This document shows positions 1-64,000 of a DNA stretch of 64,000 nt, one piece after another. How positions within the stretch are numbered: the stretch's first letter is position 1; each line of letters starts with the position of its first letter. The translations under genes and the position numbers were made by a program. Location: the NCBI GenBank assembly GCA_964436125.1, contig CAYTBT010000003.1, positions 68,878 to 132,877 on the forward strand, given 5' to 3'. The DNA comes from an uncultured Saprospiraceae bacterium. Its GTDB lineage: Bacteria > Bacteroidota > Bacteroidia > Chitinophagales > Saprospiraceae. Below the pieces are notes generated by a model. The model worked only from the letters and a program-made list of their open reading frames with translations, did no database searches and had not been told where the DNA came from.

Positions 1-385
1 CATCTGACAACACTATAGGAGAGCTTATGTAGAAGATTTTCAAAGTATCACTGATAATACTATCAAATTCATATCGTTGTACTTTTTGACCTATGCTATT
101 GATATTAATTGCTATTGGTGAATCCTGCATTGGGATCTTAAAAAGTCCCTTTTTACTTGTCTTTTCCACAGCCAATACCTTATTATCAACTATACTCTCA
201 ATAATAATAAGTAATCCACCTAATGGCTTCCCCGAAACCGAATCAATTACTATTCCCACTTTATCATCCTCAACCCCATCAGAAAATTTAACATCTTGTG
301 CAATAAGTAAATTTGAGTATATGAATACAGTAAGTACTGTCAGAAAAACCCTTATCTTGTGATTAATTTTACCCTTAATGATCAA
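1..385 (-). CDS. Partial (N-terminal ~128 aa) secreted protein with a carboxypeptidase-regulatory-like domain. It is probably a TonB-dependent/SusC-type receptor and runs off the window start.
   Basis: My own minus-strand translation from TTG at 385..383 reads MIIKGKINHKIRVFLTVLTVFIYSNLLIAQDVKFSDGVEDDKVGIVIDSVSGKPLGGLLIIIESIVDNKVLAVEKTSKKGLFKIP... and stays open to position 1. A signal peptide is followed by a CarboxypepD_reg-like G-x-V-x-D..G-x-P-L pattern. The ORF is truncated, so it is absent from the supplied track. Confidence 0.5.
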   Translation of the reverse strand, partial: MIIKGKINHKIRVFLTVLTVFIYSNLLIAQDVKFSDGVEDDKVGIVIDSVSGKPLGGLLIIIESIVDNKVLAVEKTSKKGLFKIPMQDSPIAININSIGQKVQRYEFDSIISDTLKIFYISSPIVLSD

Positions 386-617
386 AATAACTTGTTAAAA
401 GATTACAATCTTCCTTATACCTTCCATAAATTACAATAGCAACGTTCAAAATACCGCTAATTATTACCAAAATCATCCGGTTTTCACATAACTAAGGTAA
501 AATTCTGCTTTCATCACCTCATTAATTCAATAAAATAACAATCCCGGCCCCTCACGAGTATTTTAACACCATAATCAATAAAAAGGAATAGGTAGTACTC
601 TGGGAGAGGCCTCAATG

Positions 618-1385
618 CTAGTGCTTGTAAACAGTTTCATAATATCTTCCCAGTAAATCATATTTCCCATCCTTTGCAATAGGATAAGTTCGTAGATTCA
701 TATTCAACCCCGAGGTCGAATACATTTTGTCATAAATCCTAAATGCAGCATCTACATATTCTTCCCAGCTGACCTTTGCTCCATCTTTGGGTGGTTTTAT
801 AGTATAATTATCCTTTACTTTCCCAAATTCTATAAGTGATATATCAATCACACCATCCTTGGATTTTAAATGAATTATTAACCCGGGAAGTCCATGAAAC
901 CTAATAGGGCCGAATGGAAATGGAATCTCCGGTGAATACCATGCTACATAATCTCTTCCTCCAAAACGGCTTGTCGCCTTATAGCAGTTAAATCCATTTA
1001 TAGTTCTTTTCGCTGTTTTCAACTCCCACTTCAATGGAAGTATTGTATCTGTTACCACAAATTGATTACGAAATTTTGTCAGTTTTAATATCTGCTTTTG
1101 TTTATTCAGATTGGTTAATATTGGATAACCTTCTTTGTCAGGGCTAGCAACTATGATAACCCCGGGTGTTCTCATTTTACTTTTATCTTTATCATCTATA
1201 AAGACGCTTAAGGACAATGAATCATTAAAATATAATTCAGAAATACCTTGATATCTTCTTGCTACCTCGTGTGATTGTTTAAAATTATATGTAGCCTTAT
1301 ATAATGCTTCTTGGGCATTACCGCTAGTATTTATCATGCAACTTATTATAAACACAATAAATAATTTGACACAATACTTCATCAT
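618..1385 (-). CDS. GLPGLI family protein
   Basis: 255-aa ORF with a signal peptide and the eponymous FHGLPGLI motif. This family is restricted to Bacteroidota. Confidence 0.8.
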   Translation of the reverse strand: MMKYCVKLFIVFIISCMINTSGNAQEALYKATYNFKQSHEVARRYQGISELYFNDSLSLSVFIDDKDKSKMRTPGVIIVASPDKEGYPILTNLNKQKQILKLTKFRNQFVVTDTILPLKWELKTAKRTINGFNCYKATSRFGGRDYVAWYSPEIPFPFGPIRFHGLPGLIIHLKSKDGVIDISLIEFGKVKDNYTIKPPKDGAKVSWEEYVDAAFRIYDKMYSTSGLNMNLRTYPIAKDGKYDLLGRYYETVYKH

Positions 1386-1457
1386 TCTTTCACATTTTAA
1401 AAAAATACAAATGATACCATAGGCAGAAAGCCGGCATCATTTGTATTTATTGATTAA

Positions 1458-1694
1458 TTACACTTGTTTTCTGTCGCAATAGGCTTCATATCCTTTTTCA
1501 CAAAGACAATCATAAGTCTGAGCCGTTGCTTCTTTACAAGTTTCTGCTTCATGCTCACAGAAAGGCTCACCACCTTCAGTTTGTGCATAAACGTAACAAT
1601 TCTTTTCGTCCACTTGCTTCTGATTATTATCAATATTGCTTGCAACTCCATAGTTTAAGCAAAGTGACAAAGTAATTAAAATAGAATACATCAT
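1458..1694 (-). CDS. Small secreted cysteine-rich protein (hypothetical)
   Basis: 78-aa ORF with an N-terminal signal peptide (MMYSILITLSLCLNYGVA). The mature part has 6 Cys. No family recognised. Confidence 0.45.
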   Translation of the reverse strand: MMYSILITLSLCLNYGVASNIDNNQKQVDEKNCYVYAQTEGGEPFCEHEAETCKEATAQTYDCLCEKGYEAYCDRKQV

Positions 1695-1738
1695 AATTAT
1701 TAATTTTAGTTAACAATGGCTCGAATATAAAGGTAGGT

Positions 1739-1768
1739 AGAGAGAGAGAGAGTGTGTGTGTGTGTGTG
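1739..1768. repeat. Compound dinucleotide microsatellite (AG)7(TG)8
   Basis: Direct reading: agagagagagagag followed by tgtgtgtgtgtgtgtg. It lies about 45 nt upstream of the start of the 1458..1694 ORF. Confidence 0.95.
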
Positions 1769-2066
1769 TTTAACATTATGTTAACAACATTATTTTAAAG
1801 TTCACGTCCGGCATACATGAAAATGCTTTTTGCTGGCTATACTTTATATATTGAAGAAAGTGCGTAAATAGTTCCGGATTAAGCAAATGTTAAGCCGGCA
1901 ATGAAGATTTGCCTCAATATAAAGAGCAGAAAAGATTAATTATAAAATAAGATGAAGCAAGGCATTTCACACAAGAAGCTGACAACTTTTCTTAAGATTT
2001 TGACCTTGATTTTTCTAGATTAGACGGATTTTATCATCATTCGTTAAACACAAACTGGGTCGCTAT

Positions 2067-3119
2067 TTAAAATCGCATCACATCAATTTCTTTAGGCAAT
2101 TTCTCACCGTAGAAGATAAAATTATACAATTTTGATGCACAATACGGTCCGAGAGACATGCCTTTGGTGCCCAATCCATTTAATATATACGTATCCTTCA
2201 GCTGTGGGTGTTTTCCTATAACCGGTCTCCTGTCCTTGATTGTCGGACGTACGGCGGCCAGATGATTCATAATTTTAGGATCGTAGGCTGAGTTTTCTTT
2301 TAATTTGGACAGGATATCATTTAATCCTTCTTCTGTAGCGCGTTTATCATCGTCAAAGTCCCAGATGTAGTTGGATCCTATCCACATATTTCCATCGGCA
2401 AGTGGAATAAAGGAAACACCATATTTTAAGACCTTATTGCCTTGAAAATTTCCGGAATTATCGATAATAACCTCCCCTTTTGCAGGATTAAAGGGAATAA
2501 AATCCCATAATTTATCCTTCCTGGCATCTGCCCCCGTGCAATAGATAATTTTATCATAGGTTCTTCCCTTCAATTGAATCAATTCATGTTTATGTATATC
2601 CAGTGAATCGACTTCCATTTCAATAAGTGAATGCTTTTCCCACAGGTACTGCCTCCATAATTCCAAGAGCTTCTGTATATCAACTTGATAGCAACCACAT
2701 ATTTTTGCTATAGTTTCATCAGCTAGTAATTTCTCATACGGCTTTTTATCTTGCTCACAAGACATATAAGGACTATAAGCTTCATCCAGTAATCTGGAAT
2801 CCCACGCATTCTTTGCTTCAGCTGATTGTAGAACACGGAGTATCTCAACTTCCCTGATAAATTCTGATTGAAGCAACTCACCCATTTCACGATAAAAGGG
2901 AACAAAATAGGATTTTAACTCTTCATATTTCCATGATTTCACATACCGCCGTCCGGTAATAGGATTAATTAAACCGGATGAAATATAAGAAGCAGAGCTT
3001 TTATAGGCATTATCTACGACATCAACCGATTTATGATGCTTTAAGCAAATGTAGGAAAAGAGTGTTCCGGCCAGGCCTTGCCCCACGATAAGTACATCCT
3101 TGTGATTACTCGGATTCAT
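2067..3119 (-). CDS. FAD-dependent oxidoreductase (DAO-like)
   Basis: 350-aa ORF with the N-terminal dinucleotide-binding motif VLIVGQGLAGT. Confidence 0.8.
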   Translation of the reverse strand: MNPSNHKDVLIVGQGLAGTLFSYICLKHHKSVDVVDNAYKSSASYISSGLINPITGRRYVKSWKYEELKSYFVPFYREMGELLQSEFIREVEILRVLQSAEAKNAWDSRLLDEAYSPYMSCEQDKKPYEKLLADETIAKICGCYQVDIQKLLELWRQYLWEKHSLIEMEVDSLDIHKHELIQLKGRTYDKIIYCTGADARKDKLWDFIPFNPAKGEVIIDNSGNFQGNKVLKYGVSFIPLADGNMWIGSNYIWDFDDDKRATEEGLNDILSKLKENSAYDPKIMNHLAAVRPTIKDRRPVIGKHPQLKDTYILNGLGTKGMSLGPYCASKLYNFIFYGEKLPKEIDVMRF

Positions 3120-3468
3120 GAATTTCTTTCTGCTCAGATTTCTTCAATTTTTGAAACACTAATATATATGAATGATCTATCCATTCTTGTATTTGCTGCT
3201 GCTTCAAGTGACTATTAATAATTATCGTGTTCCAATGCTTTTTATTCATGTGATAACCGGGTTTTACATTCATCGGGAAACGCTCTCGGAGATCAAGCGC
3301 CTTAATCGGGTCACATTTCACATTTATCGTCAACGGATCATTGTCAAGTTCCATGAGTAAAAACATTCTACTCCCTACTTTAAACACGAGATTATCTATG
3401 CCGAATGGCATATCTTCATAAACTCCAGGTAGATTTAAACAATAATTACGTATGTCGTCAATATTCAT
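3106..3468 (-). CDS. MmcQ/YjbR family DNA-binding protein
   Basis: 120-aa ORF. The N-terminus (IRNYCLNLPGVYEDMPFG..LVFKV) is typical of the YjbR fold family. It overlaps the downstream oxidoreductase gene by 14 nt. Confidence 0.7.
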   Translation of the reverse strand: MNIDDIRNYCLNLPGVYEDMPFGIDNLVFKVGSRMFLLMELDNDPLTINVKCDPIKALDLRERFPMNVKPGYHMNKKHWNTIIINSHLKQQQIQEWIDHSYILVFQKLKKSEQKEIHESE

Positions 3469-3620
3469 CTTTCACGGCTTAATACGTGTCCAATATACAA
3501 CGCATCAGGGAATATCTCTCCAAGATTCTGTATTATATCAATTGGAGTGGATAAAAAAGTTTGAATTACTAGAAATTGGTAGTTTCCATAATAGATAAGA
3601 GCCCCACAGCGGTAGAAATA

Positions 3621-3649
3621 AGAATAGCTCATCTCCGATGAGCTATTCT
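3621..3649 (-). terminator. Hairpin terminator downstream of tRNA-Arg
   Basis: Perfect 12-bp stem agaatagctcat/atgagctattct with loop ctccg, followed on the minus strand by a T-rich run (TATTTCT). Confidence 0.5.
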
Positions 3650-3656
3650 ATATATG

Positions 3657-3730
3657 TGACCCCGGAAGGACTCGAACCCTCAACCCTCAGAGCCGAAATC
3701 TGATGTTCTATCCAATTGAACTACGGAGCC
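3657..3730 (-). tRNA. tRNA-Arg (anticodon UCG)
   Basis: The reverse complement folds as a 74-nt cloverleaf: acceptor GGCTCCG/CGGGGTC, D arm GTTC..GAAC, anticodon stem TCAGA/TCTGA with loop TTTCGGC (TCG), and T arm GAGGG-TTCGAGT-CCTTC. Confidence 0.9.
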
Positions 3731-4008
3731 ATTTTAATTTGCGGAAGCAAAAGTAATCACTTTCTTTAAGATATGGAAGACTTCCTCATATTTTCCTTCA
3801 GGGGATTTATAATAAACAAGAATACGTCCCTTTCTCAGAGGAAGAAGCAAAGTCACACTAGATTTATATATATTCATCTCGTATATATAACTATCTAACG
3901 ATAAGCCGGTACTTAATATGAGCTATAAACTTTACCTAAACTAATAGAATCCCTATTGAAAATCAATTCAATAAAGTTTACAAGGATAAAATATAAATAT
4001 AATACTGG

Positions 4009-4494
4009 CTAGGTGGATGGCTGTCCCTTATTCTCACGTTCAGAAGTATCGAGCTTCATCTGCGTAAGCTGAATCTGAATTGCAATTGAAGACAACTTCT
4101 GGAAAGGCAAGAAGGAATTCCCTAGCAATGCATTATTCCAGCCGGTAATCTGTTGTTTTTTCACATACATCTGATAGAATTCCATATCGTTGGTCCGGAG
4201 ATTCTCAGGATTGATTGCCGGGAGTGGTTGTACGACATCAACATCTTCCCTTGTTCTCACTTGCTCGGTTACATTTTCTAGATAAGCAGAAAGACCTTCC
4301 AGGTGTTCCAATAACTTCTTACCTGTCGCTGTTGATATTGCGGTATCAATTGCTAGATCTTTGGTCCATTTCTCAAAGGCATTAATAGAGTCACCTCCAC
4401 CGTTACCCATTGATTCCGGTGGAACTTGAAGATTCTCTTTGGAGCAAGCAAAGAGAGTAAAACAAAGTAATAAACTGATGCCAAATAATTTCAT
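4009..4494 (-). CDS. Hypothetical lipoprotein
   Basis: 161-aa ORF with a lipoprotein signal (LFAC|S). No family recognised. Confidence 0.55.
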   Translation of the reverse strand: MKLFGISLLLCFTLFACSKENLQVPPESMGNGGGDSINAFEKWTKDLAIDTAISTATGKKLLEHLEGLSAYLENVTEQVRTREDVDVVQPLPAINPENLRTNDMEFYQMYVKKQQITGWNNALLGNSFLPFQKLSSIAIQIQLTQMKLDTSERENKGQPST

Positions 4495-4711
4495 AAATCT
4501 ATTATATTAAAACTATGCATAATATAACAAAAACAATACCAATCTCACGATTCTATCCACACAATCCAAATATATAACGAATAATAGAAATTCATGGTAT
4601 ATTCATCGATTAATTTCCTCCATATACCCAAAAAACTGAACTCAGTGAGTCTTGGATGTATTAAAACCGATGAAAATCCTTACATTTGAGGAGAATAAAA
4701 TTTACTTATCT

Positions 4712-5302
4712 ATGAAAAAGTTTTTAGTACCTGCAATTATTATCGTCATCGTCGGGCTCCTAGCTTGGTGGTTATTTGGTGGATCGTACAATACGATGAT
4801 AAGCAAGCAAGAGAAAATCAATGAAGCCTGGTCCAATGTAGAGACTCAATATCAACGGAGAACTGATTTATACAATAGTGTGGTTGAGACGATAAAAGGT
4901 TCTGCAGAATTTGAGCGAGGCACACTTACAGATGTTATTAAGGCGAGAAAGCAAGTATCTGATATTAAACTTGACGCCGATGACCTTACACCGGAAAATC
5001 TGGCACGCTTTCAGAAAGCACAGAGTCAATTGAGCTCTGCATTCAGCAGATTACTAGTTACTGTTGAGCGTTATCCCGAATTAAAAACGACGGGAGCTTT
5101 CAGAGAATTCCAAGTACAGATAGAGGGCACAGAAAACAGGATCAATAAAGCGCGTAATGACTTTAATGCAATAGCCAGAGAATACAATACCTACATCAAG
5201 AAATTCCCGAGGAATATCGTTGCAGGGCTTTTTGGATTTAATGAAAGACCTTATTTTGAGGCCGCCGAAGGCACTGAAAAAGCTCCGGAAATTAATTTCT
5301 GA
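4712..5302 (+). CDS. lemA: LemA family protein
   Basis: The N-terminal TM helix followed by YNTMISKQEKINEAWSNVETQYQRRTDLYNSVVETIKG is characteristic of LemA. The start is moved to ATG 4712 (MKKFLV...), just before the TM helix. Confidence 0.85.
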   Translation: MKKFLVPAIIIVIVGLLAWWLFGGSYNTMISKQEKINEAWSNVETQYQRRTDLYNSVVETIKGSAEFERGTLTDVIKARKQVSDIKLDADDLTPENLARFQKAQSQLSSAFSRLLVTVERYPELKTTGAFREFQVQIEGTENRINKARNDFNAIAREYNTYIKKFPRNIVAGLFGFNERPYFEAAEGTEKAPEINF

Positions 5303-5766
5303 TGAAACTCCTAGAACATTACTTTTCAGAAGAGGATAAAGCGCGTATATCGGATGTCATCTGGGAAGCGGAAAACAAGACCAGCGGTGAAATACGCGTA
5401 TATTTTGAACGCCACACCAAGAAACTCGCACCTGAAGAAAGGGCATTGCAGATTTTCCATAAATTAAAGATGGATCATACCGAGTTACAGAATGGCGTGC
5501 TCTTCTATATCGCATTTGATGACAAGAAATATGCTGTTATCGGAGACAAGGGGATTCATGAAAAAGTTAAAGATGAATTCTGGCTACGCATATCAGAAGC
5601 GATGAAAGCGCATTTTAAAAAGGAAGAATTTATTGAAGGACTAAGTGCCGGAATACGGGAGGTCGGTGAACGATTGAAAACCTACTTCCCTATTCAAGCA
5701 GATGATATCAATGAGTTGCCGGATGAAATAGTATTCGGTGAAAATCAAGATAATGAAGAAGAGTAA
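5302..5766 (+). CDS. TPM (TLP18.3/Psb32/MOLO-1) domain protein
   Basis: 154-aa ORF whose start abuts the lemA stop. The LemA-TPM-TPM operon architecture is common, and the SGEIRVYFE..YIAFDDKKYAVIGDKGI pattern matches. Confidence 0.7.
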   Translation: MKLLEHYFSEEDKARISDVIWEAENKTSGEIRVYFERHTKKLAPEERALQIFHKLKMDHTELQNGVLFYIAFDDKKYAVIGDKGIHEKVKDEFWLRISEAMKAHFKKEEFIEGLSAGIREVGERLKTYFPIQADDINELPDEIVFGENQDNEEE

Positions 5767-6553
5767 AAGGCTATTTTATATTTCCCTTATTTTTTTCATG
5801 ATAGGTTGCTTCAGCCTTTCATCTGCACAAAATATTCCCCTCCCGGATCGACCTACGCCGCCGCGATTGGTCAATGACTTTGCTGATTTATTAACTCCTG
5901 CACAAGAACAAGCACTTGAGACGAAGCTCGTTAATTACGAGGACACGACTTCAACACAGATTGCCATTGTGCTTATGGAAGATCTCGGAAATTGGCCTAT
6001 CGATATGTTCAGCTTTCAACTCGGAGATAAATGGGGAGTAGGACAAGAAAAAGCTGATAATGGGATTATTATCACAGTTGCGGAGAAACAGCGGAAAACT
6101 TTTATTGCTACCGGACGCGGTTCACAAGGCGCGGTTACTGACATACACGCACACAGGATAACACAGAACATTATGTTGCCTGCCTTCAGAAAAGGAAACT
6201 TTTACGCAGGCTTAGATGGAGCAACCGATGCACTTATACGACTTATGGCCGGCGAATATGTAGCTGCGCTGGACGATAATAATCAACCATCTCAAGGAAT
6301 ACCGATAAACTACATTATATTCGGTATTGTGGCACTGTTTATCTTCATCTCCATATTTGGCAATAATTCCCGTGGTGACGGAGGTTCAATCAGTGGCGGC
6401 GGCTGGAGAGGCCCGATTATTTTCCCGGGAGGTGGCTTCGGTGGAGGTTCATTCGGAGGTGGCTTCGGTGGAGGAGGCGGCTTCGGCGGAGGCGGCTTCG
6501 GTGGATTTGGCGGCGGTTCATTTGGTGGTGGTGGCGCCGGAGGCGGTTGGTAA
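5753..6553 (+). CDS. TPM domain protein (YgcG-like) with TM helix and glycine-rich tail
   Basis: Signal peptide, then a TPM-like core (VNDFADLL...QIAIVL), a TM helix and a C-terminal (GGGF)n tail. The start is taken at ATG 5753. Confidence 0.75.
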   Translation: MKKSKRLFYISLIFFMIGCFSLSSAQNIPLPDRPTPPRLVNDFADLLTPAQEQALETKLVNYEDTTSTQIAIVLMEDLGNWPIDMFSFQLGDKWGVGQEKADNGIIITVAEKQRKTFIATGRGSQGAVTDIHAHRITQNIMLPAFRKGNFYAGLDGATDALIRLMAGEYVAALDDNNQPSQGIPINYIIFGIVALFIFISIFGNNSRGDGGSISGGGWRGPIIFPGGGFGGGSFGGGFGGGGGFGGGGFGGFGGGSFGGGGAGGGW

Positions 6554-6719
6554 ATATGACTAGTGCAACGCGGAAGCTTTTAAAATCCTGAAACCTTTAT
6601 ACTCAAGTAGTATCGACACTTTTCCTAAGCTCTCAGAAAATAGCACATGCTAGCGCAAGTAAAATATTTGCGTAAGCAGATACCCCATAATTTATATTCA
6701 CCTTGTAATTATCAGCCTT

Positions 6720-7193
6720 TTACTTCCCTTGAAAATCGTATTCAATCATCGGGAGATCGACGACTTTGGACTCTTTGTAAGAAATACTTACATAATTTAA
6801 AAACCCACCGGTAGAGCGAGCAACGTGCCGCGCAAATGATTTTAGGCTCGTATAATAAAGGTCGGCAAAATCCATATCCATTTTGGGTAAAATTTCTGTC
6901 AAGCCCGACAAGCGCTCCGCTATAATTTCATTCGCTTGCTCCGGATCACGCGGCAATTCATTAATAAGTTCTTTTAAACGCTTATTAAAATTCTCCCCTA
7001 CTTTTTTATAAAATGCGCTCATATCATCATGATAAGTATAGGAACGCACCTTGGCTATCCGCTCGGATTCATGTACCTCTTTATCGAGCAATAAGCCTTC
7101 ACTGCCACCGATCAATAAGGTTATATATGGAATGCTGTCAAAGACCAATGCTTTCTCTTTATCAGTTAATTTTTCCAGAGCTTTAGCTAGCAT
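6720..7193 (-). CDS. Hypothetical protein
   Basis: 157-aa ORF with normal composition. No family recognised. Confidence 0.5.
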   Translation of the reverse strand: MLAKALEKLTDKEKALVFDSIPYITLLIGGSEGLLLDKEVHESERIAKVRSYTYHDDMSAFYKKVGENFNKRLKELINELPRDPEQANEIIAERLSGLTEILPKMDMDFADLYYTSLKSFARHVARSTGGFLNYVSISYKESKVVDLPMIEYDFQGK

Positions 7194-7448
7194 ATTTTTT
7201 TGGATTTTTATGAGCTAATTGAATTTGCCGCAAAGATAATAGTTCCTAGGATTATTCTTGCACCTTCAGGCAAAATAATTACCTTTATTCCTCGATTTTA
7301 TTTTAACTTAATGTAAGCTTACGCAAATATCGGAGCTTGCACAACTAACTCGAATTTACAGAAAAATAAACCACATTACAAAGAGATATTTTGTGCATAT
7401 TGTATTTCTTCTGTATAATGATTAGGTATAACCAAGAAAAAGACATCC

Positions 7449-10085
7449 GTGGCAAAAACAGGCAAAAAGACAAGTTCTTCTGAGAAAAAGGGAAAAATAA
7501 CCCCTTTGATGCAGCAATACTTCAAATTAAAAGCACAATATCCCGATGCAGTGCTTTTATATCGGGTCGGCGATTTCTATGAGACATTCGCAGAGGATGC
7601 ACAGAGAATTGCTGATATTCTAGGAATTGTGCTTACCAGCCGTAATAACGGAGGGAATGATATTGCTCTTGCCGGCTTCCCCTATCACTCACTGAATGTG
7701 TATCTGCCCAGACTCGTCAAGGCAGGCCTCCGAGTAGCAATATGTGAACAACTTGAGAAGCCACAGAAAGGCAAAAAGGTCGTTAAACGCGGTGTTACAG
7801 ATATTGTAACTCCCGGATTGACAACTGATGATGAACTACTCGACAATAAAAGCAATAATTACCTTGCCTCTATCCACTATGCAGGGAAAGATAGGTATGG
7901 AGCTGCTTTTCTCGATATCTCAACCGGTGAGTTCTATGTCAGTGAAGGGAATGCAATTGATATCGATAAATTACTTCAATCCTTTACACCCAATGAAATA
8001 ATTCTTTCACGGAAGAAGGAAAAGGATTTCTTTCAGAGATTTGGGAATACTTTTTACACGTATGGCATCGATGAATGGGTTTATACGCTGGATTACGGAC
8101 AAGAGAAATTAAAAGAACATTTTAAGGTCAGCTCTTTGAAGGGATTTGGGATTGAAAACATGCAGGAAGCCCAAGTAGCAGCAGGATCAATTCTTCACTA
8201 CCTTACATCGACTGAAAATAGACACGTCGATCATATCAATAAAATCCAAAGGCTGGAAAAGGACGGATACGTATGGCTTGATAAGTTTACGATAAGGAAT
8301 CTGGAGCTACTTCATTCTCCTTTTAATACCGGCAAGCCCTTGCTCGACGTCCTCGACTTTACACTAACACCGATGGGTGGAAGGCTCTTAAAAAAATGGA
8401 TCATCCTGCCATTGACTGATATTGAAAAAATCAATCAAAGGCATAATATTACAGATTATTTTGTCAAGCATGAAGACCTGCGACAAAATCTCCGGGACTT
8501 CCTCGCGCGATTCGGAGACCTGGAGCGTTTAATCTCCCGCGTCCCCATGGGAAAGATTCATCCCAAAGCAATGCGACAACTCTGCTATTCACTTTCCCTT
8601 ATCCCTCAAGTAAAAGACTTACTAGAGCAAACAGAAAATAAAGATTTTCTCGCCATTACCGCCATGTTCAAGGATTGTAATCCTATTCAAGAAAAAATCG
8701 ACAGGACCATTGTGGATGAGCCACCTGCAAATTTTAACAAAGGTAAGGTTATTGCCGATGGTGCAGTCCCCGAAATTGACGATTTAAGATACACGATTTC
8801 TCACAGTAAGGATATTCTAGCAGAGTTACAAGCTAAGGAATCAGAAGCAACCGGCATCGACAATCTCAAGGTCGGATTTAACAAGGTATTTGGCTATTAT
8901 CTGGAAGTAACTAATAAATATAAGAACAAAGGGCTCGTTCCCGAGCATTGGGTCAGGAAGCAGACTTTAAAAAATTCAGAGCGATACATCACTGATGATT
9001 TAAAGAAAATTGAAGAAAAAATCCTGCATGCTGAGGAAAAATCCAAGGAACTCGAAGAGGAGGTTTACGAGGATCTCGTCAATGCAGTAAATAAATATGT
9101 AAAAGACATCCAGGAAAATGCCTCCTATCTCGCCCAATTCGACTGCCTTGCAGCATTTGCGGAAGCTGCAGTTATCAATAAATATACCCGTCCTACGATC
9201 GATCAAAGCAAGGAAATTGATATTATTGATGGACGGCATCCGGTTATTGAACAATTTTTGGAACTCGGTGAAGATTATGTACCCAATGATATTTTCCTCA
9301 GTAATGATGAACAACAGATCCTCATGATTACGGGACCGAATATGAGTGGAAAGTCCGCTCTTTTACGCCAGACAGCACTGATTTCCCTCATGGCACAGAT
9401 GGGCAGCTTCGTCCCTGCTTCACAAGCTCGACTCGGTATAGTAGATAAAATTTTCTCCCGTGTGGGCGCATCCGACAATATCTCCAGTGGAGAATCTACC
9501 TTTATGGTGGAAATGAATGAGACGGCAAGTATTCTCAACAATATCTCTGAAAGGAGTCTTATTCTACTCGATGAAATCGGTCGTGGAACTAGCACATACG
9601 ACGGTATTTCTATAGCTTGGTCGATTGCCGAATTTCTCCATGAATCACCCTATAAACCTAAAACCCTATTTGCAACACATTATCACGAGTTAAATGAGCT
9701 CGAAAAGACCTATGACAGAATTAAAAACTACCATGTTGCAACCCATGAAACAGGCCAGAAGGTAGTTTTTCTCCGCAAATTAAAAAAGGGCGGGTCGCAA
9801 CATAGTTTTGGTATCCATGTGGCCAAGATGGCAGGCATGCCAAATTCTTTATTGAAGAGAGCGGACCAAATATTAAAACAACTTGAACAAAAACTCGATA
9901 AGGGCGAAAAAGTAAAAGATCTGGAAATTCCCGTCCAAGAATTCCAGTTGCAACTCTTTCAACCCAGCAATGAAAAAGCGGACAAGATTAAATCTTTTCT
10001 CGAGGATATCGACATCAATAGCCTCACTCCTATTGAATGCATGATGAAATTAAAGGAATTAAAAGATATCAGTGAGGAAGGATAA
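7449..10085 (+). CDS. mutS: DNA mismatch repair protein MutS
   Basis: 878 aa. N-terminal mismatch-binding region (TPLMQQYFKLKAQYPDAVLLYRVGDFYE), Walker A GPNMSGKS and DEIGRGTSTYDG. Confidence 0.95.
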   Translation: MAKTGKKTSSSEKKGKITPLMQQYFKLKAQYPDAVLLYRVGDFYETFAEDAQRIADILGIVLTSRNNGGNDIALAGFPYHSLNVYLPRLVKAGLRVAICEQLEKPQKGKKVVKRGVTDIVTPGLTTDDELLDNKSNNYLASIHYAGKDRYGAAFLDISTGEFYVSEGNAIDIDKLLQSFTPNEIILSRKKEKDFFQRFGNTFYTYGIDEWVYTLDYGQEKLKEHFKVSSLKGFGIENMQEAQVAAGSILHYLTSTENRHVDHINKIQRLEKDGYVWLDKFTIRNLELLHSPFNTGKPLLDVLDFTLTPMGGRLLKKWIILPLTDIEKINQRHNITDYFVKHEDLRQNLRDFLARFGDLERLISRVPMGKIHPKAMRQLCYSLSLIPQVKDLLEQTENKDFLAITAMFKDCNPIQEKIDRTIVDEPPANFNKGKVIADGAVPEIDDLRYTISHSKDILAELQAKESEATGIDNLKVGFNKVFGYYLEVTNKYKNKGLVPEHWVRKQTLKNSERYITDDLKKIEEKILHAEEKSKELEEEVYEDLVNAVNKYVKDIQENASYLAQFDCLAAFAEAAVINKYTRPTIDQSKEIDIIDGRHPVIEQFLELGEDYVPNDIFLSNDEQQILMITGPNMSGKSALLRQTALISLMAQMGSFVPASQARLGIVDKIFSRVGASDNISSGESTFMVEMNETASILNNISERSLILLDEIGRGTSTYDGISIAWSIAEFLHESPYKPKTLFATHYHELNELEKTYDRIKNYHVATHETGQKVVFLRKLKKGGSQHSFGIHVAKMAGMPNSLLKRADQILKQLEQKLDKGEKVKDLEIPVQEFQLQLFQPSNEKADKIKSFLEDIDINSLTPIECMMKLKELKDISEEG

Positions 10086-10203
10086 ATTTTTACTGATGAT
10101 GCTTCTTTCCCCTTTGCTTACTTCCAAGTAAAAGAGCCGACAAGCTACATCGTAAGGGCTTTCAAGTAGAAAGGCTCTCAGTCTCCTGAAAGCCTTCTCT
10201 TTG

Positions 10204-10276
<73 letters not shown>

Positions 10277-10411
10277 ATATATTTTTCGTTTTCCCTAGCG
10301 GACTGCAAATATATAACTTCTCTATTTCATAACAAAGAAATCCATAATTTCTTTACTAAATACTTCAGAGCAACTCTACCTATCATAAACGATCTCCCCT
10401 ACACCTCAATA

Positions 10412-11233
10412 TTATTGTTCCTTCTGAGCATTTAGCCCCCAATCGTAATCTTTAAAAATAATTTTGGTAGTCGAGTCGATGCCTAGTGGTTTATATAAAT
10501 CACCACTATCCCCTTGCGAAGAAATAAAATCACCGGCATACCACTTAAAAATCTTTGAGACGTAAGCCGTGTCACCATTCACAAGTTCATTCCACTTAGA
10601 ACCTTTGATGAATTTAGCTCCTGCCTGATCGAGCTGAACATCAAGTTTATCCGCCGTATAAGCTTGATTGCTTAAAGGTGGGCATGAATTGGACGCACAG
10701 ACAATGGCAAAATGAATCCGCGGTTCATTAAATTTCTCTCGCAAAATCTTATTTTCGATATCATCGAGGCAATAAGTCTTATCACCGATATGAATAAACT
10801 TAATATCCCATGGTGTCTTCACGGCAGGATTATCACTTTTTATCTCCTTAATACTTTCTACAGGATAATGATTTAAAATGAGCTCAATTGTAAAGGCATT
10901 GTATGCGTTAATCCAATATGCAAGTCTTTCCTCTCGCGACCACTCAAGTGTCGGTGGATTCTTTGAAAGCACAGTAAGATACTTTTCCAACTCATCTTGA
11001 GCTTCCGCAAATCCCCTATAATTCACAAGCCCTTCATCGTTTACATATTCCTGAAGCAAATCGGTAAATAAAGTATGGTTTATCGGGTGCTCAGGAATCG
11101 AATCATGCACTAGATTCTCTTGCGTATACAGATCTTTCTCACTTTCAGCAGAGCCCGGATTTACACAAGCTAAAACTACAAATATGTATATACTCACAAG
11201 CACGCCCCCTATTCTTTTTACATTATCATTCAT
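10412..11233 (-). CDS. DUF547 domain protein (secreted)
   Basis: 273 aa with a signal peptide. The ERLAYWINAYNAFTIELIL and FAIVCASNSCPPL motifs are recalled as typical of DUF547. Confidence 0.7.
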   Translation of the reverse strand: MNDNVKRIGGVLVSIYIFVVLACVNPGSAESEKDLYTQENLVHDSIPEHPINHTLFTDLLQEYVNDEGLVNYRGFAEAQDELEKYLTVLSKNPPTLEWSREERLAYWINAYNAFTIELILNHYPVESIKEIKSDNPAVKTPWDIKFIHIGDKTYCLDDIENKILREKFNEPRIHFAIVCASNSCPPLSNQAYTADKLDVQLDQAGAKFIKGSKWNELVNGDTAYVSKIFKWYAGDFISSQGDSGDLYKPLGIDSTTKIIFKDYDWGLNAQKEQ

Positions 11234-11366
11234 CTCAAAAAATAGAATTAAAGATCTCCTATAACATCTAGTCTATCGTATGGAAAAATCAATCTACACT
11301 TCCCACATCATGTATCGTCCAGCAATCCCTCTTCTCAACACACAAGCCACAGGAATTTAATAAAAA

Positions 11367-12245
11367 TCAATAAAAAGAATGCTTTGCAGCATCAAGCGTA
11401 TTCAACAGGAGCGAGGTAACTGTCAAAGGTCCTACACCACCGGGAACAGGTGTTATTGCACTACAATGTTCCTTTAAACCATCAAAGTCCGCATCACCGA
11501 CAATCCTGTAACCTTTTGCACGACTGGAATCATTTATCCGATTTATTCCCACATCAATAACGACCGCCCCTTCTTTCACCATCTCTTTTTTCAGATAATG
11601 GGCTTTCCCTATGGCAACAATAATAATGTCACCTTGTTTGATTATCGCCCCGGGATTTTCAGTCCTACTATGAACAACCGTAACAGTACAATTGCCAGGT
11701 TCTCGACGAGAGGAAAGCAGAATACTGATCGGCCTTCCTACGATTGCAGAGCGACCTATAACGACACAATGTTTACCTTCTGTATCAATCTCGTAATTAT
11801 CCAATAATTGAAGAATACCATAAGGCGTCGCTGGCAAATAAGACGGAAGATTAAGCATCATTCTTCCGAGATTGGCAGGATGAAAGCCATCGACGTCTTT
11901 ATCAGGCGCAATAGCAAGATTAATTTTATCTTTATCTATATGCTCGGGAAGTGGTAATTGAACCATAAAACCATCGACAAGATCATCCTTATTCAGTTTA
12001 TCAATAAGTTCCAGTAATTCCTCTTCACGTACACTCTCATCAAGATGAATCAAACTTGATTCCATGCCTACCTTTTTACAACTTTTGACTTTGCTTTTAA
12101 CATAGGAAGCCGATGCAGGATTATTGCCCACAAGTACTACAACAAGGTGCGGAGATCGACCGTGTACACTCTCCAAGTCTTGGACTTCTACAGCAATCCT
12201 TTTCTTTAATTTCTTTGACAACTTTTTACCATCCAGTAACTTCAT
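11367..12245 (-). CDS. folD: Bifunctional methylenetetrahydrofolate dehydrogenase/cyclohydrolase FolD
   Basis: 292 aa. Motifs LVGNNPASASYVKSK, DVDGFHP, VVIGRSAIVGRP and TPVPGGVGPLT. Confidence 0.95.
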   Translation of the reverse strand: MKLLDGKKLSKKLKKRIAVEVQDLESVHGRSPHLVVVLVGNNPASASYVKSKVKSCKKVGMESSLIHLDESVREEELLELIDKLNKDDLVDGFMVQLPLPEHIDKDKINLAIAPDKDVDGFHPANLGRMMLNLPSYLPATPYGILQLLDNYEIDTEGKHCVVIGRSAIVGRPISILLSSRREPGNCTVTVVHSRTENPGAIIKQGDIIIVAIGKAHYLKKEMVKEGAVVIDVGINRINDSSRAKGYRIVGDADFDGLKEHCSAITPVPGGVGPLTVTSLLLNTLDAAKHSFY

Positions 12246-12920
12246 TCATTCAGTTTTACATTGTTGAAGAGGTGAATTCATTTAACACAAGTAATTTCAT
12301 GAGACTCCATTTATTTGCTTACGCAAATATTCTTATCCGTCAACCCTTATCCATATTCCTCTCCGCAAAGATATCCATTGCAGAGCAATTCACAGCTTTT
12401 CACCATCGACTTTTCTTTAAAACAAAAGGATATTCTTCTATTCTCAAGCCATAACTACATCATTTCAATCAATTCAAAAGGTCTTAATTTTACTTTTCAT
12501 ATATTATACTAAGCAATATAAGAATACAGAAAAGAAGATAAGTAATAAGCACTGTAGTATATCGATCTAATCGTGAGTCAAAATCAAAATAATTACTATT
12601 TTCTTCAACAATTCTTTTTATTCTACATTTTATTTTATATTCGAACCTTGTTACTTAATTTGCTTTACTGACGACAATGCAAGAAAGATAATCTATAGCC
12701 ATTTAATCAGCGACAACGCTGGTATAATGCAATTCACAGGACAGATAATCCCTAAATATTGCTCGTTTAAGTGAAGTGATAGAGTAAATGGAATTAATTG
12801 CAATAATCTTATATTGTTGTTGTTTTAATGAATTAACATAGTAATAACATTATAATGACAGAAATAAAATTATTGCGGTGTATTTATTAATTATCAAGCA
12901 TCATTTTAAACATTTATGTT

Positions 12921-13634
12921 ATGGACAATTCAAGTTTAACACAGTTGGAGATCCAAAATCTCATCAATCTGTACAATTCTGAATTGAGAAAGCTGCATTT
13001 TCAATACAGCAAAACTCAGAATACTATTAAGGAGCTACAAGACTCTCTTGAAGGAGTTGAAATAGGTCAACAAGTCCCAGGAGATATAAGTACTGTAGAA
13101 GAACCGGAAACACCGGTAAAACGCGGTCCGGGAAGACCACCGAAGAAGCGTGGACCGGGAAGACCGCCTAAGGCCAAACGTGGACCGGGAAGACCGCCTA
13201 AGGCCAAGCGTGGTCCGGGAAGACCACCGAAGGCCAAGCGTGGTCCGGGAAGACCACCGAAGAAACGTGGACCGGGAAGACCACCGAAGAAACGTGGACC
13301 GGGAAGACCACCAAAGGCTAAAAGTGCTTCAACCGGCACTAAAAGCTCTTCTACAGGTAGAAAGAAACGCGTAGTGAAAGGTGGTGGTTATAAGCTGAGT
13401 GATTGGGATAAGTTCCTTATTCATACAATTCAACAAAGTAGTAGCCCCATGATTAATAAAGAGATTCTCGCTGTTGCAAAGGAAAAGTATAAGAATGAGT
13501 CAGAATCCAATTTAAGTGGAAAAATCTCTCGTTCTATCCATAAACTTGCCAATAAGCGGAAAGTTCTTAAAAAGCATAAGTACGAGGGTCGCGGCTATGC
13601 TTATACAGTTAATCCTAATGCTAAGTGGCATTAA
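12921..13634 (+). CDS. DNA-binding protein candidate with seven tandem AT-hook-like repeats (K)RGPGRPPK(A/K) and a C-terminal winged-helix-like module
   Basis: 237-aa ORF. The repeat codons are in frame, whereas the overlapping ORFs in other frames are repeat shadows. Each repeat has a GRP core flanked by basic residues. Confidence 0.7.
13118..13323 (+). repeat. Seven tandem 27/30-nt coding repeats (cgtggaccgggaagaccaccgaag...)
   Basis: Direct reading. The units differ mainly at synonymous or K/A positions. Confidence 0.95.
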
Positions 13635-14382
13635 TACACTTTGTTTCTCAGTTTACATGGGGCTTCTGAGTGGATATTTTCTCGTGAATAGTTTTTATCT
13701 ATAATTTCCCTGATATATCACTTTATGCCAGCCTTTTAAGCTAGAACAAGCATAGTATTATATTACTGAAGAAAGAAGGTAGAATAACTTATTAATCCAG
13801 GTTATAAATCCGGGCTATTGTCGTTTATATCAGTGCCACGGAAAGCCTGACTACTTAATCGGATAAGTTATTCTCCTTTTATCTCTCTTTTCCTTTCACA
13901 TCTGTGCATATCCCTTATTTCCCAAATTATGTAATGCGCCAGGGTCGCACACGATAGAAATGTGCCTGAATGTAGTCTTTGATTCGACGAGACCTTTGGC
14001 CCTTAAACAACCATTAATGAGGAAATCAAGATCTCCCATCCTAGACTATCAGAAGCTTTTATACTTACTAGCCGCTCACAGAAACTCGTCTTTATTCCGC
14101 CCAGGACAGATCCAGCGACAACTTGACATTCTTATGCCTCATCAGTACTACTCTCATTTATGATAAAAACCAAATTCGAGCAAGCACATACCCGACAGAA
14201 TGCGACCTGCGGCCATACCGGGGACATATATTCACATTTAAAGACCTTTCTGTCTTTAATTTTGCATTTGCCGAAAGGCAGAATAGAGAGATTAAATCAT
14301 CAAGCTATGCATAAGGAATTAAGTTCAGCATTCTAGATCAAACAACTTTTATCAAGGTCAGAGGACGCAATAAATCAGATGT

Positions 14383-16662
14383 TTAGAAGAAAAACTTAGC
14401 ACCGATGCTAGGCAAAATCGGAAGCTGGTTTATGCGTTCATACTCGATACGATTAAAGTAAAATATATTTTTGCGGTCATAAACATTGGTGACACTTGCT
14501 GTAAGTTCGAGACCAGTATTTTCACTGAGCTCAATGCGCTTTTTAATTGAAATGTCAAGTCGGTGATAACTAGGTAATCGACCGCCGAATCTCTTGGTGT
14601 CATAGATAATGCCGATTTCTTTCGGATTATTGGTCTTATAATCGGGAAAATCCCCATCGAGGAATGAATAAAAAGTATAAAAACCTTTAGTCTTGGTAAA
14701 AGGGAACCCGGTCCCGAAGTTCCATCTGGCGCTGACTGTCCATGAATCATCTTTCCCAAAGGAAAAATTACCTAAGACATTTAAATTGTGCCGTCTATCA
14801 AATACCGTAGGATAGACTTGCTCGCCATCTTTTCTATTGACAAATCCATAGGAATAAGCAAGCCACAAGTACCACGGTCCTGAGCTATACTTGGCTGAGA
14901 ATTCTGCTCCATAAGCCTCCCCTACGACACTGATATAGTCCGGATCATTTAAATCGCGCTTATTGTTGTTGATATTTATCAAGTTTAGAAAATCTTTATA
15001 ATAGGCTTCAAGATTCAATTGTAATCTATGTGATGGATCATACTCAACACCGGCGACATAATGTATAGCTCGTTGCAATTGCGTATTCAATTTCTGACCG
15101 GTAACCGGGCTGTACAAGGCTGCCTCAGGGCCGGAGAGGAAACCATAAAAGAGATTCACAATTTCATTTTCATTGACCGTAGAAATAAGGTTCTGCGTAT
15201 AGTATCCAGTTGCCGCTTTCAATCTAAATTTATCGGTTATATTATACTTCAGGCCTAGTCGCGGCTCAAAGCTAGGTTCACCAAATGTCGCATAATACTG
15301 GAATCGCACTGATGGATCGAGAATCAGGTCTCCGAGGATGAATTTATACTTGGCATAAGCACTTAATTCTATCGTGTTCTGGTCATCGTCATAATGATGG
15401 TTGAGATTATTGACAAAGTCAAATTCCGTATTAAATCCCTCCATTCTGATACCGTATTCTAGCTTGTTATCTCCATAGACATTGGTAAGATCGAGGTGCA
15501 ATGCATAATTCAATATCTTATTATTCCTTGGTTTCCCATCAAACTTATCAAGGTTAATCGCATATTCTGATATTGACACGCCACCATTGACAATCACATT
15601 ACTACTCGGTGGTATTACCTTAAAATTGGTCCCTGCTCCCCATGAATTCCATTTTAAGCTAGCAAGATCGACGTAATTTACCATATCGGAGAAGTTGAAA
15701 CCAAATAACTCCCAATTGGTCCCAAGGCTAGATAGCAATGAAACCTTTCCATAAATATCTGTATAATCAAATGGCAATCCATTTTCTTTATCTCTTGCTG
15801 CATAATCATATAATGACCGCGAGGTGTATGGTAGAAGTGACTTCTTTGCTGTAATGAGGTATGAAAGGCTTGTCTTGTTATCTTCACTCAATGGAATTAT
15901 AGGCCCCTCCAGCAATGCCTTGGCCTGAAATGGTGATGCAGATACGAGTCCTGAAAATCGTTTCCTATTTCCACTGCGCATAGAAATATCCACGACTGCT
16001 GAAATACGTCCGCCATACCTAGCATCAAATCCTCCTGTCAAGACTTCCACATTATTAATTGCTGCCGTTTCAAATACCGAATAAAAACCAATGCTATGAA
16101 AGGCATTGTATATCGTCATTCCATCTAGTAGTATTTTATTCTGTACAGGGGCTCCACCACGGATGTACAAACGCCCGCCTTGATCTCCGGTAAAAATAAT
16201 CCCGGGAATAACGGAGAGATATTGTGCGATATCCGGTGCGCCTCCTGTTGAAGGAAGAAGTTTAATCTGCTTCTGGCTTAAAGTAACACTGGAAATACGC
16301 ACTTCTTCTTTCCTTTGCTTTTCTTGCGCAGAAATATTTACCCTGGAAAGACTGATATTCCCTTTGGGAAGGATAAATGATAGATTCTTAATCTCTCGTT
16401 CACCGAGCTCAACATGAATTGTATCAGGTTTATAACCAATAAAAGAGGCGACCACATCATAGCTGCCTGCCTCGACATTGGTCATATTAAAAAATCCTTC
16501 TTCATCGGCTGATACACTATAGTCTGTTCCTATGATAAAAACATCAGCGTACATAATCGGGTTTCCACTCTCTTCATCGAGAACAGTACCACGGATAATA
16601 GAGCCTTGCCCCATTGCCAAAGAAGTATATAATAATGCTGTTAAAATGTAAATATATCGCAT
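14383..16662 (-). CDS. TonB-dependent receptor with N-terminal carboxypeptidase-regulatory-like domain
   Basis: Signal peptide MRYIYILTALLYTSLAMG, then GTVLDEESGNPIMYADV (CarboxypepD_reg), a plug region and a C-terminal beta-barrel ending in an aromatic residue (...GAKFFF). The start is taken at the internal ATG 16662. Confidence 0.85.
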   Translation of the reverse strand: MRYIYILTALLYTSLAMGQGSIIRGTVLDEESGNPIMYADVFIIGTDYSVSADEEGFFNMTNVEAGSYDVVASFIGYKPDTIHVELGEREIKNLSFILPKGNISLSRVNISAQEKQRKEEVRISSVTLSQKQIKLLPSTGGAPDIAQYLSVIPGIIFTGDQGGRLYIRGGAPVQNKILLDGMTIYNAFHSIGFYSVFETAAINNVEVLTGGFDARYGGRISAVVDISMRSGNRKRFSGLVSASPFQAKALLEGPIIPLSEDNKTSLSYLITAKKSLLPYTSRSLYDYAARDKENGLPFDYTDIYGKVSLLSSLGTNWELFGFNFSDMVNYVDLASLKWNSWGAGTNFKVIPPSSNVIVNGGVSISEYAINLDKFDGKPRNNKILNYALHLDLTNVYGDNKLEYGIRMEGFNTEFDFVNNLNHHYDDDQNTIELSAYAKYKFILGDLILDPSVRFQYYATFGEPSFEPRLGLKYNITDKFRLKAATGYYTQNLISTVNENEIVNLFYGFLSGPEAALYSPVTGQKLNTQLQRAIHYVAGVEYDPSHRLQLNLEAYYKDFLNLININNNKRDLNDPDYISVVGEAYGAEFSAKYSSGPWYLWLAYSYGFVNRKDGEQVYPTVFDRRHNLNVLGNFSFGKDDSWTVSARWNFGTGFPFTKTKGFYTFYSFLDGDFPDYKTNNPKEIGIIYDTKRFGGRLPSYHRLDISIKKRIELSENTGLELTASVTNVYDRKNIFYFNRIEYERINQLPILPSIGAKFFF

Positions 16663-17187
16663 TCGCCTTGTTTTAATGTTGAGTCCTTCTTCCGATCTCA
16701 AGTATAATTATCCATTTGTGGACCTTTATTTTACTTGCTTTTCCTTTCATCCGTCCTATTCTAGTGCACATTAAACTTATATAAAGAGTAATATGCTCAA
16801 GCATAAAGGCCAAAATGACTCTTTCTAGTAATTTTAGCCTGGCAAACTTACTGAATCAATCAGAAAAATCCGACTTCTTCACTTCATTCATAGAAAATTA
16901 ACATTTGAATGGACCGGTCGCCTATAACCTTGTTATACTCGTCTATCTCAATTTAAAACGGAGCTGACCTTTCCGCTGTTGAAGAACGGCTTTTATAGCC
17001 TATGATTCACTCGTTTATTAATCAAAATCCTGTGTAGTGTATTTCATAGAAAAGGACTATCCCATCACTTTAAGATGAAATTGCCCTCTTCTATACAACC
17101 CTTGTGTCTTACTCGCTTTTATACCCAAAGTATGTGGTCTTACTGAGACGCATTGCATATTTTCAATATAGAAATCTGCGATATATT

Positions 17188-19233
17188 TCAATCAATTCTA
17201 TGAATCTCTCCATCGGTAATCGTCACTACTTGTGCGCCTTTATAACCACGACTGATTACCTTCTGCTGTATTGCTCTTGCGGTATCGACATCAGAATAAT
17301 CTCCTAGGAGAAAGATAGTGAAGTTTCCATGTTTCATCCTCTGAATATTTCCAAGTTCATCAACCTTCTCCGGGCTAAACCATTTGGGTTGTGAATAGGT
17401 GGCAATTCTGACTTTATATTTTCCGACCGGAGTTGATTCCGCAGCAAAATCGTCATCCTGGCGCTCAGTAGATGCAGATTGTTGCGTTTCAGCCGCTTGT
17501 TCTGCCACTGTAGGCCTTAAATCAGCAGAACTTGAGCTATATATTACTTGCTCTTCAACGATAAATGCATCTCCATATCCACGGCTCCGGATGACATTCA
17601 GTGTTTTCTTTGCACGTTCATAGCTATCATAACTTCCCACTCGTATTTTGATTACTTCGGGGAAATACACCTTATATACTGCATCTACGTCGCTTAATTG
17701 CTCGCCATAGTATTGAAGTTGCTCAGTATTGTTCAATCCTACGATAGCAACTTGAACAGTATAGATAGTTTCAATATCGCCGGCTGGATTCTGCTTTATT
17801 GCAGCTAATTCGCCTTTTTCTAGCCGGTCAGTTAGTTGCACCATAACAGGAACGCTGGCTCTCCGGGCATCAGCTTCTCCACTTGTGTGCGTCTTGCCTT
17901 GGCTCACATTTGCGAAAGCTGATTGAAATTCATTGCTCATATCAATATGCTTTTCCGTATAAGATGTATTCACTATCTCCGCTGCCTTATCCATCGTAGG
18001 CAGAGAATTAAAACTGTACACATCCACATTTCCTTCTTCATTCATCGCAGTAAGGTAATATTGATTGCCGATATGCGTCAATGCATATTCATCGCGTTGC
18101 GTATTCACGCCATACCCAAGATTCATCGGTTTGGTCCACTCTGCTGTCTCGGCATTGAATTGAGTCTGGAAAAGATCGTATCCACCAAATCCCTTCATCC
18201 AATTACTCGCATAAACAAGCTTTTCCTTTATGCTTTGAGGAAATGTTTCGTCCCCCGCTGTATTTATAGTACTTCCCAAGTTTTCAGCTTTTGTCCACTT
18301 CCCATTCAAGGTCCGAGTCGAGCGGTAGATGTCATAACCGCCATAGCCACCCTTCTTATTACTCATGAAGTAAATAGTGTTGCCATCCGCTGTGTAACAA
18401 GCCGCTGCAGTGTTATAATCAACGCCATTAAAGGGCATCGCCTTTATATCAATCAACTCTCCGTCAATTAATTGTGCTGTATATAAACTCATGCCATTTA
18501 CCTCACTTCTCAATTCTGTAAGGAACCCAGCTTGCGTAATCCGTGTAAAAATAACCTCATTGCTCGTCGGATTCATCGCGATCAATGGCATAGCTTTCCA
18601 TGCCTGTAAATCTTTTAACAGAAATGTCGGTTGTGAAAATGAACCTCCTTCCGTTCTGTGCGTAGAAAATAGCTGCGTCGTCTCGGCAGCGGAATTAAAA
18701 CTCGGCCGCACCATGTCTCGACGGTCTGAGGCATACACTATATTCTCCTCATACGCCGCAGGAAAGCCATCAAATGCCGTTGTGTTCCAGCTCATTTCTT
18801 TCCGCACTACAGCTACCTTCTGTGTTTTGGCAGTATTTTCAGCCCAGCGCATAGCTTCCACAAAATGCTGGCTAACATACGGATCAAAATTCCCATAAAC
18901 TTCATAATACTTCATCGCTTCAGCATACTCTCCTTGCTTTCTCAATGCCTCAGCAAGTGGCAAATACGCTTTCTGAAAATCCGGATAATTCTTCACGATA
19001 TCTTTATACACTTTAATCGCTTTCCCATCTTGTGCTGTTGTCGTGTATAAACGCGCGAGCTTGTATAACTGAAATTCATCAAGCATTTCATACGATGCCT
19101 GATATACAGCAATTGCATCGGAATATTCCCCCATATCAGAATATACTTCTGCCAGTTCTACATTCCCTTTCTGCGCTATTATAGCTTGCGCAAATGTCAT
19201 TATACATACCAAGAATAAAATTGATTTCTTCAT
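17188..19233 (-). CDS. TPR / WD40-like (PD40) beta-propeller / SPOR-like domain protein
   Basis: Signal peptide MKKSILFLVCIMTFAQA, N-terminal TPR-like repeats, repeated GGYGGYDIY / GFGGYDLF PD40-like motifs, and two C-terminal Y(T/K)VQ(V/I)A...GY SPOR-like modules. The start is taken at ATG 19233. Confidence 0.6.
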   Translation of the reverse strand: MKKSILFLVCIMTFAQAIIAQKGNVELAEVYSDMGEYSDAIAVYQASYEMLDEFQLYKLARLYTTTAQDGKAIKVYKDIVKNYPDFQKAYLPLAEALRKQGEYAEAMKYYEVYGNFDPYVSQHFVEAMRWAENTAKTQKVAVVRKEMSWNTTAFDGFPAAYEENIVYASDRRDMVRPSFNSAAETTQLFSTHRTEGGSFSQPTFLLKDLQAWKAMPLIAMNPTSNEVIFTRITQAGFLTELRSEVNGMSLYTAQLIDGELIDIKAMPFNGVDYNTAAACYTADGNTIYFMSNKKGGYGGYDIYRSTRTLNGKWTKAENLGSTINTAGDETFPQSIKEKLVYASNWMKGFGGYDLFQTQFNAETAEWTKPMNLGYGVNTQRDEYALTHIGNQYYLTAMNEEGNVDVYSFNSLPTMDKAAEIVNTSYTEKHIDMSNEFQSAFANVSQGKTHTSGEADARRASVPVMVQLTDRLEKGELAAIKQNPAGDIETIYTVQVAIVGLNNTEQLQYYGEQLSDVDAVYKVYFPEVIKIRVGSYDSYERAKKTLNVIRSRGYGDAFIVEEQVIYSSSSADLRPTVAEQAAETQQSASTERQDDDFAAESTPVGKYKVRIATYSQPKWFSPEKVDELGNIQRMKHGNFTIFLLGDYSDVDTARAIQQKVISRGYKGAQVVTITDGEIHRID

Positions 19234-19558
19234 CTCATTTCCTTTTTTTGACCTTGAAATCGAGCTGCCGGTCCGCCGACTAGACATCTCATTTATACAA
19301 AGATAGTTCTTTTATTAAACATATACAAATTTTTTATAATATGTACTTCTATTTCTATCAGTGTAATTCAAATAAGAAATATTGATGTTATGAATTCTGT
19401 GGAGCTTATTGTGAACTTGCAAGGTTGTGAAATCACAAAATCGCAAAATTGTTAAGTCGTAGGGACGAAATCAAGGAATTTAATAAGGTACAGCCCAATT
19501 GTATTGTGCCCCGGTTTCATATCAGTTTTAAAAAACCACTCAATATTGACTAAAACAC

Positions 19559-20803
19559 TCAGTGCTTTCTTATCTGAAATTTATGTTCATAGTTCCCTAT
19601 CTGCGGATAAAAGGGATCAATATAATGATAGACAGTATCACTGATTGCGCCGAGTTGTGGCTGACCTGCATCAATCCACGCGGTGTACCAGGCTGACCCT
19701 ACTGCCTTAATTGCATGGCGGAAGCGTTTCTCTACCATATCATTCATCGCCTCATTATAGGCTGCAGCATAAGCTGCACATTCTGTGCGGACAATCCTTC
19801 CCAATCTCTCGTCGTAGCAATAAATAGCTGATTTATCCCAGCTTTCTCTCAGACGTTTTTCAATCAATAGAACGGAATCAACATAGGAATGGCTTTTCAA
19901 CACAATGTCCCAGAAATATTTCTCTTTATTCTCAATATAAACAGCTTTTCCTACAAAAAAATCAAACTGACGCTCAGCAAAGAGTTCCGGTATTCTACTC
20001 TCCCAAAATGCATGAATTCCATCCTGTCCGGTAAGGTCGCCATCATAGTTGACCGTTGTATGTAGAGGCACATGTGCATCGGCAATATAATGGCCGAGCT
20101 CAGCAGCATAATTTAAGATGCGTGGCACATCTTTTTTCTTAAAAGCATCGGTGAGTCTGTGTTGCATACGTGGCAGAAAATAAGGCACCACACCGAATGG
20201 AGATAATCGATCCACACCGACAATTGTGTAGTGAGCGCTACTGTCTTTCTCCCCTATTTCTGCAAGGAAAATGCTTGCATCCACTTCCCATTCCTCTGCA
20301 TAATATTGCGGATAAAAAAGATGATTAAAAGCATGCAGGTAATTCCCTTTGGAAATAACTAGCTCCTTGCCGTCCGGGAGGTTGATTTTCACTGAATCCA
20401 CCACAAATGATTCCTTCACCGGAAAATTAAACATCTCAACGGTATCGCCTTCATCACTGACGGCCTTCAAGACGGTAAACTTGGCGAGTGCTGTTCTCCA
20501 GTCGCGCGGCAGGTTATCAAATGGCGGCTCTCCCCAGTGATCGATATCGATATAGTGGCGGATTGCTTCAAATGAATTGGAATATCGTCGTTTATCGGGA
20601 TCGACTGCATGCTCACTGATAAAATTGATATTTTTCTTAAAAAACACTATGAGTTCCGGCGGTAAGGTAAATACCGCCATACGATTAATGAGTCGATGCG
20701 CATAAAAACCCCAATCTTCATCAACATGAAGCGGGAATGCTAGCGTAAATGAAAACATGCAAGCCGCTGCAATGAGTATCGCTATATTCCGTAAGCAGCG
20801 CAT
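19559..20803 (-). CDS. Zinc-dependent phospholipase C-like family protein
   Basis: 414 aa with a signal peptide. The motifs WGFYAHRLINRMAVFTLP, AVDPDKRRY, RHYIDIDHW and HYIADAHVPLHTT are recalled as the Bacteroidota zinc-dependent PLC family pattern. Confidence 0.6.
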   Translation of the reverse strand: MRCLRNIAILIAAACMFSFTLAFPLHVDEDWGFYAHRLINRMAVFTLPPELIVFFKKNINFISEHAVDPDKRRYSNSFEAIRHYIDIDHWGEPPFDNLPRDWRTALAKFTVLKAVSDEGDTVEMFNFPVKESFVVDSVKINLPDGKELVISKGNYLHAFNHLFYPQYYAEEWEVDASIFLAEIGEKDSSAHYTIVGVDRLSPFGVVPYFLPRMQHRLTDAFKKKDVPRILNYAAELGHYIADAHVPLHTTVNYDGDLTGQDGIHAFWESRIPELFAERQFDFFVGKAVYIENKEKYFWDIVLKSHSYVDSVLLIEKRLRESWDKSAIYCYDERLGRIVRTECAAYAAAYNEAMNDMVEKRFRHAIKAVGSAWYTAWIDAGQPQLGAISDTVYHYIDPFYPQIGNYEHKFQIRKH

Positions 20804-21819
20804 TATTTAAAGAAATAACTATATCCGCGCAAGATGCCGACATTGGGCCGCATCTGCATCTTCAACCAATCTCCCCGTGAAGTATGCACCCAGAAGCGCG
20901 GTATATTGGAATCATTGGTAGGATTGCCTTCTATACGATCAATAGCTTTAATATTCACTATGCTCTGTGTCGGCCACAAGCTTAAACTTATCGTGTCATT
21001 TTCCCCTTTTACCACAGTAAAGGTAGCAAATGGCTCTTTCTGCAATAAGGTATCAAGTCGTTCAAGATTGTTAAAATATGTCTCCCCAAATATTCTGTCA
21101 TATTGCTCGTAATAGCTTTCGGAAAGCTTCTGATCCAGTTTAGTCGATGCTTTGGGGAAATCGTACAAGCGCTCCACAGTGAAACTACTACCATTTTTAG
21201 TCATCGTAAAGGACTCGCTTTTAAACTGGGGATAATTCACGATAATCTTATGAATCTTATTCTTTTTATTCAATATAAGGTCCAGAGATCGATATTCAGG
21301 TACGCTGAACTGAAATACTTTCCGCGGTGAACCTACAAAGTTTTTAATTTCACAGAGATAAACACGCCCATCTTCTTTCTTAAAATAAGAAGAGGTCTGA
21401 TCGGTTGAATTGGGACCGATGAGAAATGCATTTACAATCTTATTGTTCTTATCTCTGAGCACAACTTTAATCGCACTTATTTTAAATGCCTCGATGAGAT
21501 ATGGGAGTTCGCCTTCTGTAGGAATAGAACGTATCTGAATATTTCTTATTGAATTCAAGAGATTGCTTATTGACCAGTCTCGAGCGATATATTTCCCATT
21601 CAAGATCCAGTTTCCGTCCTTTCTGTCTATCTTAATGACATCGCCTTCCCGATTTGCGACCATGATATGATAGACATCGCCGGCATTCCTTATTGAAAAA
21701 TCTCGCTCATCGTGAAGCTTAAACTTCTCGTTCACCACTTCATCTTTATTCATGAGATAATAGGTAACACCTCCTATAGCGAGGACGAGTAGGATTAAAA
21801 TTAAGGTATTTCGTTTCAT
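20803..21819 (-). CDS. DUF4340-like protein (GldG-associated)
   Basis: 338 aa with an N-terminal TM anchor. Its start overlaps the gldG stop by 4 nt. The family call rests on position and size. Confidence 0.55.
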   Translation of the reverse strand: MKRNTLILILLVLAIGGVTYYLMNKDEVVNEKFKLHDERDFSIRNAGDVYHIMVANREGDVIKIDRKDGNWILNGKYIARDWSISNLLNSIRNIQIRSIPTEGELPYLIEAFKISAIKVVLRDKNNKIVNAFLIGPNSTDQTSSYFKKEDGRVYLCEIKNFVGSPRKVFQFSVPEYRSLDLILNKKNKIHKIIVNYPQFKSESFTMTKNGSSFTVERLYDFPKASTKLDQKLSESYYEQYDRIFGETYFNNLERLDTLLQKEPFATFTVVKGENDTISLSLWPTQSIVNIKAIDRIEGNPTNDSNIPRFWVHTSRGDWLKMQMRPNVGILRGYSYFFK

Positions 21820-23516
21820 ATTTCTTTATTTACTGCATATTTTCGCTTACGCAAATACCGGTAAACGAGCCCAAATAAAAGCAAGACTACAAGAGGTAGC
21901 CCGATATTAAGTACTTGCCAGTATGTTTCTTCCTTCTGTGCTTTAATCACATTCAATAAACGGATTTCAACATCGCGATTCCGCGCCTTGAAAATACCAT
22001 TGGGATTAATCAGATACTCGACGGCGTTGAGGAGAAACTGTTTATTGGCATATAAGATTCCATTATATTTATTATAACCGGCTTCGCGATACTCCTTAGT
22101 AGCCGGATTAACTTCATTTTTGATGATATCGCCGTCTGTGACAAGAAGCATCCGCGTCGGACTACTCTTGGGTTTAAACTGCATGTCTAGCTCCCTTAAT
22201 CCTTCTGCCATTGACTTGGACACGCGATTCTGATACAAGGATGGAAACTCTCCCTCTAGCAATAAAGCCGTGGGATACGGACCTTTATCAAAAAGTGCCG
22301 GATCCGGCTTATACCGCAACATTTCAAATGTCATAGCAAATGGCACTCTCTGCAACCTGCTGTATCTGGAACTGAACAAGAAGGGTGTTTTCTTCACATT
22401 ATATTGTGTCTTCACGGTATCAAATGTGCTCGGACACTTTAGATTTATCAGATTGAGTGATTTAGTGATTTCTGTTTTGCCGGAAGGCACTATAACAGGA
22501 TGATAATACCAGTCAAAAAGCTTAATCTGTGGCTTATTCCCCTGCATACCGGTGGTAAGTGGTATCTGGGAGCAATTCAGATCGAGGATAACATCCTCAT
22601 TTAAACGGAAACCATAGTTAAAAAACATATCCTCAAGATTGAGGTTGATTACCTGAGGATAGAAAGCTCCTTCCTGCTTCATGCTATCGAGTGTAATATT
22701 GAGTTTATCAACAAGCCAGATAACTTTTCCCCCGTTCATGATGTATTGATCAATCATGAACTTCTTTTTCTCTGTAAATGCTTTTCTCGGCTTGGCTATG
22801 ATGAGGACTGCTACTTTATCATCGATATAATAGGTAGAATCTAGATTAATCACACCGGTACGATAATATTTTTCCAGGCTATTCCTCACGGATTCGATCT
22901 GGTATTCTGACAATTCCCCTTGACCTTGGGTAAACATCACTATGGGCTTTATAGCGAAGCTCGTATTCTGGAAGGCCTTGGCGAGTTTATATTCGAGAAG
23001 ATTAACCGAGTTATTCAGCGCTTTTTCTTGTCCTATTCCACCGCCTTGTGCCTGAAGCAAGTTCACATAACTAGTTCTATCGGCAACATTGAACTCTGCA
23101 TAAGGATACAGTAGTCGCTGTGTGCGTTCATCGTTTCTTACAATATTCACGGTTACAGGAAGTACATCCTTCTTGGACATAACCCTACGGAAGGCATTAA
23201 TTTCTTTCTGCGTACCTTTACTGGGATCGACAAATTCATATTCAATCGCCGATGGGTTAATCGATGCCATCTGCGCCATCATCTCTTCAGTAGCTTGTTG
23301 CAATCGCTTGAAGCTCGCCGGCATTTCTCCTTTTAAATAGATGCGGACATAAACATTCTTGTCGAGGTTACGCAAGACCTTCTTGGTAGGTTCCGTAAGT
23401 GTAAACCGTTTCTCTTCTGTCATGTCGATCTTCCCAAACCAGTACGATGCTATTATATTCACCAGGAAAACAAGTACAAGAGCTAGTATTGCTTGTATGA
23501 TATACTGTTTCTTCAT
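21816..23516 (-). CDS. gldG: Gliding-motility-associated ABC transporter substrate-binding component GldG
   Basis: 566 aa with N- and C-terminal TM helices around a large extracytoplasmic domain. It sits directly after gldF, which is the GldG architecture. Confidence 0.75.
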   Translation of the reverse strand: MKKQYIIQAILALVLVFLVNIIASYWFGKIDMTEEKRFTLTEPTKKVLRNLDKNVYVRIYLKGEMPASFKRLQQATEEMMAQMASINPSAIEYEFVDPSKGTQKEINAFRRVMSKKDVLPVTVNIVRNDERTQRLLYPYAEFNVADRTSYVNLLQAQGGGIGQEKALNNSVNLLEYKLAKAFQNTSFAIKPIVMFTQGQGELSEYQIESVRNSLEKYYRTGVINLDSTYYIDDKVAVLIIAKPRKAFTEKKKFMIDQYIMNGGKVIWLVDKLNITLDSMKQEGAFYPQVINLNLEDMFFNYGFRLNEDVILDLNCSQIPLTTGMQGNKPQIKLFDWYYHPVIVPSGKTEITKSLNLINLKCPSTFDTVKTQYNVKKTPFLFSSRYSRLQRVPFAMTFEMLRYKPDPALFDKGPYPTALLLEGEFPSLYQNRVSKSMAEGLRELDMQFKPKSSPTRMLLVTDGDIIKNEVNPATKEYREAGYNKYNGILYANKQFLLNAVEYLINPNGIFKARNRDVEIRLLNVIKAQKEETYWQVLNIGLPLVVLLLFGLVYRYLRKRKYAVNKEI

Positions 23517-23520
23517 TCTA

Positions 23521-24252
23521 TTACTGCTTTAAAATCCTAAGTGAGAGAATGTTCAAAAAGACAAAGAAGCCTGTAACCGATAAAAAATAAACCACATCAC
23601 GTGAATCGATAAGCCCCTTGGAGATGTTCTGATAGTGGAATTCTATTCCCATTTTCTGAATAAACATATCCCATGTGCCCAGGAAAATCGGTAATGTGCT
23701 CAGATAGTAAAATGCCAGGTAAAAAAAGAAACACAAGAAAGTAGCAAGCACAAAGGCAACAATCTGATTCCTCACCATGCTACTTGCAAATAATCCGATT
23801 GAAACAAATATCGCTGCGAGTAAAAACAATCCGATATAAGAACCTACGATTGCTCCTGAATCGAGATTTCCCTTAGGCATTCCGAGTTGATAGACAGAAT
23901 AGTAATAAATTATCGTCGGCAAGAGCATCAAGAGGACCAATGTAAGATTGGCCAGAAATTTCCCCAGGACAATCTGTGTGTCGCTGATCGGCTTTGTCAT
24001 CAGTATTTCTATCGTTCCGCTCCCTCTTTCCTCCGCATAAGAGCTCATCGTAATTGCCGGAATAATAAACAGTAGTAAAAAAGGCACCACGGCAAATAGT
24101 TGATTTAAACTTGCGTATCGATAGTTCAAGATGCTTGAATCAGGAAAAACCCACAGCATCAAGCCCAGTAGGGTTAAAAATATCCCTATGACAATGTAGC
24201 CTATTAAGGAGCTGAAATAATGCGATATTTCTTTGATGTAAATTCCTCTCAT
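23521..24252 (-). CDS. gldF: Gliding-motility-associated ABC transporter permease GldF
   Basis: 243-aa ABC-2-type polytopic membrane protein that overlaps the gldA stop by 4 nt. Confidence 0.75.
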   Translation of the reverse strand: MRGIYIKEISHYFSSLIGYIVIGIFLTLLGLMLWVFPDSSILNYRYASLNQLFAVVPFLLLFIIPAITMSSYAEERGSGTIEILMTKPISDTQIVLGKFLANLTLVLLMLLPTIIYYYSVYQLGMPKGNLDSGAIVGSYIGLFLLAAIFVSIGLFASSMVRNQIVAFVLATFLCFFFYLAFYYLSTLPIFLGTWDMFIQKMGIEFHYQNISKGLIDSRDVVYFLSVTGFFVFLNILSLRILKQ

Positions 24253-25175
24253 TGTTCTCCCTTTCTCGATTTAGTTAAGGCCTGGAAGACGTCTTCGACA
24301 TGCTGTTTCATCCGTTGCATTTCCAGGATACGCACATTGGTCCGTTTAACATGGTCATATAGTCTTGCTCTTATATCCTCTCTCCCGACAGCATGGATAT
24401 GAAATCGATTATTAGGTTTAATAATCACCTTATCTATAAATGAAATGCCATTAAAAAATGACTTATCCACCTGTTGATCAAGCTGTATATGGACAATCGT
24501 ATGCGTTTTCCCGGTGCCCGGATCAATCTCATCCAGCGGCGCATCGGCAACGATGTGTCCGTTGTTGATAATAATCACCCTTTCACAGAGCGCCTCAACT
24601 TCTTGCATAATATGGGAGGAAAAAAGGATAGTCTTATTCTTCCCTATTTCCCGTATCAAATCCCTGATTTCTACGAGTTGATTGGGGTCTAGTCCCGATG
24701 TAGGTTCATCGAGAATAAGCACCTGAGGATCGTGAATTAAGGCTTGGGCAAGTCCTAGTCGCTGCCTATAGCCTTTGGACAATGCTCGCACAATCTTGTG
24801 CTGCTCCTTTCTCAATCCGGTCAAGCCTATTACCCTATCGACTTTATCATTGACATTTTTTAAGTTGTGCAAGGATGCAATAAAGCGCAAGTATTCACGC
24901 ACATACATAGCATCGTACTGTGGATTATTCTCCGGCAGATAGCCGATATCTCTCCGTGTCTGAATCGGGTGCTCTGCGACATTTTTGCCATTAATAAAGG
25001 CTGCACCTGAAGTCGGTGAAATATAGGATGTAATAATCTTCATCGTGGTTGTCTTCCCTGCACCATTGGGGCCCAGAAAACCCACAATTTCACCTGTCTG
25101 AAGCTTAAAGCTTACATCATCAACCGCTTTCTGCGGTCCGTAAACCTTGCTTAATTCTTGTACTTCTACCGACAT
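24249..25175 (-). CDS. gldA: Gliding-motility-associated ABC transporter ATP-binding subunit GldA
   Basis: Walker A GPNGAGKTT, signature LSKGYRQRL and Walker B LILDEP. It is the first gene of the gldA-F-G run. Confidence 0.8.
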   Translation of the reverse strand: MSVEVQELSKVYGPQKAVDDVSFKLQTGEIVGFLGPNGAGKTTTMKIITSYISPTSGAAFINGKNVAEHPIQTRRDIGYLPENNPQYDAMYVREYLRFIASLHNLKNVNDKVDRVIGLTGLRKEQHKIVRALSKGYRQRLGLAQALIHDPQVLILDEPTSGLDPNQLVEIRDLIREIGKNKTILFSSHIMQEVEALCERVIIINNGHIVADAPLDEIDPGTGKTHTIVHIQLDQQVDKSFFNGISFIDKVIIKPNNRFHIHAVGREDIRARLYDHVKRTNVRILEMQRMKQHVEDVFQALTKSRKGEQ

Positions 25176-25199
25176 AATATTTTCAATTCTTTCAGATTG

Positions 25200-25958
25200 C
25201 TATGTACTGACATAACGTTCATCGATTAATCCTACCAGTTCATTAACGCTCATTGCATCATTTATGTGTAAATCCCCGATAGAAATTCGCCTTAATTGTG
25301 TGAGATAAGCTCCACAACCCAGTAATTGTCCCATATCATGAGCGAGCGAGCGAATATACGTACCTGAACTACAATTCACCCTAAATTTTGCAATATTATC
25401 TGAAAAGGATAAAATTTCAAGATTATGGATAGTTACCACACGCTTCTTCACTTTCAATGACTGCCCTTTCCGTGCATATTTATATAAGGGTTTCCCCTTG
25501 TGTTTTATTGCAGAGTACATCGGTGGTATCTGAACGATGTCACCGAGAAATTTTTTACTCACCGATCGAAGGCCTTCCAGGTCAATCTCAGACGGATCTC
25601 CGGAGCTTATTTTCTCCTGTTCAGCATCGTATGAAGCTGTTGTGTAACCGAGCTCCATTGCACCTTCATACACCTTATCCTGCCGCATAAAATTATCTTG
25701 TTCCTTGGTAGCTTTTCCCATTAACAGAATCAATAATCCCGTTGCAAGTGGATCCAGAGTACCGGCATGTCCTACTTTAAAACGCTTCTTTTGATATGCT
25801 CGACTCAAGGAACCACGCACTTTCTTCACAACATCAAATGATGTCCAGCCAAGCTCTTTATCTATTAATGCTATTGCTCCTGTGCGGATATCCCATTCCT
25901 CCGGATAAAATTCATCGGTATGATTGCTTGTTAATATCGGCGCTTTACTTTTATGCAT
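25200..25958 (-). CDS. truB: tRNA pseudouridine(55) synthase TruB
   Basis: Catalytic motif GHAGTLDPLATGLL, plus PPMYSAIK and GTYIRSLAHD. Confidence 0.9.
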   Translation of the reverse strand: MHKSKAPILTSNHTDEFYPEEWDIRTGAIALIDKELGWTSFDVVKKVRGSLSRAYQKKRFKVGHAGTLDPLATGLLILLMGKATKEQDNFMRQDKVYEGAMELGYTTASYDAEQEKISSGDPSEIDLEGLRSVSKKFLGDIVQIPPMYSAIKHKGKPLYKYARKGQSLKVKKRVVTIHNLEILSFSDNIAKFRVNCSSGTYIRSLAHDMGQLLGCGAYLTQLRRISIGDLHINDAMSVNELVGLIDERYVST

Positions 25959-26111
25959 AGGTAGATGGAATACAATTGAGGTTTATAGGATTATCTACTG
26001 CTGAATTTTCTTTTCCATGTCACATGACTTGGCTTCCACAATATATTTTTGCTTCCGCAAATGCGAAACACGACATACTACATCTCAACCTAGTAACTTA
26101 GATTATACCAT

Positions 26112-26384
26112 TCAGGACTTCTTAAAAATCGCATAGATTTCAATAATTAATCCCGCCAATATCACTATAGGTGCCAATGTAACCCGCCTGAAGCTATATA
26201 TCTTATCCGCATTCCATACATCTGGTGAGTCCATGCTGCCGCCCATCATCAATAAAAGTCCTACCAATATACATAAGGCACCTATTGCAATCCAGATATA
26301 GTTCTGTTTATTCCACAAGAGTGGCTCCGTTGAAGAGGAATGCGCCCTCGATGAAGTTCTTCTGTTTTCTTTTCGCTTGGCCAT
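26112..26384 (-). CDS. Small two-TM membrane protein (DUF3098-like)
   Basis: 90 aa with two TM helices. A gene of this kind commonly follows ftsX in Bacteroidota. The family name is given from memory of that synteny. Confidence 0.5.
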   Translation of the reverse strand: MAKRKENRRTSSRAHSSSTEPLLWNKQNYIWIAIGALCILVGLLLMMGGSMDSPDVWNADKIYSFRRVTLAPIVILAGLIIEIYAIFKKS

Positions 26385-26433
26385 ATTTTACACTTGAATT
26401 ATTGAGAGCAAAATTAACAAAAACTCCCAAAGC

Positions 26434-27285
26434 TTAAAAAATATCTTCCATCTGTATTTTAAGATAACGCTTTACCGTAAAATAAGTTACGATTAAATAG
26501 ATCAATACTCCCGCAAGAACAAGTGCTGCCAGGATAATAAATGTCCGATCCGTAGTATAAAAAGCTTGAAATACCGGCAACCAATGCCCCAGGACATATA
26601 AGCTCCCATAGATACCTATAGTTGCTAGAAGACCGCTTAAAAACCCTTTTAAGAATGCATTCCATAAAAATGGTCGTAGGATAAAACCGCGCTTGGCACC
26701 GACGAGCTCCATTGTCTTTATAACTTTCCGTTGTGCATTCAATGAGAGCTTTAAGGTGTTGTGAATGAGAACAAGAACACCTAAAATCAGTAGTACGCCC
26801 AGGATGAGAACAAGCCGTGATAAACGGTTCATATTCTTCCGCATCGGTCCAAATATGTTCTTCCGGAAGGATACAGATTTGACGAAAGTCCGCTCCTCAA
26901 GCTTCTTCTCTAGCATTGAGAGGGAAGTGTCTGTGTAAAATTCTGCATTTAAACGGAATACAATCGCATCATTAAAGGGATTTTCCATCCCCTCCAGAAA
27001 AAAGTCTTCTCCAAATTCATTCTCCATCTCCGCTAGAGCTTCTTCTCGCGAAATAAATTCTACACTCCCCTGCTTCACTGCCTCCATCGTATCCAAGACA
27101 GCAATAAAGTCCTCTATCGTCGCTTCTTCTGTATCGTCATCTAACTCAATGAGCAAGTCCATCTTTTCCTTGATGATATCAATAAAATACTCTGATTGTA
27201 AGCTCACAATGGCATACAAGCCGGTAAAATACAACATCACCGAGACACTGATAATAGCAAGGATATTCTGAGGTCTAAACTTCAT
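26434..27285 (-). CDS. ftsX: Cell-division permease FtsX-like protein
   Basis: 283 aa with an N-terminal TM helix, a periplasmic domain and three C-terminal TM helices including MELVGAKRGFI. Confidence 0.8.
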   Translation of the reverse strand: MKFRPQNILAIISVSVMLYFTGLYAIVSLQSEYFIDIIKEKMDLLIELDDDTEEATIEDFIAVLDTMEAVKQGSVEFISREEALAEMENEFGEDFFLEGMENPFNDAIVFRLNAEFYTDTSLSMLEKKLEERTFVKSVSFRKNIFGPMRKNMNRLSRLVLILGVLLILGVLVLIHNTLKLSLNAQRKVIKTMELVGAKRGFILRPFLWNAFLKGFLSGLLATIGIYGSLYVLGHWLPVFQAFYTTDRTFIILAALVLAGVLIYLIVTYFTVKRYLKIQMEDIF

Positions 27286-27573
27286 ATATATTAAACGAAG
27301 GACAAATATATAAGTATTCTGCCTAGTTTGAAATTTTTTCCTAGATTTAAACAGATGTACTCCCTCCGTAAAAAAGTAAAGCCTAGGTCCTATCTAATCG
27401 TCATCTCAAGTAAGAAGGGTAAGAAAAAAGAGCTCATACTAGCTTATCGCAGTTTAAGACTATGAAAAACAGGCTGGTATTCTAAAACTATAAAATCACC
27501 TTGGATAATCACGGATAATTCTTAACATTGCAGTAGATTTTCATCTACAATATCCGCTAGAAATCTGTATATT

Positions 27574-28143
27574 ATGAAAGCACTATATTTCTTCCTTTTC
27601 ACTTTATCGTGTACAGCTATTGAGGCTCAGTTCCTGAACAATCCTTCCTTTGAAGGCGAGCCTATGGACGCTGTAACTCCTGCCGGATGGAATCCATGCA
27701 ATGAAACTACAACTCCGGATATATTCCCCGGCGTCTGGGGCGTCTATCTCGAACCATCACACGGCAAGACATACGTAGGATTAATAACAAGAAAGGATGG
27801 TTCTGTTGAAACTATCGGTCAACGACTCCCGCAGACTTTAAAGGGCAATTCTTGTTATACCATTACCATGGACCTCGCCTATGCCAGGACTTATGCCGGC
27901 TATAATCATCCGTCCAAGTGTAAGATATGGTTAAGCAACCACCAATGCATCAAAGAAAAGCTCGTTGTAGAAACGCCTTTAATCACACACAATTACTGGA
28001 AAACTTATTCCTGGAAAATTTATCTGCCGGAGGATTACAATTACATTATTATTGAAGCTTATTATCCCGATGGTGAACACTATACCGAAGGGAATATTCT
28101 TATTGACAACATCCGACCGATAAAGAAATGTGATGGTGCATAG
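27574..28143 (+). CDS. Secreted hypothetical protein
   Basis: 189 aa with a signal peptide (MKALYFFLFTLSCTAIEA). No family recognised. Confidence 0.55.
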   Translation: MKALYFFLFTLSCTAIEAQFLNNPSFEGEPMDAVTPAGWNPCNETTTPDIFPGVWGVYLEPSHGKTYVGLITRKDGSVETIGQRLPQTLKGNSCYTITMDLAYARTYAGYNHPSKCKIWLSNHQCIKEKLVVETPLITHNYWKTYSWKIYLPEDYNYIIIEAYYPDGEHYTEGNILIDNIRPIKKCDGA

Positions 28144-28328
28144 CCGATCAAGATTTTATTAAATCATGCAATCAACAGGCATATAATAGACATCAACAGG
28201 CTCGGTCGTCCTCCACTTCTTGAATAAATAAGGTATTAAAAAAAGCTTAATCTAAACGCTTTTTCTTGACTTTTCTTACCTTCGGCCTGTTTTTCAATCC
28301 AAATATTCCGATTCAAAAAATAGGTCTG

Positions 28329-29618
28329 ATGATAACAAGTGTAATAATAACCTTCATCATAGGGTACTTACTTATAGTATTTGAACATCCTTTGAAATTA
28401 AATAAAACCGTACCTGCTCTCCTTATGGCAGGAGCGTGCTGGGCAATAATATCCCTCGGACATCTCGATGTATACATAGGGGTGAATGAGCAAGGGACAT
28501 TTGATTCAGTAATATTACACCACTTGGGGAAGACTGCAGAAATTCTTGTTTTTCTTATAGGAGCAATGACAATAGTTGAAATAGTTGACCTGCACAATGG
28601 ATTTGGATTAATTAAGAAGTGGGTAACGACCAAGGACAAGACAAAACTCTTATGGATAACAGCCTTTCTCGGCTTTTTTCTTTCCGCAGTCATTGACAAC
28701 TTAACGGCTACGATAGTCCTTGTTAATATCCTACGTAAACTTATCCCTGAACGCGAGGAGCGTATATGGTATGCGTCAATTATTGTCATCGCTGCCAATG
28801 CCGGTGGTGCATGGACTCCCATAGGAGATGTCACAACCACAATGCTGTGGATCGGCGATAAAGTAACCACTATACATCTTATTGATAAATTATTCATTCC
28901 GTCGCTCGTGTGCATCCTTATCCCGGTTTCAATCGCAAGTTTTTTACCGATTATGAAAGGAGAAATTAAAAGTTCTACTACCGGTGATGACGCCAATCTC
29001 CTGAGCACAAGCCGTCTTATGTTTTTCCTCGGCATCACTGCAATAGTCCTTGTGCCGATTTTTAAGGTTTTCCTACACCTACCTCCATACCTTGGCATGA
29101 TGCTATCGCTAGGCCTTGTGTGGACAGTATCAGAGTACCTGCATCCGGAAGAAATATTTGAGGCCAGTGAATCTGAACATTTCTCTGCACACCACGCATT
29201 AAGTAGAATTGATATGGCATCTATCCTCTTTTTCCTCGGTATTCTTATGGCTGTAGGAGCGCTAGAAGCTACCGGTGTTCTTCATCACTTTGCAGAATAC
29301 CTTAGAGAAGTTATTCCGGCAGAGGAAATTGTTATAATGTTACTCGGTTTTATGTCAGCAATTATCGATAATGTCCCACTTGTCGCAGCTACAATGGGGA
29401 TATACACCGTACCTACCGACCATGAGATATGGCACCTTATAGCATTTGCCTGTGGTACGGGTGGAAGTATGCTCATTATCGGATCTGCCGCAGGCGTCGC
29501 TGCTATGGGGCTAGAAAAAATAGACTTTATCTGGTACTTAAAAAAAATCTCCTGGCTTGCGGCACTCGGCTTTCTCGGTGGCTATATCTTGCTATGGGCT
29601 GTAGAGGTCGGTTTTTAA
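28329..29618 (+). CDS. nhaD: NhaD-type Na+/H+ antiporter (ArsB/NhaD permease superfamily)
   Basis: Polytopic membrane protein with FLSAVIDNLT and FMSAIIDNVPLV repeats. The start is taken at ATG 28329. Confidence 0.75.
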   Translation: MITSVIITFIIGYLLIVFEHPLKLNKTVPALLMAGACWAIISLGHLDVYIGVNEQGTFDSVILHHLGKTAEILVFLIGAMTIVEIVDLHNGFGLIKKWVTTKDKTKLLWITAFLGFFLSAVIDNLTATIVLVNILRKLIPEREERIWYASIIVIAANAGGAWTPIGDVTTTMLWIGDKVTTIHLIDKLFIPSLVCILIPVSIASFLPIMKGEIKSSTTGDDANLLSTSRLMFFLGITAIVLVPIFKVFLHLPPYLGMMLSLGLVWTVSEYLHPEEIFEASESEHFSAHHALSRIDMASILFFLGILMAVGALEATGVLHHFAEYLREVIPAEEIVIMLLGFMSAIIDNVPLVAATMGIYTVPTDHEIWHLIAFACGTGGSMLIIGSAAGVAAMGLEKIDFIWYLKKISWLAALGFLGGYILLWAVEVGF

Positions 29619-29988
29619 TCTACTTTTAAGCTATATTTTCTTGTGATCTACTTTCTTTTGTCCATCGGAACGGAGAAGTGTGACTTGTTTTATAATTTAC
29701 TCCGTCCTTGACGCAAGGTGTCCATAAGATTTACTATTGTTGCTTTATATACCGCAATGCTTCCATTTGATATGGGTCCTGAAGATTAACTGTCACGCCA
29801 GGCCTTACAGCAATGGCTTTACAATGAAGAAAAAGTCGCACTTGTAGATATAAGTGGAAAAGGTCTATTCAAGGCTGCTGAAATCCTTATTCTGAAAAGA
29901 ATCAAAAAAATTGTTGATACTTGCCTGGCACGGCCCACATGTATCCATCATTCACATGAATAATGTAACCTGGCCAATATAATTGCGT

Positions 29989-30693
29989 TTATAGCTCGTA
30001 ATTGGGCTTCAAAGTATTCTGAGCATCTTCGCCATAATAATCACTGATACAACTCACGGCTTCCTCAATATCATCGGTAAGCGTAAATAGATTCAAATCT
30101 TCTGCAGAGATATTCTGGAACTTTCCTAGCATAGTCCCCTTGATCCAGTCAATAAGACCACCCCAGAAATCCGTTCCAAATAAAACTACCGGCACTTTGG
30201 TTATGCTCTTGGTCTGTATTAAGGTAAGCACCTCAAATACTTCATCCATAGTGCCAAATCCTCCAGGCATTACCACAAATCCCTGCGCATACTTGACAAA
30301 CATCACCTTGCGAACAAAGAAATAGCGGTGGTACAAGATTTTATCAATATCAACCCACTGGTTGTTAAATTGCTCAAATGGCAAGGCTATATTAAGTCCC
30401 ACAGATACGCCATCATTTTCATAGGCGCCGCGATTGCCCGCTTCCATAATTCCCGGTCCACCACCTGTTATCACTCCGAATCCTTCATCGGTTAATCTAG
30501 CTGCAATTTCTACTGCTTTTTCATAGTAATAACTGCCTTCTTGTGTCCTGGCTGAACCGAATATCGATATGCATGGTCCTATTTTATTTAAGGTTTCAAA
30601 ACCTTCCACAAATTCCGACAACACCTTAAACAATGTCCATGAATTCTCTCCCTTCAACTGTGCCCAGCTCCTTGATTTGATTTTCTCTGCCAT
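29989..30693 (-). CDS. LOG family (TIGR00730) Rossmann-fold nucleotide-binding protein
   Basis: Motifs GGGPGIMEA and PGGFGTMDE. Confidence 0.85.
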   Translation of the reverse strand: MAEKIKSRSWAQLKGENSWTLFKVLSEFVEGFETLNKIGPCISIFGSARTQEGSYYYEKAVEIAARLTDEGFGVITGGGPGIMEAGNRGAYENDGVSVGLNIALPFEQFNNQWVDIDKILYHRYFFVRKVMFVKYAQGFVVMPGGFGTMDEVFEVLTLIQTKSITKVPVVLFGTDFWGGLIDWIKGTMLGKFQNISAEDLNLFTLTDDIEEAVSCISDYYGEDAQNTLKPNYEL

Positions 30694-30725
30694 ATTAAAT
30701 TCTTTCTTTATTCTCCTACAATAAA

Positions 30726-30750
30726 AAGCCCGTTCAAGTAGAACAGGCTT
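30726..30750 (-). terminator. Rho-independent terminator after the sigma-54 activator gene
   Basis: The minus-strand RNA is AAGCCUGUUC-UACUU-GAACGGGCUU followed by UUUAUUG. One pair is a U-G wobble only in the minus-strand sense. Confidence 0.65.
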
Positions 30751-30799
30751 CTTCCTTTATTGCTTTTCTACAATAAATATACAGTATTCTTTTCAATTC

Positions 30800-32077
30800 T
30801 TATGCATCAGAGCTTTCTTTATACTCTGAATATTCCTTTTCGATATATCGGTGTACAGCCTTAATATCATCAAATTCATGAAAAAGATCTGCAAATCTAC
30901 TCTTGCTCATAAGCTTGGGGGACACATAATCATTCACATTACTTGCAGTCACTTTCTTATCACTTAAAATGATTAATCGCTCCACGACATTACGCAATTC
31001 ACGTACATTCCCCGACCATGGCATTTCTTGCAGAATCTTCACAGCCTTCTTCTCAAACCTTTTCACCGAAACACCTTGTTCTTTACATATTTTTTTACTG
31101 AAATGTTCAATCAACAAGGGAATATCCTCTTTACGCTCCTCCAGCCTCGGAACATTTAAAAGAATTACTGCCAAGCGAAAATACAAGTCTTCCCTGAAAT
31201 TCCCCTTCTTAATTTCTTGCTCAAGATTTTTATTTGTAGCAGCTATGACACGGACATCCACCTTGATGTCTTTATCTCCACCGACGCGTGAAATCCTATT
31301 TTCTTGTAGTGCACGGAGCACCTTCGCTTGTGCCGATAAGCTCATATCCCCTATTTCATCGAGAAATATCGTTCCTTCATTGGCTAGCTCAAATTTTCCT
31401 ATGCGTTGTTTCACCGCGCTGGTGAAAGAACCTTTCTCATGCCCAAACAATTCGCTCTCTATAAGTTCAGATGGTATCGCTGCACAATTCACCTCAACCC
31501 ATGGCTTGTCTGACCTCGATGAATAGGCGTGAATCCACTTAGCAACAACTTCTTTACCTGTACCATTCTCCCCTGTGATTAAAACACGGGCATCTGTCGG
31601 CGCAATCCGTTGGATTGTTTCTTTAATCTCTTCAATCTCCGCCGATTCCCCGATTAAATCATCAACCTTGGTATTCTTACTCTTCTTCTTTAATGTCTTC
31701 GTCTCAGTAATAAGACTTGACTTGTCTAGGGCATTTTTAATGGTAATTAATATCCGATTAAGATCAGGTGGCTTACTGACAAAGTCAAAGGCTCCCTTCT
31801 TCACCGCTTCTACCGCCGTATCAATATTCCCGTGCCCGCTTATCATAATTACCGGAATGTCCGGATTAATATCTTGTATGCGTTCCAGTGTCTCTATGCC
31901 ATTCATCTTCGGCATTTTTATGTCGAGAATCACAACATCATATTTATTCTTCTTTATCTTGGCAAGCGCTTCTAGACCATCCGACGCACTCTCGACCTCA
32001 TATTTCTGAAACTCGAGGATTTCTGTCAATGTCTTTCTTATGCTAGCCTCATCATCAACTATTAAAACCTTAGTCAT
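30800..32077 (-). CDS. Sigma-54-dependent response regulator (REC + AAA+), apparently lacking a C-terminal Fis-type HTH
   Basis: REC domain (VLIVDDE...DVVILDIKMP), Walker A GENGTGKE, a GAFTGA-position loop reading GSFTSA, and the R-finger region VRELRN. Only about 45 non-HTH-like residues follow the AAA+ module. Confidence 0.85.
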   Translation of the reverse strand: MTKVLIVDDEASIRKTLTEILEFQKYEVESASDGLEALAKIKKNKYDVVILDIKMPKMNGIETLERIQDINPDIPVIMISGHGNIDTAVEAVKKGAFDFVSKPPDLNRILITIKNALDKSSLITETKTLKKKSKNTKVDDLIGESAEIEEIKETIQRIAPTDARVLITGENGTGKEVVAKWIHAYSSRSDKPWVEVNCAAIPSELIESELFGHEKGSFTSAVKQRIGKFELANEGTIFLDEIGDMSLSAQAKVLRALQENRISRVGGDKDIKVDVRVIAATNKNLEQEIKKGNFREDLYFRLAVILLNVPRLEERKEDIPLLIEHFSKKICKEQGVSVKRFEKKAVKILQEMPWSGNVRELRNVVERLIILSDKKVTASNVNDYVSPKLMSKSRFADLFHEFDDIKAVHRYIEKEYSEYKESSDA

Positions 32078-32609
32078 ACTTAATTCTTCTTATTTCTATG
32101 TAAACGTCTGCTTTTCTTCTACAATTATATAACATATTTTTGTAATATGAAACTTTTTAGAAAAATATTTATGCTTTTTGATGTGTTTTTCATGCTTTCG
32201 CAAAAATCTCTACTCTGCTTTTCTACAATGATAGCACAAGAGATACTCCCGGGAATCGACCGGATTTACAATTAATTCACCTTATTTCTGGATATAACAC
32301 TCTAGAGAAGATATAAAACCTGCGTGAATCCTCATGAATCTAGCACAGTGCGATATAAACTTGCACAGCCAAAATATGACAGAGAGAAAATCTATTAAAT
32401 AGCTCTGCTATCTGGGTTATGTATAAATAGGAAAGGCATAAGGATTATTTGATTGAAAGAACATGTAACTGAAAACCCATAAAAAGATTATAAACAATCT
32501 GCACAAATATTCACTTCAGAAACAACATTGTTCATATCACCAATAAACGATGCAACCTCTCTTCCTAAGAGGAGCTTTCCATAACATAAAGACCACACCG
32601 ATGAGAGTG

Positions 32610-33317
32610 CTACAGTTGTTGATTTATAAGATCTTTGAACCTATCCCATGGCGAAACATTATACGGCTCGCTGTGTAAGCGTAAGGGTTCATCTGTCGTA
32701 GGATGTTTCACAACAAGGGAATAACAATGTAGCGCTATACTTGCATTGGGAAGATTTTCCTTTGATTTATATTTTCTATCGCCGACGATGGGAAAACCTG
32801 CCTTGGCGAGTTGAGCTCTTATCTGATGTGGCCGTCCGGTCTCTAGTGTAATATCGAGCAAGAACATATCGCCCAGTTGACCTATCATCGTATAATCCAG
32901 AACAGCTTTTTTGCTACCGGAATATTGCTGTGTCGATGCCTTTACAATATTCTTTTTTCTATTCTTCTTCAGATAATGCACAAGTTTATCATTAAATCGC
33001 GGCACAGCACCTTGCACGAGAGCGATATATTTCTTTTCCGTTCGCCTTTCGGCAAATTCTCGATTGAGTCTCTTCAATGCTTTGGAAGTTCTAGCGTAAA
33101 CCATTACTCCGGAAGTCGGTCTATCCAGTCGATGCACACAGCCCATAAATACCTTTCCCGGTTTATTATATTTCTCCTTTATATAAGCCTTGGTCCAGTC
33201 TATAACGCTATCATCTCCTGTTCTATCTCTTTGGGATAACCAGCCGGATGGTTTTACAATTCCGAGGACGTGATTATCTTCATAAATCACCTTTATCTGC
33301 TGTCTTGAGTTCTTCAT
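32610..33317 (-). CDS. RluA family pseudouridine synthase
   Basis: Catalytic motif HRLDRPTSG, plus GRPHQIR. Confidence 0.85.
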   Translation of the reverse strand: MKNSRQQIKVIYEDNHVLGIVKPSGWLSQRDRTGDDSVIDWTKAYIKEKYNKPGKVFMGCVHRLDRPTSGVMVYARTSKALKRLNREFAERRTEKKYIALVQGAVPRFNDKLVHYLKKNRKKNIVKASTQQYSGSKKAVLDYTMIGQLGDMFLLDITLETGRPHQIRAQLAKAGFPIVGDRKYKSKENLPNASIALHCYSLVVKHPTTDEPLRLHSEPYNVSPWDRFKDLINQQL

Positions 33318-33325
33318 AGAGTTAT

Positions 33326-35251
33326 TTAATTTTCAATGTTTTCTAGTTCTTCCACATATCTTTCCCATTCCTCAGTTGCTTTGGCAATATCCGCCTTCAA
33401 TTTACCGTGTTTCTGTGCAAGTTTATCGGCATCATCACGCTTGAAGAAATCAGGATCACCCATTTCGATTTCAAGCTGTCCGACTTCCGTTTCATAATTA
33501 TCGATGCGCTTTTCCACCTTATTGATTTTACGCTGTACATCTTTTCTTTTATGATAGAGCTCTTTACTGGATAATCTGGGAGATTGAGGTGATTTAACGG
33601 CATTTGCGGAAGCTGAAGAAAATTCAATATCCCGCATATTCTCAGTCTTTCTCTTTTTCATAAAATCACTGAAGCTACCTATATGGTTCAGTAATTTATG
33701 ATTGCGGAATTCCACGGTTCTATCCACAAGTCCATCAAGGAACTCCCTGTCGTGAGACAAGACGAGCAAGGTACCATCGTAGGAATCGAGTGCTTCTTTC
33801 AGAATTTCTTTGGATTGGACATCGAGGTGATTGGTCGGCTCATCGAGAAGGAGGAAATTATAGGGGAACATAAGTAGTTCAGCAATTGCAAGCCTGGCTT
33901 TTTCTCCACCTGAAAGCACAGATACTTTCTTATCGACTTCTTCACCTGAGAATAGAAGAGTGCCCAGGAGACTACGCAACTTGGGATACCATTCACGAGG
34001 TGCGATATTTTCGATGGTTTCCAGGACTGTATGGTCGGGATTGAAATGGGCAGATTGATCTTGAGCATAATAACCGACAGAGACATTATGGCCGAGCTGG
34101 ACCGAGCCATTATCTGCTTGCAATTGACCGAGAATAAGCTTGGCTAGCGTTGTTTTCCCTTGACCGTTCTGCCCTACAAATGCAATTTTCTCGCCTCTTT
34201 CAATACGTAAATCGACATTCTGTAACACGTGATTATCACCATAACTCTTGGAGAGTGCTTTCACTTCCGCTACGATTCTTCCGGTCCGCGGAGCATCCTG
34301 AAAGCGGAGTTTCATAGATGAAGAATCCTCCTCATCCAGCTCAATCCGATCTATTTTGTCAAGTTGTTTAATCAGGGATTGCGCCATGCTTGCTTTAGTG
34401 GCCTTGGCACGGAATCTATCGATTAGCTTTTCCTTGTGCTCAATCTTTTTCTGCTGATTCTTATAAGCAGCGAGGAGCTGTGCCCTTCGTTCTGCACGTT
34501 GTATCTTATACTGCGTATAAGATACCGGATAATCATATAATTTTCCGTTTTCAACCTCCAGGGTGCGTGAAGTAACATTATCGAGAAACTGCACATCGTG
34601 TGAAATAAGGATAAGCATAGCCGAAGATTGTTTTAACCAGTCTTCCAGCCAAAGGATTGAGTTTAAGTCGAGATGATTGGTCGGCTCATCAAGCAAGAGC
34701 AAGTCGGGCTCGCGGAGAAGAATCTTGGCAAGGAGAATACGCATCTTCCAGCCACCGGAAAACGTCGATACCTTATGTTCCATTGTTTCATCGGTAAACC
34801 CGAGCCCTTTGAGAATCTTCTCTATATTACTCTCTGCCTTGTGTCCACCTCGCATGGCGTATTGATTACTCAATTCATCTAGTTTATGCACAATTTCCAT
34901 ATATGCTGCGGAGGTATAATCGGTCCGCTCTGCAAGCTGGGTCTGCAATTTGTTGAGCTGTTCTTCAATAGCATGGAGGGAAGAAAGCGCCTTCCCTGCT
35001 TCTTGTTTCACCGGAATGTCTTCCATTTCTTCAAGATGCTGGCTGAGGAAACCTATTTCATAGCCTTTGGGGAGTATGACATCTCCACCATCCGGTAAGA
35101 TGTCCCCATTTATCACCTTAAATAGACTCGTTTTTCCGGCTCCATTTTTTCCGGTTAATCCCACTTTCTCCCCTTTCCCGAGGCTGAAGTTTATCCCGTC
35201 AAGGATTGTCCGGTCCCCAAAATGTAACTCAATATCCTGCACTTGAATCAT
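33326..35251 (-). CDS. ABC-F family ATPase (two ABC cassettes, no TM domain)
   Basis: Walker A GKNGAGKTS and GQNGQGKTT, two LSGG signatures, and a C-terminal coiled-coil tail. Confidence 0.9.
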   Translation of the reverse strand: MIQVQDIELHFGDRTILDGINFSLGKGEKVGLTGKNGAGKTSLFKVINGDILPDGGDVILPKGYEIGFLSQHLEEMEDIPVKQEAGKALSSLHAIEEQLNKLQTQLAERTDYTSAAYMEIVHKLDELSNQYAMRGGHKAESNIEKILKGLGFTDETMEHKVSTFSGGWKMRILLAKILLREPDLLLLDEPTNHLDLNSILWLEDWLKQSSAMLILISHDVQFLDNVTSRTLEVENGKLYDYPVSYTQYKIQRAERRAQLLAAYKNQQKKIEHKEKLIDRFRAKATKASMAQSLIKQLDKIDRIELDEEDSSSMKLRFQDAPRTGRIVAEVKALSKSYGDNHVLQNVDLRIERGEKIAFVGQNGQGKTTLAKLILGQLQADNGSVQLGHNVSVGYYAQDQSAHFNPDHTVLETIENIAPREWYPKLRSLLGTLLFSGEEVDKKVSVLSGGEKARLAIAELLMFPYNFLLLDEPTNHLDVQSKEILKEALDSYDGTLLVLSHDREFLDGLVDRTVEFRNHKLLNHIGSFSDFMKKRKTENMRDIEFSSASANAVKSPQSPRLSSKELYHKRKDVQRKINKVEKRIDNYETEVGQLEIEMGDPDFFKRDDADKLAQKHGKLKADIAKATEEWERYVEELENIEN

Positions 35252-35918
35252 GTTGCTTTCTTTACGCTACTGTTCTGCAAGTAATTTACCCAATAATCGC
35301 GCAAAGATAAGGAATGCTTTATGAAATATAAATTCAACCCCGGCTCTGACTTTAAGCTCCACCAGAAATGGAACAAGTAAAATTTCTGCATAATCTGCTC
35401 TTCCTTATCTGTAATTGCCCCTTCCCAGTGTATAATAAACATCTGATGATCCTCGAATTTCATTAAATAATACAAAAATTCAAGCTTTAAATATATCCAA
35501 AACCAAAGCGACATACACCTCGCAATTTTATGCATCGTCTCTTTCGATTAAGACAAGCACAATACAAGACAATTTAGTCCTATTATTTTTGTAATCAGAA
35601 GCTCATATTCCTACTATAGCGCGAGTCTCAGGCTTTAATAAGTCATTAACAAAAAGCTCATAATACGGGTATGTATTCAAGCATGCTTCCTTACCTTTGC
35701 ACATAATTTTAATATCGGGAGATATATTGAATGGGGAATAAAACATCTCGGTCCAAAATATGTTATGAATTGAGTCCTTTAAAAGGTTGATATCAGGGCT
35801 TTAAAAGTACCGAGCAATAATCACCCGATTTTAAAGAAGTTAAAATCAGTCAATAATCGTGGCATACATGGACAAGAATGTGTGCAAGAACTCATTGAAA
35901 ACAAGATTAAATAGTCAC

Positions 35919-37070
35919 ATGAAAAGATATATTTACACGGCGGTAGTATTTTTAACTCTAGGGATACTTGCCGCATGCTCGAGTAAAAGTGACCAAAGCG
36001 CAAAGGCACAGGCAGGAAGCACGACAACACCAGAAGTCAAACAAGTGTTGTCGATTGAAGTACCAAGGCGCGACGTAACCACATTCAAGACATACCCTAC
36101 GGACATTCAAGGAATCATAAATAGCCAAGCGAGGCCAAAGATTGCCGGTTACATCACCGATGTACTCGTGGACGAAGGACAACGCGTAAGAAAAGGTCAA
36201 GTATTGTTCAGGCTAGAAACCTCAGCATTAACACAACAAGCTCAAGCAGCAAAGGCGAGTATCAATGTTGCTCAGGTTAAAGTCGATCAACTTAAACCTC
36301 TCGTAGCCCAAGGTATTGTCAGCGAAAATCAGCTTGCTACTGCCAAGGCCAATCTTCAACAGGCAAAGAGTAATTACCACAGTATTCAAGCAAATATTGC
36401 ATACGCAACTGTGCGTAGCCCTGTAAATGGTTATGTGGGTAAAATCAGAAAAAGAAAAGGTAATCTTGTGAGTCCCAATGATCCGCAGCCACTGACCACT
36501 GTAACCGATATCAGTGAAGTTTATGCCTATTTTTCTATGAATGAGAAAGATTACCTCAATTTCCTCCTCAATGCCGAAGGTGAAACACGACAGGAAAAGA
36601 TAAAAAATATGCCTAAAGTTACCTTAATCCTTGCCAATCGACAGGAATACGAGCATAAGGGAACAATCCAGACCATAAATTCACAGATTGATCCACAGAC
36701 AGGAACGATTACTTTCAGGGCAATCTTTGACAATCCGGAACTCCTTCTTACCAATGGAAGTACCGGACAGATTAAGATTCCGAAGGTGCATAAAGATGTT
36801 CTCGTCGTTCCACAGAAATCTACCTATGAATTGCAAGACCATACATTTGTCGTGAAGGTTGAAAAATCAGATACTGCAACAATTGCCGTAACCAAAACTA
36901 TTCAAATTCTCGGCGAGAAGGGCAATTTATTTATTGTCGGCGATGGAATAAAGGAAGGTGATGAAATCGTCGCTGAAGGTGTAGGCACTGTACGTTCAGG
37001 CACGCTGATTAAGCCGGTTTTACAACCTTTTGACAGTATTGCCAAGCCACTGCCACAAGTATTCAAATAA
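35919..37070 (+). CDS. RND efflux periplasmic adaptor (MFP) subunit
   Basis: Lipoprotein signal (LAAC|S), a coiled-coil hairpin and a barrel-sandwich pattern. It lies upstream of the RND pump. The start is taken at ATG 35919. Confidence 0.85.
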   Translation: MKRYIYTAVVFLTLGILAACSSKSDQSAKAQAGSTTTPEVKQVLSIEVPRRDVTTFKTYPTDIQGIINSQARPKIAGYITDVLVDEGQRVRKGQVLFRLETSALTQQAQAAKASINVAQVKVDQLKPLVAQGIVSENQLATAKANLQQAKSNYHSIQANIAYATVRSPVNGYVGKIRKRKGNLVSPNDPQPLTTVTDISEVYAYFSMNEKDYLNFLLNAEGETRQEKIKNMPKVTLILANRQEYEHKGTIQTINSQIDPQTGTITFRAIFDNPELLLTNGSTGQIKIPKVHKDVLVVPQKSTYELQDHTFVVKVEKSDTATIAVTKTIQILGEKGNLFIVGDGIKEGDEIVAEGVGTVRSGTLIKPVLQPFDSIAKPLPQVFK

Positions 37071-37092
37071 TTTATCATCGAAGGAAAAAGAA

Positions 37093-40000
37093 ATGCTTAA
37101 AACATTTATAGAAAGGCCGGTATTATCCACCGTTATTTCCATCATCATTGTCATCTTGGGAATACTAGGCTTACTCAGCTTGCCCGTCTCTCAATATCCC
37201 GACATTGCTCCGCCTACAATTCAGGTAAGCACCGTTTATCCGGGGGCCAATGCCGAAACGGTCATGAAAAGTGTCATTATCCCTATTGAAGAACAGATTA
37301 ATGGGGTTGAAGGAATGACCTATATGACCTCAACAGCAACCAATAGTGGTCGCGCATCAATTTCGGTGTACTTTGAGCAGAGTTATGACCCGGACATGGC
37401 AGCGGTCTTTGTCCAGAATCGCGTAGCACTTGCAACTCCGAAGCTTCCACAAGAAGTAAAACAGATAGGTGTCACGACAAAGAAAAGACAGTCCGGAGCA
37501 TTAATGTATGTCGATTTCTATAGCACCAATCCCGACTTCGGCGATCAATTTATCGCCAATTATCTCAACATAAATGTCGTTCCGGAGATGCAGCGTGTCA
37601 ATGGTGTAGGTGACGTAAGGGTTTTCAGCTCTCGTACATACGCTATGCGGATATGGCTTAAGCCGGACAAACTCGCTGCATACGGTCTTGTACCGACCGA
37701 TGTGGCTGCCGCAATTAATGAGCAGAGCCAGGAAGCAGCGGCCGGTACTCTCGGAGAAAATCACGGCGAAAGCTTTACTTATACCATTATCTATTCGGGA
37801 CGACTAGAAACAACTGAGCAATACAAGAATATTATTCTTAAAGCTCTCGGGAATGGAAAATATCTCCGCTTGAAAGATGTAGCTGATATAGAACTCGGAG
37901 TACAGAACTACGGAGTCACATCAACCACCAAAGGCCACCCGAGTATATCCATGGCGGTTTATCAGACCAAGGGATCCAATGCGCGAGAAATTATTAACAA
38001 TATCAAACTACGTCTGGATGATGTGAAGGAAAATTTACCGGATGGTATAGAAATTTTCATCCCTTATGACTCCAATAAATTTTTAAATGCATCAATTGAC
38101 AAGGTGATACGCACACTCATCGAGGCATTTATCCTTGTCTTTATTGTGGTTTTTATCTTCTTGCAAGATTTAAGGTCAACTTTAATACCAGCGATTGCAG
38201 TGCCGGTTTCTATTATAGGAACGTTCTTCTTCCTCAATGTGCTCGGTTATTCATTAAACCTCTTAACCCTCTTTGCCCTTCTGCTTGCCATAGGTATTGT
38301 TGTCGATGATGCCATAGTGGTTGTCGAAGCCGTGCATGCCAAGCTTGACGAGGGAGCCAAGCATATCCGACGTGCTACCAATACAGCAATGAACGAGATT
38401 GCAACGGCAATTATCTCAATTACACTTGTGATGGCTGCTGTTTTCTTACCGGTAACCTTCCTGAGTGGACCTACCGGAGTGTTCTTTGAACAATTTGGGA
38501 TTACATTGATGATTGCCATCCTTATTTCCGCCTTAAACGCCCTGACTTTAAGTCCAGCTCTCTGTGCAGTATTCTTAAAACCAAAATCAGAGGAAGAGAA
38601 AGAAAAAGGTTTCTTAAAACGGTTTCATGAGGGCTTTAACCGTGGCTTTAAAGCAACTGTAAATAAATATGCTGCCGCATTACATTTCCTTTATAAGCAC
38701 AAGTGGATAACCCCGGTTGTCATTATTCTAGCCGGAATAGGGATTTGGTGGTCGGCTAGTAATATTTCATCGGGATTCGTCCCCAAGGAAGATCGCGGAA
38801 TTGTCTTTGTCAACGTTGAATTGCCTGCCGGAGCTTCACTGGATAGAACTTATCAGGTCAATCAACTCATCAGAGAAAAGGTTACCCCTATTCCGGGCGT
38901 ACAAGACGTTTCACTTGTTGCCGGCTTCAGTATGCTCAATGGTCAAGGAAGTAATCACGGACTAGGATTTGTCATGCTAGAAGACTGGCAATACAGAAAA
39001 GATGCATCCAAATCACTTGAAGCGATAACCGGTAGATTATACGGTGCAGTGAGCTCTATACCCGGAGCAACTATACTCTTTTTTGCGCCTCCTAGCGTTC
39101 CCGGTTACGGGGCATCCGGTGGATTCTCTGTAAGTCTATTGGATAAAGCAGGAGGAACATTTGATGAATTAAGTGAACAGAGTAAGACCTTTATCCGTAA
39201 GCTCACTGAAAGACCGGAAATTCAATATGCTCAGACGGGATTCAACACCGATTATCCACAATATCAACTCGACATTAATGTTCCACTAGCCAAGGAAGCA
39301 GGAGTGAGTATTAATTCTATTTTCAGGGTTTTACAGGGCTACATTGGAGGGATTTATACCGGCGATTTTTCACGCTTCGGTAAACAGTATAGAATTTATC
39401 TGCAAGCCTTGCCGGAAGATCGCGCTGAAGTATCGGATCTCGACAATATGTATGTCCGTACCAATACCGGAGAGATGGCTCCTATTACACAATTTGTAAC
39501 CTTAACACGGACCTATGGACCACAATCCGTAACTAGATTCAACATGTACAACTCTACCTCTGTCACCGGAGCTCCGGCTGAAGGTTATACAACGGGGGAC
39601 GCTATCGCCGCTATTGAAGAAGTAATCGAAGAGATGCCACCAAACTTTGATGTGGGATACTCGGGATTGACACGTGAAGAGGTCAAAGCTTCAGGCCAGA
39701 CTTTCCTCATATTTCTACTTGTAGTTGTCTTTGTTTATTTCTTACTTGCAGCTCAATATGAAAGTTATCTACTCCCATTTTCGATATTATTGTCTGTACC
39801 ATTCGGGATTTTCGGTGCCTATTACATAACAATGCTGAGAGGGCTTGATGCCAATATTTACTTTGAGATATCGCTGATAATGTTAATCGGGCTCCTTGCC
39901 AAGAATGCGATACTTATTGTAGAATTTGCTATACAACGACGTAGAAATGGCGAAACAATATTTCAATCTGCCATTGATGGCGCCAAGGCTAGATTGCGCC

Positions 40001-40248
40001 CGATTCTCATGACATCATTTGCCTTTATTTTTGGCCTTATGCCTCTTGCTCTTGCATCCGGCGTAGGTGCTGTAGGAAATAGATCAATAGGAACTAGTGC
40101 AGTAGGTGGCATGTTTATCGGAACAATTACCGCTGTATTTGTCATTCCGATGCTCTATATATTCTTCCAGTGGTTACAGGAAAAAATATCGGGGCCACCT
40201 AAACCGCCGATACAAGTTGAAGGCACTATAAAAACTGAAGAAAATTAA
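37093..40248 (+). CDS. RND multidrug efflux permease (AcrB/HAE1 type)
   Basis: N-terminus MLKTFIERPVLSTVISIII and a length above 1050 aa with 12-TM topology. The start is taken at ATG 37093. Confidence 0.92.
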   Translation: MLKTFIERPVLSTVISIIIVILGILGLLSLPVSQYPDIAPPTIQVSTVYPGANAETVMKSVIIPIEEQINGVEGMTYMTSTATNSGRASISVYFEQSYDPDMAAVFVQNRVALATPKLPQEVKQIGVTTKKRQSGALMYVDFYSTNPDFGDQFIANYLNINVVPEMQRVNGVGDVRVFSSRTYAMRIWLKPDKLAAYGLVPTDVAAAINEQSQEAAAGTLGENHGESFTYTIIYSGRLETTEQYKNIILKALGNGKYLRLKDVADIELGVQNYGVTSTTKGHPSISMAVYQTKGSNAREIINNIKLRLDDVKENLPDGIEIFIPYDSNKFLNASIDKVIRTLIEAFILVFIVVFIFLQDLRSTLIPAIAVPVSIIGTFFFLNVLGYSLNLLTLFALLLAIGIVVDDAIVVVEAVHAKLDEGAKHIRRATNTAMNEIATAIISITLVMAAVFLPVTFLSGPTGVFFEQFGITLMIAILISALNALTLSPALCAVFLKPKSEEEKEKGFLKRFHEGFNRGFKATVNKYAAALHFLYKHKWITPVVIILAGIGIWWSASNISSGFVPKEDRGIVFVNVELPAGASLDRTYQVNQLIREKVTPIPGVQDVSLVAGFSMLNGQGSNHGLGFVMLEDWQYRKDASKSLEAITGRLYGAVSSIPGATILFFAPPSVPGYGASGGFSVSLLDKAGGTFDELSEQSKTFIRKLTERPEIQYAQTGFNTDYPQYQLDINVPLAKEAGVSINSIFRVLQGYIGGIYTGDFSRFGKQYRIYLQALPEDRAEVSDLDNMYVRTNTGEMAPITQFVTLTRTYGPQSVTRFNMYNSTSVTGAPAEGYTTGDAIAAIEEVIEEMPPNFDVGYSGLTREEVKASGQTFLIFLLVVVFVYFLLAAQYESYLLPFSILLSVPFGIFGAYYITMLRGLDANIYFEISLIMLIGLLAKNAILIVEFAIQRRRNGETIFQSAIDGAKARLRPILMTSFAFIFGLMPLALASGVGAVGNRSIGTSAVGGMFIGTITAVFVIPMLYIFFQWLQEKISGPPKPPIQVEGTIKTEEN

Positions 40249-40251
40249 GCT

Positions 40252-41685
40252 ATGCGTAGTATTTTTAGATATTTATGGATTCCGGTAGTATTATTTCTCT
40301 TGCATTCCTGCTCGGTAACACAAGAATACCAGTCGCCGGAGTTAATCCAGCAAGATTATTTCCGTACAGATAGCCTCGCAAAAGATAGCTTATCCGGAGA
40401 TAGCTTAACGATAGCTGATATTTCCTGGACGGAAATGTTCACTGATTCATTACTTCAGGAATATATCAATAAAGCATTGGTAAATAATATTGATATCCGT
40501 GTAGCAATGGAACAGATTAAAGCAGCTGAAGCCTATCTCAGGCAGAGTAAATATGCTTATCACCCTTCAGTATCTGCAGGACTTAACTATACTGGAAGCA
40601 TTCTTTCAAAAAATGGCTCTCAGGGATCAATAGTCCAGGCTACAGGAAATCGATTTTTTGATAATTTTGACCTTTCGGCAAATCTCTCCTGGGAAGCAGA
40701 CATCTGGGGGAAGATAAGAAGCCAGGTTGAAGCAACTGAGGCTTCATATCTGCAGTCTGTCGCAGCACATAAGGCCATAAAAACCAATCTTATCGCTGCT
40801 ATCGCTACCACATACTACCAGCTTCTCGCGATTGATGAGCAGATAGAGGTAACTCAGAGAACAATAGAAACCAGGAAACGAAGTCTTGAAACTACCGAGG
40901 CTTTAAAAGAAGCTGGCGTAGGTTTTATTACCTCCGTAGCGGTAGAACAGACGAGAGCTCAATATCTTGCTGCCCAGTCAATAATTATTGATTTGCGGAA
41001 GCAAGAACGCCTTCTTGAAAATACTCTATGCCTCCTTATGGGAGATCCGCCTAATGCTATTCAACGTACTGATCTCGATGCGCAGAACATCACTACGGAT
41101 TTAAAAATAGGTGTACCTGTTCAATTATTGCGCAATAGGCCGGATGTCATGGCAGCTGAGCAAAATTATCGATATGCATTTGAGATGAGGAATGTTGCTT
41201 ATACGCATTTCTACCCGTCCTTGACAATCGGTGCTAGTGCAGGTTTACAATCTCTACAATTATCTAACTGGCTCAGCTTGAACTCGCTATTTGCCAATGT
41301 TCTCGGTGGCCTAACCGCACCTTTATTTAACCGTTATATGCTCAAGACACAATATGCTGTTGCGCGGATTCAACAAGAACAGGCTAGATTGCATTTCAAA
41401 GGAACTCTTCTACGAGCTAGCAAAGAGGTCTCTGATGCTTTATACGCATATAGTTCTGCAAGCGATAAATTGATTTTAAAAAGACAGGAACATCTTTTGC
41501 TTGAGCAAGCTATTGAAGATTCTCAAGCGCTTCTGGAAAGTGGATTTAACAACTTCAGTTACCTCGAAGTATTGCGCGCACAACAGAGTGCATTGGGGGC
41601 GAGTCTCGATGTTATTAATGCAAGGCTTGCACAATTGCGCAGTATTGTGTCACTTTATGAAGCACTAGGCGGAGGTTGGAAATAA
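40252..41685 (+). CDS. Efflux outer-membrane factor (NodT/TolC family lipoprotein)
   Basis: Lipoprotein signal (LLHSC|S), repeated coiled-coil/barrel halves and the C-terminal LYEALGGGW motif. Confidence 0.88.
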   Translation: MRSIFRYLWIPVVLFLLHSCSVTQEYQSPELIQQDYFRTDSLAKDSLSGDSLTIADISWTEMFTDSLLQEYINKALVNNIDIRVAMEQIKAAEAYLRQSKYAYHPSVSAGLNYTGSILSKNGSQGSIVQATGNRFFDNFDLSANLSWEADIWGKIRSQVEATEASYLQSVAAHKAIKTNLIAAIATTYYQLLAIDEQIEVTQRTIETRKRSLETTEALKEAGVGFITSVAVEQTRAQYLAAQSIIIDLRKQERLLENTLCLLMGDPPNAIQRTDLDAQNITTDLKIGVPVQLLRNRPDVMAAEQNYRYAFEMRNVAYTHFYPSLTIGASAGLQSLQLSNWLSLNSLFANVLGGLTAPLFNRYMLKTQYAVARIQQEQARLHFKGTLLRASKEVSDALYAYSSASDKLILKRQEHLLLEQAIEDSQALLESGFNNFSYLEVLRAQQSALGASLDVINARLAQLRSIVSLYEALGGGWK

Positions 41686-41920
41686 ATAGTCCTGTGAAAC
41701 GCGGTATATTTTAATATTTTCATGGTCTTATTTGTGGAAACACAGTGTATCTATGTCTGTAAATATAATTGCTTCACTCTCCTTTTGCTTCTAGGAGAAA
41801 TCCTATCTCGGAATTTATGCATCAGGGCAATACGTAGAAAGCCTGGCTATGATCTATGCTCCACACTTTAGGTGAAGACCTTTTGTGTCTAATAGTTTTC
41901 ACAAAATATTTAAGCAAAAT

Positions 41921-41928
41921 TACTTTTG
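41921..41928 (+). promoter_or_regulatory. Bacteroidota-type -7 promoter box TACTTTTG (TAnnTTTG)
   Basis: Exact match to TAnnTTTG about 10 nt upstream of the first paired base of the 41938..42114 hairpin. Confidence 0.4.
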
Positions 41929-41937
41929 TAAGAATAA

Positions 41938-42114
41938 TACCCAAATCATGCAATAGAAATTGAAGATAAGCACAAAAGCCTGTGAATACAAGCACTTGCT
42001 CGAATTTGGTTCTCACCGTAGTCTTACTACGATTCCGAGCCAAATTCTTGCGCGAGCCCTTGTCTTCTGTGGCTTTTGCACTTCCTTTTGCATTTCTATT
42101 GCATGGTTTGGGTA
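41938..42114 (+). ncRNA. Candidate structured RNA: 177-nt rod-like imperfect hairpin (6S-like, or a MITE-like palindrome)
   Basis: Hand fold: 41938-41960 pairs with 42092-42114 (23 bp including one G-U) and 41973-41980 with 42071-42078. Further helices are 41984-41992/42059-42067 and 42002-42012/42037-42047, and the apex is cgtagt-ctt-actacg (42017-42031). Confidence 0.4.
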
Positions 42115-42499
42115 ATAAGCTCCACAGGAGAACGGAGCAAATGTTGTCCGATATGCTTCTTTGACTAAGCTGATTTATAGGAAATAATGTGCATCCATTT
42201 TAACTATAAATTCTCGATAATATTTCGATGATTGACATTTAAAACGATTACCGGCAAAAATTCTGCCTATCTGTTATGCACCATATAAAGGCACCCAACG
42301 GACAAAATATATAGACTCTCCTATGCACCGGATATAACAGAAAGATCTTGAAAATCAACTGAAAAGCTCATTGGTATTCTCCGGTGCAGAGAGCATAGAT
42401 TCTCTCGGTAGGCATACCTACTTATAGAAGTGCCCGGAAGGAGTGCATTCAATCGGAAAGGATTATTCATTTAATCTTGCTAAACCAAAGAAAAATTCA

Positions 42500-42507
42500 T
42501 ACCTTTG
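42500..42507 (+). promoter_or_regulatory. -7 promoter box TACCTTTG upstream of rimP-nusA-infB
   Basis: Exact TAnnTTTG match 69 nt upstream of the proposed rimP GTG start. Confidence 0.45.
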
Positions 42508-42525
42508 CGCTGTTGAAACGGCATA

Positions 42526-42554
42526 GGGGGAACCATACGTTCCCTCTTTTTGTT
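42526..42554 (+). terminator. Leader hairpin plus T-run (candidate attenuator) between the promoter box and the rimP start
   Basis: GGGGGAAC-CATAC-GTTCCCTC stem (8 bp including one G-U) followed by TTTTTGTT. Confidence 0.5.
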
Positions 42555-42575
42555 AGAATTACTTATTCAAGGAAC

Positions 42576-43055
42576 GTGAAGGAGGAGAAAATACGGGAGA
42601 TACTGACAGAAATATTCACAAGAGAAGAGTACGATGACTACTTTTTAGTTGACCTGAAAGCTCCGGACCAAAGTCATAAGATTCAAGTATTTCTGGACGG
42701 AGATGAAGGGATAAACTCTTCGATATGTAAAGCAATCTCACGAGAACTAGAAAAAATACTAGACGAAGCAAACTGGGTTCCTGAAAAATATATACTGGAA
42801 GTTTCCTCTCCCGGCGTAAAAAGGCCGCTTATAAAATTGAGGCAATTTCCTCAACATATCGGCAGGGATTTTAAAATAAGCTTAAAATCCGGTGCCAAGG
42901 TGCATGGAGAGTTAATGGCTGTGGAAGGTGATTCAATCGTAGTACTTGAAAAGAAGAAAAAGAAGCAAGGAAAGAGCCGCAAAGAAATAATTGAAGAAAG
43001 GACAATCGACTTTGATACAATCAAAGAAGCATTAGTAAAAATAACATTTAAGTAA
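42576..43055 (+). CDS. rimP: Ribosome maturation factor RimP
   Basis: The product shows the pattern ...YFLVDLK......IQVFLDGDEGI......ISRELE..LD......Y.LEVSSPG and lies directly upstream of nusA. The GTG 42576 start is chosen because the longer TTG 42477 ORF would contain the promoter box and terminator-like hairpin. Confidence 0.75.
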   Translation: MKEEKIREILTEIFTREEYDDYFLVDLKAPDQSHKIQVFLDGDEGINSSICKAISRELEKILDEANWVPEKYILEVSSPGVKRPLIKLRQFPQHIGRDFKISLKSGAKVHGELMAVEGDSIVVLEKKKKKQGKSRKEIIEERTIDFDTIKEALVKITFK

Positions 43056-43061
43056 GAATTC

Positions 43062-44339
43062 ATGAGTCTCGTAGATACATTTGCAGAATTTAAGACAGGC
43101 AAGAATATAGATAGGCCTACGATGGTCCGTATCCTAGAGGATGTTTTTAATACTCTTTTAAGGAAAAAGTATGGATCAGAAGACAATTTTAATGTTATTG
43201 TCAACACAGATGAAGGTGACCTGGAGCTATGGCGAGTACGAGAAATCGTAGCTGATGGGGAAGTAACCGATGACCAGAGTCAGATTTCACTCAGTGAAGC
43301 GCTGAAGATAGAAGACGATTATGAAGTAGGTGAAGAATGTTATGAGCTTCTCACCTTGGAGTCATTTGGAAGGCGTGCTATTCTTGCGGCTCGCCAGACC
43401 CTACTTTCCCGGATAATGGATCTGGAAAAGGATGAGAAAATCAAGAAATACGATCAGCGTGTAGGAGATATGATATTCGGTGAAGTTGCACAGATAATCA
43501 AAAGTGATCTCATCATACTTGATGATGCCACAGGACATGAGCTTCTCCTTCCTAGAAAAGAGATGATCCGCGGAGACTTTTATCGAAAAGGCGACATGGT
43601 AAAAGCTGTCATTAAGGAAGTCGCAATGATAAATAACAACCCTGTTGTTGTCCTCAGCAGGACAGATACCAGGTTCCTGAAGAATCTGCTCGCACAGGAA
43701 GTACCGGAGATTGAGGATGGCTTAATCACTATACGCAAGATTGAAAGAATTCCAGGCGACAGGGCCAAGGTAGCTGTGGAATCATACGATGATCGTATTG
43801 ATCCCGTAGGAGCTTGTGTAGGGATGAAAGGCTCTCGTATTCACGGTATTGTGCGAGAATTAAAGAATGAAAATATCGATATCATCAATTATACGGAGAA
43901 TATCCAGTTATTTATTCAACGATCACTTACTCCTGCTAAGATAACAAGCATGGAAATCGATCTTGAAAAGAAAAAAGCGCTGGTCTATCTCCAGCCCGAT
44001 CAAGTTTCCCTTGCTATAGGAAAAGGTGGATCCAATATCCGGCTGGCAAGTGCAATTACGGGCTACGATATCGACGTAAAACGCGAACTTATCGAGATTG
44101 AAATCGAAGATGTCGATCTCGATGAATTCAGAGATGAAATTGATGACTGGATTATCGATGAGTTTAAACGTATCGGTTGTGATACGGCCAAGTCTGTTCT
44201 GGAACATCCAGTCGATGAACTTGTAAGAAGAACAGACCTTGAAGAAGAAACAGTGATGGCTGTTATTATCCTCCTCGAAGAAGAATTTGAGGAAGAGGAT
44301 GACTTTGGCAATGCTGTTGCCCAAAAGGAAGAAGAATAA
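43062..44339 (+). CDS. nusA: Transcription termination/antitermination factor NusA
   Basis: 425 aa with an N-terminal domain, S1 and two KH domains (GACVGMKGSRI, AIGKGGSNIRLA). Confidence 0.95.
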   Translation: MSLVDTFAEFKTGKNIDRPTMVRILEDVFNTLLRKKYGSEDNFNVIVNTDEGDLELWRVREIVADGEVTDDQSQISLSEALKIEDDYEVGEECYELLTLESFGRRAILAARQTLLSRIMDLEKDEKIKKYDQRVGDMIFGEVAQIIKSDLIILDDATGHELLLPRKEMIRGDFYRKGDMVKAVIKEVAMINNNPVVVLSRTDTRFLKNLLAQEVPEIEDGLITIRKIERIPGDRAKVAVESYDDRIDPVGACVGMKGSRIHGIVRELKNENIDIINYTENIQLFIQRSLTPAKITSMEIDLEKKKALVYLQPDQVSLAIGKGGSNIRLASAITGYDIDVKRELIEIEIEDVDLDEFRDEIDDWIIDEFKRIGCDTAKSVLEHPVDELVRRTDLEEETVMAVIILLEEEFEEEDDFGNAVAQKEEE

Positions 44340-44438
44340 GCAATATCGTATATTTTTTCCCTCTTGATCCATTTATTGGCTCAAAGTTTTTATTCTAGCG
44401 ATATTACAATTACATTGAGTAAAAAGTAAGAACACTGC

Positions 44439-47363
44439 ATGGCGAGAAGACTTGTAAAAATAGCGAAAGAACTTAATGTCGGCACCAAAACGATTGTCGA
44501 GCACCTACACGATAGTGGCTTCGAGATTAAAGATCGTCCGACCGCTAAGATTACAGATGAAATGTACCAAGAACTCCTCCGTGAGTTTGAGGATGCTATT
44601 TCCGTGAAACGCCGTGCTGATGAAATTGATATCGGTGCTGCGCGTAACAAAAAAACTCAGGAGAAAAAATCCAATAAAGAATCCAGAAATAAATCTTCCA
44701 AAGATGCTTCAAGCTCTATGCCCAAGGATAAAAGTAAGCCTAAGGATGTAGAAAGTACCGAGAAAAGCTCTGATAATAAAGAGGATTCAAGCACAAAACA
44801 AGCTAAGGAAGATAAACTGCCGCCCAAGAAAGAGGAAGACCTCGCCAAGGAAAAAACTGATACTTCTTCAACCCAAGAACCGAGTGAAGAAAAGTCTACT
44901 GAAGAACAGAAGTCTTCTGTCACTGATAAAAACAAGGAAAAAGCTTCTGACACAGAAGATAAGAAAGAGAGACGAGGGCTGAAAGTCGTGGGCAAAATCG
45001 ATCTGGAAAAGAAGAAGGAAAAGAAGGGCAAGAAGAAAGAATCAGATACTCAAGAAGCTAAACAATCGGAGGAGAAAACCTCTCCTACCGAGGAATCGTC
45101 TAGCACAACAGAACCTGAAAAACCTAAGGAAGAAGAACGTAAAACTGAGAAACAAGTAGAGGCTGAAAGCAAGAAAGAAAAACCTGCAGCCGAGAAAGAA
45201 GAAAAGAAAGAAAGTGCTGAAGACGATACGATTAAACGCGTAAGTAAGCCCAAGCTTAAAGGGCTGAAAATCATGGGCAAGATTGATAAAGATAAATTAA
45301 AATCACGGCTCAAGAAGAAGAAATCTTCCAAGGATAAAAAGAAACGAAAGAGAAAGAGGAAAACAATCAGGACCAAGAAAAAAGTCCACAGAAAAAAAGG
45401 ACGTCGTCGTGGTCAGGAACAACAAGAAGTTACTCAGAAAGAAATTGAAGAAAAAATACGCGCTACCAAGGCAAGGATTGCCGGAACGAGTAATAAAAAG
45501 AGTAAACGCAAATCGAGAAAACAGCGCAAGAAAGAAGAGCTTAAAGAAAAACAACTAAGACAAGAGCAAGAACAGATTCAGGAAACCAAGGTACTGGAAG
45601 TTACTGAATTTGTATCCGTATCGGAACTTGCCAGCCTTATGGATGTGCAACCGACCGATGTCATCATGAAATGCATGGATTTAGGTACAATCGTATCTAT
45701 CAATCAGCGGCTTGATGCAGAAATTATTGAATTGGTTGCCTCAGAATATGATTATGATGTAGAGTTCATCTCAGCAGAAGAACAGACAGAAGAAGATAAT
45801 TGGGTAGATGATCCGGAAGATCTTGAACCTCGTGCTCCTATAATTACAGTCATGGGGCACGTTGACCACGGTAAAACCTCCCTCCTTGACTTTATCCGTG
45901 AGGCAAGTGTTGCTACCGGTGAAGCAGGTGGCATCACGCAGCATATCGGAGCTTACGAGGTCGCTGTAGGTAACGACAATGAATTTAAAACAATCACCTT
46001 CCTCGATACACCGGGACACGAGGCCTTTACGGCGATGCGTGCTAGAGGAGCCAAGATTACCGATGTCGTTGTTATTATTATCGCTGCCGATGACCAGATA
46101 ATGCCGCAGACCAAGGAAGCTATCTCCCACGCAGAGGCTGCCGGTGTCCCAATCGTTTTTGCCATTAATAAAATCGATAAGGCCAATGCTGATCCCGATA
46201 GAATTATCAATGAGCTTGCGCAAATGAACTACCTCGTTGAAGAATGGGGAGGTAAATATCAATCACAACGCATCTCAGCCAAGACCGGAGAAGGCATTGA
46301 TGAACTCCTGGAAAAAATTACCCTCGAAGCTGAAATGCTGGAACTAGAAGCCAATCCCAATCGACCGGCCATAGGTGCGGTCCTCGAGGCTTCACTCGAT
46401 AAAGGACGCGGTTACGTAGCCAAATTGCTCGTGCAAGAAGGAACTTTGAGAATCGGCGATCCTATTGTTGCCGGTCAACATGCAGGAAAAGTAAAAGCAA
46501 TGTTCAATGAAGTGGGACAACGCGTTGAAGAAGTTGGTCCTTCACAACCTACCTTAATTCTCGGCCTATCCGGGGCACCACAAGCCGGTGAGAAGTTTAA
46601 GGTTATGGAAAGTGAACAAGCTGCGCGTAGCCTTGCCAATTCACGTGAACAGATCATCAGAGAACAGACCAATCGCGCTACCAAACGTATTTCCCTCGAT
46701 GAAATCGGCAGAAGGCTTGCGCTCGGTGACTTTAAAGAACTTAACCTCATTGTTAAAGGTGATGTCGATGGAACCGTCGAGGCCCTCTCCGATTCACTGA
46801 TTAAACAATCTGTAGAAAATATTCAAGTCAATGTCATCCATAAAGGCGTAGGACAGATTATTGAATCAGATGTCCTCCTCGCCTCCGCTTCAGATGCGAT
46901 TATTATCGGATTCCAGGTAAGACCTTCACTAGGCGCGAGAAAACTCGCAGAAAAAGAAGGTATTCAGATTAAAACTTACTCTGTAATCTATGAAGCTATC
47001 GAAGAAGTGAGAGCCGCAATGGAAGGTATGCTTGAACCCAAGGAAGAAGAGAAAATAGTCGGAGAAGTGAAAGTGCGTGAAGTCTATAAAATCTCCAAGG
47101 TCGGTACCGTCGCAGGTTGCTATGTCCAGGAAGGTTATGTTTCTAGAAATACCTTTATAAGAGTTATCCGTGAAGGAATCGTCATCTATCCCAAGAAAGA
47201 AGGGGTAATCGGTGAAATACGATCTCTGAAACGCTTTAAAGATGACGTTAAAAAGGTTACTAGCGGCATGGAGTGCGGTATATCCGTAGAAAATTATAAT
47301 GACTTGAAAGTAGATGACATCATTGAAGCATACGAAATTATTGAGGTGGAACAAACCCTGTAA
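44439..47363 (+). CDS. infB: Translation initiation factor IF-2
   Basis: G-domain motifs [13 protein letters not shown] and NKID. A long K/E/S-rich low-complexity N-terminal region generates the antisense shadow ORFs in the track. Confidence 0.95.
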
Positions 47364-47433
47364 TTTCCTTCTTTAAGTCATTCTTTCCACCTTTTTCATC
47401 GGCTTACCGCCTTGCTCTATAAGTGCCTATTCT

Positions 47434-48192
47434 ATGACTTTGACTGAGTTGAAGAGTTTTCTCGATAAACAACTTGACAGATATTATACCGCAGAGTTTA
47501 TACAGAATGATCCGATATCTATCCCTCATAAATTCTCTCTTAAGCAAGATATTGAAATCATCGGCTTCTGGATAGCTATGCTTTCCTGGGGAAGGAGAAA
47601 AACGATCTTGAATAAAGGTAATGAGCTTATTGAAATTATGCATGGCGCACCTTATGAATTCGTGCTCCATCATACGGAAGCTGATCTCAAACGATTAAAC
47701 CAGTTTAAACATCGTACTTTTCAGCCTATTGATGCACTCTACTTTCTCTCATTTCTCAAGTTTCATTATACGAGACACAAGAGCATGGAATCAGCATTTG
47801 GTCCCGGAGAAAACCACAGCATACACAACAGACTCATCCATTTCCATGAATATTTCTTTAGCCTCGAGCACGCTCCTCAACGCACAAGAAAACACGTCTC
47901 TAGCCCCGCTAGAAAATCAAGCTGTAAACGTTTAAATATGTTTCTACGGTGGATGGTAAGGCAAGATGAAACAAATGTTGATTTCGGTTTATGGCATACC
48001 TTCAATATGAAAGATCTCCTGATTCCTCTCGATGTACACGTAGGTCGCGTAGCAAGGAAACTCAACCTGTTACAGAGAAAGCAATCTGACTGGAAAGCTG
48101 TAGAAGAATTAACAGAAAACCTTCGCAAGCTCGACAAAAATGATCCGGTAAAATACGATTATGCCCTATTCAGTCTGGGTGTAAACCATTAA
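47434..48192 (+). CDS. TIGR02757 (DUF2400) family protein
   Basis: 252 aa. The N-terminal pattern FIQNDPISIPHKFSLKQDIEIIGFWIAMLSWGRR is recalled as typical of this family. Confidence 0.7.
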   Translation: MTLTELKSFLDKQLDRYYTAEFIQNDPISIPHKFSLKQDIEIIGFWIAMLSWGRRKTILNKGNELIEIMHGAPYEFVLHHTEADLKRLNQFKHRTFQPIDALYFLSFLKFHYTRHKSMESAFGPGENHSIHNRLIHFHEYFFSLEHAPQRTRKHVSSPARKSSCKRLNMFLRWMVRQDETNVDFGLWHTFNMKDLLIPLDVHVGRVARKLNLLQRKQSDWKAVEELTENLRKLDKNDPVKYDYALFSLGVNH

Positions 48193-48210
48193 GCAATTAA
48201 CCTTAGTAAG

Positions 48211-49150
48211 CGGCAATCAGTAAAAGGCAAACAGTAAATGGCGAATTTGCGAATGCGCGAATGCGCGAATTTGCGATTCAATTTTGAGCAAATACACAAA
48301 ATTATTGACAAGCCCAACCTTTCAACTCTTCAACCTTTCAACTCTTCAACTTTACGACTTCACAAATTTGCAACCTACAACATTGAACGAGAAAAGCGCA
48401 GCTCTTATCAAGTACCTCAATCAGCTAATGGCCAACAGCCAATGGCTAAGAGCTCGCCGTAGGCGCAGCCGGTAATCGGTAACAGGTAATCGGCTCATTG
48501 CTCATTGCTCATTGGAATACAACTATCTTCTCCATCAAAATTGAAACACTTAAACCATTTTTCAACCCAACCTCAAATCAGCCAATGGCTAATGGCTAAT
48601 AGCTAATAGCTAAATTGCGATTCTGCACCTCTGTCTTCAAGATGTTCCTTATCGATTATGATAGACGAACGGCCGTCCATCTCTATGAAGCCTACGAGGA
48701 ATCAGGGTTCAGGCGTCAGGCGAGAACAGAACGTTAATTTTCAACTCTTCAACCTCTCAACTCTTCAACTTCACAACTCTTCAACCTTTAAACTCTTCAA
48801 CCTTTAAACTCTTCAACTCTTCAACTTTCAACAAAATAAGAATCATCTTTCTCAATTACTTCAATCAGCCAATGGCCAAGAGCCAATGGCCAAGAGCTCC
48901 TTTACGACTTTGCGACTTCACAGTAAGTGCACAAAACAAAATCAATTTACATAATCAGCGAATCGCTGCCCTACTTACGACTTACGCCTAGCTACTCCGA
49001 CGAAGCCGGCACCAGTTACCAGTCTCAAGTAACCAGTCACAAGATTAGACTTACGACTCACGACTCTTTTACTTACGCCTGCGGCGAAGCCGCTTCGAGT
49101 CACGAGTTACGAGTCACCAGTCACCAGATTTTAAACTTTCCCCGCTGAAT
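48211..49150. repeat. Mosaic array of short tandem oligo-repeat modules (7-17-nt units, each present 2-4 times)
   Basis: Direct reading gives ggcaa(t/a)cagtaaa x2, gcgaat(ttgc/gcgc) x4, caac(c/t)tttcaactcttcaac runs, cagccaatggc(c/t)aagag x2 twice, ctcattg x3, aatggct x2 plus aatagct x2, caggcgt x2, ttacgac runs and gagt(c/t)ac(g/c)ag x4. Confidence 0.9.
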
Positions 49151-49178
49151 ATTCTTCTATACTTAGAATTTTTATGTT

Positions 49179-50696
49179 ATGAGTAAAGCACTGTTAATGA
49201 TATTGGATGGATGGGGACTCGGGACAAAAAAGTCCGCTGATGCCATTCAACTCACCCACACACCATTCTTTGATTATTTGATGGAAAAATATCCGCATTC
49301 TACCCTGAAAACATTCGGCAATTATGTCGGATTGCCGGAAGGACAAATGGGAAATTCCGAGGTCGGCCACCTGAATATCGGAGCCGGGAGAATCGTATTT
49401 CAGGATTTGCTCCGCATCAACAATGACATCGAATCGGGAGAATTTTACGAGAATGAAACCCTCAATCAAGCATTTGCGGAAGCTGAAAAGGAAAATAAAA
49501 CGGTGCACTTCATGGGCATTTTCAGCGATGGCGGCGTACACGGCCACATCAGGCACCTTGAAGCCTTGCTGAAAGCCTCCGACAAGTACAAAATCAAGGA
49601 AAAATACGTCCATGCCTTCACCGACGGGCGCGACACGAGCCCTACCGGTGGTATTGATTATTTCAAGGAGATGTTGCCGGTGTTCAAGGAGCACGATGCC
49701 CGGTTGGCAAGCGTTATAGGCCGGTATTATGCGATGGATCGCGACAATCGTATGAATCGGGCGGCGCTTGCTTACAACCTGCTCGTCAAGGGCGAGGGCA
49801 AGTATTGCAAGGATATTCTCGACTGTATCCGGGTAGCTTACGCAAATGATGTTACGGATGAATTCCTGCCGGCTCTGCGTTGTCTGAATGGCAAGGAAGG
49901 GCTTATTGCCGATGGCGATCTTGTCATTTTCTATAATTTCAGGACGGACCGGCCGCGACAATTAACGAGTATGCTTACGCAAATGAATTATCCTGAACAG
50001 GGAACGAAGGCGCTGGACATCGATATGATTACGATGACGCAATATGAGAAAGATTTTAAGGGCATCAAGACCTTGTATTCCAAGGATGTGATTAAAAACT
50101 CGCTCGGTGAGCTTGTTTCCAATGCCGGCTTGACTCAGCTACGCATTGCGGAAACGGAAAAATTCCCTCATGTGACCTATTTCTTTTCGGGCGGTCGCGA
50201 AAAGGAATACGAAGGGGAAAAACGCATTCTCATCCCATCGCCGAAGGTCGCTACTTACGATCTGCAGCCGGAAATGTCGGCTTACAAGGTGACGGATGCC
50301 TGCGTAGCGACGATTGAGGATGAGGCACCGGATTTTATCTGCCTCAACTTTGCCAATCCCGATATGGTCGGTCACACGGGCGTATTGGAGGCAGCAAAGT
50401 ATGCCTGTATGGTCATCGATCGATGTATGGGACAGGTTGTCCGTGCGGCATTGAATAAGGATTACGGTATCATTATCATTGCCGATCATGGCAATGCCGA
50501 TTATATGATTAATGAAGATGGCAGTCCCAATACCGCCCACACCAAGAATCTCGTTCCCTGCATTTATGTATCGAATGATGGTGTTTCAAGCAGTATGTCT
50601 GATGGTATTCTTGCGGATGTAGCCCCTACCCTATGTGAGATATTGGGATTGAAAAAAGCCGATGAAATGACCGGAAAAAGTCTGATAAACCGATGA
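49179..50696 (+). CDS. gpmI: 2,3-bisphosphoglycerate-independent phosphoglycerate mutase
   Basis: 505 aa. Motifs LMILDGWG, NSEVGHLNIGAGR, DGRDT and ADHGNA. Confidence 0.95.
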   Translation: MSKALLMILDGWGLGTKKSADAIQLTHTPFFDYLMEKYPHSTLKTFGNYVGLPEGQMGNSEVGHLNIGAGRIVFQDLLRINNDIESGEFYENETLNQAFAEAEKENKTVHFMGIFSDGGVHGHIRHLEALLKASDKYKIKEKYVHAFTDGRDTSPTGGIDYFKEMLPVFKEHDARLASVIGRYYAMDRDNRMNRAALAYNLLVKGEGKYCKDILDCIRVAYANDVTDEFLPALRCLNGKEGLIADGDLVIFYNFRTDRPRQLTSMLTQMNYPEQGTKALDIDMITMTQYEKDFKGIKTLYSKDVIKNSLGELVSNAGLTQLRIAETEKFPHVTYFFSGGREKEYEGEKRILIPSPKVATYDLQPEMSAYKVTDACVATIEDEAPDFICLNFANPDMVGHTGVLEAAKYACMVIDRCMGQVVRAALNKDYGIIIIADHGNADYMINEDGSPNTAHTKNLVPCIYVSNDGVSSSMSDGILADVAPTLCEILGLKKADEMTGKSLINR

Positions 50697-51232
50697 GATT
50701 AATTTTGCTGATTTTTGTTGTTGCATTTTTGTCTTCTTGTATGTCTGAGCAGCAAGGCGGCTCCGGTCTTGCTAATCCGTATTTTGCATTGGACAGCTTT
50801 GTAAAGCAAGAGATTGCTTTTTATAAGGACAAGCGGCCTGTTTTGAAGAAAATTATCATTCTCAATGGCAAAAAAGATACGATTTCTGTTGATTCGGTGG
50901 ATTACGGGAAGCTCCTCGAACCATTGGAGGATTGTAATATTCATAAGCCTAATCTTATCGGAAGTTATTCTATTGATTCTTCTTATGTGAAAGATACGCT
51001 TCACATTAATTATACTGCCAATAACGATAAACTTATCCTCAGAAACTTAAATGTCAGCTTCCTTGATGGAAAAGTGTCTAAGGTGGTCGCCATCAAAAAC
51101 AGTGACGGTTTATTTTCGTATGCGTATCAGAAGCTTGTTTATATACCGCAGAAAAAACTTGATATAAGGAAGGAATATAAAACGCTTTTTACGAGTAAGG
51201 ACGACATTGAAATCATTTCCACATTTCAATAA
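50693..51232 (+). CDS. Hypothetical lipoprotein
   Basis: 179 aa with a lipobox (LSSC|M). It overlaps the gpmI stop by 4 nt. Confidence 0.55.
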   Translation: MRLILLIFVVAFLSSCMSEQQGGSGLANPYFALDSFVKQEIAFYKDKRPVLKKIIILNGKKDTISVDSVDYGKLLEPLEDCNIHKPNLIGSYSIDSSYVKDTLHINYTANNDKLILRNLNVSFLDGKVSKVVAIKNSDGLFSYAYQKLVYIPQKKLDIRKEYKTLFTSKDDIEIISTFQ

Positions 51233-51257
51233 AATCAGATTTTTTCAATTCTGAACG

Positions 51258-51497
51258 GATAATGTGACCTCGCCGAGGTCATTCCATCCTCTTTTGCCTG
51301 TGCTAACCTAATTTCGACCTCGCTGAGGTCTTTTCGGTTCGCAACCTTAATTATCAGAGATAATTTTAAATATTCGATTCTCATCGTTGTGATTTCTTCA
51401 ATGTTATCTCTTTGGTCAGAATCGATCATGATTGCAGCGCAATCACATTAGGTTAGCCTCAGGTTTATGTAGATTGCCGACCTCGGAGAGGTCGCAT
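51258..51497. repeat. REP-like hairpin doublet, copy 1 (unit A 51258-51334, spacer, unit B 51434-51497)
   Basis: Unit A contains gacctcGCCgaggtc and gacctcGCTgaggtc. Unit B contains gacctcGGAgaggtc plus attaggttagc, which is complementary to gctaacctaat in unit A. Confidence 0.85.
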
Positions 51498-51550
51498 AGT
51501 CATAAGTTTCTATTATTTTTCATACATTAGTTTAACGAAAACATTTTATT

Positions 51551-52021
51551 ATGGCAGATGCTTATAGAAGAATTTATCTACATCTTGTCTTTGCAGTAGC
51601 GAATAGAAGGGCGCTCCTTGGATTGCAATGGAGAAATGAAGTATTTAAATATATCGCAGGAATACTCAATAATAAGGGGCACTATTCTTTAGCTATCAAC
51701 GGATATAATGACCATATTCACATTTTCTTTGACTATAATGTGAATGAATTAGTTCCGGATTTAGTAAGGGAAATTAAAAAGTCATCCTCCAATTTTATCC
51801 GTAAAAAAAGGTTTACACGTTATAAATTCAATTGGCAGAATGGTTATGGCATTTTTTCTCATAGTAATGCTGAGAAAGGGAGGATTATTAACTATATAAG
51901 GAATCAAGAGGAACACCACAGAAAAATAACATTTAAAGAAGAATACTTAGAATTTCTTCGAGATTTCGAAATCGACTACAATTCTCAATACCTTTTAGAT
52001 TTTTTTGATATCCGAGAATAA
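51551..52021 (+). CDS. IS200/IS605-family Y1 (HUH) transposase-like protein, RAYT-like
   Basis: 156 aa. HUH motif HIHIFF and a C-terminal YIRNQEEHH helix with the catalytic Tyr. Repeated hairpin units flank it. Confidence 0.8.
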   Translation: MADAYRRIYLHLVFAVANRRALLGLQWRNEVFKYIAGILNNKGHYSLAINGYNDHIHIFFDYNVNELVPDLVREIKKSSSNFIRKKRFTRYKFNWQNGYGIFSHSNAEKGRIINYIRNQEEHHRKITFKEEYLEFLRDFEIDYNSQYLLDFFDIRE

Positions 52022-52257
52022 TGTGACCTCGCCGAGGTCATTCCATCCACTTTTGCCTGTGCTAACCTAATTTCGACCTCGCTGAGGTCTTTTTGGCCTA
52101 TACCTTTATTATCAGGGAATGGTATGATAAAGTTAAATCCATCTATCGTCCTTATAGCAAGCTTTTACTTTTTGGTATTATCCAATCGTGAATGCAGCGC
52201 AATCACATTAGGTTAGCTTCGGGATTAAGTACATTACCTACCTCGGAGAGGTCGCAT
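52016..52257. repeat. REP-like hairpin doublet, copy 2 (unit A 52016-52094, spacer, unit B 52194-52257)
   Basis: Unit A is near-identical to copy 1 and unit B is similar, with a few substitutions. The 99-nt spacers are diverged homologues. Unit A overlaps the transposase stop codon. Confidence 0.85.
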
Positions 52258-52282
52258 TTATCTTCTTTCCTTAACGATGTAT

Positions 52283-52335
52283 GAGAATAATGTGGCCTCG
52301 CTAAGGTCATTTCATCCCTTTATGCCTGTGCTTAG
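52283..52335. repeat. Degenerate third copy of REP unit A
   Basis: gagaataatgtggcctcgctaaggtcatttcatccctttatgcctgtgcttag aligns to unit A with several substitutions. Confidence 0.7.
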
Positions 52336-52825
52336 TATAATCGGCTCACCCACGAGGCCAATGCAGGCTTACCGATTCTTTTCTACCGGTTCAAGGGATC
52401 GCTAAACTTGAAATGCGAAGCATTGAAAGATTGGTGAGCCCGGTTTTCTGAAAACAAACCACCCCGTCCGCCAGAGGCGGACACCCCTCCAATGGAGGGG
52501 AATTTTTGGGCGTAAGATCTGTGTGAAATTCGCATTAAATTTGCCATAAATTTGCAATAATTTGCATGCTGTGTCGGGCTTTCAGCCCTTGCTGTCGTCT
52601 TATCTCTTGTTGGACTCAGCAATCCTTTGCCCACGCGCGTGGCTCGGCAGCTTACCGATTCCTTTCCCGTGTTCCACTTGTCACGATTTTTGGTCAAAAA
52701 TCCCGCCAAGTGTTGTTTTGGTGCATCTATACCCAGGGTTCCACATTTCGCAAGCTCAATGCTCACCCTGGGCTTTGTTCTGTCGGGCTTTCAGCCCTTC
52801 TTGGCGAGTGGTCGGGAGACAGTAA

Positions 52826-53022
52826 TTCTCAACTCTTCAACCCTTCAACTCTTCAACTTTACGACTTTACAACTTCACGACTTAGCAACTTTGCCATAAG
52901 AGTACCCAACAAAATATTTAAGGTACTCAGCCAAGGGCTAAAGGCAGCCCTGACTTACGACTTACGCCTTACGACTTTTTACTTATTCCTGCGGCGTAGC
53001 CGCCACCAGTTACGAGTTACGA
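52826..53022. repeat. Second mosaic oligo-repeat array, homologous to modules of 48211-49150
   Basis: It contains ctcaactcttcaacccttcaactcttcaactttacgac. In addition, 52952-53022 (gacttacgacttacgccttacgactttttacttattcctgcggcgtagccgccaccagttacgagttacga) aligns to 49048-49113. Confidence 0.85.
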
Positions 53023-54018
53023 TATACCTTCAATTCTTACCGGGTATCGCGTATTGTATGAAAATATGCCGGCCTTCATCCTGCTGAAAAGGTATTGCCT
53101 TTGTTCTTTTCTTATGCGGGATCTGAATTCTGCTTTATTGACATCGGCTTGAATTTCCGTGGGTGGATATTGAAGAGCTTTCATGATTTCGGGGATGGTG
53201 GAATATTTCAATGTATTCTCTATCCGATATTCTTCAGCTATTGCAAATGAATGTATCGCAGCAATAATCTGTGCTTGGATTTCCGGTGGAGCTTCATAGA
53301 ATTTATTGACCGCAGCTTGCCCAATGGAACTATTTTCGGCATATGTCCAGCCTTCCATCTGAATTTCCTCAGAATTATCGGCATCAACATTTACCATATC
53401 CTCGATGTAATCAAGCTCATACACTGCAAGGAAATCGGTCATAACTTCTACAGGAGACTGAACAAGTTCTTCATAGCTGATGATATTAACATTATCAAGG
53501 GACAAAATATGTGCATTCGCCAGCAAATAAGATGCTGTAGCCCAATACAGGCTCATACCACGTCTCAGCATGGAATAAATCGTATCGTAGGGATTCCTTA
53601 CAATGCCGGCCAGTTGAGGTGCCTTAAAATATTTCTTCATCAGCGGAAAGCAGAAAGCATTGGCCGGAGTCTTCTCCACCCAATGTATTTTCCCCTTCAT
53701 CGCAGCCATTGTGTTAAAATACATCTCCGCGAATGTTTCCAGGCTGTGATATTCAGCTAAAATTCGTTTATCCAGATTTAGTGCCGCAAAATCAAGACTT
53801 AACTTCGGTTGAACGTAGAAGCGCATATCTTTAAAACCGCTGATAATAGCCGGCAAGTCGGAATTAATTTTGCGCTTTTTCCTTTCCCAGTCGTAATACA
53901 ATTCGGGATAAATAAAAAGATTGCTCTCCGGTCCACAATAGATATCCGGATGCCGGTTAAGAATCTGGCACAATAAAGAACTGCCCGTACTGGGTGAGCA
54001 AGCAACAATGAGTTTCAT
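53017..54018 (-). CDS. Sulfotransferase family protein
   Basis: 333 aa. The N-terminal PAPS 5'-phosphosulfate-binding loop reads CSPSTGSSLL, followed by a downstream R..YDTIYS region. Confidence 0.7.
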   Translation of the reverse strand: MKLIVACSPSTGSSLLCQILNRHPDIYCGPESNLFIYPELYYDWERKKRKINSDLPAIISGFKDMRFYVQPKLSLDFAALNLDKRILAEYHSLETFAEMYFNTMAAMKGKIHWVEKTPANAFCFPLMKKYFKAPQLAGIVRNPYDTIYSMLRRGMSLYWATASYLLANAHILSLDNVNIISYEELVQSPVEVMTDFLAVYELDYIEDMVNVDADNSEEIQMEGWTYAENSSIGQAAVNKFYEAPPEIQAQIIAAIHSFAIAEEYRIENTLKYSTIPEIMKALQYPPTEIQADVNKAEFRSRIRKEQRQYLFSRMKAGIFSYNTRYPVRIEGIS

Positions 54019-54654
54019 AATAGACTATCACGGATTAAAACAGGCGCAGAAGATAGGAAAATTTATTGGAAAGGAGCTTTTCGGCTGATGAATTAAGTCA
54101 GGATACTGATTAGGTCGTTATTTCATTGAGGAAAGATGAAGAGCTTTCCTTATACCGGCAGCTCAAAGATACACCTGATAAAAGCTGTACAGGATTGCGC
54201 ATCTTGTATTTACAATGATAAAATTACCAATAAATATATCCAGAATACGCAATATTGTAATGTAAACATATACGATATGCGCAATAATGTGATTCTGTAT
54301 AAGCTATACAGTAGAAAGATTTTAGAAATAATTTGGCCAATAAGAGGAAATATTGTAGGATTGCGTATATTTGAGAGTTACCTGCAAGCCAAAAGAACGA
54401 GCAGACAATATTGAAATAACGGGAATGAATGAATTTTTATTTTTGCCAACACACATTTAAAACAATTTTTGCCCACCGCACAAATGGCACATTTGGTTTT
54501 TCCCAACGCTCAAGCCTATGCTTAAAAAACCAAAAGAGCCATTTTTTTCCAACGCTTCGACCATCAATTTGACAAAATACCATCAGACTCACAAAACAAA
54601 TAAAACAGGAAAGCGTTTAAACCGTATAAGAAAAAATAGTACTTTTACACAAGA

Positions 54655-55020
54655 ATGAAAAGACAGTATTACATATTATTCATTGTATTGTTGGGTTTCT
54701 TTTTGACACCAACACTGTCTTTTGCTTGTAGCAACCCTACAGAAAAAACGGAAAAAACCTGTTGCGAAAAGGAAAATCCGTCAGACCAAAAAAAGGACTG
54801 TTGCAAAACAGGACATTTGCAAAACAACGGCAATGGACACGATTGCGATGGAAATTGCACCCACTCTTTTTGCCAATGTCCGGGTTTTCACTGCGCTGTT
54901 GTGATTCCCACAATATCCAATAAGCACATACATTTTGCTTTGAAGCAAAACTTTTCTGATAAAGAAGCCTATATTTCTTCGGGCTTTTATTCCATTTGGA
55001 TACCCCCAAAAATAAGTTAA
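54655..55020 (+). CDS. Cys/His-rich lipoprotein, putative metal-binding (hypothetical)
   Basis: 121 aa with lipobox LSFAC|S. The mature N-terminal 60 aa carry 11 Cys and several His (CCEKE..CCKTGH..HDCDGNCTHSFCQCPGFHC). It is the first gene of the copper cluster. Confidence 0.5.
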   Translation: MKRQYYILFIVLLGFFLTPTLSFACSNPTEKTEKTCCEKENPSDQKKDCCKTGHLQNNGNGHDCDGNCTHSFCQCPGFHCAVVIPTISNKHIHFALKQNFSDKEAYISSGFYSIWIPPKIS

Positions 55021-55122
55021 ATTCCTATACGGACAGCCATAGGTACGTCCTTTTGTGAGCAAAATATGTTTTGCTTGCACTTTCTATTATCAAAATTTAC
55101 AGGAATTTAAAATTTAAAAAAA

Positions 55123-55674
55123 ATGAAGTCATATATTTTAATGGTAGCTTTTACCGCTACCACATTTGTTGCTTGTGGCAACAATCAAAAATCAAACGAA
55201 ACAGCGAATGTTGTGGAGCAAGTTTCAACAGAAACACAATATCAAAATGCAGGAATAGAGGAAGTAATCACTTATTATCTGAGTTTAAAAAATGCATTGA
55301 CATCCGATAATTCAGAAAAAGCTGCGAAAGCAGGCGGTAAGCTAAAAACTGCCTTGGTCAATCTTGGGAATCAAGAAATGACCAAAAAGCAACAAAAAGC
55401 TTATGACGACATTGCAGAAGCAGCGGAAGAAAATGCAGAGCATATTTCAGAAAACGGTGGAAAAATTGACCATCAGCGTGAGCACTTTCAGAGTTTGAGC
55501 GAAGGCATATATATCCTTGTCAAAGTCTTTGGAACTTCACAAACGCTGTACAAAGATTATTGCCCGATGAAAGAATCCATTTGGTTAAGCAAGACTAAGG
55601 ATATAAAAAATCCTTACTATGGCCAAAGTATGCTCTCTTGCGGAACGGTAAAAGAAACCATCAGCAAGGAATAA
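55123..55674 (+). CDS. DUF3347 domain lipoprotein (metal-resistance associated)
   Basis: Lipobox FVAC|G and the C-terminal pattern YCPM...WLS....I.NPYYG..ML.CG, recalled as the DUF3347 signature. Confidence 0.7.
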   Translation: MKSYILMVAFTATTFVACGNNQKSNETANVVEQVSTETQYQNAGIEEVITYYLSLKNALTSDNSEKAAKAGGKLKTALVNLGNQEMTKKQQKAYDDIAEAAEENAEHISENGGKIDHQREHFQSLSEGIYILVKVFGTSQTLYKDYCPMKESIWLSKTKDIKNPYYGQSMLSCGTVKETISKE

Positions 55675-55684
55675 TACCGGGAAA

Positions 55685-56176
55685 ATGAACAAACGTAAAA
55701 CCATTATCCTGATAGTGGTGGTTGCTTTTATCGTTATACAGTTTTTCAGACCTGACCGGAACAATTCCGGTCAGGTTTATGAAAAAGCTATAACGCAACT
55801 CTACCCCATTCCGGATAACGTCAATCTCATATTACAGCAGTCCTGCGTGAATTGCCATTCCAACAATACGGAATACCCTTGGTATGCCAAGGTGCAACCT
55901 GTTGGTTGGTTCCTGAACTACCATATCCGAAATGCAAAAGAGCAGTTAAACTTAGATGAATTTGCGGAATATTCTGAAAGGAAACGCATCAACAAATTAC
56001 GGTCAATAAGAGACCAGGTAAAGGACGGCGAAATGCCATTGTGGTCTTATACCCTGATGCACGAAGAAGCCAAATTATCCGAAACAGAAAAATCGTTGTT
56101 AGTCGATTGGCTGAATACAACGATAGACAGCCTTAAAACAATACAGCGAAACAAATATTTAAAATACTTAAAATGA
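55685..56176 (+). CDS. Haem-binding domain protein (CxxCH)
   Basis: An N-terminal TM helix, then CVNCHSNNTEYPWYAKVQPVGW, which is the pattern of the Haem_bd family. Confidence 0.7.
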   Translation: MNKRKTIILIVVVAFIVIQFFRPDRNNSGQVYEKAITQLYPIPDNVNLILQQSCVNCHSNNTEYPWYAKVQPVGWFLNYHIRNAKEQLNLDEFAEYSERKRINKLRSIRDQVKDGEMPLWSYTLMHEEAKLSETEKSLLVDWLNTTIDSLKTIQRNKYLKYLK

Positions 56177-58707
56177 AATATATAAAAATTATATCGACGT
56201 CAATTCTAATTTTGTTCATAGGCTATTCGGCTTTTGCGCAAGAATATGTTCCCGAGCAATTTAATCACGGGAACAATAAAACATACGAACCCTTCACAAA
56301 TTTTGCGGCACCTGTTGCCGAACCAACCCCATTGAACGCCCCTGTAAAATGCCCAATTTCCAATTTGGAAGAAAACGTTGCGACCAAAACCATAAAGGCA
56401 GCCAATGCGGGAATCCACTTTCCGAAAGGAACAAAAGGCGTGAAAACGGTACGTTATGATTTATATGTAACAGATACTATCGTAAATTACACAGGCAAAG
56501 AAAGGCACGGGATTGCCGTCAATGGCACTATTCCTGCGCCAACCTTGGTATTTACTGTTGGCGACACAGCGGTTATTTACGTGCATAACCGTTCCGACAA
56601 ACCAAGTTCTATTCATTGGCACGGTGTACAGTTGCAAAACCGTTTTGACGGTGTTCCTTACCTCACCCAACAACCTATACCGCCACATACTACCCATATT
56701 TACAAATTTGTCGTAGTGCAGTCAGGCACGTATTGGTATCACAGCCATTTTAAACTGCGAGAACAACTTGGCCTTTATGGTGCGCTTATATTCAACAAAA
56801 GAAATGAACCGGATATCCCTACTATTCCCATAGTTTTGAGCGAATGGAGCGATATAAAACCCAAACAAATCAACCGAATGTTGCACACAGGCAACGATTG
56901 GTTTGGCATAAAAAAAGGAAGCACTCAAAGCTATTGGGAAGCGATTAAAGCAGGAAAATTAGGCGTAAAGTTCGTCAACGAGTGGAAAAGAATGGAAGCA
57001 ATGGATGTGAGCGATGTGTACTATGACCGTTTTCTTTTGAACGGAAAAACTTCACAAACATTCTCTCAATTTAAAGCGGGCGAAAAAGTACGATTGCGGG
57101 TTGTGAACGGTGGCGCATCGTCCTATTTTTGGCTAACCTACAGCGGTGGCGAGATGATGGTGGTAGCCAATGACGGCAATGATGTCGTTCCGGTAATGGT
57201 TGACCGATTAATTATGGGGCCATCGGAAACCTACGATGTGGTTGTTACCATTCCCGAGAATATGCAATACGAATTTTTGGCAACGCCCGAAGACCGTACG
57301 GGTTCGGCTTCCCTTTGGTTGGGAAGCGGTATGAAAATGCCTGCAAAGGAACTGCCGCCTTTGAAATTATTTGAAGGAATGCAGATGATGAATCAGATGA
57401 TGAAAATGAATGGCGATATGAAACCGATGGGAATGGATATGACCTTACAGAAAATGGATATGAATTCTGTTATGTACCCTGAAATGGATAATAGTGGTAT
57501 GCATAATATGGAAAATATGGACGGAATGGAAGGGATGAATAATTCTCATCAACATAACAAAGAAACAACTGAAACTTATGTTTGTCCAATGCACCCCGAA
57601 GTAACATCCGACAAACCCGGTAAATGCCCGAAATGTGGAATGAAGTTGGTTAAAAAAGATGCGGATGGAAATATGGAAAATATGGATATGTCATCAGACA
57701 AAATAACGACATTGAATTATAATATGCTTAAAGCTACCCACAAAACCACATTGCCCGAAGGTCCTTGGAAAACTTTACATTTTGAATTGACAGGCAATAT
57801 GAACCGTTATGTTTGGTCTATTAACGGAAAAACCGTTGCAGAAACCGATAAAATCAAAATAAAACAAGGCGAAAACCTGCGTATTATTTTACACAACAAC
57901 ACGATGATGCGCCACCCGATGCACCTGCACGGACACGACTTTCGGTTGGTCAATCAATATGACGAATATTCACCAATGAAAAACGTGGTGGATATTATGC
58001 CAATGGAAACCGATACATTGGAATTTCACGCATCGGAAAGCGGAGATTGGTTTTTCCATTGCCATATTTTATATCATATGATGAGTGGTATGGGCAGGGT
58101 GTTCAGTTACCAAAACAGCCCAAACAACCCGGAAATCCCTAACCCACAAAAAGCGTACAAAAAACTACAAAGGGAAGCAAGTATGTATCATTTTATGTTT
58201 CAAAATGATTTTGCCACCAACGGAAATGACGGTATGATGATGTATGCCAATACACGTTGGGCATTTCAGGCAGAATGGCGGTTGGGATATAACGACCACC
58301 ACGGCTATGAAGTGGAAACACATTTTGGAAGGTACTTTGGCAAAAAGCAATGGATATTTCCTTATGTAGGCATTGATTGGCGTTATCGCAAAAATTCCGC
58401 ACAAGAAGAAAACCTTTTTGGACAAACAAGTACAAAAGACGACCGTAAAGTTTTTCACGTGGGTATTCAATATACTTTACCGTGGCTAATCGTTTTGGAT
58501 GCAAGTATAGACCACACAGGAAACGTAAGGGTAGAGTTGGAACGTGATGATATTCCGTTGACGGCAAGGACAAGAGCAATGTTTATGGTAAACACAGACA
58601 AAGAATGGATGATTGGTGGAAGGTATATTTTAACCCGATATTTTTCACTTTCAACTCATTATGACAGTGATATGGGATTTGGGGCAGGAATAACATTTAC
58701 CTACTAA
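56173..58707 (+). CDS. Multicopper oxidase (CopA-like) with a Met-rich insert, a CPxH...CPxCG metal-binding module and a C-terminal CopB-like outer-membrane domain
   Basis: The four MCO copper motifs are present: HWHG, WYHSH, HPMHLHGH and HCHILYHMMSGM. The Met-rich tract is at 57379-57545 and YVCPMHPEVTSDKPGKCPKCGM at 57576-57650. The last ~175 aa (from ~58183) resemble CopB/PcoB (WIFPYVGIDWRY...) and end ...GAGITFTY. Confidence 0.85.
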   Translation: MKYIKIISTSILILFIGYSAFAQEYVPEQFNHGNNKTYEPFTNFAAPVAEPTPLNAPVKCPISNLEENVATKTIKAANAGIHFPKGTKGVKTVRYDLYVTDTIVNYTGKERHGIAVNGTIPAPTLVFTVGDTAVIYVHNRSDKPSSIHWHGVQLQNRFDGVPYLTQQPIPPHTTHIYKFVVVQSGTYWYHSHFKLREQLGLYGALIFNKRNEPDIPTIPIVLSEWSDIKPKQINRMLHTGNDWFGIKKGSTQSYWEAIKAGKLGVKFVNEWKRMEAMDVSDVYYDRFLLNGKTSQTFSQFKAGEKVRLRVVNGGASSYFWLTYSGGEMMVVANDGNDVVPVMVDRLIMGPSETYDVVVTIPENMQYEFLATPEDRTGSASLWLGSGMKMPAKELPPLKLFEGMQMMNQMMKMNGDMKPMGMDMTLQKMDMNSVMYPEMDNSGMHNMENMDGMEGMNNSHQHNKETTETYVCPMHPEVTSDKPGKCPKCGMKLVKKDADGNMENMDMSSDKITTLNYNMLKATHKTTLPEGPWKTLHFELTGNMNRYVWSINGKTVAETDKIKIKQGENLRIILHNNTMMRHPMHLHGHDFRLVNQYDEYSPMKNVVDIMPMETDTLEFHASESGDWFFHCHILYHMMSGMGRVFSYQNSPNNPEIPNPQKAYKKLQREASMYHFMFQNDFATNGNDGMMMYANTRWAFQAEWRLGYNDHHGYEVETHFGRYFGKKQWIFPYVGIDWRYRKNSAQEENLFGQTSTKDDRKVFHVGIQYTLPWLIVLDASIDHTGNVRVELERDDIPLTARTRAMFMVNTDKEWMIGGRYILTRYFSLSTHYDSDMGFGAGITFTY

Positions 58708-58732
58708 ACGATAAAGGAACAAGCCCACACAA

Positions 58733-58798
58733 AAGGCACACACATTGCCAAGTCGCACCAGCCAGCGCACCGCCAAAACTTGGCAAAGAGTGTGCCTT
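58733..58798 (+). terminator. Long inverted repeat downstream of the oxidase gene (possible terminator)
   Basis: aaggcacac-aca-ttgccaagt [24-nt loop] acttggcaa-aga-gtgtgcctt, giving 9+9 bp around a 3-nt mismatch. No clear T-run follows. Confidence 0.35.
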
Positions 58799-58891
58799 CC
58801 CTTCCTAAGAAAAATTGTTTAAATTGCCAACGCTAAAAAATAAAAAATCTGATAGAACAACCACAACTGAATGATGGCCAGCAGGTAACAA

Positions 58892-59139
58892 CGGCTATGC
58901 GCCAGGCGGGAAACAGTCTTCGGTTGATAGATTACGGAAGCGAGAACGGTTTCGTTTTCAAAAGAACAATTCCGGGCAAAAGCCCCGCCCGGCGCATAGC
59001 CGCGGGACGATGTAGCACCATACGCTCCGCGTATGGCGCTACATCGTTCCGGTGGCTGCACCACCAGACGTACTTGTCCGCTCCGCGGACGGCGCACATC
59101 AGGTGGTTTTTCGAAATACCGCCTCGGTGCAAGCACCGG
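58892..59139. other. GC-rich multi-hairpin non-coding element (function unknown)
   Basis: Hand-verified stems are 58892-58910/58984-59002 (18 of 19 bp), 59005-59025/59029-59050 (21 bp), 59051-59065, 59076-59090, 59101-59124 and 59125-59138. By my count GC is about 65-70% over 58981-59100, against an AT-rich background. ORFs are open in several frames on both strands, as expected for stop-poor GC-rich DNA. Confidence 0.6.
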
Positions 59140-59240
59140 TCGGAACTTCGTAAAGCCACCGGAACGTTGTGTGCCATTGCTACAGAAAATACTCACCAAA
59201 TTAAAAGCTACTTTCTCAAAAGATTTATTTCCATTTCATT

Positions 59241-59270
59241 TTTGTAAACCAAAGTTTTTTTATAATTTTG
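59241..59270 (+). promoter_or_regulatory. Bacteroidota-type promoter (TTTG-N18-TAATTTTG) for the C-M-R operon
   Basis: TTTG lies at 59241-59244 and TAATTTTG at 59263-59270, 31 nt upstream of the HTH gene ATG. A GAC-N7-GTC dyad (59271-59283) sits between the box and the start. Confidence 0.55.
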
Positions 59271-59300
59271 GACATATTTAGTCTAAAACATTTTTGACCA

Positions 59301-59609
59301 ATGAAGACTTTGGGAACCATATTAAAATTAGCAAGGAAAGAAAGAAATCTAATCCTTAGGAAAGTTGCAGCAGAAGTGGACATCGACCAATCTTTGATTA
59401 GTAAATTCGAAAAGGACGAACGAAAGCCCACCGAAGAACAACTAAAACGACTTGCTACATTTTATAATATCCCCGAAAAAGAATTAACCATAAATTGGTA
59501 TTCAGATAAAATAGCAGATGAATTAAAATATGCTGAATCAACAGCAGAAATATTAAAGGTAGCAGAGGAAAAAATCCAATATTTTAAAGCAAGAGAAAAT
59601 GGAAAATAA
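59301..59609 (+). CDS. XRE-family HTH protein (candidate R-M controller, C protein)
   Basis: 102 aa with HTH LGTILKLARKERNLILRKVAAEVDIDQSLISKFEKDER. Its stop overlaps the methyltransferase start by 11 nt. Confidence 0.75.
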   Translation: MKTLGTILKLARKERNLILRKVAAEVDIDQSLISKFEKDERKPTEEQLKRLATFYNIPEKELTINWYSDKIADELKYAESTAEILKVAEEKIQYFKARENGK

Positions 59610-60843
59610 AGAATTAAGAGTAGCGGAACTATTTGCAGGAGTTGGAGGTTTTCGACTTGGTTTAGAAAAGCATAACTATAAAGTAATTTGGAGTAACCAA
59701 TGGGAGCCAGCCACGAAAAAGCAACACGCTTCAATGGTTTATGAAGCACGATTTGGCAAAGAAAATCATTCTAATGTAGACATTGCCAAAGTTCCAACGG
59801 GCGAAATACCAGATCACGATCTGCTTTGCGGAGGGTTTCCTTGCCAAGATTATTCTGTAGCCACGACATTACATAATTCTAAGGGCTTAGAAGGAAAAAA
59901 AGGCGTTTTATGGTGGTCTATACATAGGATTCTTAGTGAGAAAAAGAACAAACCAAAATATTTGTTCCTAGAAAATGTAGATCGTTTATTAAAATCACCT
60001 GCGAGCCAACGAGGTAGGGATTTTGCGATAATGCTAAAAAGTCTAAATCAATTAGGTTATGCGGTAGAATGGCGTGTTGTCAACGCAGCTGAATACGGAA
60101 TGCCGCAACGAAGAAGGCGTACTTTTATCCTTGGTTACCATAAATCAACGGAAATATATAAGCGAATACAAGAAACAAAAGCGTTAGATTGGCTTTTAAG
60201 AGAAGGAACAATAGCTAATGCTTTCCAAGTACATAATGAACCTGCTTTATTTTGTCCAAAATTTAAATTGAAAGGAGATTTGGTAGAAATCACCAATAAT
60301 TTCAATAAAAACGGAAAGAAATCCCCCTTTGAAAATACAGGCTTGATGATAAACGAGGTGGTTTCTTCATTAAAAACCACACCAAAATATGGCGGCTCAC
60401 AAACCGTTTTGAAAGATGTTTTACAAAATGGTGAGGTAACCAAAGAATTTTTTATTCCAGAAAGTGACAAAGAAAAATGGGAATATTTGAAAGGAGCAAA
60501 ATCTTTTGAACGTGTATCAAAAAACGGACACAAATACAAGTATTCGGAAGGTAGTATGACATATCCTGATGCATTAGATAGACCTTCTCGAACCATTATT
60601 ACGGGAGAAGGCGGTAAATCACCTTCCCGATTTAAACACGTTGTAAAAACAAATCGTGGTTTACGCCGATTAACGCCTGTGGAATTGGAGCGGTTAAATA
60701 TGTTTCCGGACGACCACACCAAATTAGAGGGAATCACAGATAACAAAAGAGCTTTCTTTATGGGGAATGCTTTAGTTGTTGGAGTAATTGAGAAACTAGG
60801 AAAAGAACTTTATAACCAAATTTTTAATTTTGAATATGCCTGA
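59599..60843 (+). CDS. DNA (cytosine-5)-methyltransferase, M.Sau3AI-like
   Basis: m5C motifs I (ELFAGVGGF), IV (GGFPCQDYS), VI (ENV), VIII (QRRRR) and X (GNAL). At 414 aa, the overall pattern (NQWEP, GKKGVLWW, ENVDRLLKSPASQRGRDFA, VEWRVVNAAEYG) matches my recollection of M.Sau3AI. Confidence 0.9.
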   Translation: MENKELRVAELFAGVGGFRLGLEKHNYKVIWSNQWEPATKKQHASMVYEARFGKENHSNVDIAKVPTGEIPDHDLLCGGFPCQDYSVATTLHNSKGLEGKKGVLWWSIHRILSEKKNKPKYLFLENVDRLLKSPASQRGRDFAIMLKSLNQLGYAVEWRVVNAAEYGMPQRRRRTFILGYHKSTEIYKRIQETKALDWLLREGTIANAFQVHNEPALFCPKFKLKGDLVEITNNFNKNGKKSPFENTGLMINEVVSSLKTTPKYGGSQTVLKDVLQNGEVTKEFFIPESDKEKWEYLKGAKSFERVSKNGHKYKYSEGSMTYPDALDRPSRTIITGEGGKSPSRFKHVVKTNRGLRRLTPVELERLNMFPDDHTKLEGITDNKRAFFMGNALVVGVIEKLGKELYNQIFNFEYA

Positions 60844-62224
60844 ATATGACATTAATTCAGCAGAATCGATAATTAATTTTGCTAAAAAACTAAAAAACAA
60901 AACCCTTCACGACGTTTGTGGAGCCAAAATCGAAGAACACGGCTATACGGGAAAAGGACATTTTGGGCAAATATTGGAAAAATTCTATTTTGGTTACGAG
61001 CCAAATTCTGATGCTCAAGCTGACTTCCCTGAAGCCGGTTTGGAACTTAAATCGAGTCCATTAAAGACCTTGAAAAATGGTGATTTCCGTTCTAAAGAAA
61101 GATTGGTTCTTAACATTATCAACTATTTAGAAGTACACAAAGAAAGTTTTGAGGATAGCTCTTTTTGGAAAAAGAATGCACATTTGTTACTTATTTTCTA
61201 CCTGTGGAAGAAAGAAATAAATGCTGTAGATTATCTCATAAAATTAGTGGACGATTGGAAGTACCCGAATGAAGATTTAAAAATCATCAAACACGATTGG
61301 GAAACGATTAATCAAAAGATAAAAGCAGGTAAAGCCCACGAAATATCAGAAGGAGATACTTTTTATCTTGGAGCTTGTACAAAAGGGTCAACAGCAGCGA
61401 AATCATTAAGAGAGCAACCTTTCAGCGACACTAAAGCAAAACAAAGAGCATATTCACTTAAACAAGGTTATGTTAACCATATTATTGCTCAAATAGCTAA
61501 AGGAGAAAGCGGAACTTATGGTAAAATAGTTGATAGACCTGAAATTCTAGACTCAGAAACTATTGAAGATATTATCTTATCTAAATTCAGACCTTTTTAC
61601 GGCAAGACAGCACAACAAATAGAGACAGATTTTAAACTTAATTTGAATCAAAAAGCTAAAAGTTATTTTGCCAATTTGACTAAATCAATTTTAGGAATAG
61701 GCTTAGATAAAAGAATTGAAGAATTTGAGAAAGCCGATATAATCGTCAAGACAATTCGATTAAAAGAAAATGATTTGCCAAAAGAGGATATTTCGTTCCC
61801 TACATTCAAATACAAGGACTTAATTGAAACAGATTGGGAAGAATCAGATTTTAAAAATATTTTAGAAAGTAAATTTTTCTTTGTTTTCTACCAGTTTGAG
61901 AATAAAAATCTTATTCTAAAAAAAGTACGTTTTTGGAATATGCCTCAATCAGATATTAAAATTGCTAAAAAAGTATGGGTAACAACAAAAAGGAATATTG
62001 AACAAGGTAGAATAGTTGAACGAGTTACAGAAAATGGCAGACGAATAACTCATTTTCCTAAGAAAACCGAAAATAAGGTCAGCCACGTTCGACCACACGC
62101 AAGAAATTCTAAAGACACTTACCCATTACCTATAAAGGATAAAACAACAGGAACAACTGAATATACAAAACACTGTTTTTGGTTGAATGCAAGTTACGTT
62201 AGGGATAAGATATACCAAAAATGA
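60830..62224 (+). CDS. Type II restriction endonuclease, Sau3AI/MutH-like
   Basis: 464 aa. The N-terminal motif GKGHFGQILEKFYFGYEPNSDAQADFPEAGLELKSSPLK parallels the MutH/Sau3AI catalytic region (KG..G..LE..LG.....DF...G.ELK..P). It overlaps the MTase stop by 14 nt. Confidence 0.75.
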   Translation: MNMPEYDINSAESIINFAKKLKNKTLHDVCGAKIEEHGYTGKGHFGQILEKFYFGYEPNSDAQADFPEAGLELKSSPLKTLKNGDFRSKERLVLNIINYLEVHKESFEDSSFWKKNAHLLLIFYLWKKEINAVDYLIKLVDDWKYPNEDLKIIKHDWETINQKIKAGKAHEISEGDTFYLGACTKGSTAAKSLREQPFSDTKAKQRAYSLKQGYVNHIIAQIAKGESGTYGKIVDRPEILDSETIEDIILSKFRPFYGKTAQQIETDFKLNLNQKAKSYFANLTKSILGIGLDKRIEEFEKADIIVKTIRLKENDLPKEDISFPTFKYKDLIETDWEESDFKNILESKFFFVFYQFENKNLILKKVRFWNMPQSDIKIAKKVWVTTKRNIEQGRIVERVTENGRRITHFPKKTENKVSHVRPHARNSKDTYPLPIKDKTTGTTEYTKHCFWLNASYVRDKIYQK

Positions 62225-63161
62225 AACTAAAGGAAACCGCAACGGCAACACAACAACTAGCGTTTCGTTGCGCCCGCAGGGTGAACAATGAAACGCCCTG
62301 TTGGACGGAACCTCTACAAGGTGACTCCTATGGAATTATCAATATGTACCTTTGGGGATTTAAGCGGAATAGATACCGCTTGTGAAGAGGAATAAGAGGA
62401 TAGACTGTCTTAAAACCGGATTTTTATCCTTATTTCATCTCCCGATAGCTATCAGGAAAGCATACCTCCCCTTACCCATTCTACGAGGTCTGCAGAACAG
62501 GGACAGCTGAACGAAGCGATAAATATGCCTGTGGTGGTCCTCTTACTCCAAAAGTGTGGATGAGTATTAAATTTCCGACTTTACAACACGGACATTTATG
62601 GAGACGAGTCTTTATCTCTTGGCTGGGTCTTTCTACACCGAGTAATTTTTGAAGTCTCTGGAGTTTCCCTCGCTTCCAACTACTACTCAATATGCCGTAA
62701 TGCCTTATACGGACGAATCGATATGGAAGGATATGTTGTGCAAAACGACGGACAAATTCTTCATTGCTTAGCTGCATTTCCTTTTTCCGTGACCCTTGCC
62801 GATAATCCTTATAGGTAAAAGTGACATGGTCAGCTGTCACATCCCTTATTCGGTGGTTACTGATGGCAACTTTGTGGCTATATCTGCCTAAGTATTCGAT
62901 TACTTGAGCCGGTCCTCCAAATGGTCGCTTGGCATATACTACCCATTCCTTCGTAAACAAGCTATCCAATAAAGCCTGATCTTGTATCTTGTGTTTCCGA
63001 AGCTCTGCGACATATTTTGCTCGGAATACTTTACTCATTGCTTTCACGGAAAATAAATACTTGCTACTTCTGACTTGCCTTTCCCATCTATTATGCTTGT
63101 TCATTCCTCCTCCCGGAACAATGCAATGTAAGTGGGGATGTAAACTCAAGTTCTGTCCCCA

Positions 63162-63210
63162 CCACGTTAGAAATAAACCAATGAAATAATCACATAGATT
63201 TCTAACGTGG
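63162..63210. mobile_element. 49-bp miniature (internally deleted) copy of the GIY-YIG element, flanked by CCCA
   Basis: The sequence is ccacgttagaaataaaccaatgaaataat-cacatag-atttctaacgtgg. Its first 29 nt and last 13 nt are identical to the ends of the 365-bp element, and the 13-bp TIRs are perfect. Confidence 0.8.
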
Positions 63211-63214
63211 CCCA

Positions 63215-63579
63215 CCACGTTAGAAATAAACCAATGAAATAATATCCCATCCCCTTAACAAGAAGTTAGTTTAACAATCGATTGAAAAGTAATACATTTA
63301 CTATATGAAGGATTTAAAACAATATTTCGTGTATGTACTGAATTCGCAGAAAGATGGTTCATGGTATATCGGATATACTCAAAATATTAAAGAGAGACTT
63401 AATCAACATAATCACGGAGAATCCTATTATACAAAACGTAAAAAACCTTGGGATTTATTATACTATGAAGTTTCTTTCAATAAATATGATGCCATTGCAA
63501 GAGAGAAATATCTAAAAAGTGGAATGGGACGAAGGTATTTAAAGAATCGTTTAAAGAATCAATTAAATTTCTAACGTGG
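63215..63579. mobile_element. 365-bp TIR-bounded element whose only gene encodes a GIY-YIG nuclease
   Basis: Perfect 13-bp terminal inverted repeats CCACGTTAGAAAT / ATTTCTAACGTGG. CCCA is present on both sides (63211-63214 and 63580-63583) and also at 63158-63161. Confidence 0.8.
63305..63574 (+). CDS. GIY-YIG nuclease family protein (URI-domain only, YhbQ-like size)
   Basis: 89 aa. YFVYVLNSQKDGSWYIGYTQNIKERLNQHN contains the GIY(x10)YIG pattern, with conserved R and N/E downstream. The stop codon lies inside the right TIR. Confidence 0.85.
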   Translation: MKDLKQYFVYVLNSQKDGSWYIGYTQNIKERLNQHNHGESYYTKRKKPWDLLYYEVSFNKYDAIAREKYLKSGMGRRYLKNRLKNQLNF

Positions 63580-64000
63580 CCCATGTATGCAATAAAGCTA
63601 CCATCCCCAGTTGTACTCCTTCGGTATGACCAAATTGATTCAGTGTTTGCCAGGCAGCTTGGAACAGGCTACTGTAGATTATCCTCGGCTGAAATAGCGC
63701 AAGTTGATTTAGTTCGCCGGGCAAAGTGAATACCAAGTGATAATACGTACACGGCAATAAATCCCTCGCACGCTTTTCTATCCATTCCACCCGTTTATGC
63801 CCTTGGCATTTTGGGCAATGTCTATTGCGACAGCTATTGTAACTTATTCGGATGTTCCCGCATGTATCACAGGCATCAATATGCCCTCCCAGTGCTTTTG
63901 TCCGGCAATGTTTTAAGGCACGTAGCGTTTTTTCTTGATGTATATTGAGATGCAATCCCGATATATCAACTTGCCGTAGTACATCACTTACTTCCCACTG

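Follow-up and report, generated by a model that had tools for sequence, protein, structure and literature searches.

Why does one 12-base word recur throughout 64 kb of DNA from an uncultured member of the Bacteroidota, both inside genes and between them? In the window, i.e. the whole 64-kb stretch analyzed here, the word ATTTGCGNAAGC (W1) occurs 16 times, with 7 copies on the plus strand and 9 on the minus strand. The expectation is 0.05 copies from 100 dinucleotide shuffles and 0.05–0.11 from Markov models of order 1–5, which rules out an artefact of the k-mer model. The excess is real, and an earlier sequence-only reading of the same DNA had put it too low: its 13 copies all lie at the coordinates and on the strands it gave, and we find three others, at 3737 (+), 11001 (-), and 40991 (+). 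At the N position, we count G 7 times (the earlier figure was 4), T 6 times, as had been reported, C twice, and A once, and the three reported copies of the 16-mer GCATTTGCGGAAGCTG are all recovered (n = 3). Near-matches are scarce—i.e. there are 4 one-mismatch copies against about 1.6 expected, and the 26 two-mismatch copies correspond to the background level.

The same reading correctly described W1 as over-represented, but missed that it belongs to a family of three words with compensatory differences. The sister words W2 (ATTTGCCGNAAGG) and W3 (ATTTGACGNAAGT) are also enriched, W1 being the commonest of the three. Specifically, 155 kb of clade sequence contains 37 copies of W1 (0.10 expected), 14 of W2 (0.13), and 7 of W3 (0.06), and when k-mers of the clade are scanned de novo, tandem repeats are the only other words to emerge. 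Across the family 11–13 bases are fixed, and the enrichment of W1 exceeds 150-fold. The sample consists of about 64 kb from this genome and about 130 kb from relatives, spread over several separate loci, and any genome-wide figure is an extrapolation from it.

The layouts of the three words are ATTT-GC-GNAA-GC (W1), ATTT-GCC-GNAA-GG(C) (W2), and ATTT-GAC-GNAA-GT(C) (W3), and they share the joint pattern ATTT + G(x)C + GNAA + G(x')C, in which x and x' are complementary in 28 of 28 cases. All 28 instances of TTTG-x-CGNAAG-y pair (C/G 16, A/T 8, T/G 2, G/C 1, and T/A 1), the 11 nonpairing combinations have zero occurrences, and the same matrix is flat in the outgroup. Because x and x' are always complementary, the element reads, on one strand, as a predicted mini-hairpin of 2–3 pairs over a GNAA loop with ATTT as its 5' tail. 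T.G wobbles are present but A.C and C.A, which the complementary strand would need, are absent, and the fold is therefore assigned to the strand that carries GNAA. The compensatory differences among the three words thus point to a single-stranded mini-hairpin, and the covariation of the optional extra pair suggests that an intramolecular stem forms. Versions with a GNGA or a GAA loop, when tested, are not enriched.

The core of W1, GCGNAAGC, is an instance of a published mini-hairpin motif, the d(GCGNNAGC)/d(GCGNAGC) DNA of Hirao and co-workers (reviewed in PMC13037366), with two G-C pairs, a potential sheared G.A closing the loop, and N free. DNA of the form GCGNNAGC is extraordinarily stable, resistant to nucleases, and bound poorly by SSB, and it occurs naturally at the single-strand priming origins of G4, St-1, and alpha3 and at ssiA (PMC13037366). 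In these known cases the motif is confined to one site in the origin of a phage or plasmid, whereas the family described here occurs about once per 3 kb of chromosome, keeps its ATTT tail fixed, includes variants with 3 pairs (GCC/GGC and GAC/GTC), and is predicted to fold. The minimal form of the hairpin reaches only -0.7 kcal/mol under nearest-neighbour DNA parameters (ViennaRNA), which are known to miss this motif (PMC13037366).

Five W1 copies are intergenic, and intergenic copies lengthen the stem to ATTTGC/GCARAT. The copy at 3737–3748 (+; ATTTGCGGAAGC) lies 6 nt from the 5' end of a tRNA-Arg gene (3656–3730, minus strand), with a 3' flank AAAA that lengthens the stem, and the one at 6666–6677 (+; ATTTGCGTAAGC) lies between convergent genes with the hairpin ATTTGC-GTAA-GCAGAT. 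A T variant at 7317–7328 (-) separates mutS from a divergent gene of 157 aa. At 12317–12328 (-), 72 nt upstream of folD, W1 extends to a perfect 16-nt hairpin, ATTTGC-GTAA-GCAAAT, at 12313–12328 (DNA fold -4.2 kcal/mol, z -5.75), which is the dyad already seen in the sequence-only reading. The fifth copy, at 26051–26062 (-), is found 93 nt upstream of truB, and here too a 3' flank AAAA lengthens the stem.

The remaining 11 W1 copies are in open reading frames, 6 sense and 5 antisense. Sense copies are found in mutS (9155–9166, +; encoding F-A-E-A), a DUF547 gene (11001–11012, -), a TPR/SPOR gene (19184–19195, -; C variant), the 3' end of a gldG-like gene (ABC_transp_aux; 21845–21856, -), 26 nt upstream of the start of the next gene, a TolC-like OEP gene (40991–41002, +), and gpmI (49472–49483, +; N = G). 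Antisense copies lie in the TPR/SPOR gene (17908–17919, +; A variant), an ABC-F gene (33602–33613, +; peptide SASAN), infB (46214–46225, -; C variant, under peptide ELAQM), and twice more in gpmI, at 49836–49847 (-; AYAN) and 49973–49984 (-; MLTQM). The earlier assignments to genes and spacers hold on re-mapping, including three copies in gpmI. W2 is found between convergent genes at 14266–14279 (+; ATTTGCCGAAAGGC, stem GCC/GGC), antisense in the gldG-like gene at 22476–22487 (+; TTTGCCGGAAGG), sense in an RluA-type pseudouridine synthase gene at 33045–33056 (-; TTTGCCGAAAGG, peptide FAER), and antisense in the TolC-like gene at 40671–40682 (-; again TTTGCCGAAAGG). The single W3 copy of the window, at 26877–26890 (+; ATTTGACGAAAGTC, stem GAC/GTC), is antisense in an ftsX-like gene.

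The genic W1 copies fall into four frame and orientation classes, which, together with the 5 intergenic copies, rejects a peptide motif as the origin of the word; the earlier reading had argued against a shared peptide for two of the gpmI copies. A dispersed repeat is rejected as well, given that flanks are unrelated and protein alignments ungapped; extended flanking homology, which the sequence-only reading had named as evidence against itself, was looked for around the copies and is absent. Family copies arise through base substitution rather than insertion, with ungapped codon alignments at the word sites and a unit of only 12–14 nt. In the whole sample we count 61 family copies, 24 sense, 21 antisense, and 16 intergenic, so that 45 of 61 (74%) are inside open reading frames; intergenic DNA is 1.7-fold enriched (P = 0.02), and a copy occurs about every 3 kb, on one strand or the other. 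Orientation relative to the gene strand thus shows no bias, and strands are mixed in every relative locus. A regulatory role had been suggested for W1, but neither such a role nor that of a promoter fits this location and these similar sense and antisense numbers.

The family is confined to a small clade of uncultured Bacteroidota, and more distant relatives do not have it. In relatives with about 76% MutS identity, W1 occurs about once per 4 kb (5 copies in 22.6 kb, 6 in 13.7 kb, 4 in 13.2 kb, 5 in 21.1 kb, and 3 in 9.6 kb), compared with one copy in 80 more distant Bacteroidota loci (1.47 Mb). The proportions of the three words vary among lineages; for example, the SRR25338212 lineage has W2 and W3 and no W1 copy in 17 kb. 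We consider it very probable that these words form a DNA-level, clade-specific family capable of forming hairpins.

Orthologous positions, at which the sequence-only reading had proposed to look for conservation, are retained over a large evolutionary distance. Four-fold sites are 33% identical between species (713/2145)—i.e. synonymous sites are saturated—and despite this W1 is exact across species in infB, at two gpmI sites, and in mutS. Specifically, the mutS copy at 9155 is exact in the relative loci L082 and L213 and differs by a single base in L084, L214, and L215, the infB copy at 46214 is exact in L205 and L206, and the gpmI copy at 49836 is exact in 3 of 3 species. At the gpmI site 49472 the 11 fixed bases are all unchanged while N differs among the species: the present one has G and encodes Glu, L205 has C (Gln), and L206 has A (Lys). 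Outside W1 in genes, the W2 copy at 33045 has the same 12 nt in L210 and L212, the intergenic copy at 7317 is matched in L082 (9816) and L213 (3707) in spacer, strand, and N, and that at 3737 has an ortholog in L082 (6184) with N changed from G to A and conserved flanks.

The encoded peptides do not account for these words, the probability of the word given the peptide being 0.004–0.024 under clade codon usage (0.004 for the infB copy). Family copies also override protein sequence: MutS changes from FAKV/FARV in outgroups to FAEA at the word site, and GpmI changes from A[FL]xYA to FA[EQK]A and from ESYxEG to AYAN. New copies appear as well, including those in variable linkers of the ABC-F protein (the 33602 copy, which is found in this species only and lies in a poorly conserved linker) and of MutS in L214. 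The third gpmI copy, at 49973, is a gain specific to this species that arose 137 nt from an existing one; L205 has 2 mismatches at this site and L206 has 6. Such turnover is more in keeping with a directional drive than with a function in spacing.

What could drive such a spread? We propose, with a probability of roughly one in three, that the words are a tag for self-DNA which is read in folded, single-stranded form and has spread through biased uptake or recombination. A clade-specific factor would recognise the tag once DNA is single-stranded and folded, and the tag would accumulate through biased transmission and not through a benefit at each site, on the model of DUS in Neisseriaceae and USS in Pasteurellaceae. 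In natural transformation or recombination, fragments or alleles with the tag would have a higher chance of being taken up, of escaping nucleases, or of recombining. The 11–13 fixed bases would confer specificity for DNA of the own clade, and on single strands that are incoming or resected the mini-hairpin may serve as a landmark that resists nucleases and binds little SSB. Such a tag would write itself into about 1000 sites per genome, essential genes included. More tentatively, and on balance doubtfully, it might represent a third, independently evolved self-DNA signal system, the first outside Proteobacteria, in which folded ATTT + G(x)C-GNAA-G(x')C biases which DNA survives uptake or recombination.

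The likeness to known uptake signals, which the sequence-only reading had noted, is supported in part: at the sequence level the family behaves like DUS and USS in each property that we compared. As with DUS (ATGCCGTCTGAA) and USS (AAGTGCGGT / ACAAGCGGT), the word is hugely enriched (9–12 nt in those systems), the exact form far exceeds one-mismatch variants, and copies lie on both strands, in genes and spacers, without strand bias. Lineage-specific dialects, stable orthologous positions, forced amino acid changes, and weaker AT-rich flank preferences are also shared. However, the phylum is different and the sequence unrelated; W1 lacks the DUS core CTG, and the USS core GCGG appears only when N = G, N being free. 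The family is about three times sparser, at roughly 1 copy per 3 kb vs roughly 1 per kb, and three variants that co-exist in one genome, which is unusual for DUS dialects, have compensatory changes that define a mini-hairpin. In the known uptake sequences, a pilin, to our knowledge, reads duplex DNA that contains no intrinsic hairpin, so that the DUS/USS model gives no reason to expect a signal carried by a folded strand. The 64-kb window and the fetched relative loci contain no comEC, comEA, comF, dprA, pilQ, or pilin genes, nor a motif-specific receptor such as a minor pilin of the ComP type or the ComN/PpdA type.

Selection acting site by site for replication, repair, or nucleoid function would yield the same conservation as a self-DNA tag. 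One such possibility, which we regard as unlikely though worth weighing, is that each site is under selection as a replication or repair landmark, an ATTT-tailed mini-hairpin to which a primase, a helicase loader, or a protein of the HUH or recombination-mediator type binds on single-stranded DNA, comparable to priming signals of the G4 or ssi type, in which GCGAAAGC occurs. The core is indeed the mini-hairpin motif of the primase-dependent origins of phages G4, St-1, and alpha3 and of ssiA, the motif binds SSB poorly, covariation indicates that folding matters, and positions are conserved. A lagging-strand or non-template-strand signal should nevertheless be oriented, whereas strands here are balanced (7:9 in the window; 24 sense and 21 antisense in the sample). 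In phage G4 the start site is 3' of the hairpin, whereas the conserved tail here is 5'. Three gpmI copies within 500 nt, the new beside the old, are unneeded for a spacing-dependent function, and about 1000 sites of 11 bases would be a heavy load for selection alone. It is rather improbable that the words are duplex binding sites of an abundant nucleoid or chromosome-organising protein that reads the ATTT tract in the minor groove. The motif is asymmetric and extended, with flank preferences (-1 C 72%, +3 A 72%, and +7 A 66%) that make the 3' side A-rich, and a possible reader, an AT-hook-like/winged-helix-like protein with 7 RGPGRPPK repeats (12921–13634), has its gene some 600 nt away from the dyad copy. 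Its C-terminal domain is predicted as helix-helix-helix-strand-strand, in a low-confidence model (pLDDT 64), and its tie to the family is one of proximity only. A duplex reader also leaves the 28/28 complementarity, and T.G without A.C, unexplained, and known sites of this kind are degenerate, whereas one-mismatch copies here are near background.

Less probable still is a Chi-like signal, in which the folded word, exposed by AddAB/RecBCD (helicase-nuclease) unwinding of a broken end, halts degradation and promotes RecA loading, marking own-clade DNA as repairable and foreign DNA as degradable. The density of E. coli Chi resembles the 1 per 3–4 kb found here, and recognition of Chi takes place on single-stranded DNA. 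The mini-hairpin is also resistant to exonucleases, and the part of the window that has mobile-element genes has none of the words. Chi and KOPS/SRS are likewise over-represented chromosomal words that serve DNA-processing machines, and KOPS has a central N, but they have 5–8 bases, are enriched few-fold, and are strongly skewed by strand (toward the leading strand for Chi). By contrast, the family has 11–13 bases, is enriched more than 150-fold, and has no such skew, at 7:9 between the two strands of the 64-kb window. A role at the RNA level, as terminator, processing site, or stabiliser of transcripts, seems very improbable, even though GNAA belongs to the GNRA loops and leaves N free, wobbles of the T.G (U.G) type are seen, and the intergenic copies combine 6-pair stems with the enrichment noted above: no U-run is found 3' of the hairpin, there is no Rfam match, and about half of the genic copies would be transcribed as the non-folding complement, given the sense and antisense counts. 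An origin as remnants or targets of mobile elements (REP/RAYT, MITE, or IS200/IS605 ends), or as a dispersed gene-family repeat, has almost no chance of being correct. Like REPs, the words place a conserved tetranucleotide 5' of a short palindrome, recur many times, and would be read as hairpins on a single strand, and the window encodes an IS200-like Y1 transposase (51551–52021). That gene is, however, flanked by other hairpins, GACCTCGCCGAGGTC, in 240-nt modules unrelated to the family, and 45 of 61 copies in open reading frames, ungapped protein alignments, and flanks without homology contradict such an origin. REPs (REPINs) are 20–40 nt long, extragenic, inserted as units, and clustered at the RAYT gene, whereas these words are 12–14 nt, mostly genic, and made by substitution; extragenic location, a flanking cognate RAYT, and unit insertion were each looked for in the family and not found. 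A further parallel is HIP1 (GCGATCGC) of cyanobacteria, a hyper-abundant exact word of one lineage in coding and noncoding DNA; being a perfect palindrome of 8 bases that reads the same on both strands, it differs from an asymmetric family with an ATTT tail, a GNAA loop, and stem covariation.

[quoted passage not shown] The compensatory stem variants would link this discrimination to a folded single strand, and the mini-hairpin DNA motif would, if this is true, gain its first chromosome-wide natural role. Whatever the function, a force at the DNA level holds 11 bases across saturated divergence and changes amino acids in housekeeping proteins, MutS and GpmI among them. This is relevant to models of how codons and proteins evolve, and to the annotation of such genomes.

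The distribution along the window is also uneven. All 21 family copies are within the first 50 kb, with no W1, W2, or W3 beyond position 49984 and thus 0 copies in the last 14 kb (50–64 kb; P = 0.006). This last part of the window harbors mobile-element and restriction-modification genes.

W1, the main word (ATTTGCGNAAGC, written ATTT-GC-GNAA-GC, with eleven fixed bases and one free position, N), has 16 exact copies in a pattern search of the 64-kb window; the plus strand carries 7 and the minus strand 9. The search recovers each of the 13 copies given in the sequence-only reading, together with three that this reading had overlooked (3737 (+), 11001 (-), and 40991 (+)). Dinucleotide-preserving shuffles predict 0.05 copies and Markov models of order 1 to 5 predict 0.05–0.11, so the over-representation proposed earlier holds against Markov-model expectation, with an excess of at least 150-fold in the window. 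The definition of the word is sharp: one-mismatch copies number only 4 (about 1.6 expected), the 26 two-mismatch copies represent background level, and 16 of the 23 ATTTGCG heptamers in the window are part of a full W1. At the free position, 7 copies have G, 6 have T, 2 have C, and 1 has A, and flank preferences are weak (about c-ATTTGCGNAAGC-t-n-A-a-n-n-A).

Eleven W1 copies are located in ORFs (6 sense and 5 antisense) and 5 are intergenic. The genic copies fall in four frame/orientation classes (FA[EQ]A, LRK, A[FSY]AN, and L[T]QM), which, along with the 5 intergenic copies, excludes a peptide motif and agrees with the earlier argument that a shared peptide cannot explain the two T-variant copies in gpmI. 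A dispersed repeat or mobile element is also excluded, because the flanks are unrelated apart from weak preferences for single bases. At the genic copies, alignments of the proteins to their orthologues have no gaps, indicating that these copies arose by substitution. Rfam searches at gathering thresholds return two tRNAs in the window and nothing else. A replication origin near 35.5 kb, suggested by a switch in gene strand and GC skew, was dropped given that no DnaA-box cluster is found there; W1 orientation shows no change across this point.

A de novo k-mer scan of 155 kb from the clade (i.e. the window species and its relatives) reveals, besides tandem repeats, only sub-words of W1 and of a sister word, W2 (ATTTGCCGNAAGG(C)). 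W2 has 14 copies in the clade, compared with 0.13 expected, and 4 in the window, compared with 0.07 expected (14267 (+), 22476 (+), 33045 (-), and 40671 (-)). A third word, W3 (ATTTGACGNAAGT(C)), is found 7 times in the clade where 0.06 copies are expected, with one copy at 26877 in the window. When aligned, the words of this family read ATTT-G-C-GNAA-G-C (W1), ATTT-G-C-C-GNAA-G-G-C (W2), and ATTT-G-A-C-GNAA-G-T-C (W3). Among all occurrences of TTTG-x-CGNAAG-y in 166 kb of the clade, x/y is C/G in 16, A/T in 8, T/G in 2, G/C in 1, and T/A in 1, and the eleven non-pairing combinations have zero occurrences; the same table is flat in outgroups. Other stems, GNGA loops, and GAA loops show no enrichment. 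This covariation identifies the element as a mini-hairpin in which a C-G pair closes the GNAA loop, a G-C pair lies outermost, and a covarying pair may stand between them; ATTT precedes the hairpin. Specifically, T.G wobbles are present, whereas A.C pairs, which folding of the opposite strand would require, are absent, which indicates that the GNAA strand is the one that folds.

At intergenic copies the stem is often extended to ATTTGC/GCARAT (6666, 12313–12328, 3737, and 26051), while genic copies carry the hairpin tip only, so a long hairpin common to every W1 copy is excluded. The core of W1, GCGNAAGC, matches GCGNNAGC, a "mini-hairpin DNA" with a Tm of 76.5 °C and a sheared G.A pair that is nuclease-resistant and binds SSB poorly; its natural sites include the primase origins of phages G4, St-1, and alpha3, ssiA, and N4 promoters (2026 review, PMC13037366). 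For the minimal form, standard nearest-neighbour parameters predict only -0.7 kcal/mol, and, according to the same review, these parameters miss the motif (PMC13037366).

The sequence read amounts to 64 kb from this genome plus about 130 kb from relatives. W1 is common in contigs with MutS, GpmI, or ABC-F proteins of 68–78% identity to those of the window, with 5 copies in 22.6 kb of L082 (GCA_964423575.1), 6 in 13.7 kb of L205, 4 in 13.2 kb of L206, 5 in 21.1 kb of L210, 3 in 9.6 kb of L214, and 1 in 20.2 kb of L084. Much of this sequence is non-syntenic with the window, and the enrichment is thus a property of these genomes rather than of one locus. The variant mix differs by lineage; for example, L084 has more W2 than W1, and the lineage of sample SRR25338212 (L212 and L215) has no exact W1 in 17 kb and carries W2 and W3 only. 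Such differences resemble dialects. Beyond the clade, W1 is found once in 80 MutS-centred outgroup loci (1.47 Mb), where raw 10-mer counts are too noisy to show other dialects. Among named organisms, the best matches to MutS, about 60–62% identical, come from Saprospiraceae and related groups. A genome-collection scan with MutS returns only relatives of 60% identity or less, and the word is absent from all of these. The clade is absent from the JGI metagenome collection scanned, with 0 matches to the conserved gpmI word pair and 2 to the infB context, both unrelated. A viral-contig scan with CATTTGCGNAAGCTG yields 120 single chance matches and a second copy in no contig.

Four-fold degenerate sites in identical codons are 33% identical between the window and its relatives (713/2145), i.e. 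they are saturated. Conservation of the word at orthologous positions, a check raised in the sequence-only reading, is nonetheless evident: W1 shows no mismatch in any of the three species compared, either at the infB site or at two gpmI sites, and at the mutS site it is exact in two lineages and one base off in three others. Given the peptide and the codon usage of the clade, the chance of spelling W1 is 0.4–2.4% per site. The most telling case for constraint at the DNA level is the first gpmI site, where the eleven fixed bases are the same in three species and N falls on a first codon position occupied by G, C, or A, so that the residue is Glu, Gln, or Lys. MutS reads FAKV or FARV in more than 100 outgroups and FAEA in the clade, and GpmI reads A[FL]xYA and ESYxEG in outgroups and FA[EQK]A and AYAN in the clade, which indicates that the word was imposed on the proteins.

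Copies also turn over. Only the window species has a third gpmI copy, which lies 137 nt from the second; the ABC-F copy, located in a variable linker, is species-specific, and in L214 a variable region of mutS has gained a new copy of its own. The peptide SASAN (S-A-S-A-N) is encoded by independent new antisense W1 copies in L214 mutS (alignment column 1179) and at 33602 in the window, in different genes and in both cases in variable linker regions; this recurrence suggests a preferred, "cheap" way to fit the word into proteins.

The 61 family copies counted across the window and its relatives comprise 24 in sense orientation, 21 in antisense, and 16 between genes, in sequence that is 84% coding. 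The intergenic excess is modest (1.7-fold, P = 0.02; orthologous copies are not independent, so pooled statistics overstate sample size somewhat), and there is no transcriptional orientation. All 21 family copies in the window lie before position 49985, and the last 14 kb has none (P = 0.006). This family-free part contains copper-resistance genes, an IS91 element, a restriction-modification cassette, and a Y1 transposase/REP-like cluster that relatives lack.

The family is clade-specific, strand-symmetric, and structure-carrying, made by substitution and held at the DNA level. Our tentative reading, with a probability of roughly 0.35, is that it would serve as a tag of self-DNA spread by biased transmission. 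The hairpin hints that recognition or nuclease protection would take place on single-stranded DNA, possibly during transformation or recombination. Several points favour a self-tag: its signature in sequence agrees with DUS/USS point by point; a signal of 11–13 bases at this density is sensible if specificity for own DNA is the goal, whereas a short word that is already common would be expected for a function needing merely frequent sites; and individual selection on about a thousand sites would be costly. New copies beside old ones, gained at amino-acid cost, argue for directional drive over a spacing function. Against a self-tag, no competence genes are present in the window or the fetched loci, DUS/USS are denser than this family, and known uptake signals are read as duplex and are unstructured.

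A single-stranded landmark for priming or repair is possible but rather doubtful, as strand orientation is lacking. Binding of a nucleoid protein to duplex DNA is unlikely in view of the stem covariation, and a Chi-like signal is still harder to sustain for a word this long, this enriched, and unskewed. The absence of transcriptional orientation argues against a role at the mRNA level, an RNA element is very improbable, and remnants of mobile elements are the least credible source. Compared with known systems, the family's sequence places it outside DUS and USS, and it lacks the defining features of REP, Chi, and HIP1. Literature searches return only primer coincidences for the word and no relevant report on uptake sequences in Bacteroidetes. 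By analogy, the self-tag reading would have the family work, or at least evolve, as uptake sequences do, although its architecture is that of a mini-hairpin, and there is a realistic chance that its mechanism is in some respect new.

Other features of the window merit description. An IS200-like Y1 transposase (156 aa, gene 51551–52021, block 51259–52365) is flanked on both sides by direct-repeat modules of about 240 nt, 82–97% identical, each with several GACCTCG(C/T)CGAGGTC hairpins; a third, degenerate module copy lies at 52287–52365. This arrangement looks like a RAYT with its REP cluster, and W1 is excluded as its REP because the modules carry their own distinct hairpin (GACCTCGCCGAGGTC). 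L205 and L206 lack the whole block between a 179-aa gene and a sulfotransferase gene, indicating an insertion in this species. Next to the cluster are two adjoining GC-rich hairpins (52440–52500; CCCCGTCCGCCAGAGGCGGAC... and CCCCTCCAATGGAGGGG); a tandem repeat with an 11-nt unit, AAATTTGCAAT, comes after them (52526–52566). Genes for DUF3347, haem-binding-domain, and 844-aa multicopper oxidase (HMBD domain) proteins at 54655–58707, a likely copper-resistance cluster, contain no family copy. The three genes at 59301–62224, also in the family-free part, probably form a type II restriction-modification system that includes its controller protein; their products are an HTH_3 regulator, a C-5 cytosine DNA methyltransferase, and a protein of 464 aa in which a MutH/Sau3AI-type nuclease domain is present. 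The IS91-family element (62481–63955 (-)) has two ORFs, Zn_Tnp_IS91 (63563–63955) and Y2_Tnp (62481–63218), and may be frameshifted or interrupted.

A 237-aa ORF at 12921–13634 (+), about 600 nt from the perfect dyad W1 copy, has no Pfam or NCBIfam match, and PDB and NCBIfam searches gave nothing useful. Its product has a long N-terminal helix, seven tandem AT-hook-like RGPGRPPK(A/K) repeats encoded by a 30-nt tandem repeat (13119–13326), and a C-terminal helix-helix-helix-strand-strand domain (low-confidence AlphaFold model), and may be a nucleoid-associated DNA-binding protein. A non-coding stretch of about 1 kb (48193–49178) separates the DUF2400 gene from gpmI and is rich in TTCAACTC-type tandem repeats (48315–48350 and 48740–48832), with a GCGAAT repeat at about 48245; this gap is only about 52–61 nt in L205 and L206, and the TCAACTCT repeat recurs at 52829–52892. 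A tRNA-Met(CAT) gene is located at 10203–10276 (-), and a tRNA-Arg(TCG) gene at 3656–3730 (-) has a W1 copy 6 nt upstream of its mature 5' end. The latter gene and its W1-bearing leader are near-identical to their counterpart in L082 (about 6100–6180), while the rest of the spacer has diverged.

What the first reader, a model, noticed from the sequence alone, without database searches (positions are those of the whole stretch)
58892..59139. GC-rich, densely structured ~250-nt island between the copper cluster and the R-M operon
A segment of about 65-70% GC (my count over 58981-59100) sits in an AT-rich genome and has no credible ORF. It folds by hand into an 18/19-bp long-range stem (58892-58910 with 58984-59002) and a 21-bp hairpin (59005-59050). 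At least four further hairpins follow at 59051-65, 59076-90, 59101-24 and 59125-38. Two hairpins share the same apex, CGC-TCC-GCG. This density of structure is typical of a structured ncRNA or of a single-strand DNA recognition element such as an oriT or sso, or a rolling-circle ori or ter. An IS91 rolling-circle element lies 3 kb away. I could not match it to tmRNA, RNase P, SRP RNA, group II intron domain V or attC signatures.
Basis: seen in the sequence. Interest (0 to 1): 0.62.

Follow-up and report, generated by a model that had tools for sequence, protein, structure and literature searches.

The report
Integron-like recombination sites in Bacteroidota
The GC-rich island is most likely two folded DNA recombination sites that separate mobile gene cassettes (copper resistance, a gene-less mini-cassette, a restriction-modification operon) in an integron-like gene-capture system that is common in Bacteroidota but that I could not find formally described.

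Summary
Positions 58877-59178 are 58% GC, against 40% for the window, and fold far better than shuffled sequence (z -8.4 and -9.8).

It is not one element. Site A (58877-59008) belongs to a ~135-nt family that I found in 26 other Bacteroidota genomes. There it stands in co-oriented arrays, 0.6-1.5 kb apart.

Such sites obey an integron-type cassette rule. The 10 nt after the conserved GTT of one site are the reverse complement of the 10 nt before the conserved AAC of the next. The mean match is 7.5/10, against 3.3/10 for random pairs.

Whole cassettes, each with its downstream site, recur 99.5% identical in three genera. The breakpoints lie at the GTTs.

A Xer/IntI-like tyrosine recombinase heads such arrays: 50 co-oriented downstream sites against 9 elsewhere. 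It lacks the integron-integrase insertion. Stem mismatches favour folding of the bottom strand (103 against 9).

In the window:
- Site A closes a 4.6-kb copper cassette that starts at 54377.
- 59009-59165 is a gene-less mini-cassette (site B).
- The restriction-modification operon is the next cassette.
- An IS91-like element cuts off that cassette's own site.

There is no recombinase in the window. The island is not an Rfam RNA and not an IS91 end. The recombination mechanism is inferred, not shown.

The parts
54377..54389 (+). Start of cassette 1 (GTTACCTGCAAGC). It is complementary to the 13 nt before site A. No recognisable site stands before it.
   Evidence: GTTACCTGC at 54377 is the reverse complement of 58881-58889; the same 13-nt start and 13-nt end bound an unrelated 667-nt cassette in L105.
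54390..58876 (+). Cargo of cassette 1: the copper cluster. It holds a small Cys-rich ORF, DUF3347, a haem-binding protein and an 844-aa multicopper oxidase.
   Evidence: Pfam hits; ORFs.
58733..58798 (+). Hairpin Z after the oxidase stop codon. It is terminator-like, belongs to the cargo and is not a recombination site.
   Evidence: I2; relatives lie 45-70 nt upstream of the sites of other cassettes in L096 and L093.
58877..59008 (+). Site A, the attC-like recombination site of the copper cassette. Its parts are: cassette-specific box GCCAGCAGGTAAC 58877-58889; spacer AA; stem 58892-58910 / 58984-59002 with one A.C mismatch; interior 58911-58983; 3' spacer CGGGAC 59003-59008.
   Evidence: 27 aligned copies with 86% mean identity, and nhmmer E = 1.7e-39 for the window copy. 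Array context.
59009..59045 (+). Paired ends of a gene-less cassette. GATGTAGCACCAT (59009-21) and ATGGCGCTACATC (59033-45) are 12/13 complementary. The GTT-to-GAT and AAC-to-ATC changes compensate each other.
   Evidence: One search shows the parallel: a 35-nt hairpin plus a 94-nt site, in five identical copies, in the Albibacterium array.
59046..59165 (+). Site B, the site of the gene-less cassette. It has an outer stem 59046-59057 / 59154-59165 and a branched GC-rich interior. The ATC-to-GTT distance is 120 nt, which is the family's typical size.
   Evidence: bottom strand -47.7 against top strand -43.6 kcal/mol with DNA parameters.
59166..62254 (+). Cassette 3, the restriction-modification operon: HTH 59301-59609, m5C methylase 59599-60843, MutH/Sau3AI-like nuclease 60830-62224. 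It starts GTTGTGTGCCATT and ends AACGGCAACACAAC (62241-62254). The two are complementary apart from one extra base and the usual A/G mismatch.
   Evidence: Caveat: the last CAAC may belong to the IS91-like element or be its target.
62251..64000 (-). IS91-like element. Its conserved right end abuts the end of cassette 3, so the site of cassette 3 should lie beyond the window.
   Evidence: 62251-62313 aligns with the 3' flank of the IS91 gene in L099; depth rises from 21 to 277 at 62251, with several different left flanks. Y2_Tnp.

Best explanation
The island is the junction of three mobile gene cassettes in an integron-like array.

Site A (58877-59008) is the recombination site at the 3' end of a 4.6-kb copper-resistance cassette. 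Positions 59009-59165 are a complete cassette with no gene: a 37-nt hairpin made of its own two ends, followed by its site B. At 59166 the restriction-modification cassette begins.

Each site, when single-stranded, folds into a long imperfect hairpin with four parts:
- a ~13-bp box formed by cassette-specific sequence, which ends in AAC on one side and starts with GTT on the other;
- an asymmetric unpaired spacer, 1-3 nt on one side and 5-7 nt ending in RAAC or RACC on the other;
- an 18-19-bp stem;
- a variable tip.

By analogy with integrons, a Xer/IntI-like tyrosine recombinase would bind two folded sites, cut at the AAC/GTT triplet, and excise or insert cassettes as circles. In other genomes this recombinase is encoded at the head of such arrays. 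It is not encoded in this window.

Shown here: the fold; the family and its arrays; the cassette rule; the movement of whole cassettes with breakpoints at GTT; the link to the recombinase; and the strand bias.

Inferred: that the substrate is single-stranded bottom-strand DNA; that this recombinase is the catalyst; the exact cleavage position; and whether the array in this window is still active.
For: 1. Family. A stem-only pattern found 30 loci, 26 of them true relatives of site A, in Flavobacteriaceae, Weeksellaceae and Sphingobacteriaceae. In the 27-copy alignment the flanking AAC is invariant and GTT is present in 25 of 27, although neither was part of the search pattern.

2. Arrays. Copies stand in the same orientation, 0.6-1.5 kb apart. 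Kaistella treverensis (L104) has a recombinase gene followed by five cassettes. Their sites share the architecture but have five different stem sequences.

3. Cassette rule. Over 39 adjacent site pairs, the 10 nt after GTT of site n match the reverse complement of the 10 nt before AAC of site n+1 at a mean of 7.5/10, against 3.3/10 for random pairs. At least 8/10 match in 69% of adjacent pairs against 1.8% of random pairs.

4. Mobility. A DUF1259 cassette with its site A is 99.5% identical in L106, L093 and L089. The homology begins and ends at the GTTs, and the upstream site in L089 is a different one. A 129-nt gene-less cassette occurs five times, identical, in one Albibacterium array. Each copy sits between different neighbours, and one follows a site A directly.

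5. Recombinase link. Around 80 relatives of the recombinase there are 50 sites downstream and co-oriented. There are 2 downstream in the opposite orientation and 4 + 3 upstream.

6. Strand bias. With orientation taken from the recombinase gene and a symmetric scanner, stem mismatches on the sense strand are A.C 103 times and G.T 9 times. The bottom strand is the more stable one in 44 of 51 sites.

7. Structure conserved, sequence not. Among 107 sites there are 65 distinct stems, and all four Watson-Crick pair types occur at every stem position.

8. This window. GTTACCTGCAAGC at 54377 pairs with GCCAGCAGGTAAC at 58877. The ends of the mini-cassette pair 12/13. The start and end of the restriction-modification cassette pair.

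9. Literature. In Riemerella, a gene with a 140-bp attC-like 3' region integrates without flanking homology, and the authors call the mechanism not yet elucidated (PMC13148043).
Against: - No recombinase relative lies in the 64-kb window.
- Site A reads GAT where the family has GTT, and site B reads ATC where it has AAC. These sites may be impaired.
- The first cassette is not preceded by a recognisable site, and I identified no attI-like site or common promoter.
- The recombinases next to sister arrays lack the integron-integrase insertion. That insertion is held to be needed for recognising folded attC sites.
- Site B has no relative in the collections searched.
- The interior of site A is 86% conserved across three families. 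That is unlike the variable tip of classical attC sites and hints at a further constraint.
- My scanner selects paired stems and requires AAC and GTT, so the percentage paired and the triplet frequencies among scanned sites are partly built in.
- Nothing here is experimental.
Confidence: 0.8

Rival explanations
1. A structured non-coding RNA, or a pair of them, is transcribed from the island. It might be a regulatory or 3'-end-stabilising RNA of the copper or restriction-modification operon.
For: The fold is very stable on both strands. A soil metatranscriptome holds a 153-nt contig covering 58855-59007. The interior of site A is conserved at 86%. The G.T bias would also suit G.U pairs in an RNA made from the bottom strand.
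Against: No Rfam match comes near a gathering score. There is no compensatory change within the site-A family. An RNA does not explain why each cassette's start is complementary to its own end, why whole cassettes move with breakpoints at GTT, or why the sites follow a recombinase gene. The ends of the metatranscriptome contig coincide with the repeat boundaries, where assembly graphs break.
Confidence: 0.07
2. The island is an origin or terminator (oriIS or terIS) or a relic end of the rolling-circle IS91-family element 3 kb away. On this view the restriction-modification operon is IS91 cargo.
For: An IS91 Y2 transposase lies at 62481-64000. L099 has a site A next to an IS91 relic fused to a tyrosine recombinase. 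IS91-linked recombinases are the closest relatives of integron integrases (10.1101/542381).
Against: Only 1 of the other site-A loci holds any IS91 sequence. The conserved IS91-like right end in this window starts at about 62251, as shown by alignment with L099 and by the jump in read depth. Site A stands in arrays headed by a tyrosine recombinase with no HUH gene.
Confidence: 0.03
3. The island is a cluster of REP/MITE-like palindromic selfish repeats that pile up in intergenic DNA and happen to lie between operons. No dedicated cassette recombination is involved.
For: Site A is multi-copy in metagenomes, with many different flanks. Gene-less units such as site B and the Albibacterium 129-nt unit behave like small selfish elements. 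A RAYT-like gene with REP-like hairpins lies at about 51.3-52.3 kb (an earlier first-reader note, not checked here).
Against: There are no target-site duplications. Insertions fall only at the C|GTT junction between cassettes, in one orientation, with cassette-specific complementary ends and with cargo moving together with its site. The REP hairpins described near the RAYT-like gene have a different sequence.
Confidence: 0.06
4. The island is a decayed fragment of a GC-rich foreign gene.
For: The GC content is high relative to the genome, and ORFs of 81-126 aa cross the island.
Against: None of those ORFs has a family match at E <= 0.1. The high GC sits in the paired stems; the interior of site A is 42.5% GC. 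Relatives are conserved as palindromes, not as reading frames.
Confidence: 0.01

Closest known systems
Sedentary chromosomal integrons and their attC sites (for example the ~125-nt VCR repeats of the Vibrio cholerae superintegron) and CALINs (attC clusters with no integrase nearby; Cury et al. 2016, PMC4889954)
   Same: Both have co-oriented arrays in which cargo is followed by an imperfect palindromic site of ~60-140 nt. Both have conserved AAC and GTT triplets at the base of the hairpin. In both, each cassette's first bases are complementary to the bases before its own site. Structure is conserved while sequence varies, and folding is biased to the bottom strand. A tyrosine recombinase heads the array. 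As in a CALIN, this window has sites but no recombinase.
   Different: The linked recombinase lacks the IntI-specific insertion and carries a ~100-aa N-terminal extension. The paired box is ~13 bp rather than 7. Only GTTR of the GTTRRRY consensus holds. The strand bias comes from A.C against G.T mismatches, and I saw no single extrahelical bases. The recombinase gene points the same way as the cassettes. No attI or common promoter was found.
'Inverted-integrase' integrons (Treponema, Chlorobi and others); from my own knowledge and the title and abstract of PMC3607928
   Same: The recombinase gene has the same orientation as the cassette array.
   Different: To my knowledge those integrases still carry the IntI insertion and their sites are found by standard attC models. 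I did not test this here.
Tyrosine recombinases of IS91 and IS3 elements, the 'integron-like subgroup' of Smyshlyaev et al. (10.1101/542381)
   Same: They are IntI's closest relatives and lack the IntI insertion. L099 carries such a recombinase fused to an IS91 relic beside a site A.
   Different: The array-head recombinases (L104, L109) are only 31-33% identical to the L099 protein and stand without any IS91 gene.
The aph(3')-IVb, lnu(H) and blaRATA units of Riemerella anatipestifer (PMC13148043)
   Same: A gene with a short 5' leader and a ~140-bp 3' region forms attC-like stem-loops and integrates at one chromosomal locus without flanking homology. The host is also in Flavobacteriales.
   Different: I could not compare the sequences. 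That paper names no recombinase and does not describe arrays.
IS1111-attC elements and group IIC-attC introns, which target attC sites (PMC3001079, abstract)
   Same: A mobile element inserts specifically into cassette recombination sites. The IS91-like element here sits directly after the YAAC core in the window and in L099.
   Different: The element is of a different class (HUH rolling-circle). The target preference rests on six junctions in all.

Membership tests
Integron (intI + attI/Pc + attC cassettes) | An integrase with the IntI-specific additional domain | tested here: not met
   The array-head recombinase of L104 aligns with VchIntIA (2a3v) in two pieces. Twenty residues of the query stand opposite IntI residues 184-245. 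TIGR02249 scores 208 and 174 bits, below its cut-off of 265, while the XerA/integron-integrase model scores 222 against a cut-off of 220. No recombinase lies in the window.
Integron (intI + attI/Pc + attC cassettes) | attC: an imperfect palindrome bounded by conserved ...AAC and GTT... core sites | tested here: met
   The 27 copies were collected by their stems alone. In them AAC is invariant and GTT is present in 25 of 27. Only GTTR of GTTRRRY is kept. In the window, site A has AAC and GAT, and site B has ATC and GTT.
Integron (intI + attI/Pc + attC cassettes) | Cassette boundary inside the core site, so that a cassette's first bases pair with the bases before its own attC | tested here: met
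   Adjacent pairs match 7.5/10 against 3.3/10 for random pairs. Breakpoints of identical cassettes fall at the GTTs. Three cassettes in the window show the pairing.
Integron (intI + attI/Pc + attC cassettes) | Bottom-strand folding with extrahelical bases that set strand choice | tested here: inconclusive
   The bottom strand is favoured: mismatches are 103 A.C against 9 G.T, and the bottom strand is more stable in 44 of 51 sites. I saw no conserved single-base bulges. The asymmetry lies in mismatches and in a 1-3 nt against 5-7 nt spacer.
Integron (intI + attI/Pc + attC cassettes) | An attI site and a common promoter at the head of the array | tested here: inconclusive
   I recognised no conserved sequence between the recombinase gene and the first cassette (L104). 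The region before 54377 has no relative in the other loci.
Integron (intI + attI/Pc + attC cassettes) | Sites detected by the IntegronFinder attC covariance model | not testable with these tools
   That model is not available here. IntegronFinder 2.0 reports almost no integrons in Bacteroidetes (PMC9024848).
CALIN (cluster of attC sites lacking an integrase) | Two or more sites close together with no integrase nearby | tested here: met
   Sites A and B are adjacent, a third site is implied beyond the IS91-like element, and there is no recombinase in 64 kb. This holds only in the sense of this non-canonical kind of site.
IS91/ISCR terminal sequences (oriIS, terIS) | A conserved end next to a Y2 HUH transposase gene, found wherever the element is found | tested here: not met
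   IS91 sequence is present in 1 of the other site-A loci. The IS91-like end in this window is at about 62251.
Described structured RNA families (Rfam 15) | A match to a covariance model at its gathering score | tested here: not met
   The best matches are 21.8 bits against a gathering score of 70 and 21.2 bits against 45. Both are microRNA hairpin models.

The most novel reading that the evidence does not exclude
Bacteroidota may carry their own widespread gene-capture platform, parallel to the integron. It would be run by a Xer/IntI-like recombinase that lacks the domain thought to be essential for recognising folded attC sites. It would use ~135-nt sites with a 13-bp cassette-specific box, with strand choice encoded by G.T against A.C mismatches. 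It would move large multi-gene cargo (copper resistance, mercury resistance, restriction-modification) between classes of the phylum. It would have its own parasites: gene-less mini-cassettes, and IS91-like elements that insert at the site core. This would explain why integron surveys find the phylum almost empty. It would also explain the homology-independent gene integration reported in Riemerella.
Probability: 0.55. Interest if true: 0.8.

Novelty: new variant of a known kind. Interest (0 to 1): 0.68.

Why it matters
Integrons are the textbook route by which bacteria collect and reshuffle accessory genes, and surveys report Bacteroidetes as nearly devoid of them. If this reading holds, the phylum has an equivalent platform that current integron-finding tools apparently miss.

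The platform carries metal-resistance and defence cargo. Identical cassettes occur in different genera, so it would be a route of gene flow in soil, marine and animal-associated Bacteroidota.

It would also show that recombination at folded sites can work without the IntI-specific domain. That bears on how integrons arose from Xer-like recombinases.

For annotation, ~120-160-nt GC-rich hairpins after genes in Bacteroidota should be read as cassette boundaries.

Tried and rejected
- **Rfam.** A scan at E <= 10 gave only chance matches to microRNA and snoRNA hairpin models.
- **Sequence searches.** A 'distant' DNA search of the PLSDB plasmids found nothing. An exact 33-mer from the central hairpin is absent from genome contigs. 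There is no second copy of any unit inside the window.
- **Oxidase relatives.** The 80 loci around relatives of the multicopper oxidase hold no relative of the island, so the island is not part of a conserved copper locus.
- **ORFs.** Pfam on the ORFs crossing the island gave nothing.
- **IS91 idea.** Rejected.
- **A reading of my own that I withdrew.** I first took 62248-62311 ('unit D') for the short site of the restriction-modification cassette. Alignment with the IS91 flank in L099 and the jump in read depth show that it is the conserved end of the IS91-like element.
- **Site B.** The stem pattern found only two chance hits in high-GC Actinobacteria. A 23-mer from site B and a 23-mer from the end of the restriction-modification cassette found nothing in metagenome contigs.
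- **Extending the window.** An exact-protein look-up gave nothing for the nuclease and only a 2.3-kb read contig for the methylase.

Full report
**1.

The stretch 58877-59178 is 57.9% GC and 58981-59100 is 67.5%. The window as a whole is 40.1%. The stretch 58870-59180 folds at -155.8 kcal/mol on the + strand and -163.2 on the - strand. Shuffles average about -108 to -110, so z is -8.4 and -9.8, and no shuffle folds as well. No ORF crossing the island matches a protein family, and no Rfam model comes near its threshold.

One feature was missed. A 12-bp perfect stem, 59046-59057 with 59154-59165, encloses the four small hairpins. The island is therefore two large folded units joined by the 21-23-bp hairpin.

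**2. The island is composite, and its first unit is a dispersed family**

Contigs of public soil, wastewater and gut metagenomes were laid on the region. They show that 58887-59005 occurs in many contigs with different flanks. A search of species-representative genomes used only the outer stem (GGCTATGCGCC, a gap of 62-92 nt, GGCGCATAGCC). It gave 30 loci, and 26 of them are clear relatives. They come from:
- Flavobacteriaceae: Mesonia, Salegentibacter, Salinimicrobium, Aequorivita, Flavobacterium;
- Weeksellaceae: Chryseobacterium, Kaistella, Empedobacter;
- Sphingobacteriaceae: Albibacterium, Parapedobacter.

The window itself looks Chitinophagaceae-like, judging from the best matches of its copper oxidase. 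The 27 aligned copies are 86% identical. Beyond the stem they share an invariant AAC on the 5' side and GCGGAAC-GTT on the 3' side, with variable sequence outside these. Within this family the stem never varies, so the family alone gives no covariation.

**3. The family sits in arrays that obey a cassette rule**

A profile search found co-oriented arrays: four copies on a 4.2-kb contig, three copies on each of two further contigs, and pairs of copies elsewhere.

Read on its minus strand, the Kaistella treverensis locus (L104) shows recA, then a tyrosine recombinase gene, then five cassettes. Each cassette is followed by a site of the same build. The five stems have five different sequences, and the last site is a site A.

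I then wrote a generic scanner for this build: AAC, a spacer of 0-4 nt, a 16-nt stem of which at least 15 positions pair, a spacer of 0-8 nt, then GTT. It found many more sites between the site-A copies.

For 39 adjacent pairs, the 10 nt after the GTT of one site match the reverse complement of the 10 nt before the AAC of the next site at a mean of 7.5/10. Random pairings of the same sequences give 3.3/10. At least 8/10 match in 69% of adjacent pairs against 1.8% of random pairs. The failures are almost all pairs more than 2 kb apart, where an intervening site was probably missed.

This is the signature of cassettes that circularise through a crossover at the base of the hairpin, as in integrons.

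**4. Cassettes move, and the site travels with the gene upstream of it**

A cassette encoding a DUF1259 protein, with its site A, is 99.5% identical in three genomes of different genera (L106, L093, L089). The homology starts at the GTT of the preceding site and stops at the GTT after site A. In L089 the preceding site is a different one, and the following cassettes differ in all three genomes.

In Albibacterium sp. RHL897, a 129-nt unit occurs five times, identical, in one array. It consists of a 35-nt hairpin and a 94-nt GC-rich palindrome. Each copy lies between a different upstream site and a different downstream cassette, and is always bounded by C|GTT. One copy directly follows a site A. 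That arrangement is the one seen in the window.

**5. Link to a recombinase**

The recombinase gene stands directly upstream of the array, in the same orientation, in L104, L109 and L091.

The protein has Phage_integrase and SAM_4 domains. It reaches the NCBIfam model 'site-specific tyrosine recombinase/integron integrase' at 222 bits (cut-off 220). It misses the integron-integrase model at 208 and 174 bits (cut-off 265). Among solved structures it is closest to archaeal XerA. Against the Vibrio integron integrase it aligns in two blocks, with 20 residues where IntI has 62. The IntI-specific insertion is therefore absent.

I fetched 80 loci around relatives of this protein, nearly all of them Bacteroidota. 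My scanner finds 50 sites downstream and co-oriented in 285 kb. It finds 2 downstream in the opposite orientation and 7 in the 489 kb upstream. Many of these contigs end within 50-300 nt after the recombinase gene, as expected if repeats that break assemblies follow it.

**6. Strand bias**

I used a scanner that treats A.C and G.T mismatches alike, and took orientation from the recombinase gene. On the sense strand, stem mismatches are A.C 103 times and G.T 9 times. On the bottom strand they therefore become G.T wobbles. With DNA energy parameters the bottom strand is the more stable one in 44 of 51 sites, by 3.5 kcal/mol on average.

Among 107 sites there are 65 distinct stems, and all four Watson-Crick pair types occur at every stem position. 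The structure is conserved while the sequence is not. Note that the scanner itself selects for pairing, so the weight lies on three results that are not built into it: the enrichment next to the recombinase, the cassette rule and the mismatch polarity.

**7. Reading the window**

- **Site A (58877-59008).** It has the family's dimensions: a 2-nt spacer, a 19-bp stem with one A.C mismatch, a 6-nt 3' spacer, and 119 nt from AAC to the next triplet.
- **The copper cassette.** The box before site A, GCCAGCAGGTAAC, is the complement of GTTACCTGC at 54377. That position lies just left of the copper cluster. The same 13-nt start and the same 13-nt end bound an unrelated 667-nt cassette in a Flavobacterium genome. 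So 54377-59008 is one 4.6-kb cassette of four or five genes.
- **The gene-less cassette.** After site A comes GATGTAGCACCAT, a short loop, then ATGGCGCTACATC. These two are 12/13 complementary. The family's GTT and AAC are changed to GAT and ATC in a compensating way. Site B follows (59046-59165), with 120 nt between the triplets. So 59009-59165 is a cassette without a gene.
- **The restriction-modification cassette.** At 59166, GTTGTGTGCCATT opens the HTH-methylase-nuclease operon. It ends AACGGCAACACAAC at 62241-62254. That is the complement of its start, apart from one extra base and the A/G mismatch at the position where the family usually has one.
- **The IS91-like element.** What follows is not that cassette's site but the conserved right end of an IS91-like element. 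It aligns with the 3' flank of the IS91 relic in L099. Read depth jumps from about 21 to 277 at 62251. The listed contigs carry four further left flanks, and they too end in YAAC after an A-rich, cassette-end-like stretch. Whether the last CAAC belongs to the cassette or to the element cannot be settled here.
- **No recombinase.** No relative of the recombinase lies in the 64 kb, so in integron terms this is a CALIN-like cluster.

**8. Comparison with the literature**

- IntegronFinder 2.0 reports that earlier work found only In0 elements in Bacteroidetes, and that the new survey found one complete integron there, in Salinibacter (PMC9024848).
- Smyshlyaev et al. place recombinases of IS91 and IS3 elements next to IntI and note that they lack the IntI insertion (10.1101/542381).
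- A 2026 paper on Riemerella anatipestifer shows that aph(3')-IVb integrates together with 27 bp upstream and 140 bp downstream, without flanking homology. The downstream part folds like an attC site. [quoted passage not shown]
- My searches found no description of the system as such. That is absence from a partial library, not proof.
- Earlier notes of this scan describe the same kind of array in other Bacteroidota genomes. I reached the reading before I saw them, and I count them as agreement, not as evidence.

**9. Verdict**

The island is real and is not a new RNA. It most likely consists of recombination sites of an integron-like cassette system, including a gene-less mini-cassette.

It works like an integron by every sequence test I could apply. 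It fails the membership test on the integrase domain, and it differs in the length of the paired box, the mismatch-coded strand bias and the orientation of the recombinase gene. I therefore file it as a new variant of a known kind.

Open points:
- whether this particular array is still active, given the GAT/ATC triplets, the missing upstream site and the absent recombinase;
- where exactly the cut falls;
- why the interior of site A is so conserved across families.

Noticed in passing
window 62241-62330; L099 780-1060: The IS91-like element ends directly after a YAAC cassette-end core in the window and in L099. Four other copies in soil runs X1 and X4 also have left flanks that look like cassette ends. 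This suggests an IS91 lineage that targets these recombination sites, as IS1111-attC elements and group IIC-attC introns target attC sites.
   Followed up: partly
L099 1040-1966 (-): One ORF joins the N-terminal half of a tyrosine recombinase (31-33% identical to the array-head recombinases) to the C-terminal end of an IS91 transposase. It looks like an internal deletion in a two-gene IS91 element, and it lies beside a site A.
   Followed up: partly
window 54194-54368: Four copies of ATTGCG(C/T)AT in alternating orientation form two overlapping long-range helices, immediately before the start of the first cassette (GTT at 54377). Their wobble polarity is opposite to that of sites A and B. They might be an attI-like landing site, an inverted decayed site, or unrelated. 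No relative was found in the other loci.
   Followed up: partly
window 58733-58798 and 58823; L096 2638-2705; L093 5582-5659: Relatives of hairpin Z occur 45-70 nt upstream of the sites of other cassettes, whose cargo does not match the copper proteins. They are flanked by TGCCAACRC boxes like those at 54441-54555 and 58823. This may be a portable terminator or regulatory module, or a small mobile element.
   Followed up: partly
window 54377-54389 and 58877-58889; L105 2078-2987: Cassettes with unrelated cargo share identical 13-nt starts and identical 13-nt ends, and several other end-pairs recur across genomes. Either the cargo is swapped inside a conserved shell, or only a limited repertoire of end sequences is allowed.
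   Followed up: no
L103 1064-6068; L102 4005-4136: An identical 129-nt gene-less cassette occurs five times in one Albibacterium array. It behaves like a selfish passenger of the system.
   Followed up: yes
L094 4834-6201; L084, L085, L088: The same 11-bp outer stem (GGCTATGCGCC / GGCGCATAGCC) with an unrelated interior occurs in contigs labelled Verrucomicrobiota, Dehalococcoidia, Hyphomicrobiales and Phycisphaerae. About one such hit is expected by chance. In L094 it lies about 360 nt downstream of a recombinase 28% identical to that of L104.
   Followed up: no
L096; L117, L148, L153, L163, L175: A true site A lies on a contig binned as Methanobrevibacter. Close relatives of the recombinase lie on contigs binned as Comamonadaceae, Clostridia, Thermodesulfobacterium, Peptostreptococcaceae and Undinarchaeales. 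This is probably mis-binning, but cross-phylum transfer is not excluded.
   Followed up: no
L104 4641-5765 (-), residues 1-100; L109 4923-6119: The array-head recombinases have a ~100-residue N-terminal extension that matches no Pfam family and is absent from XerA and IntI.
   Followed up: no
window 58911-58983: The interior of site A is about as conserved across three bacterial families as its stem, unlike the variable tip of classical attC sites. I saw no promoter-like motif or ORF in it.
   Followed up: partly
window 58855-59007: A soil metatranscriptome run (X5) holds a 153-nt contig covering this stretch with one difference. Its ends coincide with the repeat boundaries, so it says little about real RNA ends.
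   Followed up: no

Follow-up and report, generated by a model that had tools for sequence, protein, structure and literature searches.

We present evidence that a 64,000-nucleotide stretch of DNA from an uncultured Saprospiraceae bacterium (hereafter the window) probably harbors two copies of a minimal mobile element of a previously unrecognized type, namely a 365-bp copy with an open reading frame (ORF) and a deleted copy of 49 bp. Both copies appear to have landed in one 4-bp target (CCCA on the plus strand; TGG G of LHTWGQ on the transposase strand), just ahead of the HUH motif in the gene for an IS91-family transposase; the insert is a parasite inside a parasite. The sole ORF of the element codes for a small nuclease of the GIY-YIG fold, which belongs to none of the recognized transposase classes (DDE, HUH, serine, tyrosine and Cas1). 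That the element is mobile we infer from comparative genomics alone: the source genome was viewed through this one locus, and the multi-locus evidence given below applies at the level of the family. A full-text search of the openly accessible literature returned no description of GIY-YIG elements of this kind with terminal inverted repeats (TIRs) and target duplications (TSDs). The features of the locus are collected in Table 1.

Table 1. Features of the interrupted transposase gene and its insert, in window coordinates
Feature	Position	Strand	Basis
C-terminal part of the interrupted IS91-family transposase (from Gly of LHTW/GQ to the stop; includes the HUH motif HPHLH)	62481..63158	-	ORF list; Pfam Y2_Tnp E 3.9e-57 (joined protein); tblastn q102-350; 68-79% identity to intact ~365-aa homologues
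CCCA copy 1 of the 4-bp target duplication	63158..63161	+	Sequence; filled versus empty alleles of a sister lineage
49-bp ORF-less unit (13-nt inverted termini and 23-nt loop)	63162..63210	+	Repeat analysis; folding
CCCA copy 2, common to both units	63211..63214	+	Inverted repeat with 4 nt between arms
365-bp ORF-bearing element	63215..63579	+	Sequence; sister elements with identical termini at the same IS91 codon
Gene for the 89-aa SLX1/UPF0213-type GIY-YIG nuclease	63305..63574	+	Pfam GIY-YIG E 1.3e-16; structure
CCCA copy 3	63580..63583	+	Sequence
N-terminal part of the IS91-family transposase (zinc-binding domain to LLHTW); start codon past the window end	63581..64000	-	Pfam Zn_Tnp_IS91 E 5.3e-29; tblastn q1-126; upstream continuation as MQPQWEV... 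in L001

The insert (63158-63583) is laid out as CCCA, the 49-bp unit, CCCA, the 365-bp unit and CCCA. Both units begin with CCACGTTAGAAAT (63162-74 and 63215-27) and end with its reverse complement, ATTTCTAACGTGG (63198-210 and 63567-79), the inverted termini of each being perfect over 13 nt; a prior sequence-only reading of the window had placed both units, their termini and the three CCCA copies correctly to the base. This 13-mer occurs four times in the whole window, always within the insert, and the same is true of the family core CNCGTTAGA. At the junction of the units a right terminus is followed, after 4 nt, by a left terminus. The 365-bp element consists of the left terminus, a 77-nt leader, the GIY-YIG ORF and the right terminus, which encodes the last two codons and the stop of the 89-aa ORF (AAT TTC TAA, with TAA at 63572-74); the earlier statement that this is the only ORF and that it stops inside the TIR thus stands. 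On its left side the 49-bp unit matches the 365-bp unit at 100% identity over CCCA and 29 nt, as had been stated, while the 13 nt claimed for the right side proved too few, similarity there running over about 27 nt at ~85% identity. The unit folds into a perfect 13-bp hairpin (dG -12.1 kcal/mol, z -5.4). It is short, lacks an ORF, has the TIRs and TSD of an ORF-bearing partner and shows an internal deletion, the features of a MITE, and to judge from its sequence it is a MITE-like deletion derivative of the 365-bp unit. This particular CCA-tipped 49-bp unit was sighted once. The layout as a whole is far beyond chance, with the termini, CCCA and the target codon recurring in independent assemblies and diverged hosts.

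Excising 63162-63583 gives a continuous minus-strand frame, ...GMVALLHTWGQNLSLHPHLHC..., which reads LLHTW/GQNLSLHPHLH across the insertion point as predicted, with the HUH motif HPHLH following at once. The repaired protein matches the Pfam domains Zn_Tnp_IS91 (E 5e-29) and Y2_Tnp (E 4e-57), placing it in the IS91 family, and CCCA copy 1, read as TGGG on the strand of the transposase, accounts for the whole Trp codon and for base one of the Gly codon that follows. The empty site with contiguous LHTWGQ (DNA CACACTTGGGGGCAG / CACACGTGGGGACAG), which the window had led one to expect in intact relatives, is present in 120 of 120 intact homologues. In independent assemblies, identical 13-nt termini and CCCA are seen in hosts that are 40-77% identical to the window transposase, and the sister elements at this same IS91 codon are 294-303 bp long with identical termini. 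Insertion in this lineage is strongly site-specific, for one codon of IS91-family genes, rather than random. In the window the outcome would be an inactivated copy of IS91, barring precise excision, which is possible in principle.

The CCCA copies had been interpreted as a 4-bp target duplication, and this is borne out by alleles with 91-98% nucleotide identity: TGGG/CCCA is found once in the empty allele L231, whereas it flanks the insert in the filled alleles L018, L019 and L028. Aligned to L231, L018 gives two blocks (q108-1537 = s114-1543 and q1835-2724 = s1540-2430) that have the 4 nt TGGG in common and enclose a 297-bp gap, with L019 and L028 following the same pattern. The repaired host ORFs run to the full 366 aa, with 94-98% identity to the intact transposase P0225. 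As TGGG is single in the empty allele and present on both sides in filled ones, the duplication of the target is a true one. Element identity is uncorrelated with host identity (r = 0.02 over 45 pairs): elements that are 91% identical reside in hosts that are 43% identical, and hosts that are 88-97% identical have elements just 73% identical. This lack of correlation shows repeated independent invasions of IS91-family genes and rules out a single ancient insertion inherited along with IS91. The termini of elements from different IS91 hosts are identical despite saturated synonymous sites (pS 0.75-0.9), all 26 terminus bases being invariant in the CCA-tipped lineage.

The family termini and flanking 4-bp repeats are found elsewhere both with and without the ORF, and neither the ends nor the duplications are peculiar to this locus. 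The family forms 4,384 clusters at 50% identity (E<=1e-10) in many phyla; its members occupy a variety of host genes across many genomes, and one MAG contains two diverged copies, likewise at loci with no relation to each other. A protein-based genome scan of 80 loci found the ORF bracketed by matching 13-nt termini at 76 of them, with the consensus (C/T)C(C/A)-CGTTAGA-NNN. Positions 4-10 are invariant across the scan, and at the variable positions (1, 3 and 11-13) the two arms match in 93-99% of the elements versus 48-74% expected. Complementarity of the arms is at chance from position 15. Across the family the TIR measures 13 nt and is sharply bounded on its inner and outer sides. Exact 4-bp repeats flank 36 of 80 ORF-bearing elements (45%) and 54 of 83 ORF-less units (65%), against ~0.3 such cases expected by chance in each set; the ORF-less units had been found with a pattern that left the outer 3 nt and the flanks free. 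The ORF-bearing elements measure 274-365 bp, typically roughly 280 bp, and their nucleases 86-97 aa. In a 1.14-Mb sample, matching terminus pairs number 158 at <=100 bp, 19 at 101-250 bp, 90 at 251-320 bp and 5 at 321-420 bp, with one of 423 bp. These pairs bracket either the GIY-YIG ORF or nothing; none in the sample spans more than 423 bp or encloses another gene, a control against other cargo that is biased as the sample was picked through the ORF or the short units. Annotated plasmids and phages gave no tblastn match to the family at E<=1e-8.

ORF-less units with the family termini, 37-66 bp in length, were seen in at least 120 stretches; some form multi-copy families at unrelated loci (12 or more loci), and in the 1.14-Mb sample such units far outnumber the ORF-bearing elements. 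Gene-less derivatives require the termini only, in keeping with the proposal that the 49-bp unit is non-autonomous. The ORF-less families keep a single orientation relative to the non-palindromic TAAA (at least 14 versus 0), though their termini are perfectly symmetric, a bias not expected from simple symmetric cut-and-paste. Tandem arrays with a single 4-mer common to their units, the arrangement that two insertions had been suggested to have left in the window, recur at L038, L069, L078, L142 and L173. They arise because each insertion leaves a usable target on either side. We found no support for targeting of stop codons by the TAAA-flanked ORF-less units, of which 3-4 of ~28 close a long ORF compared with ~0.7 per control position.

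A large lineage of the family inserts at A/TGAA start codons, and the start codons targeted by sister lineages have the form A/TGNN. Here the frame set by the host ATG passes through 2 more nt into the left terminus (M-N-P-V-R-D...) and on through the nuclease ORF. At the far end, the last base of the element and the duplicated TGNN together restore an ATG or GTG 4 nt past the nuclease TAA, reopening the host gene. In 26 of the 80 loci the rebuilt start begins a host ORF of 100 aa or longer, and both halves of the architecture are seen in 17. The hosts include DnaJ, CTP synthase (PyrG), SecA and PGM, whose Pfam domains begin at residues 2-7. These start-codon elements appear to bring along neither promoter nor ribosome-binding site nor start codon, and to use those of the host. 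In the window, a sigma-70 promoter scan upstream of the ORF gave 2 sites against 2.7 expected, with a tool that does not cover Bacteroidota promoters.

The 89-aa protein was recovered by Pfam GIY-YIG (PF01541) with 61 bits (cut-off 22.6) over residues 6-72, and its structure was predicted with AlphaFold at a pLDDT of 93.6. Foldseek searches with this model found SLX1 (6sei; TM 0.67, 32% identity, probability 1.0, rmsd 1.7 A, with SLX1 structures ranging over 1.7-2.6 A) and UPF0213 (1zg2, E 3.6e-4), whereas UvrC (1yd5) and I-TevI (1ln0) had E > 1. Profile comparisons against the PDB likewise ranked 1zg2 (1e-11) and 1ywl (6e-8) before SLX1 (1e-5). These searches upheld the assignment to the GIY-YIG domain, and the predicted fold is closer to Slx1/UPF0213 than to the UvrC and I-TevI lineage. 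Y21, G23, R31, H35 and E67 are invariant and Y10 is at least 90% conserved among 49 diverse members; the spacing of the six matches that of UvrC and I-TevI, and we take their catalytic roles to be those generally assigned. N81 in the C-terminal helix is also invariant in these 49 members and may or may not be the structural counterpart of the Asn of UvrC. A 2006 survey of the superfamily derived its selfish members from the UvrC+ lineage and not from Slx1, with a C-terminal Asn as a said marker of the former (PMC1564403). Searches of NCBIfam, PADLOC and PHROGs gave weak matches at the domain level only, and no named family, defence system or phage family. The nuclease ORF is under purifying selection (dN/dS 0.07-0.16).

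It had been left undecided whether the nuclease mobilizes the element or is cargo on a MITE moved in trans. The evidence now favors the nuclease as the working part of the element, in that the terminus pairs bracket this ORF or nothing, the ends of the ORF overlap the termini, and the ORF is under purifying selection; this preference is still an inference. On such a model the conserved outer 10 nt of each terminus would be where the nuclease binds; it would cut with a 4-nt stagger both in the target and where the element meets its flanks, and a host ligase or repair would complete the joining. GIY-YIG enzymes such as I-TevI, UvrC, Hpy188I and SLX1 are hydrolytic, and neither strand transfer nor a covalent intermediate is known for them, for which reason joining would fall to host functions. 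Given that the nearest relatives of the nuclease are structure-specific enzymes and that pairing of the termini is perfect, the substrate may be a hairpin or cruciform rather than linear duplex. A 4-nt staggered cut of a target free of termini is unexplained by this model. Also counting against it are the limited shares of ORF-bearing elements (45%) and ORF-less units (65%) with perfect 4-bp repeats, the irregular junctions of the sub-clade L031-L036 and L023, the one-sided orientation of ORF-less families and the lack of matches in annotated plasmids and phages. In its broadest form, about evenly poised in our estimation, the proposal is that these are a new class of autonomous DNA transposons, by far the smallest known (274-365 bp), with the 86-97-aa SLX1-like nuclease as the transposase, 13-nt termini and 4-bp duplications. 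The terminus hairpin may then be cleaved structure-specifically, with rejoining by the host or by a yet-unseen chemistry of the fold, and the lineages would have evolved 'safe-harbor' strategies, using the HUH codon region of IS91-family transposases or start codons.

Among alternatives, a single-stranded 'peel-and-paste' mechanism resembling that of IS200/IS605 deserves tentative consideration, at a probability well short of even. The termini would pair on the lagging-strand template or other single-stranded DNA, bringing the flanking 4-mers together, and cleavage by the nuclease at the foot of the stem would release a strand that takes one 4-mer along and inserts beside an identical one; the flanking repeat would consist of one target copy and one carried copy, with no fill-in duplication. 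The closest structural relatives of the protein being branched-DNA nucleases fits this, as do the stable hairpin, the perfectly complementary and co-varying termini, the retention of the stem alone in ORF-less units, their fixed orientation to a non-palindromic 4-mer and the largely lineage-specific 4-mers (TAAA, TGAA, CCCA). However, one family has other matched 4-mers (CAAA and TTAA; TGAA versus TGGA at orthologous genes), showing that the 4-mer also tracks the local target. A hydrolytic nuclease, unlike the HUH enzymes, supplies no energy for rejoining single-stranded DNA, and complementarity is not the sole constraint on the arms, which also encode N- and C-terminal residues of the protein. 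The present data do not separate single-stranded from double-stranded substrates.

It is less probable still, though worth weighing, that the element is non-autonomous, its termini being recognized by an unlinked transposase or a host recombinase and the GIY-YIG protein being cargo that helps otherwise, by cutting empty sites to favor filled ones or as an addiction or competition factor. GIY-YIG enzymes are without known transposase activity, a tyrosine recombinase adjoins the IS91-family hosts, and the junction of terminus, 4 nt and terminus resembles a recombinase core site; moreover, since ORF-less units are so much the commoner in the 1.14-Mb sample, mobilization in trans certainly occurs. 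The 4-bp spacer nonetheless misfits the cores of tyrosine (6-8 bp) and serine (2 bp) recombinases, and the start-codon lineage lies beside unrelated housekeeping genes with no recombinase nearby. The coupling of termini to the ORF across many phyla with no other gene between them, the building of the ORF ends into the termini, the strong purifying selection on the ORF and the absolute conservation of the termini speak against this alternative too.

We consider it improbable that the insert is a reversible intervening sequence, whose precise excision, driven by the nuclease or by replication slippage between CCCA copies on either side of the hairpin, would restore the transposase as an on/off switch. 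It is true that most invaded lineages, that of the window among them, have both transposase halves free of stops, that repaired ORFs reach full length, and that direct repeats flanking a hairpin are a textbook substrate for precise deletion, as in the excision of Tn10 and Tn5. But open halves are equally explained by recent invasion, decayed hosts with stops or deletions exist (L003 and L028), and the data contain no excision product. Further, in the IS91-resident sub-clade L031-L036 and L023 the junctions have only a TG..TG repeat plus 2-4 variable nt, such that uniform excision would not restore the Trp codon; at L031-L036 a clean TSD was sought and not obtained.

Most improbable of the alternatives is a classical free-standing homing endonuclease gene, which would cut empty IS91 and be copied in by repair, with the termini and 4-bp repeat incidental. 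It would account for the classic homing-endonuclease fold, for spread between diverged hosts into a single highly conserved site, in a multi-copy gene of which empty alleles exist, and for the resemblance of the empty target ACNTGG/GG to the terminus tip ACGTGG. Yet homing creates no target duplication, whereas one is demonstrated by the filled and empty alleles; it neither needs nor conserves inverted termini, which here are conserved and co-varying; and it leaves no tandem arrays and scatters no gene-less hairpin units, flanked by 4-bp repeats of their own, over hundreds of unrelated loci. The protein also lacks the DNA-binding extension that I-TevI-type enzymes use for long targets, and its fold is SLX1-like. 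Finally, a structured RNA or intron (an Rfam scan of 62000-64000 gave only noise, snR44 at E 0.52) and splicing or ribosomal bypass (the ORF is antisense to the transposase, the host frame has stops, and inserts of 301, 307, 369 and 422 nt, repeats included, are not consistently in frame) were discarded.

If the nuclease drives mobility, it would represent a new enzyme class beside the DDE, HUH, serine, tyrosine and Cas1 transposases, and would lower the size floor of autonomous mobile elements to ~280 bp from the ~700 bp of IS200. Many of the thousands of small bacterial proteins labeled 'GIY-YIG nuclease family / UPF0213' would then be cores of selfish elements, overturning the working assumption that they are vertically inherited repair enzymes (PMC1564403). 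The start-codon lineage is a striking case of minimal-harm parasitism, which takes the start of the host and returns a rebuilt one 4 nt after its own stop. It offers a natural system for the study of termination-reinitiation coupling, and in gene calling both its hosts and its nucleases are easily mis-started or fused. The IS91 lineage, in turn, is a case of a transposon-of-transposon arms race centered on a catalytic motif that cannot mutate. An 89-aa protein that would recognize a defined 13-bp site is also an attractive scaffold for compact DNA tools.

The affinities of these elements with known systems are several. In sequence and structure the closest proteins are SLX1, which cuts branched and hairpin-like DNA, and UPF0213 (BH0048, 1zg2; EF2693, 1ywl; the E. 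coli YhbQ class), which share the minimal stand-alone domain; the prevailing view of these is that they serve in repair or maintenance and are inherited vertically, whereas what is seen here is a mobile element with an Slx1-like protein as its only gene. Like inteins and group I introns, the insert lodges at the most conserved stretch of its host, beside the HUH motif, where loss of the target by mutation is costly; unlike them it has no splicing machinery or Rfam match, its ORF is antisense, the host frame has stops and its length is out of frame. The GIY-YIG homing endonucleases (I-TevI, I-BmoI and the phage Seg proteins) have in common with it the catalytic fold, a conserved gene site and the existence of empty and filled alleles. 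They, however, have long DNA-binding extensions, recognize the empty allele only, spread through recombinational repair and lack TIRs and TSDs. By contrast, the present protein is domain-only and SLX1-like, and its element has a demonstrated TSD, MITE-like derivatives and TIRs that are conserved. Among established transposable elements, only the Penelope-like retroelements have a GIY-YIG integration endonuclease; they also generate short TSDs but are eukaryotic and use a reverse transcriptase in target-primed reverse transcription, while the present element is bacterial and DNA-only, with no reverse transcriptase. IS200/IS605 elements are similar in their tiny size, hairpin-forming ends, tetranucleotide target, orientation-specific insertion and hairpin-only derivatives (REP/RAYT-like), but they have an HUH Y1 transposase, subterminal hairpins instead of TIRs and no target duplication, none of which is true here. 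MITEs and their parent insertion sequences (IS630/Tc1-mariner-type; Correia, RUP, Nezha) resemble the present elements in their TIRs, fixed-length target duplication, end-only derivatives, multi-copy dispersal and nested or tandem insertions. All known parents encode a DDE or other recognized transposase of at least ~250 aa in elements of at least ~700 bp, as against an 86-97-aa nuclease in 274-365 bp, and the choice of target here, one codon of IS91-family genes or start codons, is unusually specific by comparison.

The layout of the insert matches the sequence-only reading exactly. Both units begin with CCACGTTAGAAAT and end with ATTTCTAACGTGG, and these four perfect 13-mers are the sole occurrences in the 64-kb window, and likewise its sole matches to the family core CNCGTTAGA. 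As had also been read there, the only ORF encodes a GIY-YIG protein with its TAA stop codon inside the right terminus, and removal of 63162-63583 restores the IS91 transposase frame by fusing two minus-strand ORFs (...GMVALLHTW/GQNLSLHPHLHC..., the slash marking the junction). The fused protein contains both the Zn_Tnp_IS91 and Y2_Tnp domains, which places the insert directly ahead of the HUH motif of an IS91-family transposase; the interrupted gene extends beyond the window end. The relationship of the two units requires partial revision: the short unit shares the left CCCA and 29 nt with the long one, as claimed, but the right overlap amounts to ~27 nt at ~85%, above the 13 nt proposed. As single-stranded DNA the 49-bp unit forms a hairpin with a perfect 13-bp stem (dG -12.1 kcal/mol, z = -5.4), and Rfam gave no match for the insert region.

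Features of the insert and of its surroundings (window positions)
Feature	Position	Description
Copper/metal cluster	55123-58707	DUF3347, haem-binding-domain protein, 844-aa multicopper oxidase with embedded heavy-metal-binding domain
C-5 cytosine DNA methylase	59599-60843	end overlaps endonuclease gene
MutH/Sau3AI-family endonuclease	60830-62224	464 aa
Target repeat CCCA	63158-61, 63211-14, 63580-83	three copies
Short unit	63162-63210	49 bp
Long unit	63215-63579	365 bp
Nuclease ORF	63305-63574	89 aa; only ORF of insert; GIY-YIG domain at 61 bits (cut-off 22.6)

The window is chromosomal, with genes for IF-2 and phosphoglycerate mutase. The interrupted IS91 adjoins a C5-cytosine methyltransferase/MutH-Sau3AI-like restriction pair (59599-62224), directly beside it and probably a type II restriction-modification system, and a copper-resistance cluster; together these suggest an acquired island at this end of the window.

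The exact window locus is present in the public reads SRR8648371 and SRR8648372. A homology search detected 585 relatives of the window nuclease, 86-89 aa long and chiefly from Bacteroidota. Wherever the gene neighbourhood of a protein at least 65% identical was examined, the nuclease gene lies antisense between two halves of an IS91-family transposase. Upstream of the split transposases there is often a tyrosine-recombinase gene, as is usual in this IS91 subgroup; in L228-L231 and L012-L021 (L numbers denote loci from other genomes or metagenomes) this Phage_integrase gene is immediately upstream and overlaps the transposase start by ~17-22 nt, and Epilithonimonas vandammei CP034161 carries three IS91 plus Phage_integrase copies at different loci. 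The sister elements measure 294-303 bp against 365 bp in the window, where the copy has a longer leader. Copies with conserved ends and flanking CCCA occur in other IS91 hosts: in the first-examined lineages the 13-nt termini are identical with CCCA on either side, and deleting the element with one CCCA regains ...HTWGQ.L.LHPH.H....

Many intact IS91-family transposases of ~365 aa exist, with 68-79% identity to the repaired window protein, and among the matches listed all 120 intact homologues show the predicted contiguous LHTWGQ. The corresponding empty-site DNA reads CAC ACT TGG GGG CAG, or CAC ACG TGG GGA CAG in three E. vandammei copies; the empty target of the window-type element would read ...CATACATGGGGACAGAAC... 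and the uninterrupted IS91 site ...ACATGGGGACAG.... Once repaired, the host transposase genes of the filled loci L018 and L019 are complete reading frames whose products share 94-95% identity with an intact transposase, P0225; for L028 the figure is 98%. Alignment of L018 with the empty locus L231 yields two DNA blocks (95.0% and 93.8% identity) that overlap by exactly 4 nt, TGGG, in L231 and are parted by a 297-bp element in L018; L019 and L028 display the same pattern. Hence the 4-bp repeat is a real target-site duplication, as had been surmised, and no observation of the kind that would refute the original reading was made. On the transposase strand the empty target, ACN TGG/GG, resembles the terminus tip ACG TGG, a resemblance that may play a part in site choice.

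Among ten IS91-resident elements, nuclease identity is uncorrelated with host-transposase identity (r = 0.02, 45 pairs): hosts of just 43% identity contain elements of 91% identity, and elements of only 73% identity occur in hosts of 88-97% identity. The invasions were therefore repeated, and the elements were not co-inherited with their hosts. Purifying selection acts on the nuclease ORF (dN/dS 0.07-0.16), and the 26 terminus bases are unchanged throughout the CCA-tipped lineage to which the window copy belongs, despite saturation of synonymous sites (pS 0.75-0.9) in most between-lineage comparisons. Both the ends and the protein are therefore functional, and the element has moved among diverged IS91 lineages into one site. 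An element with window-type termini in L029 (1119-1413) occupies another site in an IS91-family gene, directly after a TGG codon in the region encoding the C-terminal CPxC zinc finger (...LTYGHW/); its flanks, GCCA and TCCA, form a 3-of-4 repeat, and the catalytic-motif site (HTWSQKLLYHPHLH) of the gene is intact.

A protein-profile scan over one genome per species, in which the termini were not used, recovered 501 confirmed relatives, and the best 80 of these, from Bacteroidota, Patescibacteria, Gammaproteobacteria, Omnitrophota, Planctomycetota, Nitrospirota and other phyla, were analysed. Matching inverted repeats bracket the ORF in 76 of the 80 loci. The terminus is exactly 13 nt long, with positions 4-10 (CGTTAGA) invariant; positions 1, 3, 11, 12 and 13 vary, yet the arms match in 93-99% of elements against 48-74% expected, and complementarity falls to chance from position 15 inward. 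With element ends set 3 nt outside CGTTA, an exact 4-bp flanking repeat occurs in 36/80 elements against ~0.3 by chance (TGAA 19, CCCA 6, others); repeats are imperfect in roughly half of the ORF-bearing elements. A full HMM search gave 4,384 clusters (50% identity) at E<=1e-10. Certain family matches (the proteins P0244, P0249, P0258 and P0295) are far longer (205-655 aa) or contain two matched stretches; they are probably gene calls through tandem elements or nuclease-host fusions at start-codon insertions, and if so represent an annotation pitfall.

A metagenome scan with CGTTAGAAAT-N10-40-ATTTCTAACG, leaving the outer 3 nt and flanks free, returned at least 120 stretches, and 83 ORF-less units of 37-66 bp were analysed. 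Of these, 70 have CCC/GGG or TCC/GGA as outer triplet and 54 are flanked by exact 4-bp repeats, and one 40-bp unit recurs at no fewer than 12 unrelated loci. Gene-less units with such ends, as proposed for the short unit, are abundant. Matching terminus pairs in 1.14 Mb of collected DNA number 158 at up to 100 bp, 19 at 101-250, 90 at 251-320, five at 321-420 and one at 423 bp, with none longer or with other cargo in that DNA. The tandem layout ascribed to two insertions recurs as window-like arrays with one common 4-mer in L038, L069, L078, L142 (at least three units) and L173, as expected if a usable target remains on each side after insertion.

A second lineage sits on host start codons. 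Whereas the IS91-resident nucleases of the window type start at an ATG of their own, 20-90 nt into the element, and run antisense to the host gene, here the nuclease ORF, of 93-97 aa, lacks a start codon and borrows that of the host: the host ATG or GTG, with the two bases that follow, continues in frame through the left terminus of the element (ATG AAT CCC GTT AGA GA., or MNPVRD...) into the ORF. The repeat is TGNN, usually preceded by A. At the right end (...TCT AAC GGG A/TG AA...) the nuclease TAA lies 4 nt ahead of a rebuilt ATG, or GTG where the tip is C...G, which opens the host gene. A host start reads into the nuclease ORF in 20/80 loci, a rebuilt start is followed by at least 100 codons in 26/80, and both hold in 17/80. 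The host genes include those for DnaJ, CTP synthase, SecA, phosphoglucomutase and epimerases, and their N-termini are authentic since the Pfam domains begin at residues 2-7. ORF-less TGAA and TGAG units likewise occupy start codons. In three gammaproteobacterial MAGs (L064, L100, L103) such elements lie at an orthologous host gene, with parallel divergence of element and host; two of the MAGs have TGAA on either side of the element and the remaining one has TGGA, in each case in agreement with the host's own second codon, which fits a host-derived duplication. This joint change of both copies has no explanation under pure inheritance, and hints at turnover at the site.

Certain loci depart from this scheme. 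A mostly CCC-tipped, IS91-resident sub-clade (L031-L036), together with L023, uses the same LHT/GQ position with no clean 4-bp repeat. The junctions of L031, L032, L033, L035, L036 and L023 read ACN-(2-4 nt)-TG/element/TG(C/T)G-GGN, having only TG..TG in common; both transposase halves are open, and this variability puts the Trp codon beyond rescue by uniform excision. L022, from an Owenweeksia MAG, has a second, 63-bp ORF-less unit (2881-2943) ~25 bp from the GIY-YIG element in the same IS91 gene, with other inner terminus bases (CCCCGTTAGAAGC...GCTTCTAACGGGG) and unmatched flanks, CTTG and TAAA, that form no repeat.

The AlphaFold model of the 89-aa protein is confident (pLDDT 93.6). In structure it comes closest to the SLX1 nuclease domain (TM 0.67, rmsd 1.7-2.6 A, ~32% identity) and to BH0048, a bacterial UPF0213 protein, with far poorer scores for UvrC and I-TevI; the catalytic residue set is conserved, and NCBIfam, PADLOC and PHROGs hold no specific family for it. 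As SLX1 is a structure-specific endonuclease, a hairpin or cruciform of the terminus is a plausible substrate by analogy.

The 13-nt termini, 4-bp duplication, site preference and repeated invasion are established by these data, as are gene-less derivatives needing the termini alone and a conserved nuclease as sole gene. We consider it fairly likely that the nuclease itself drives movement: it would recognize the termini by their conserved outer part and introduce breaks 4 nt apart at donor and target, with joining completed by host ligation or repair. The nuclease is hydrolytic, and its substrate may be duplex or hairpin DNA. Possibly the route is asymmetric, perhaps single-strand and IS200/IS605-like, as ORF-less families keep a fixed orientation relative to the non-palindromic 4-mer and the 4-mers are lineage-specific; however, matched variant 4-mers within one family indicate a target-derived duplication. 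The 40-bp (L110, L130, L131, L140, L144, L160, L172, L174 and others) and 61-bp families (L107, L109, L112, L164) always have TAAA on one side of the asymmetric loop, with TTTA in reversed copies (at least 14 cases versus 0), and termini that are perfect palindromic partners, a clue to what might be intrinsically asymmetric insertion. Three rival explanations, in which a different enzyme mobilises the element in trans, the nuclease gene spreads by classical homing, or the insert is a reversible switch, each fail on at least one demonstrated feature or lack support.

A superfamily survey of 2006 took the Slx1-like proteins of prokaryotes for presumed repair enzymes passed on vertically, and traced the selfish GIY-YIG members to the other, UvrC+ lineage (PMC1564403). 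The openly available full-text literature yielded no account of bacterial GIY-YIG elements that have TIRs and TSDs, and none of the repeat sequence itself. A TIR/TSD element with its MITE is a familiar architecture; unfamiliar here are the class of enzyme, the size and the use of start codons, and the nuclease is the probable driver of mobility.
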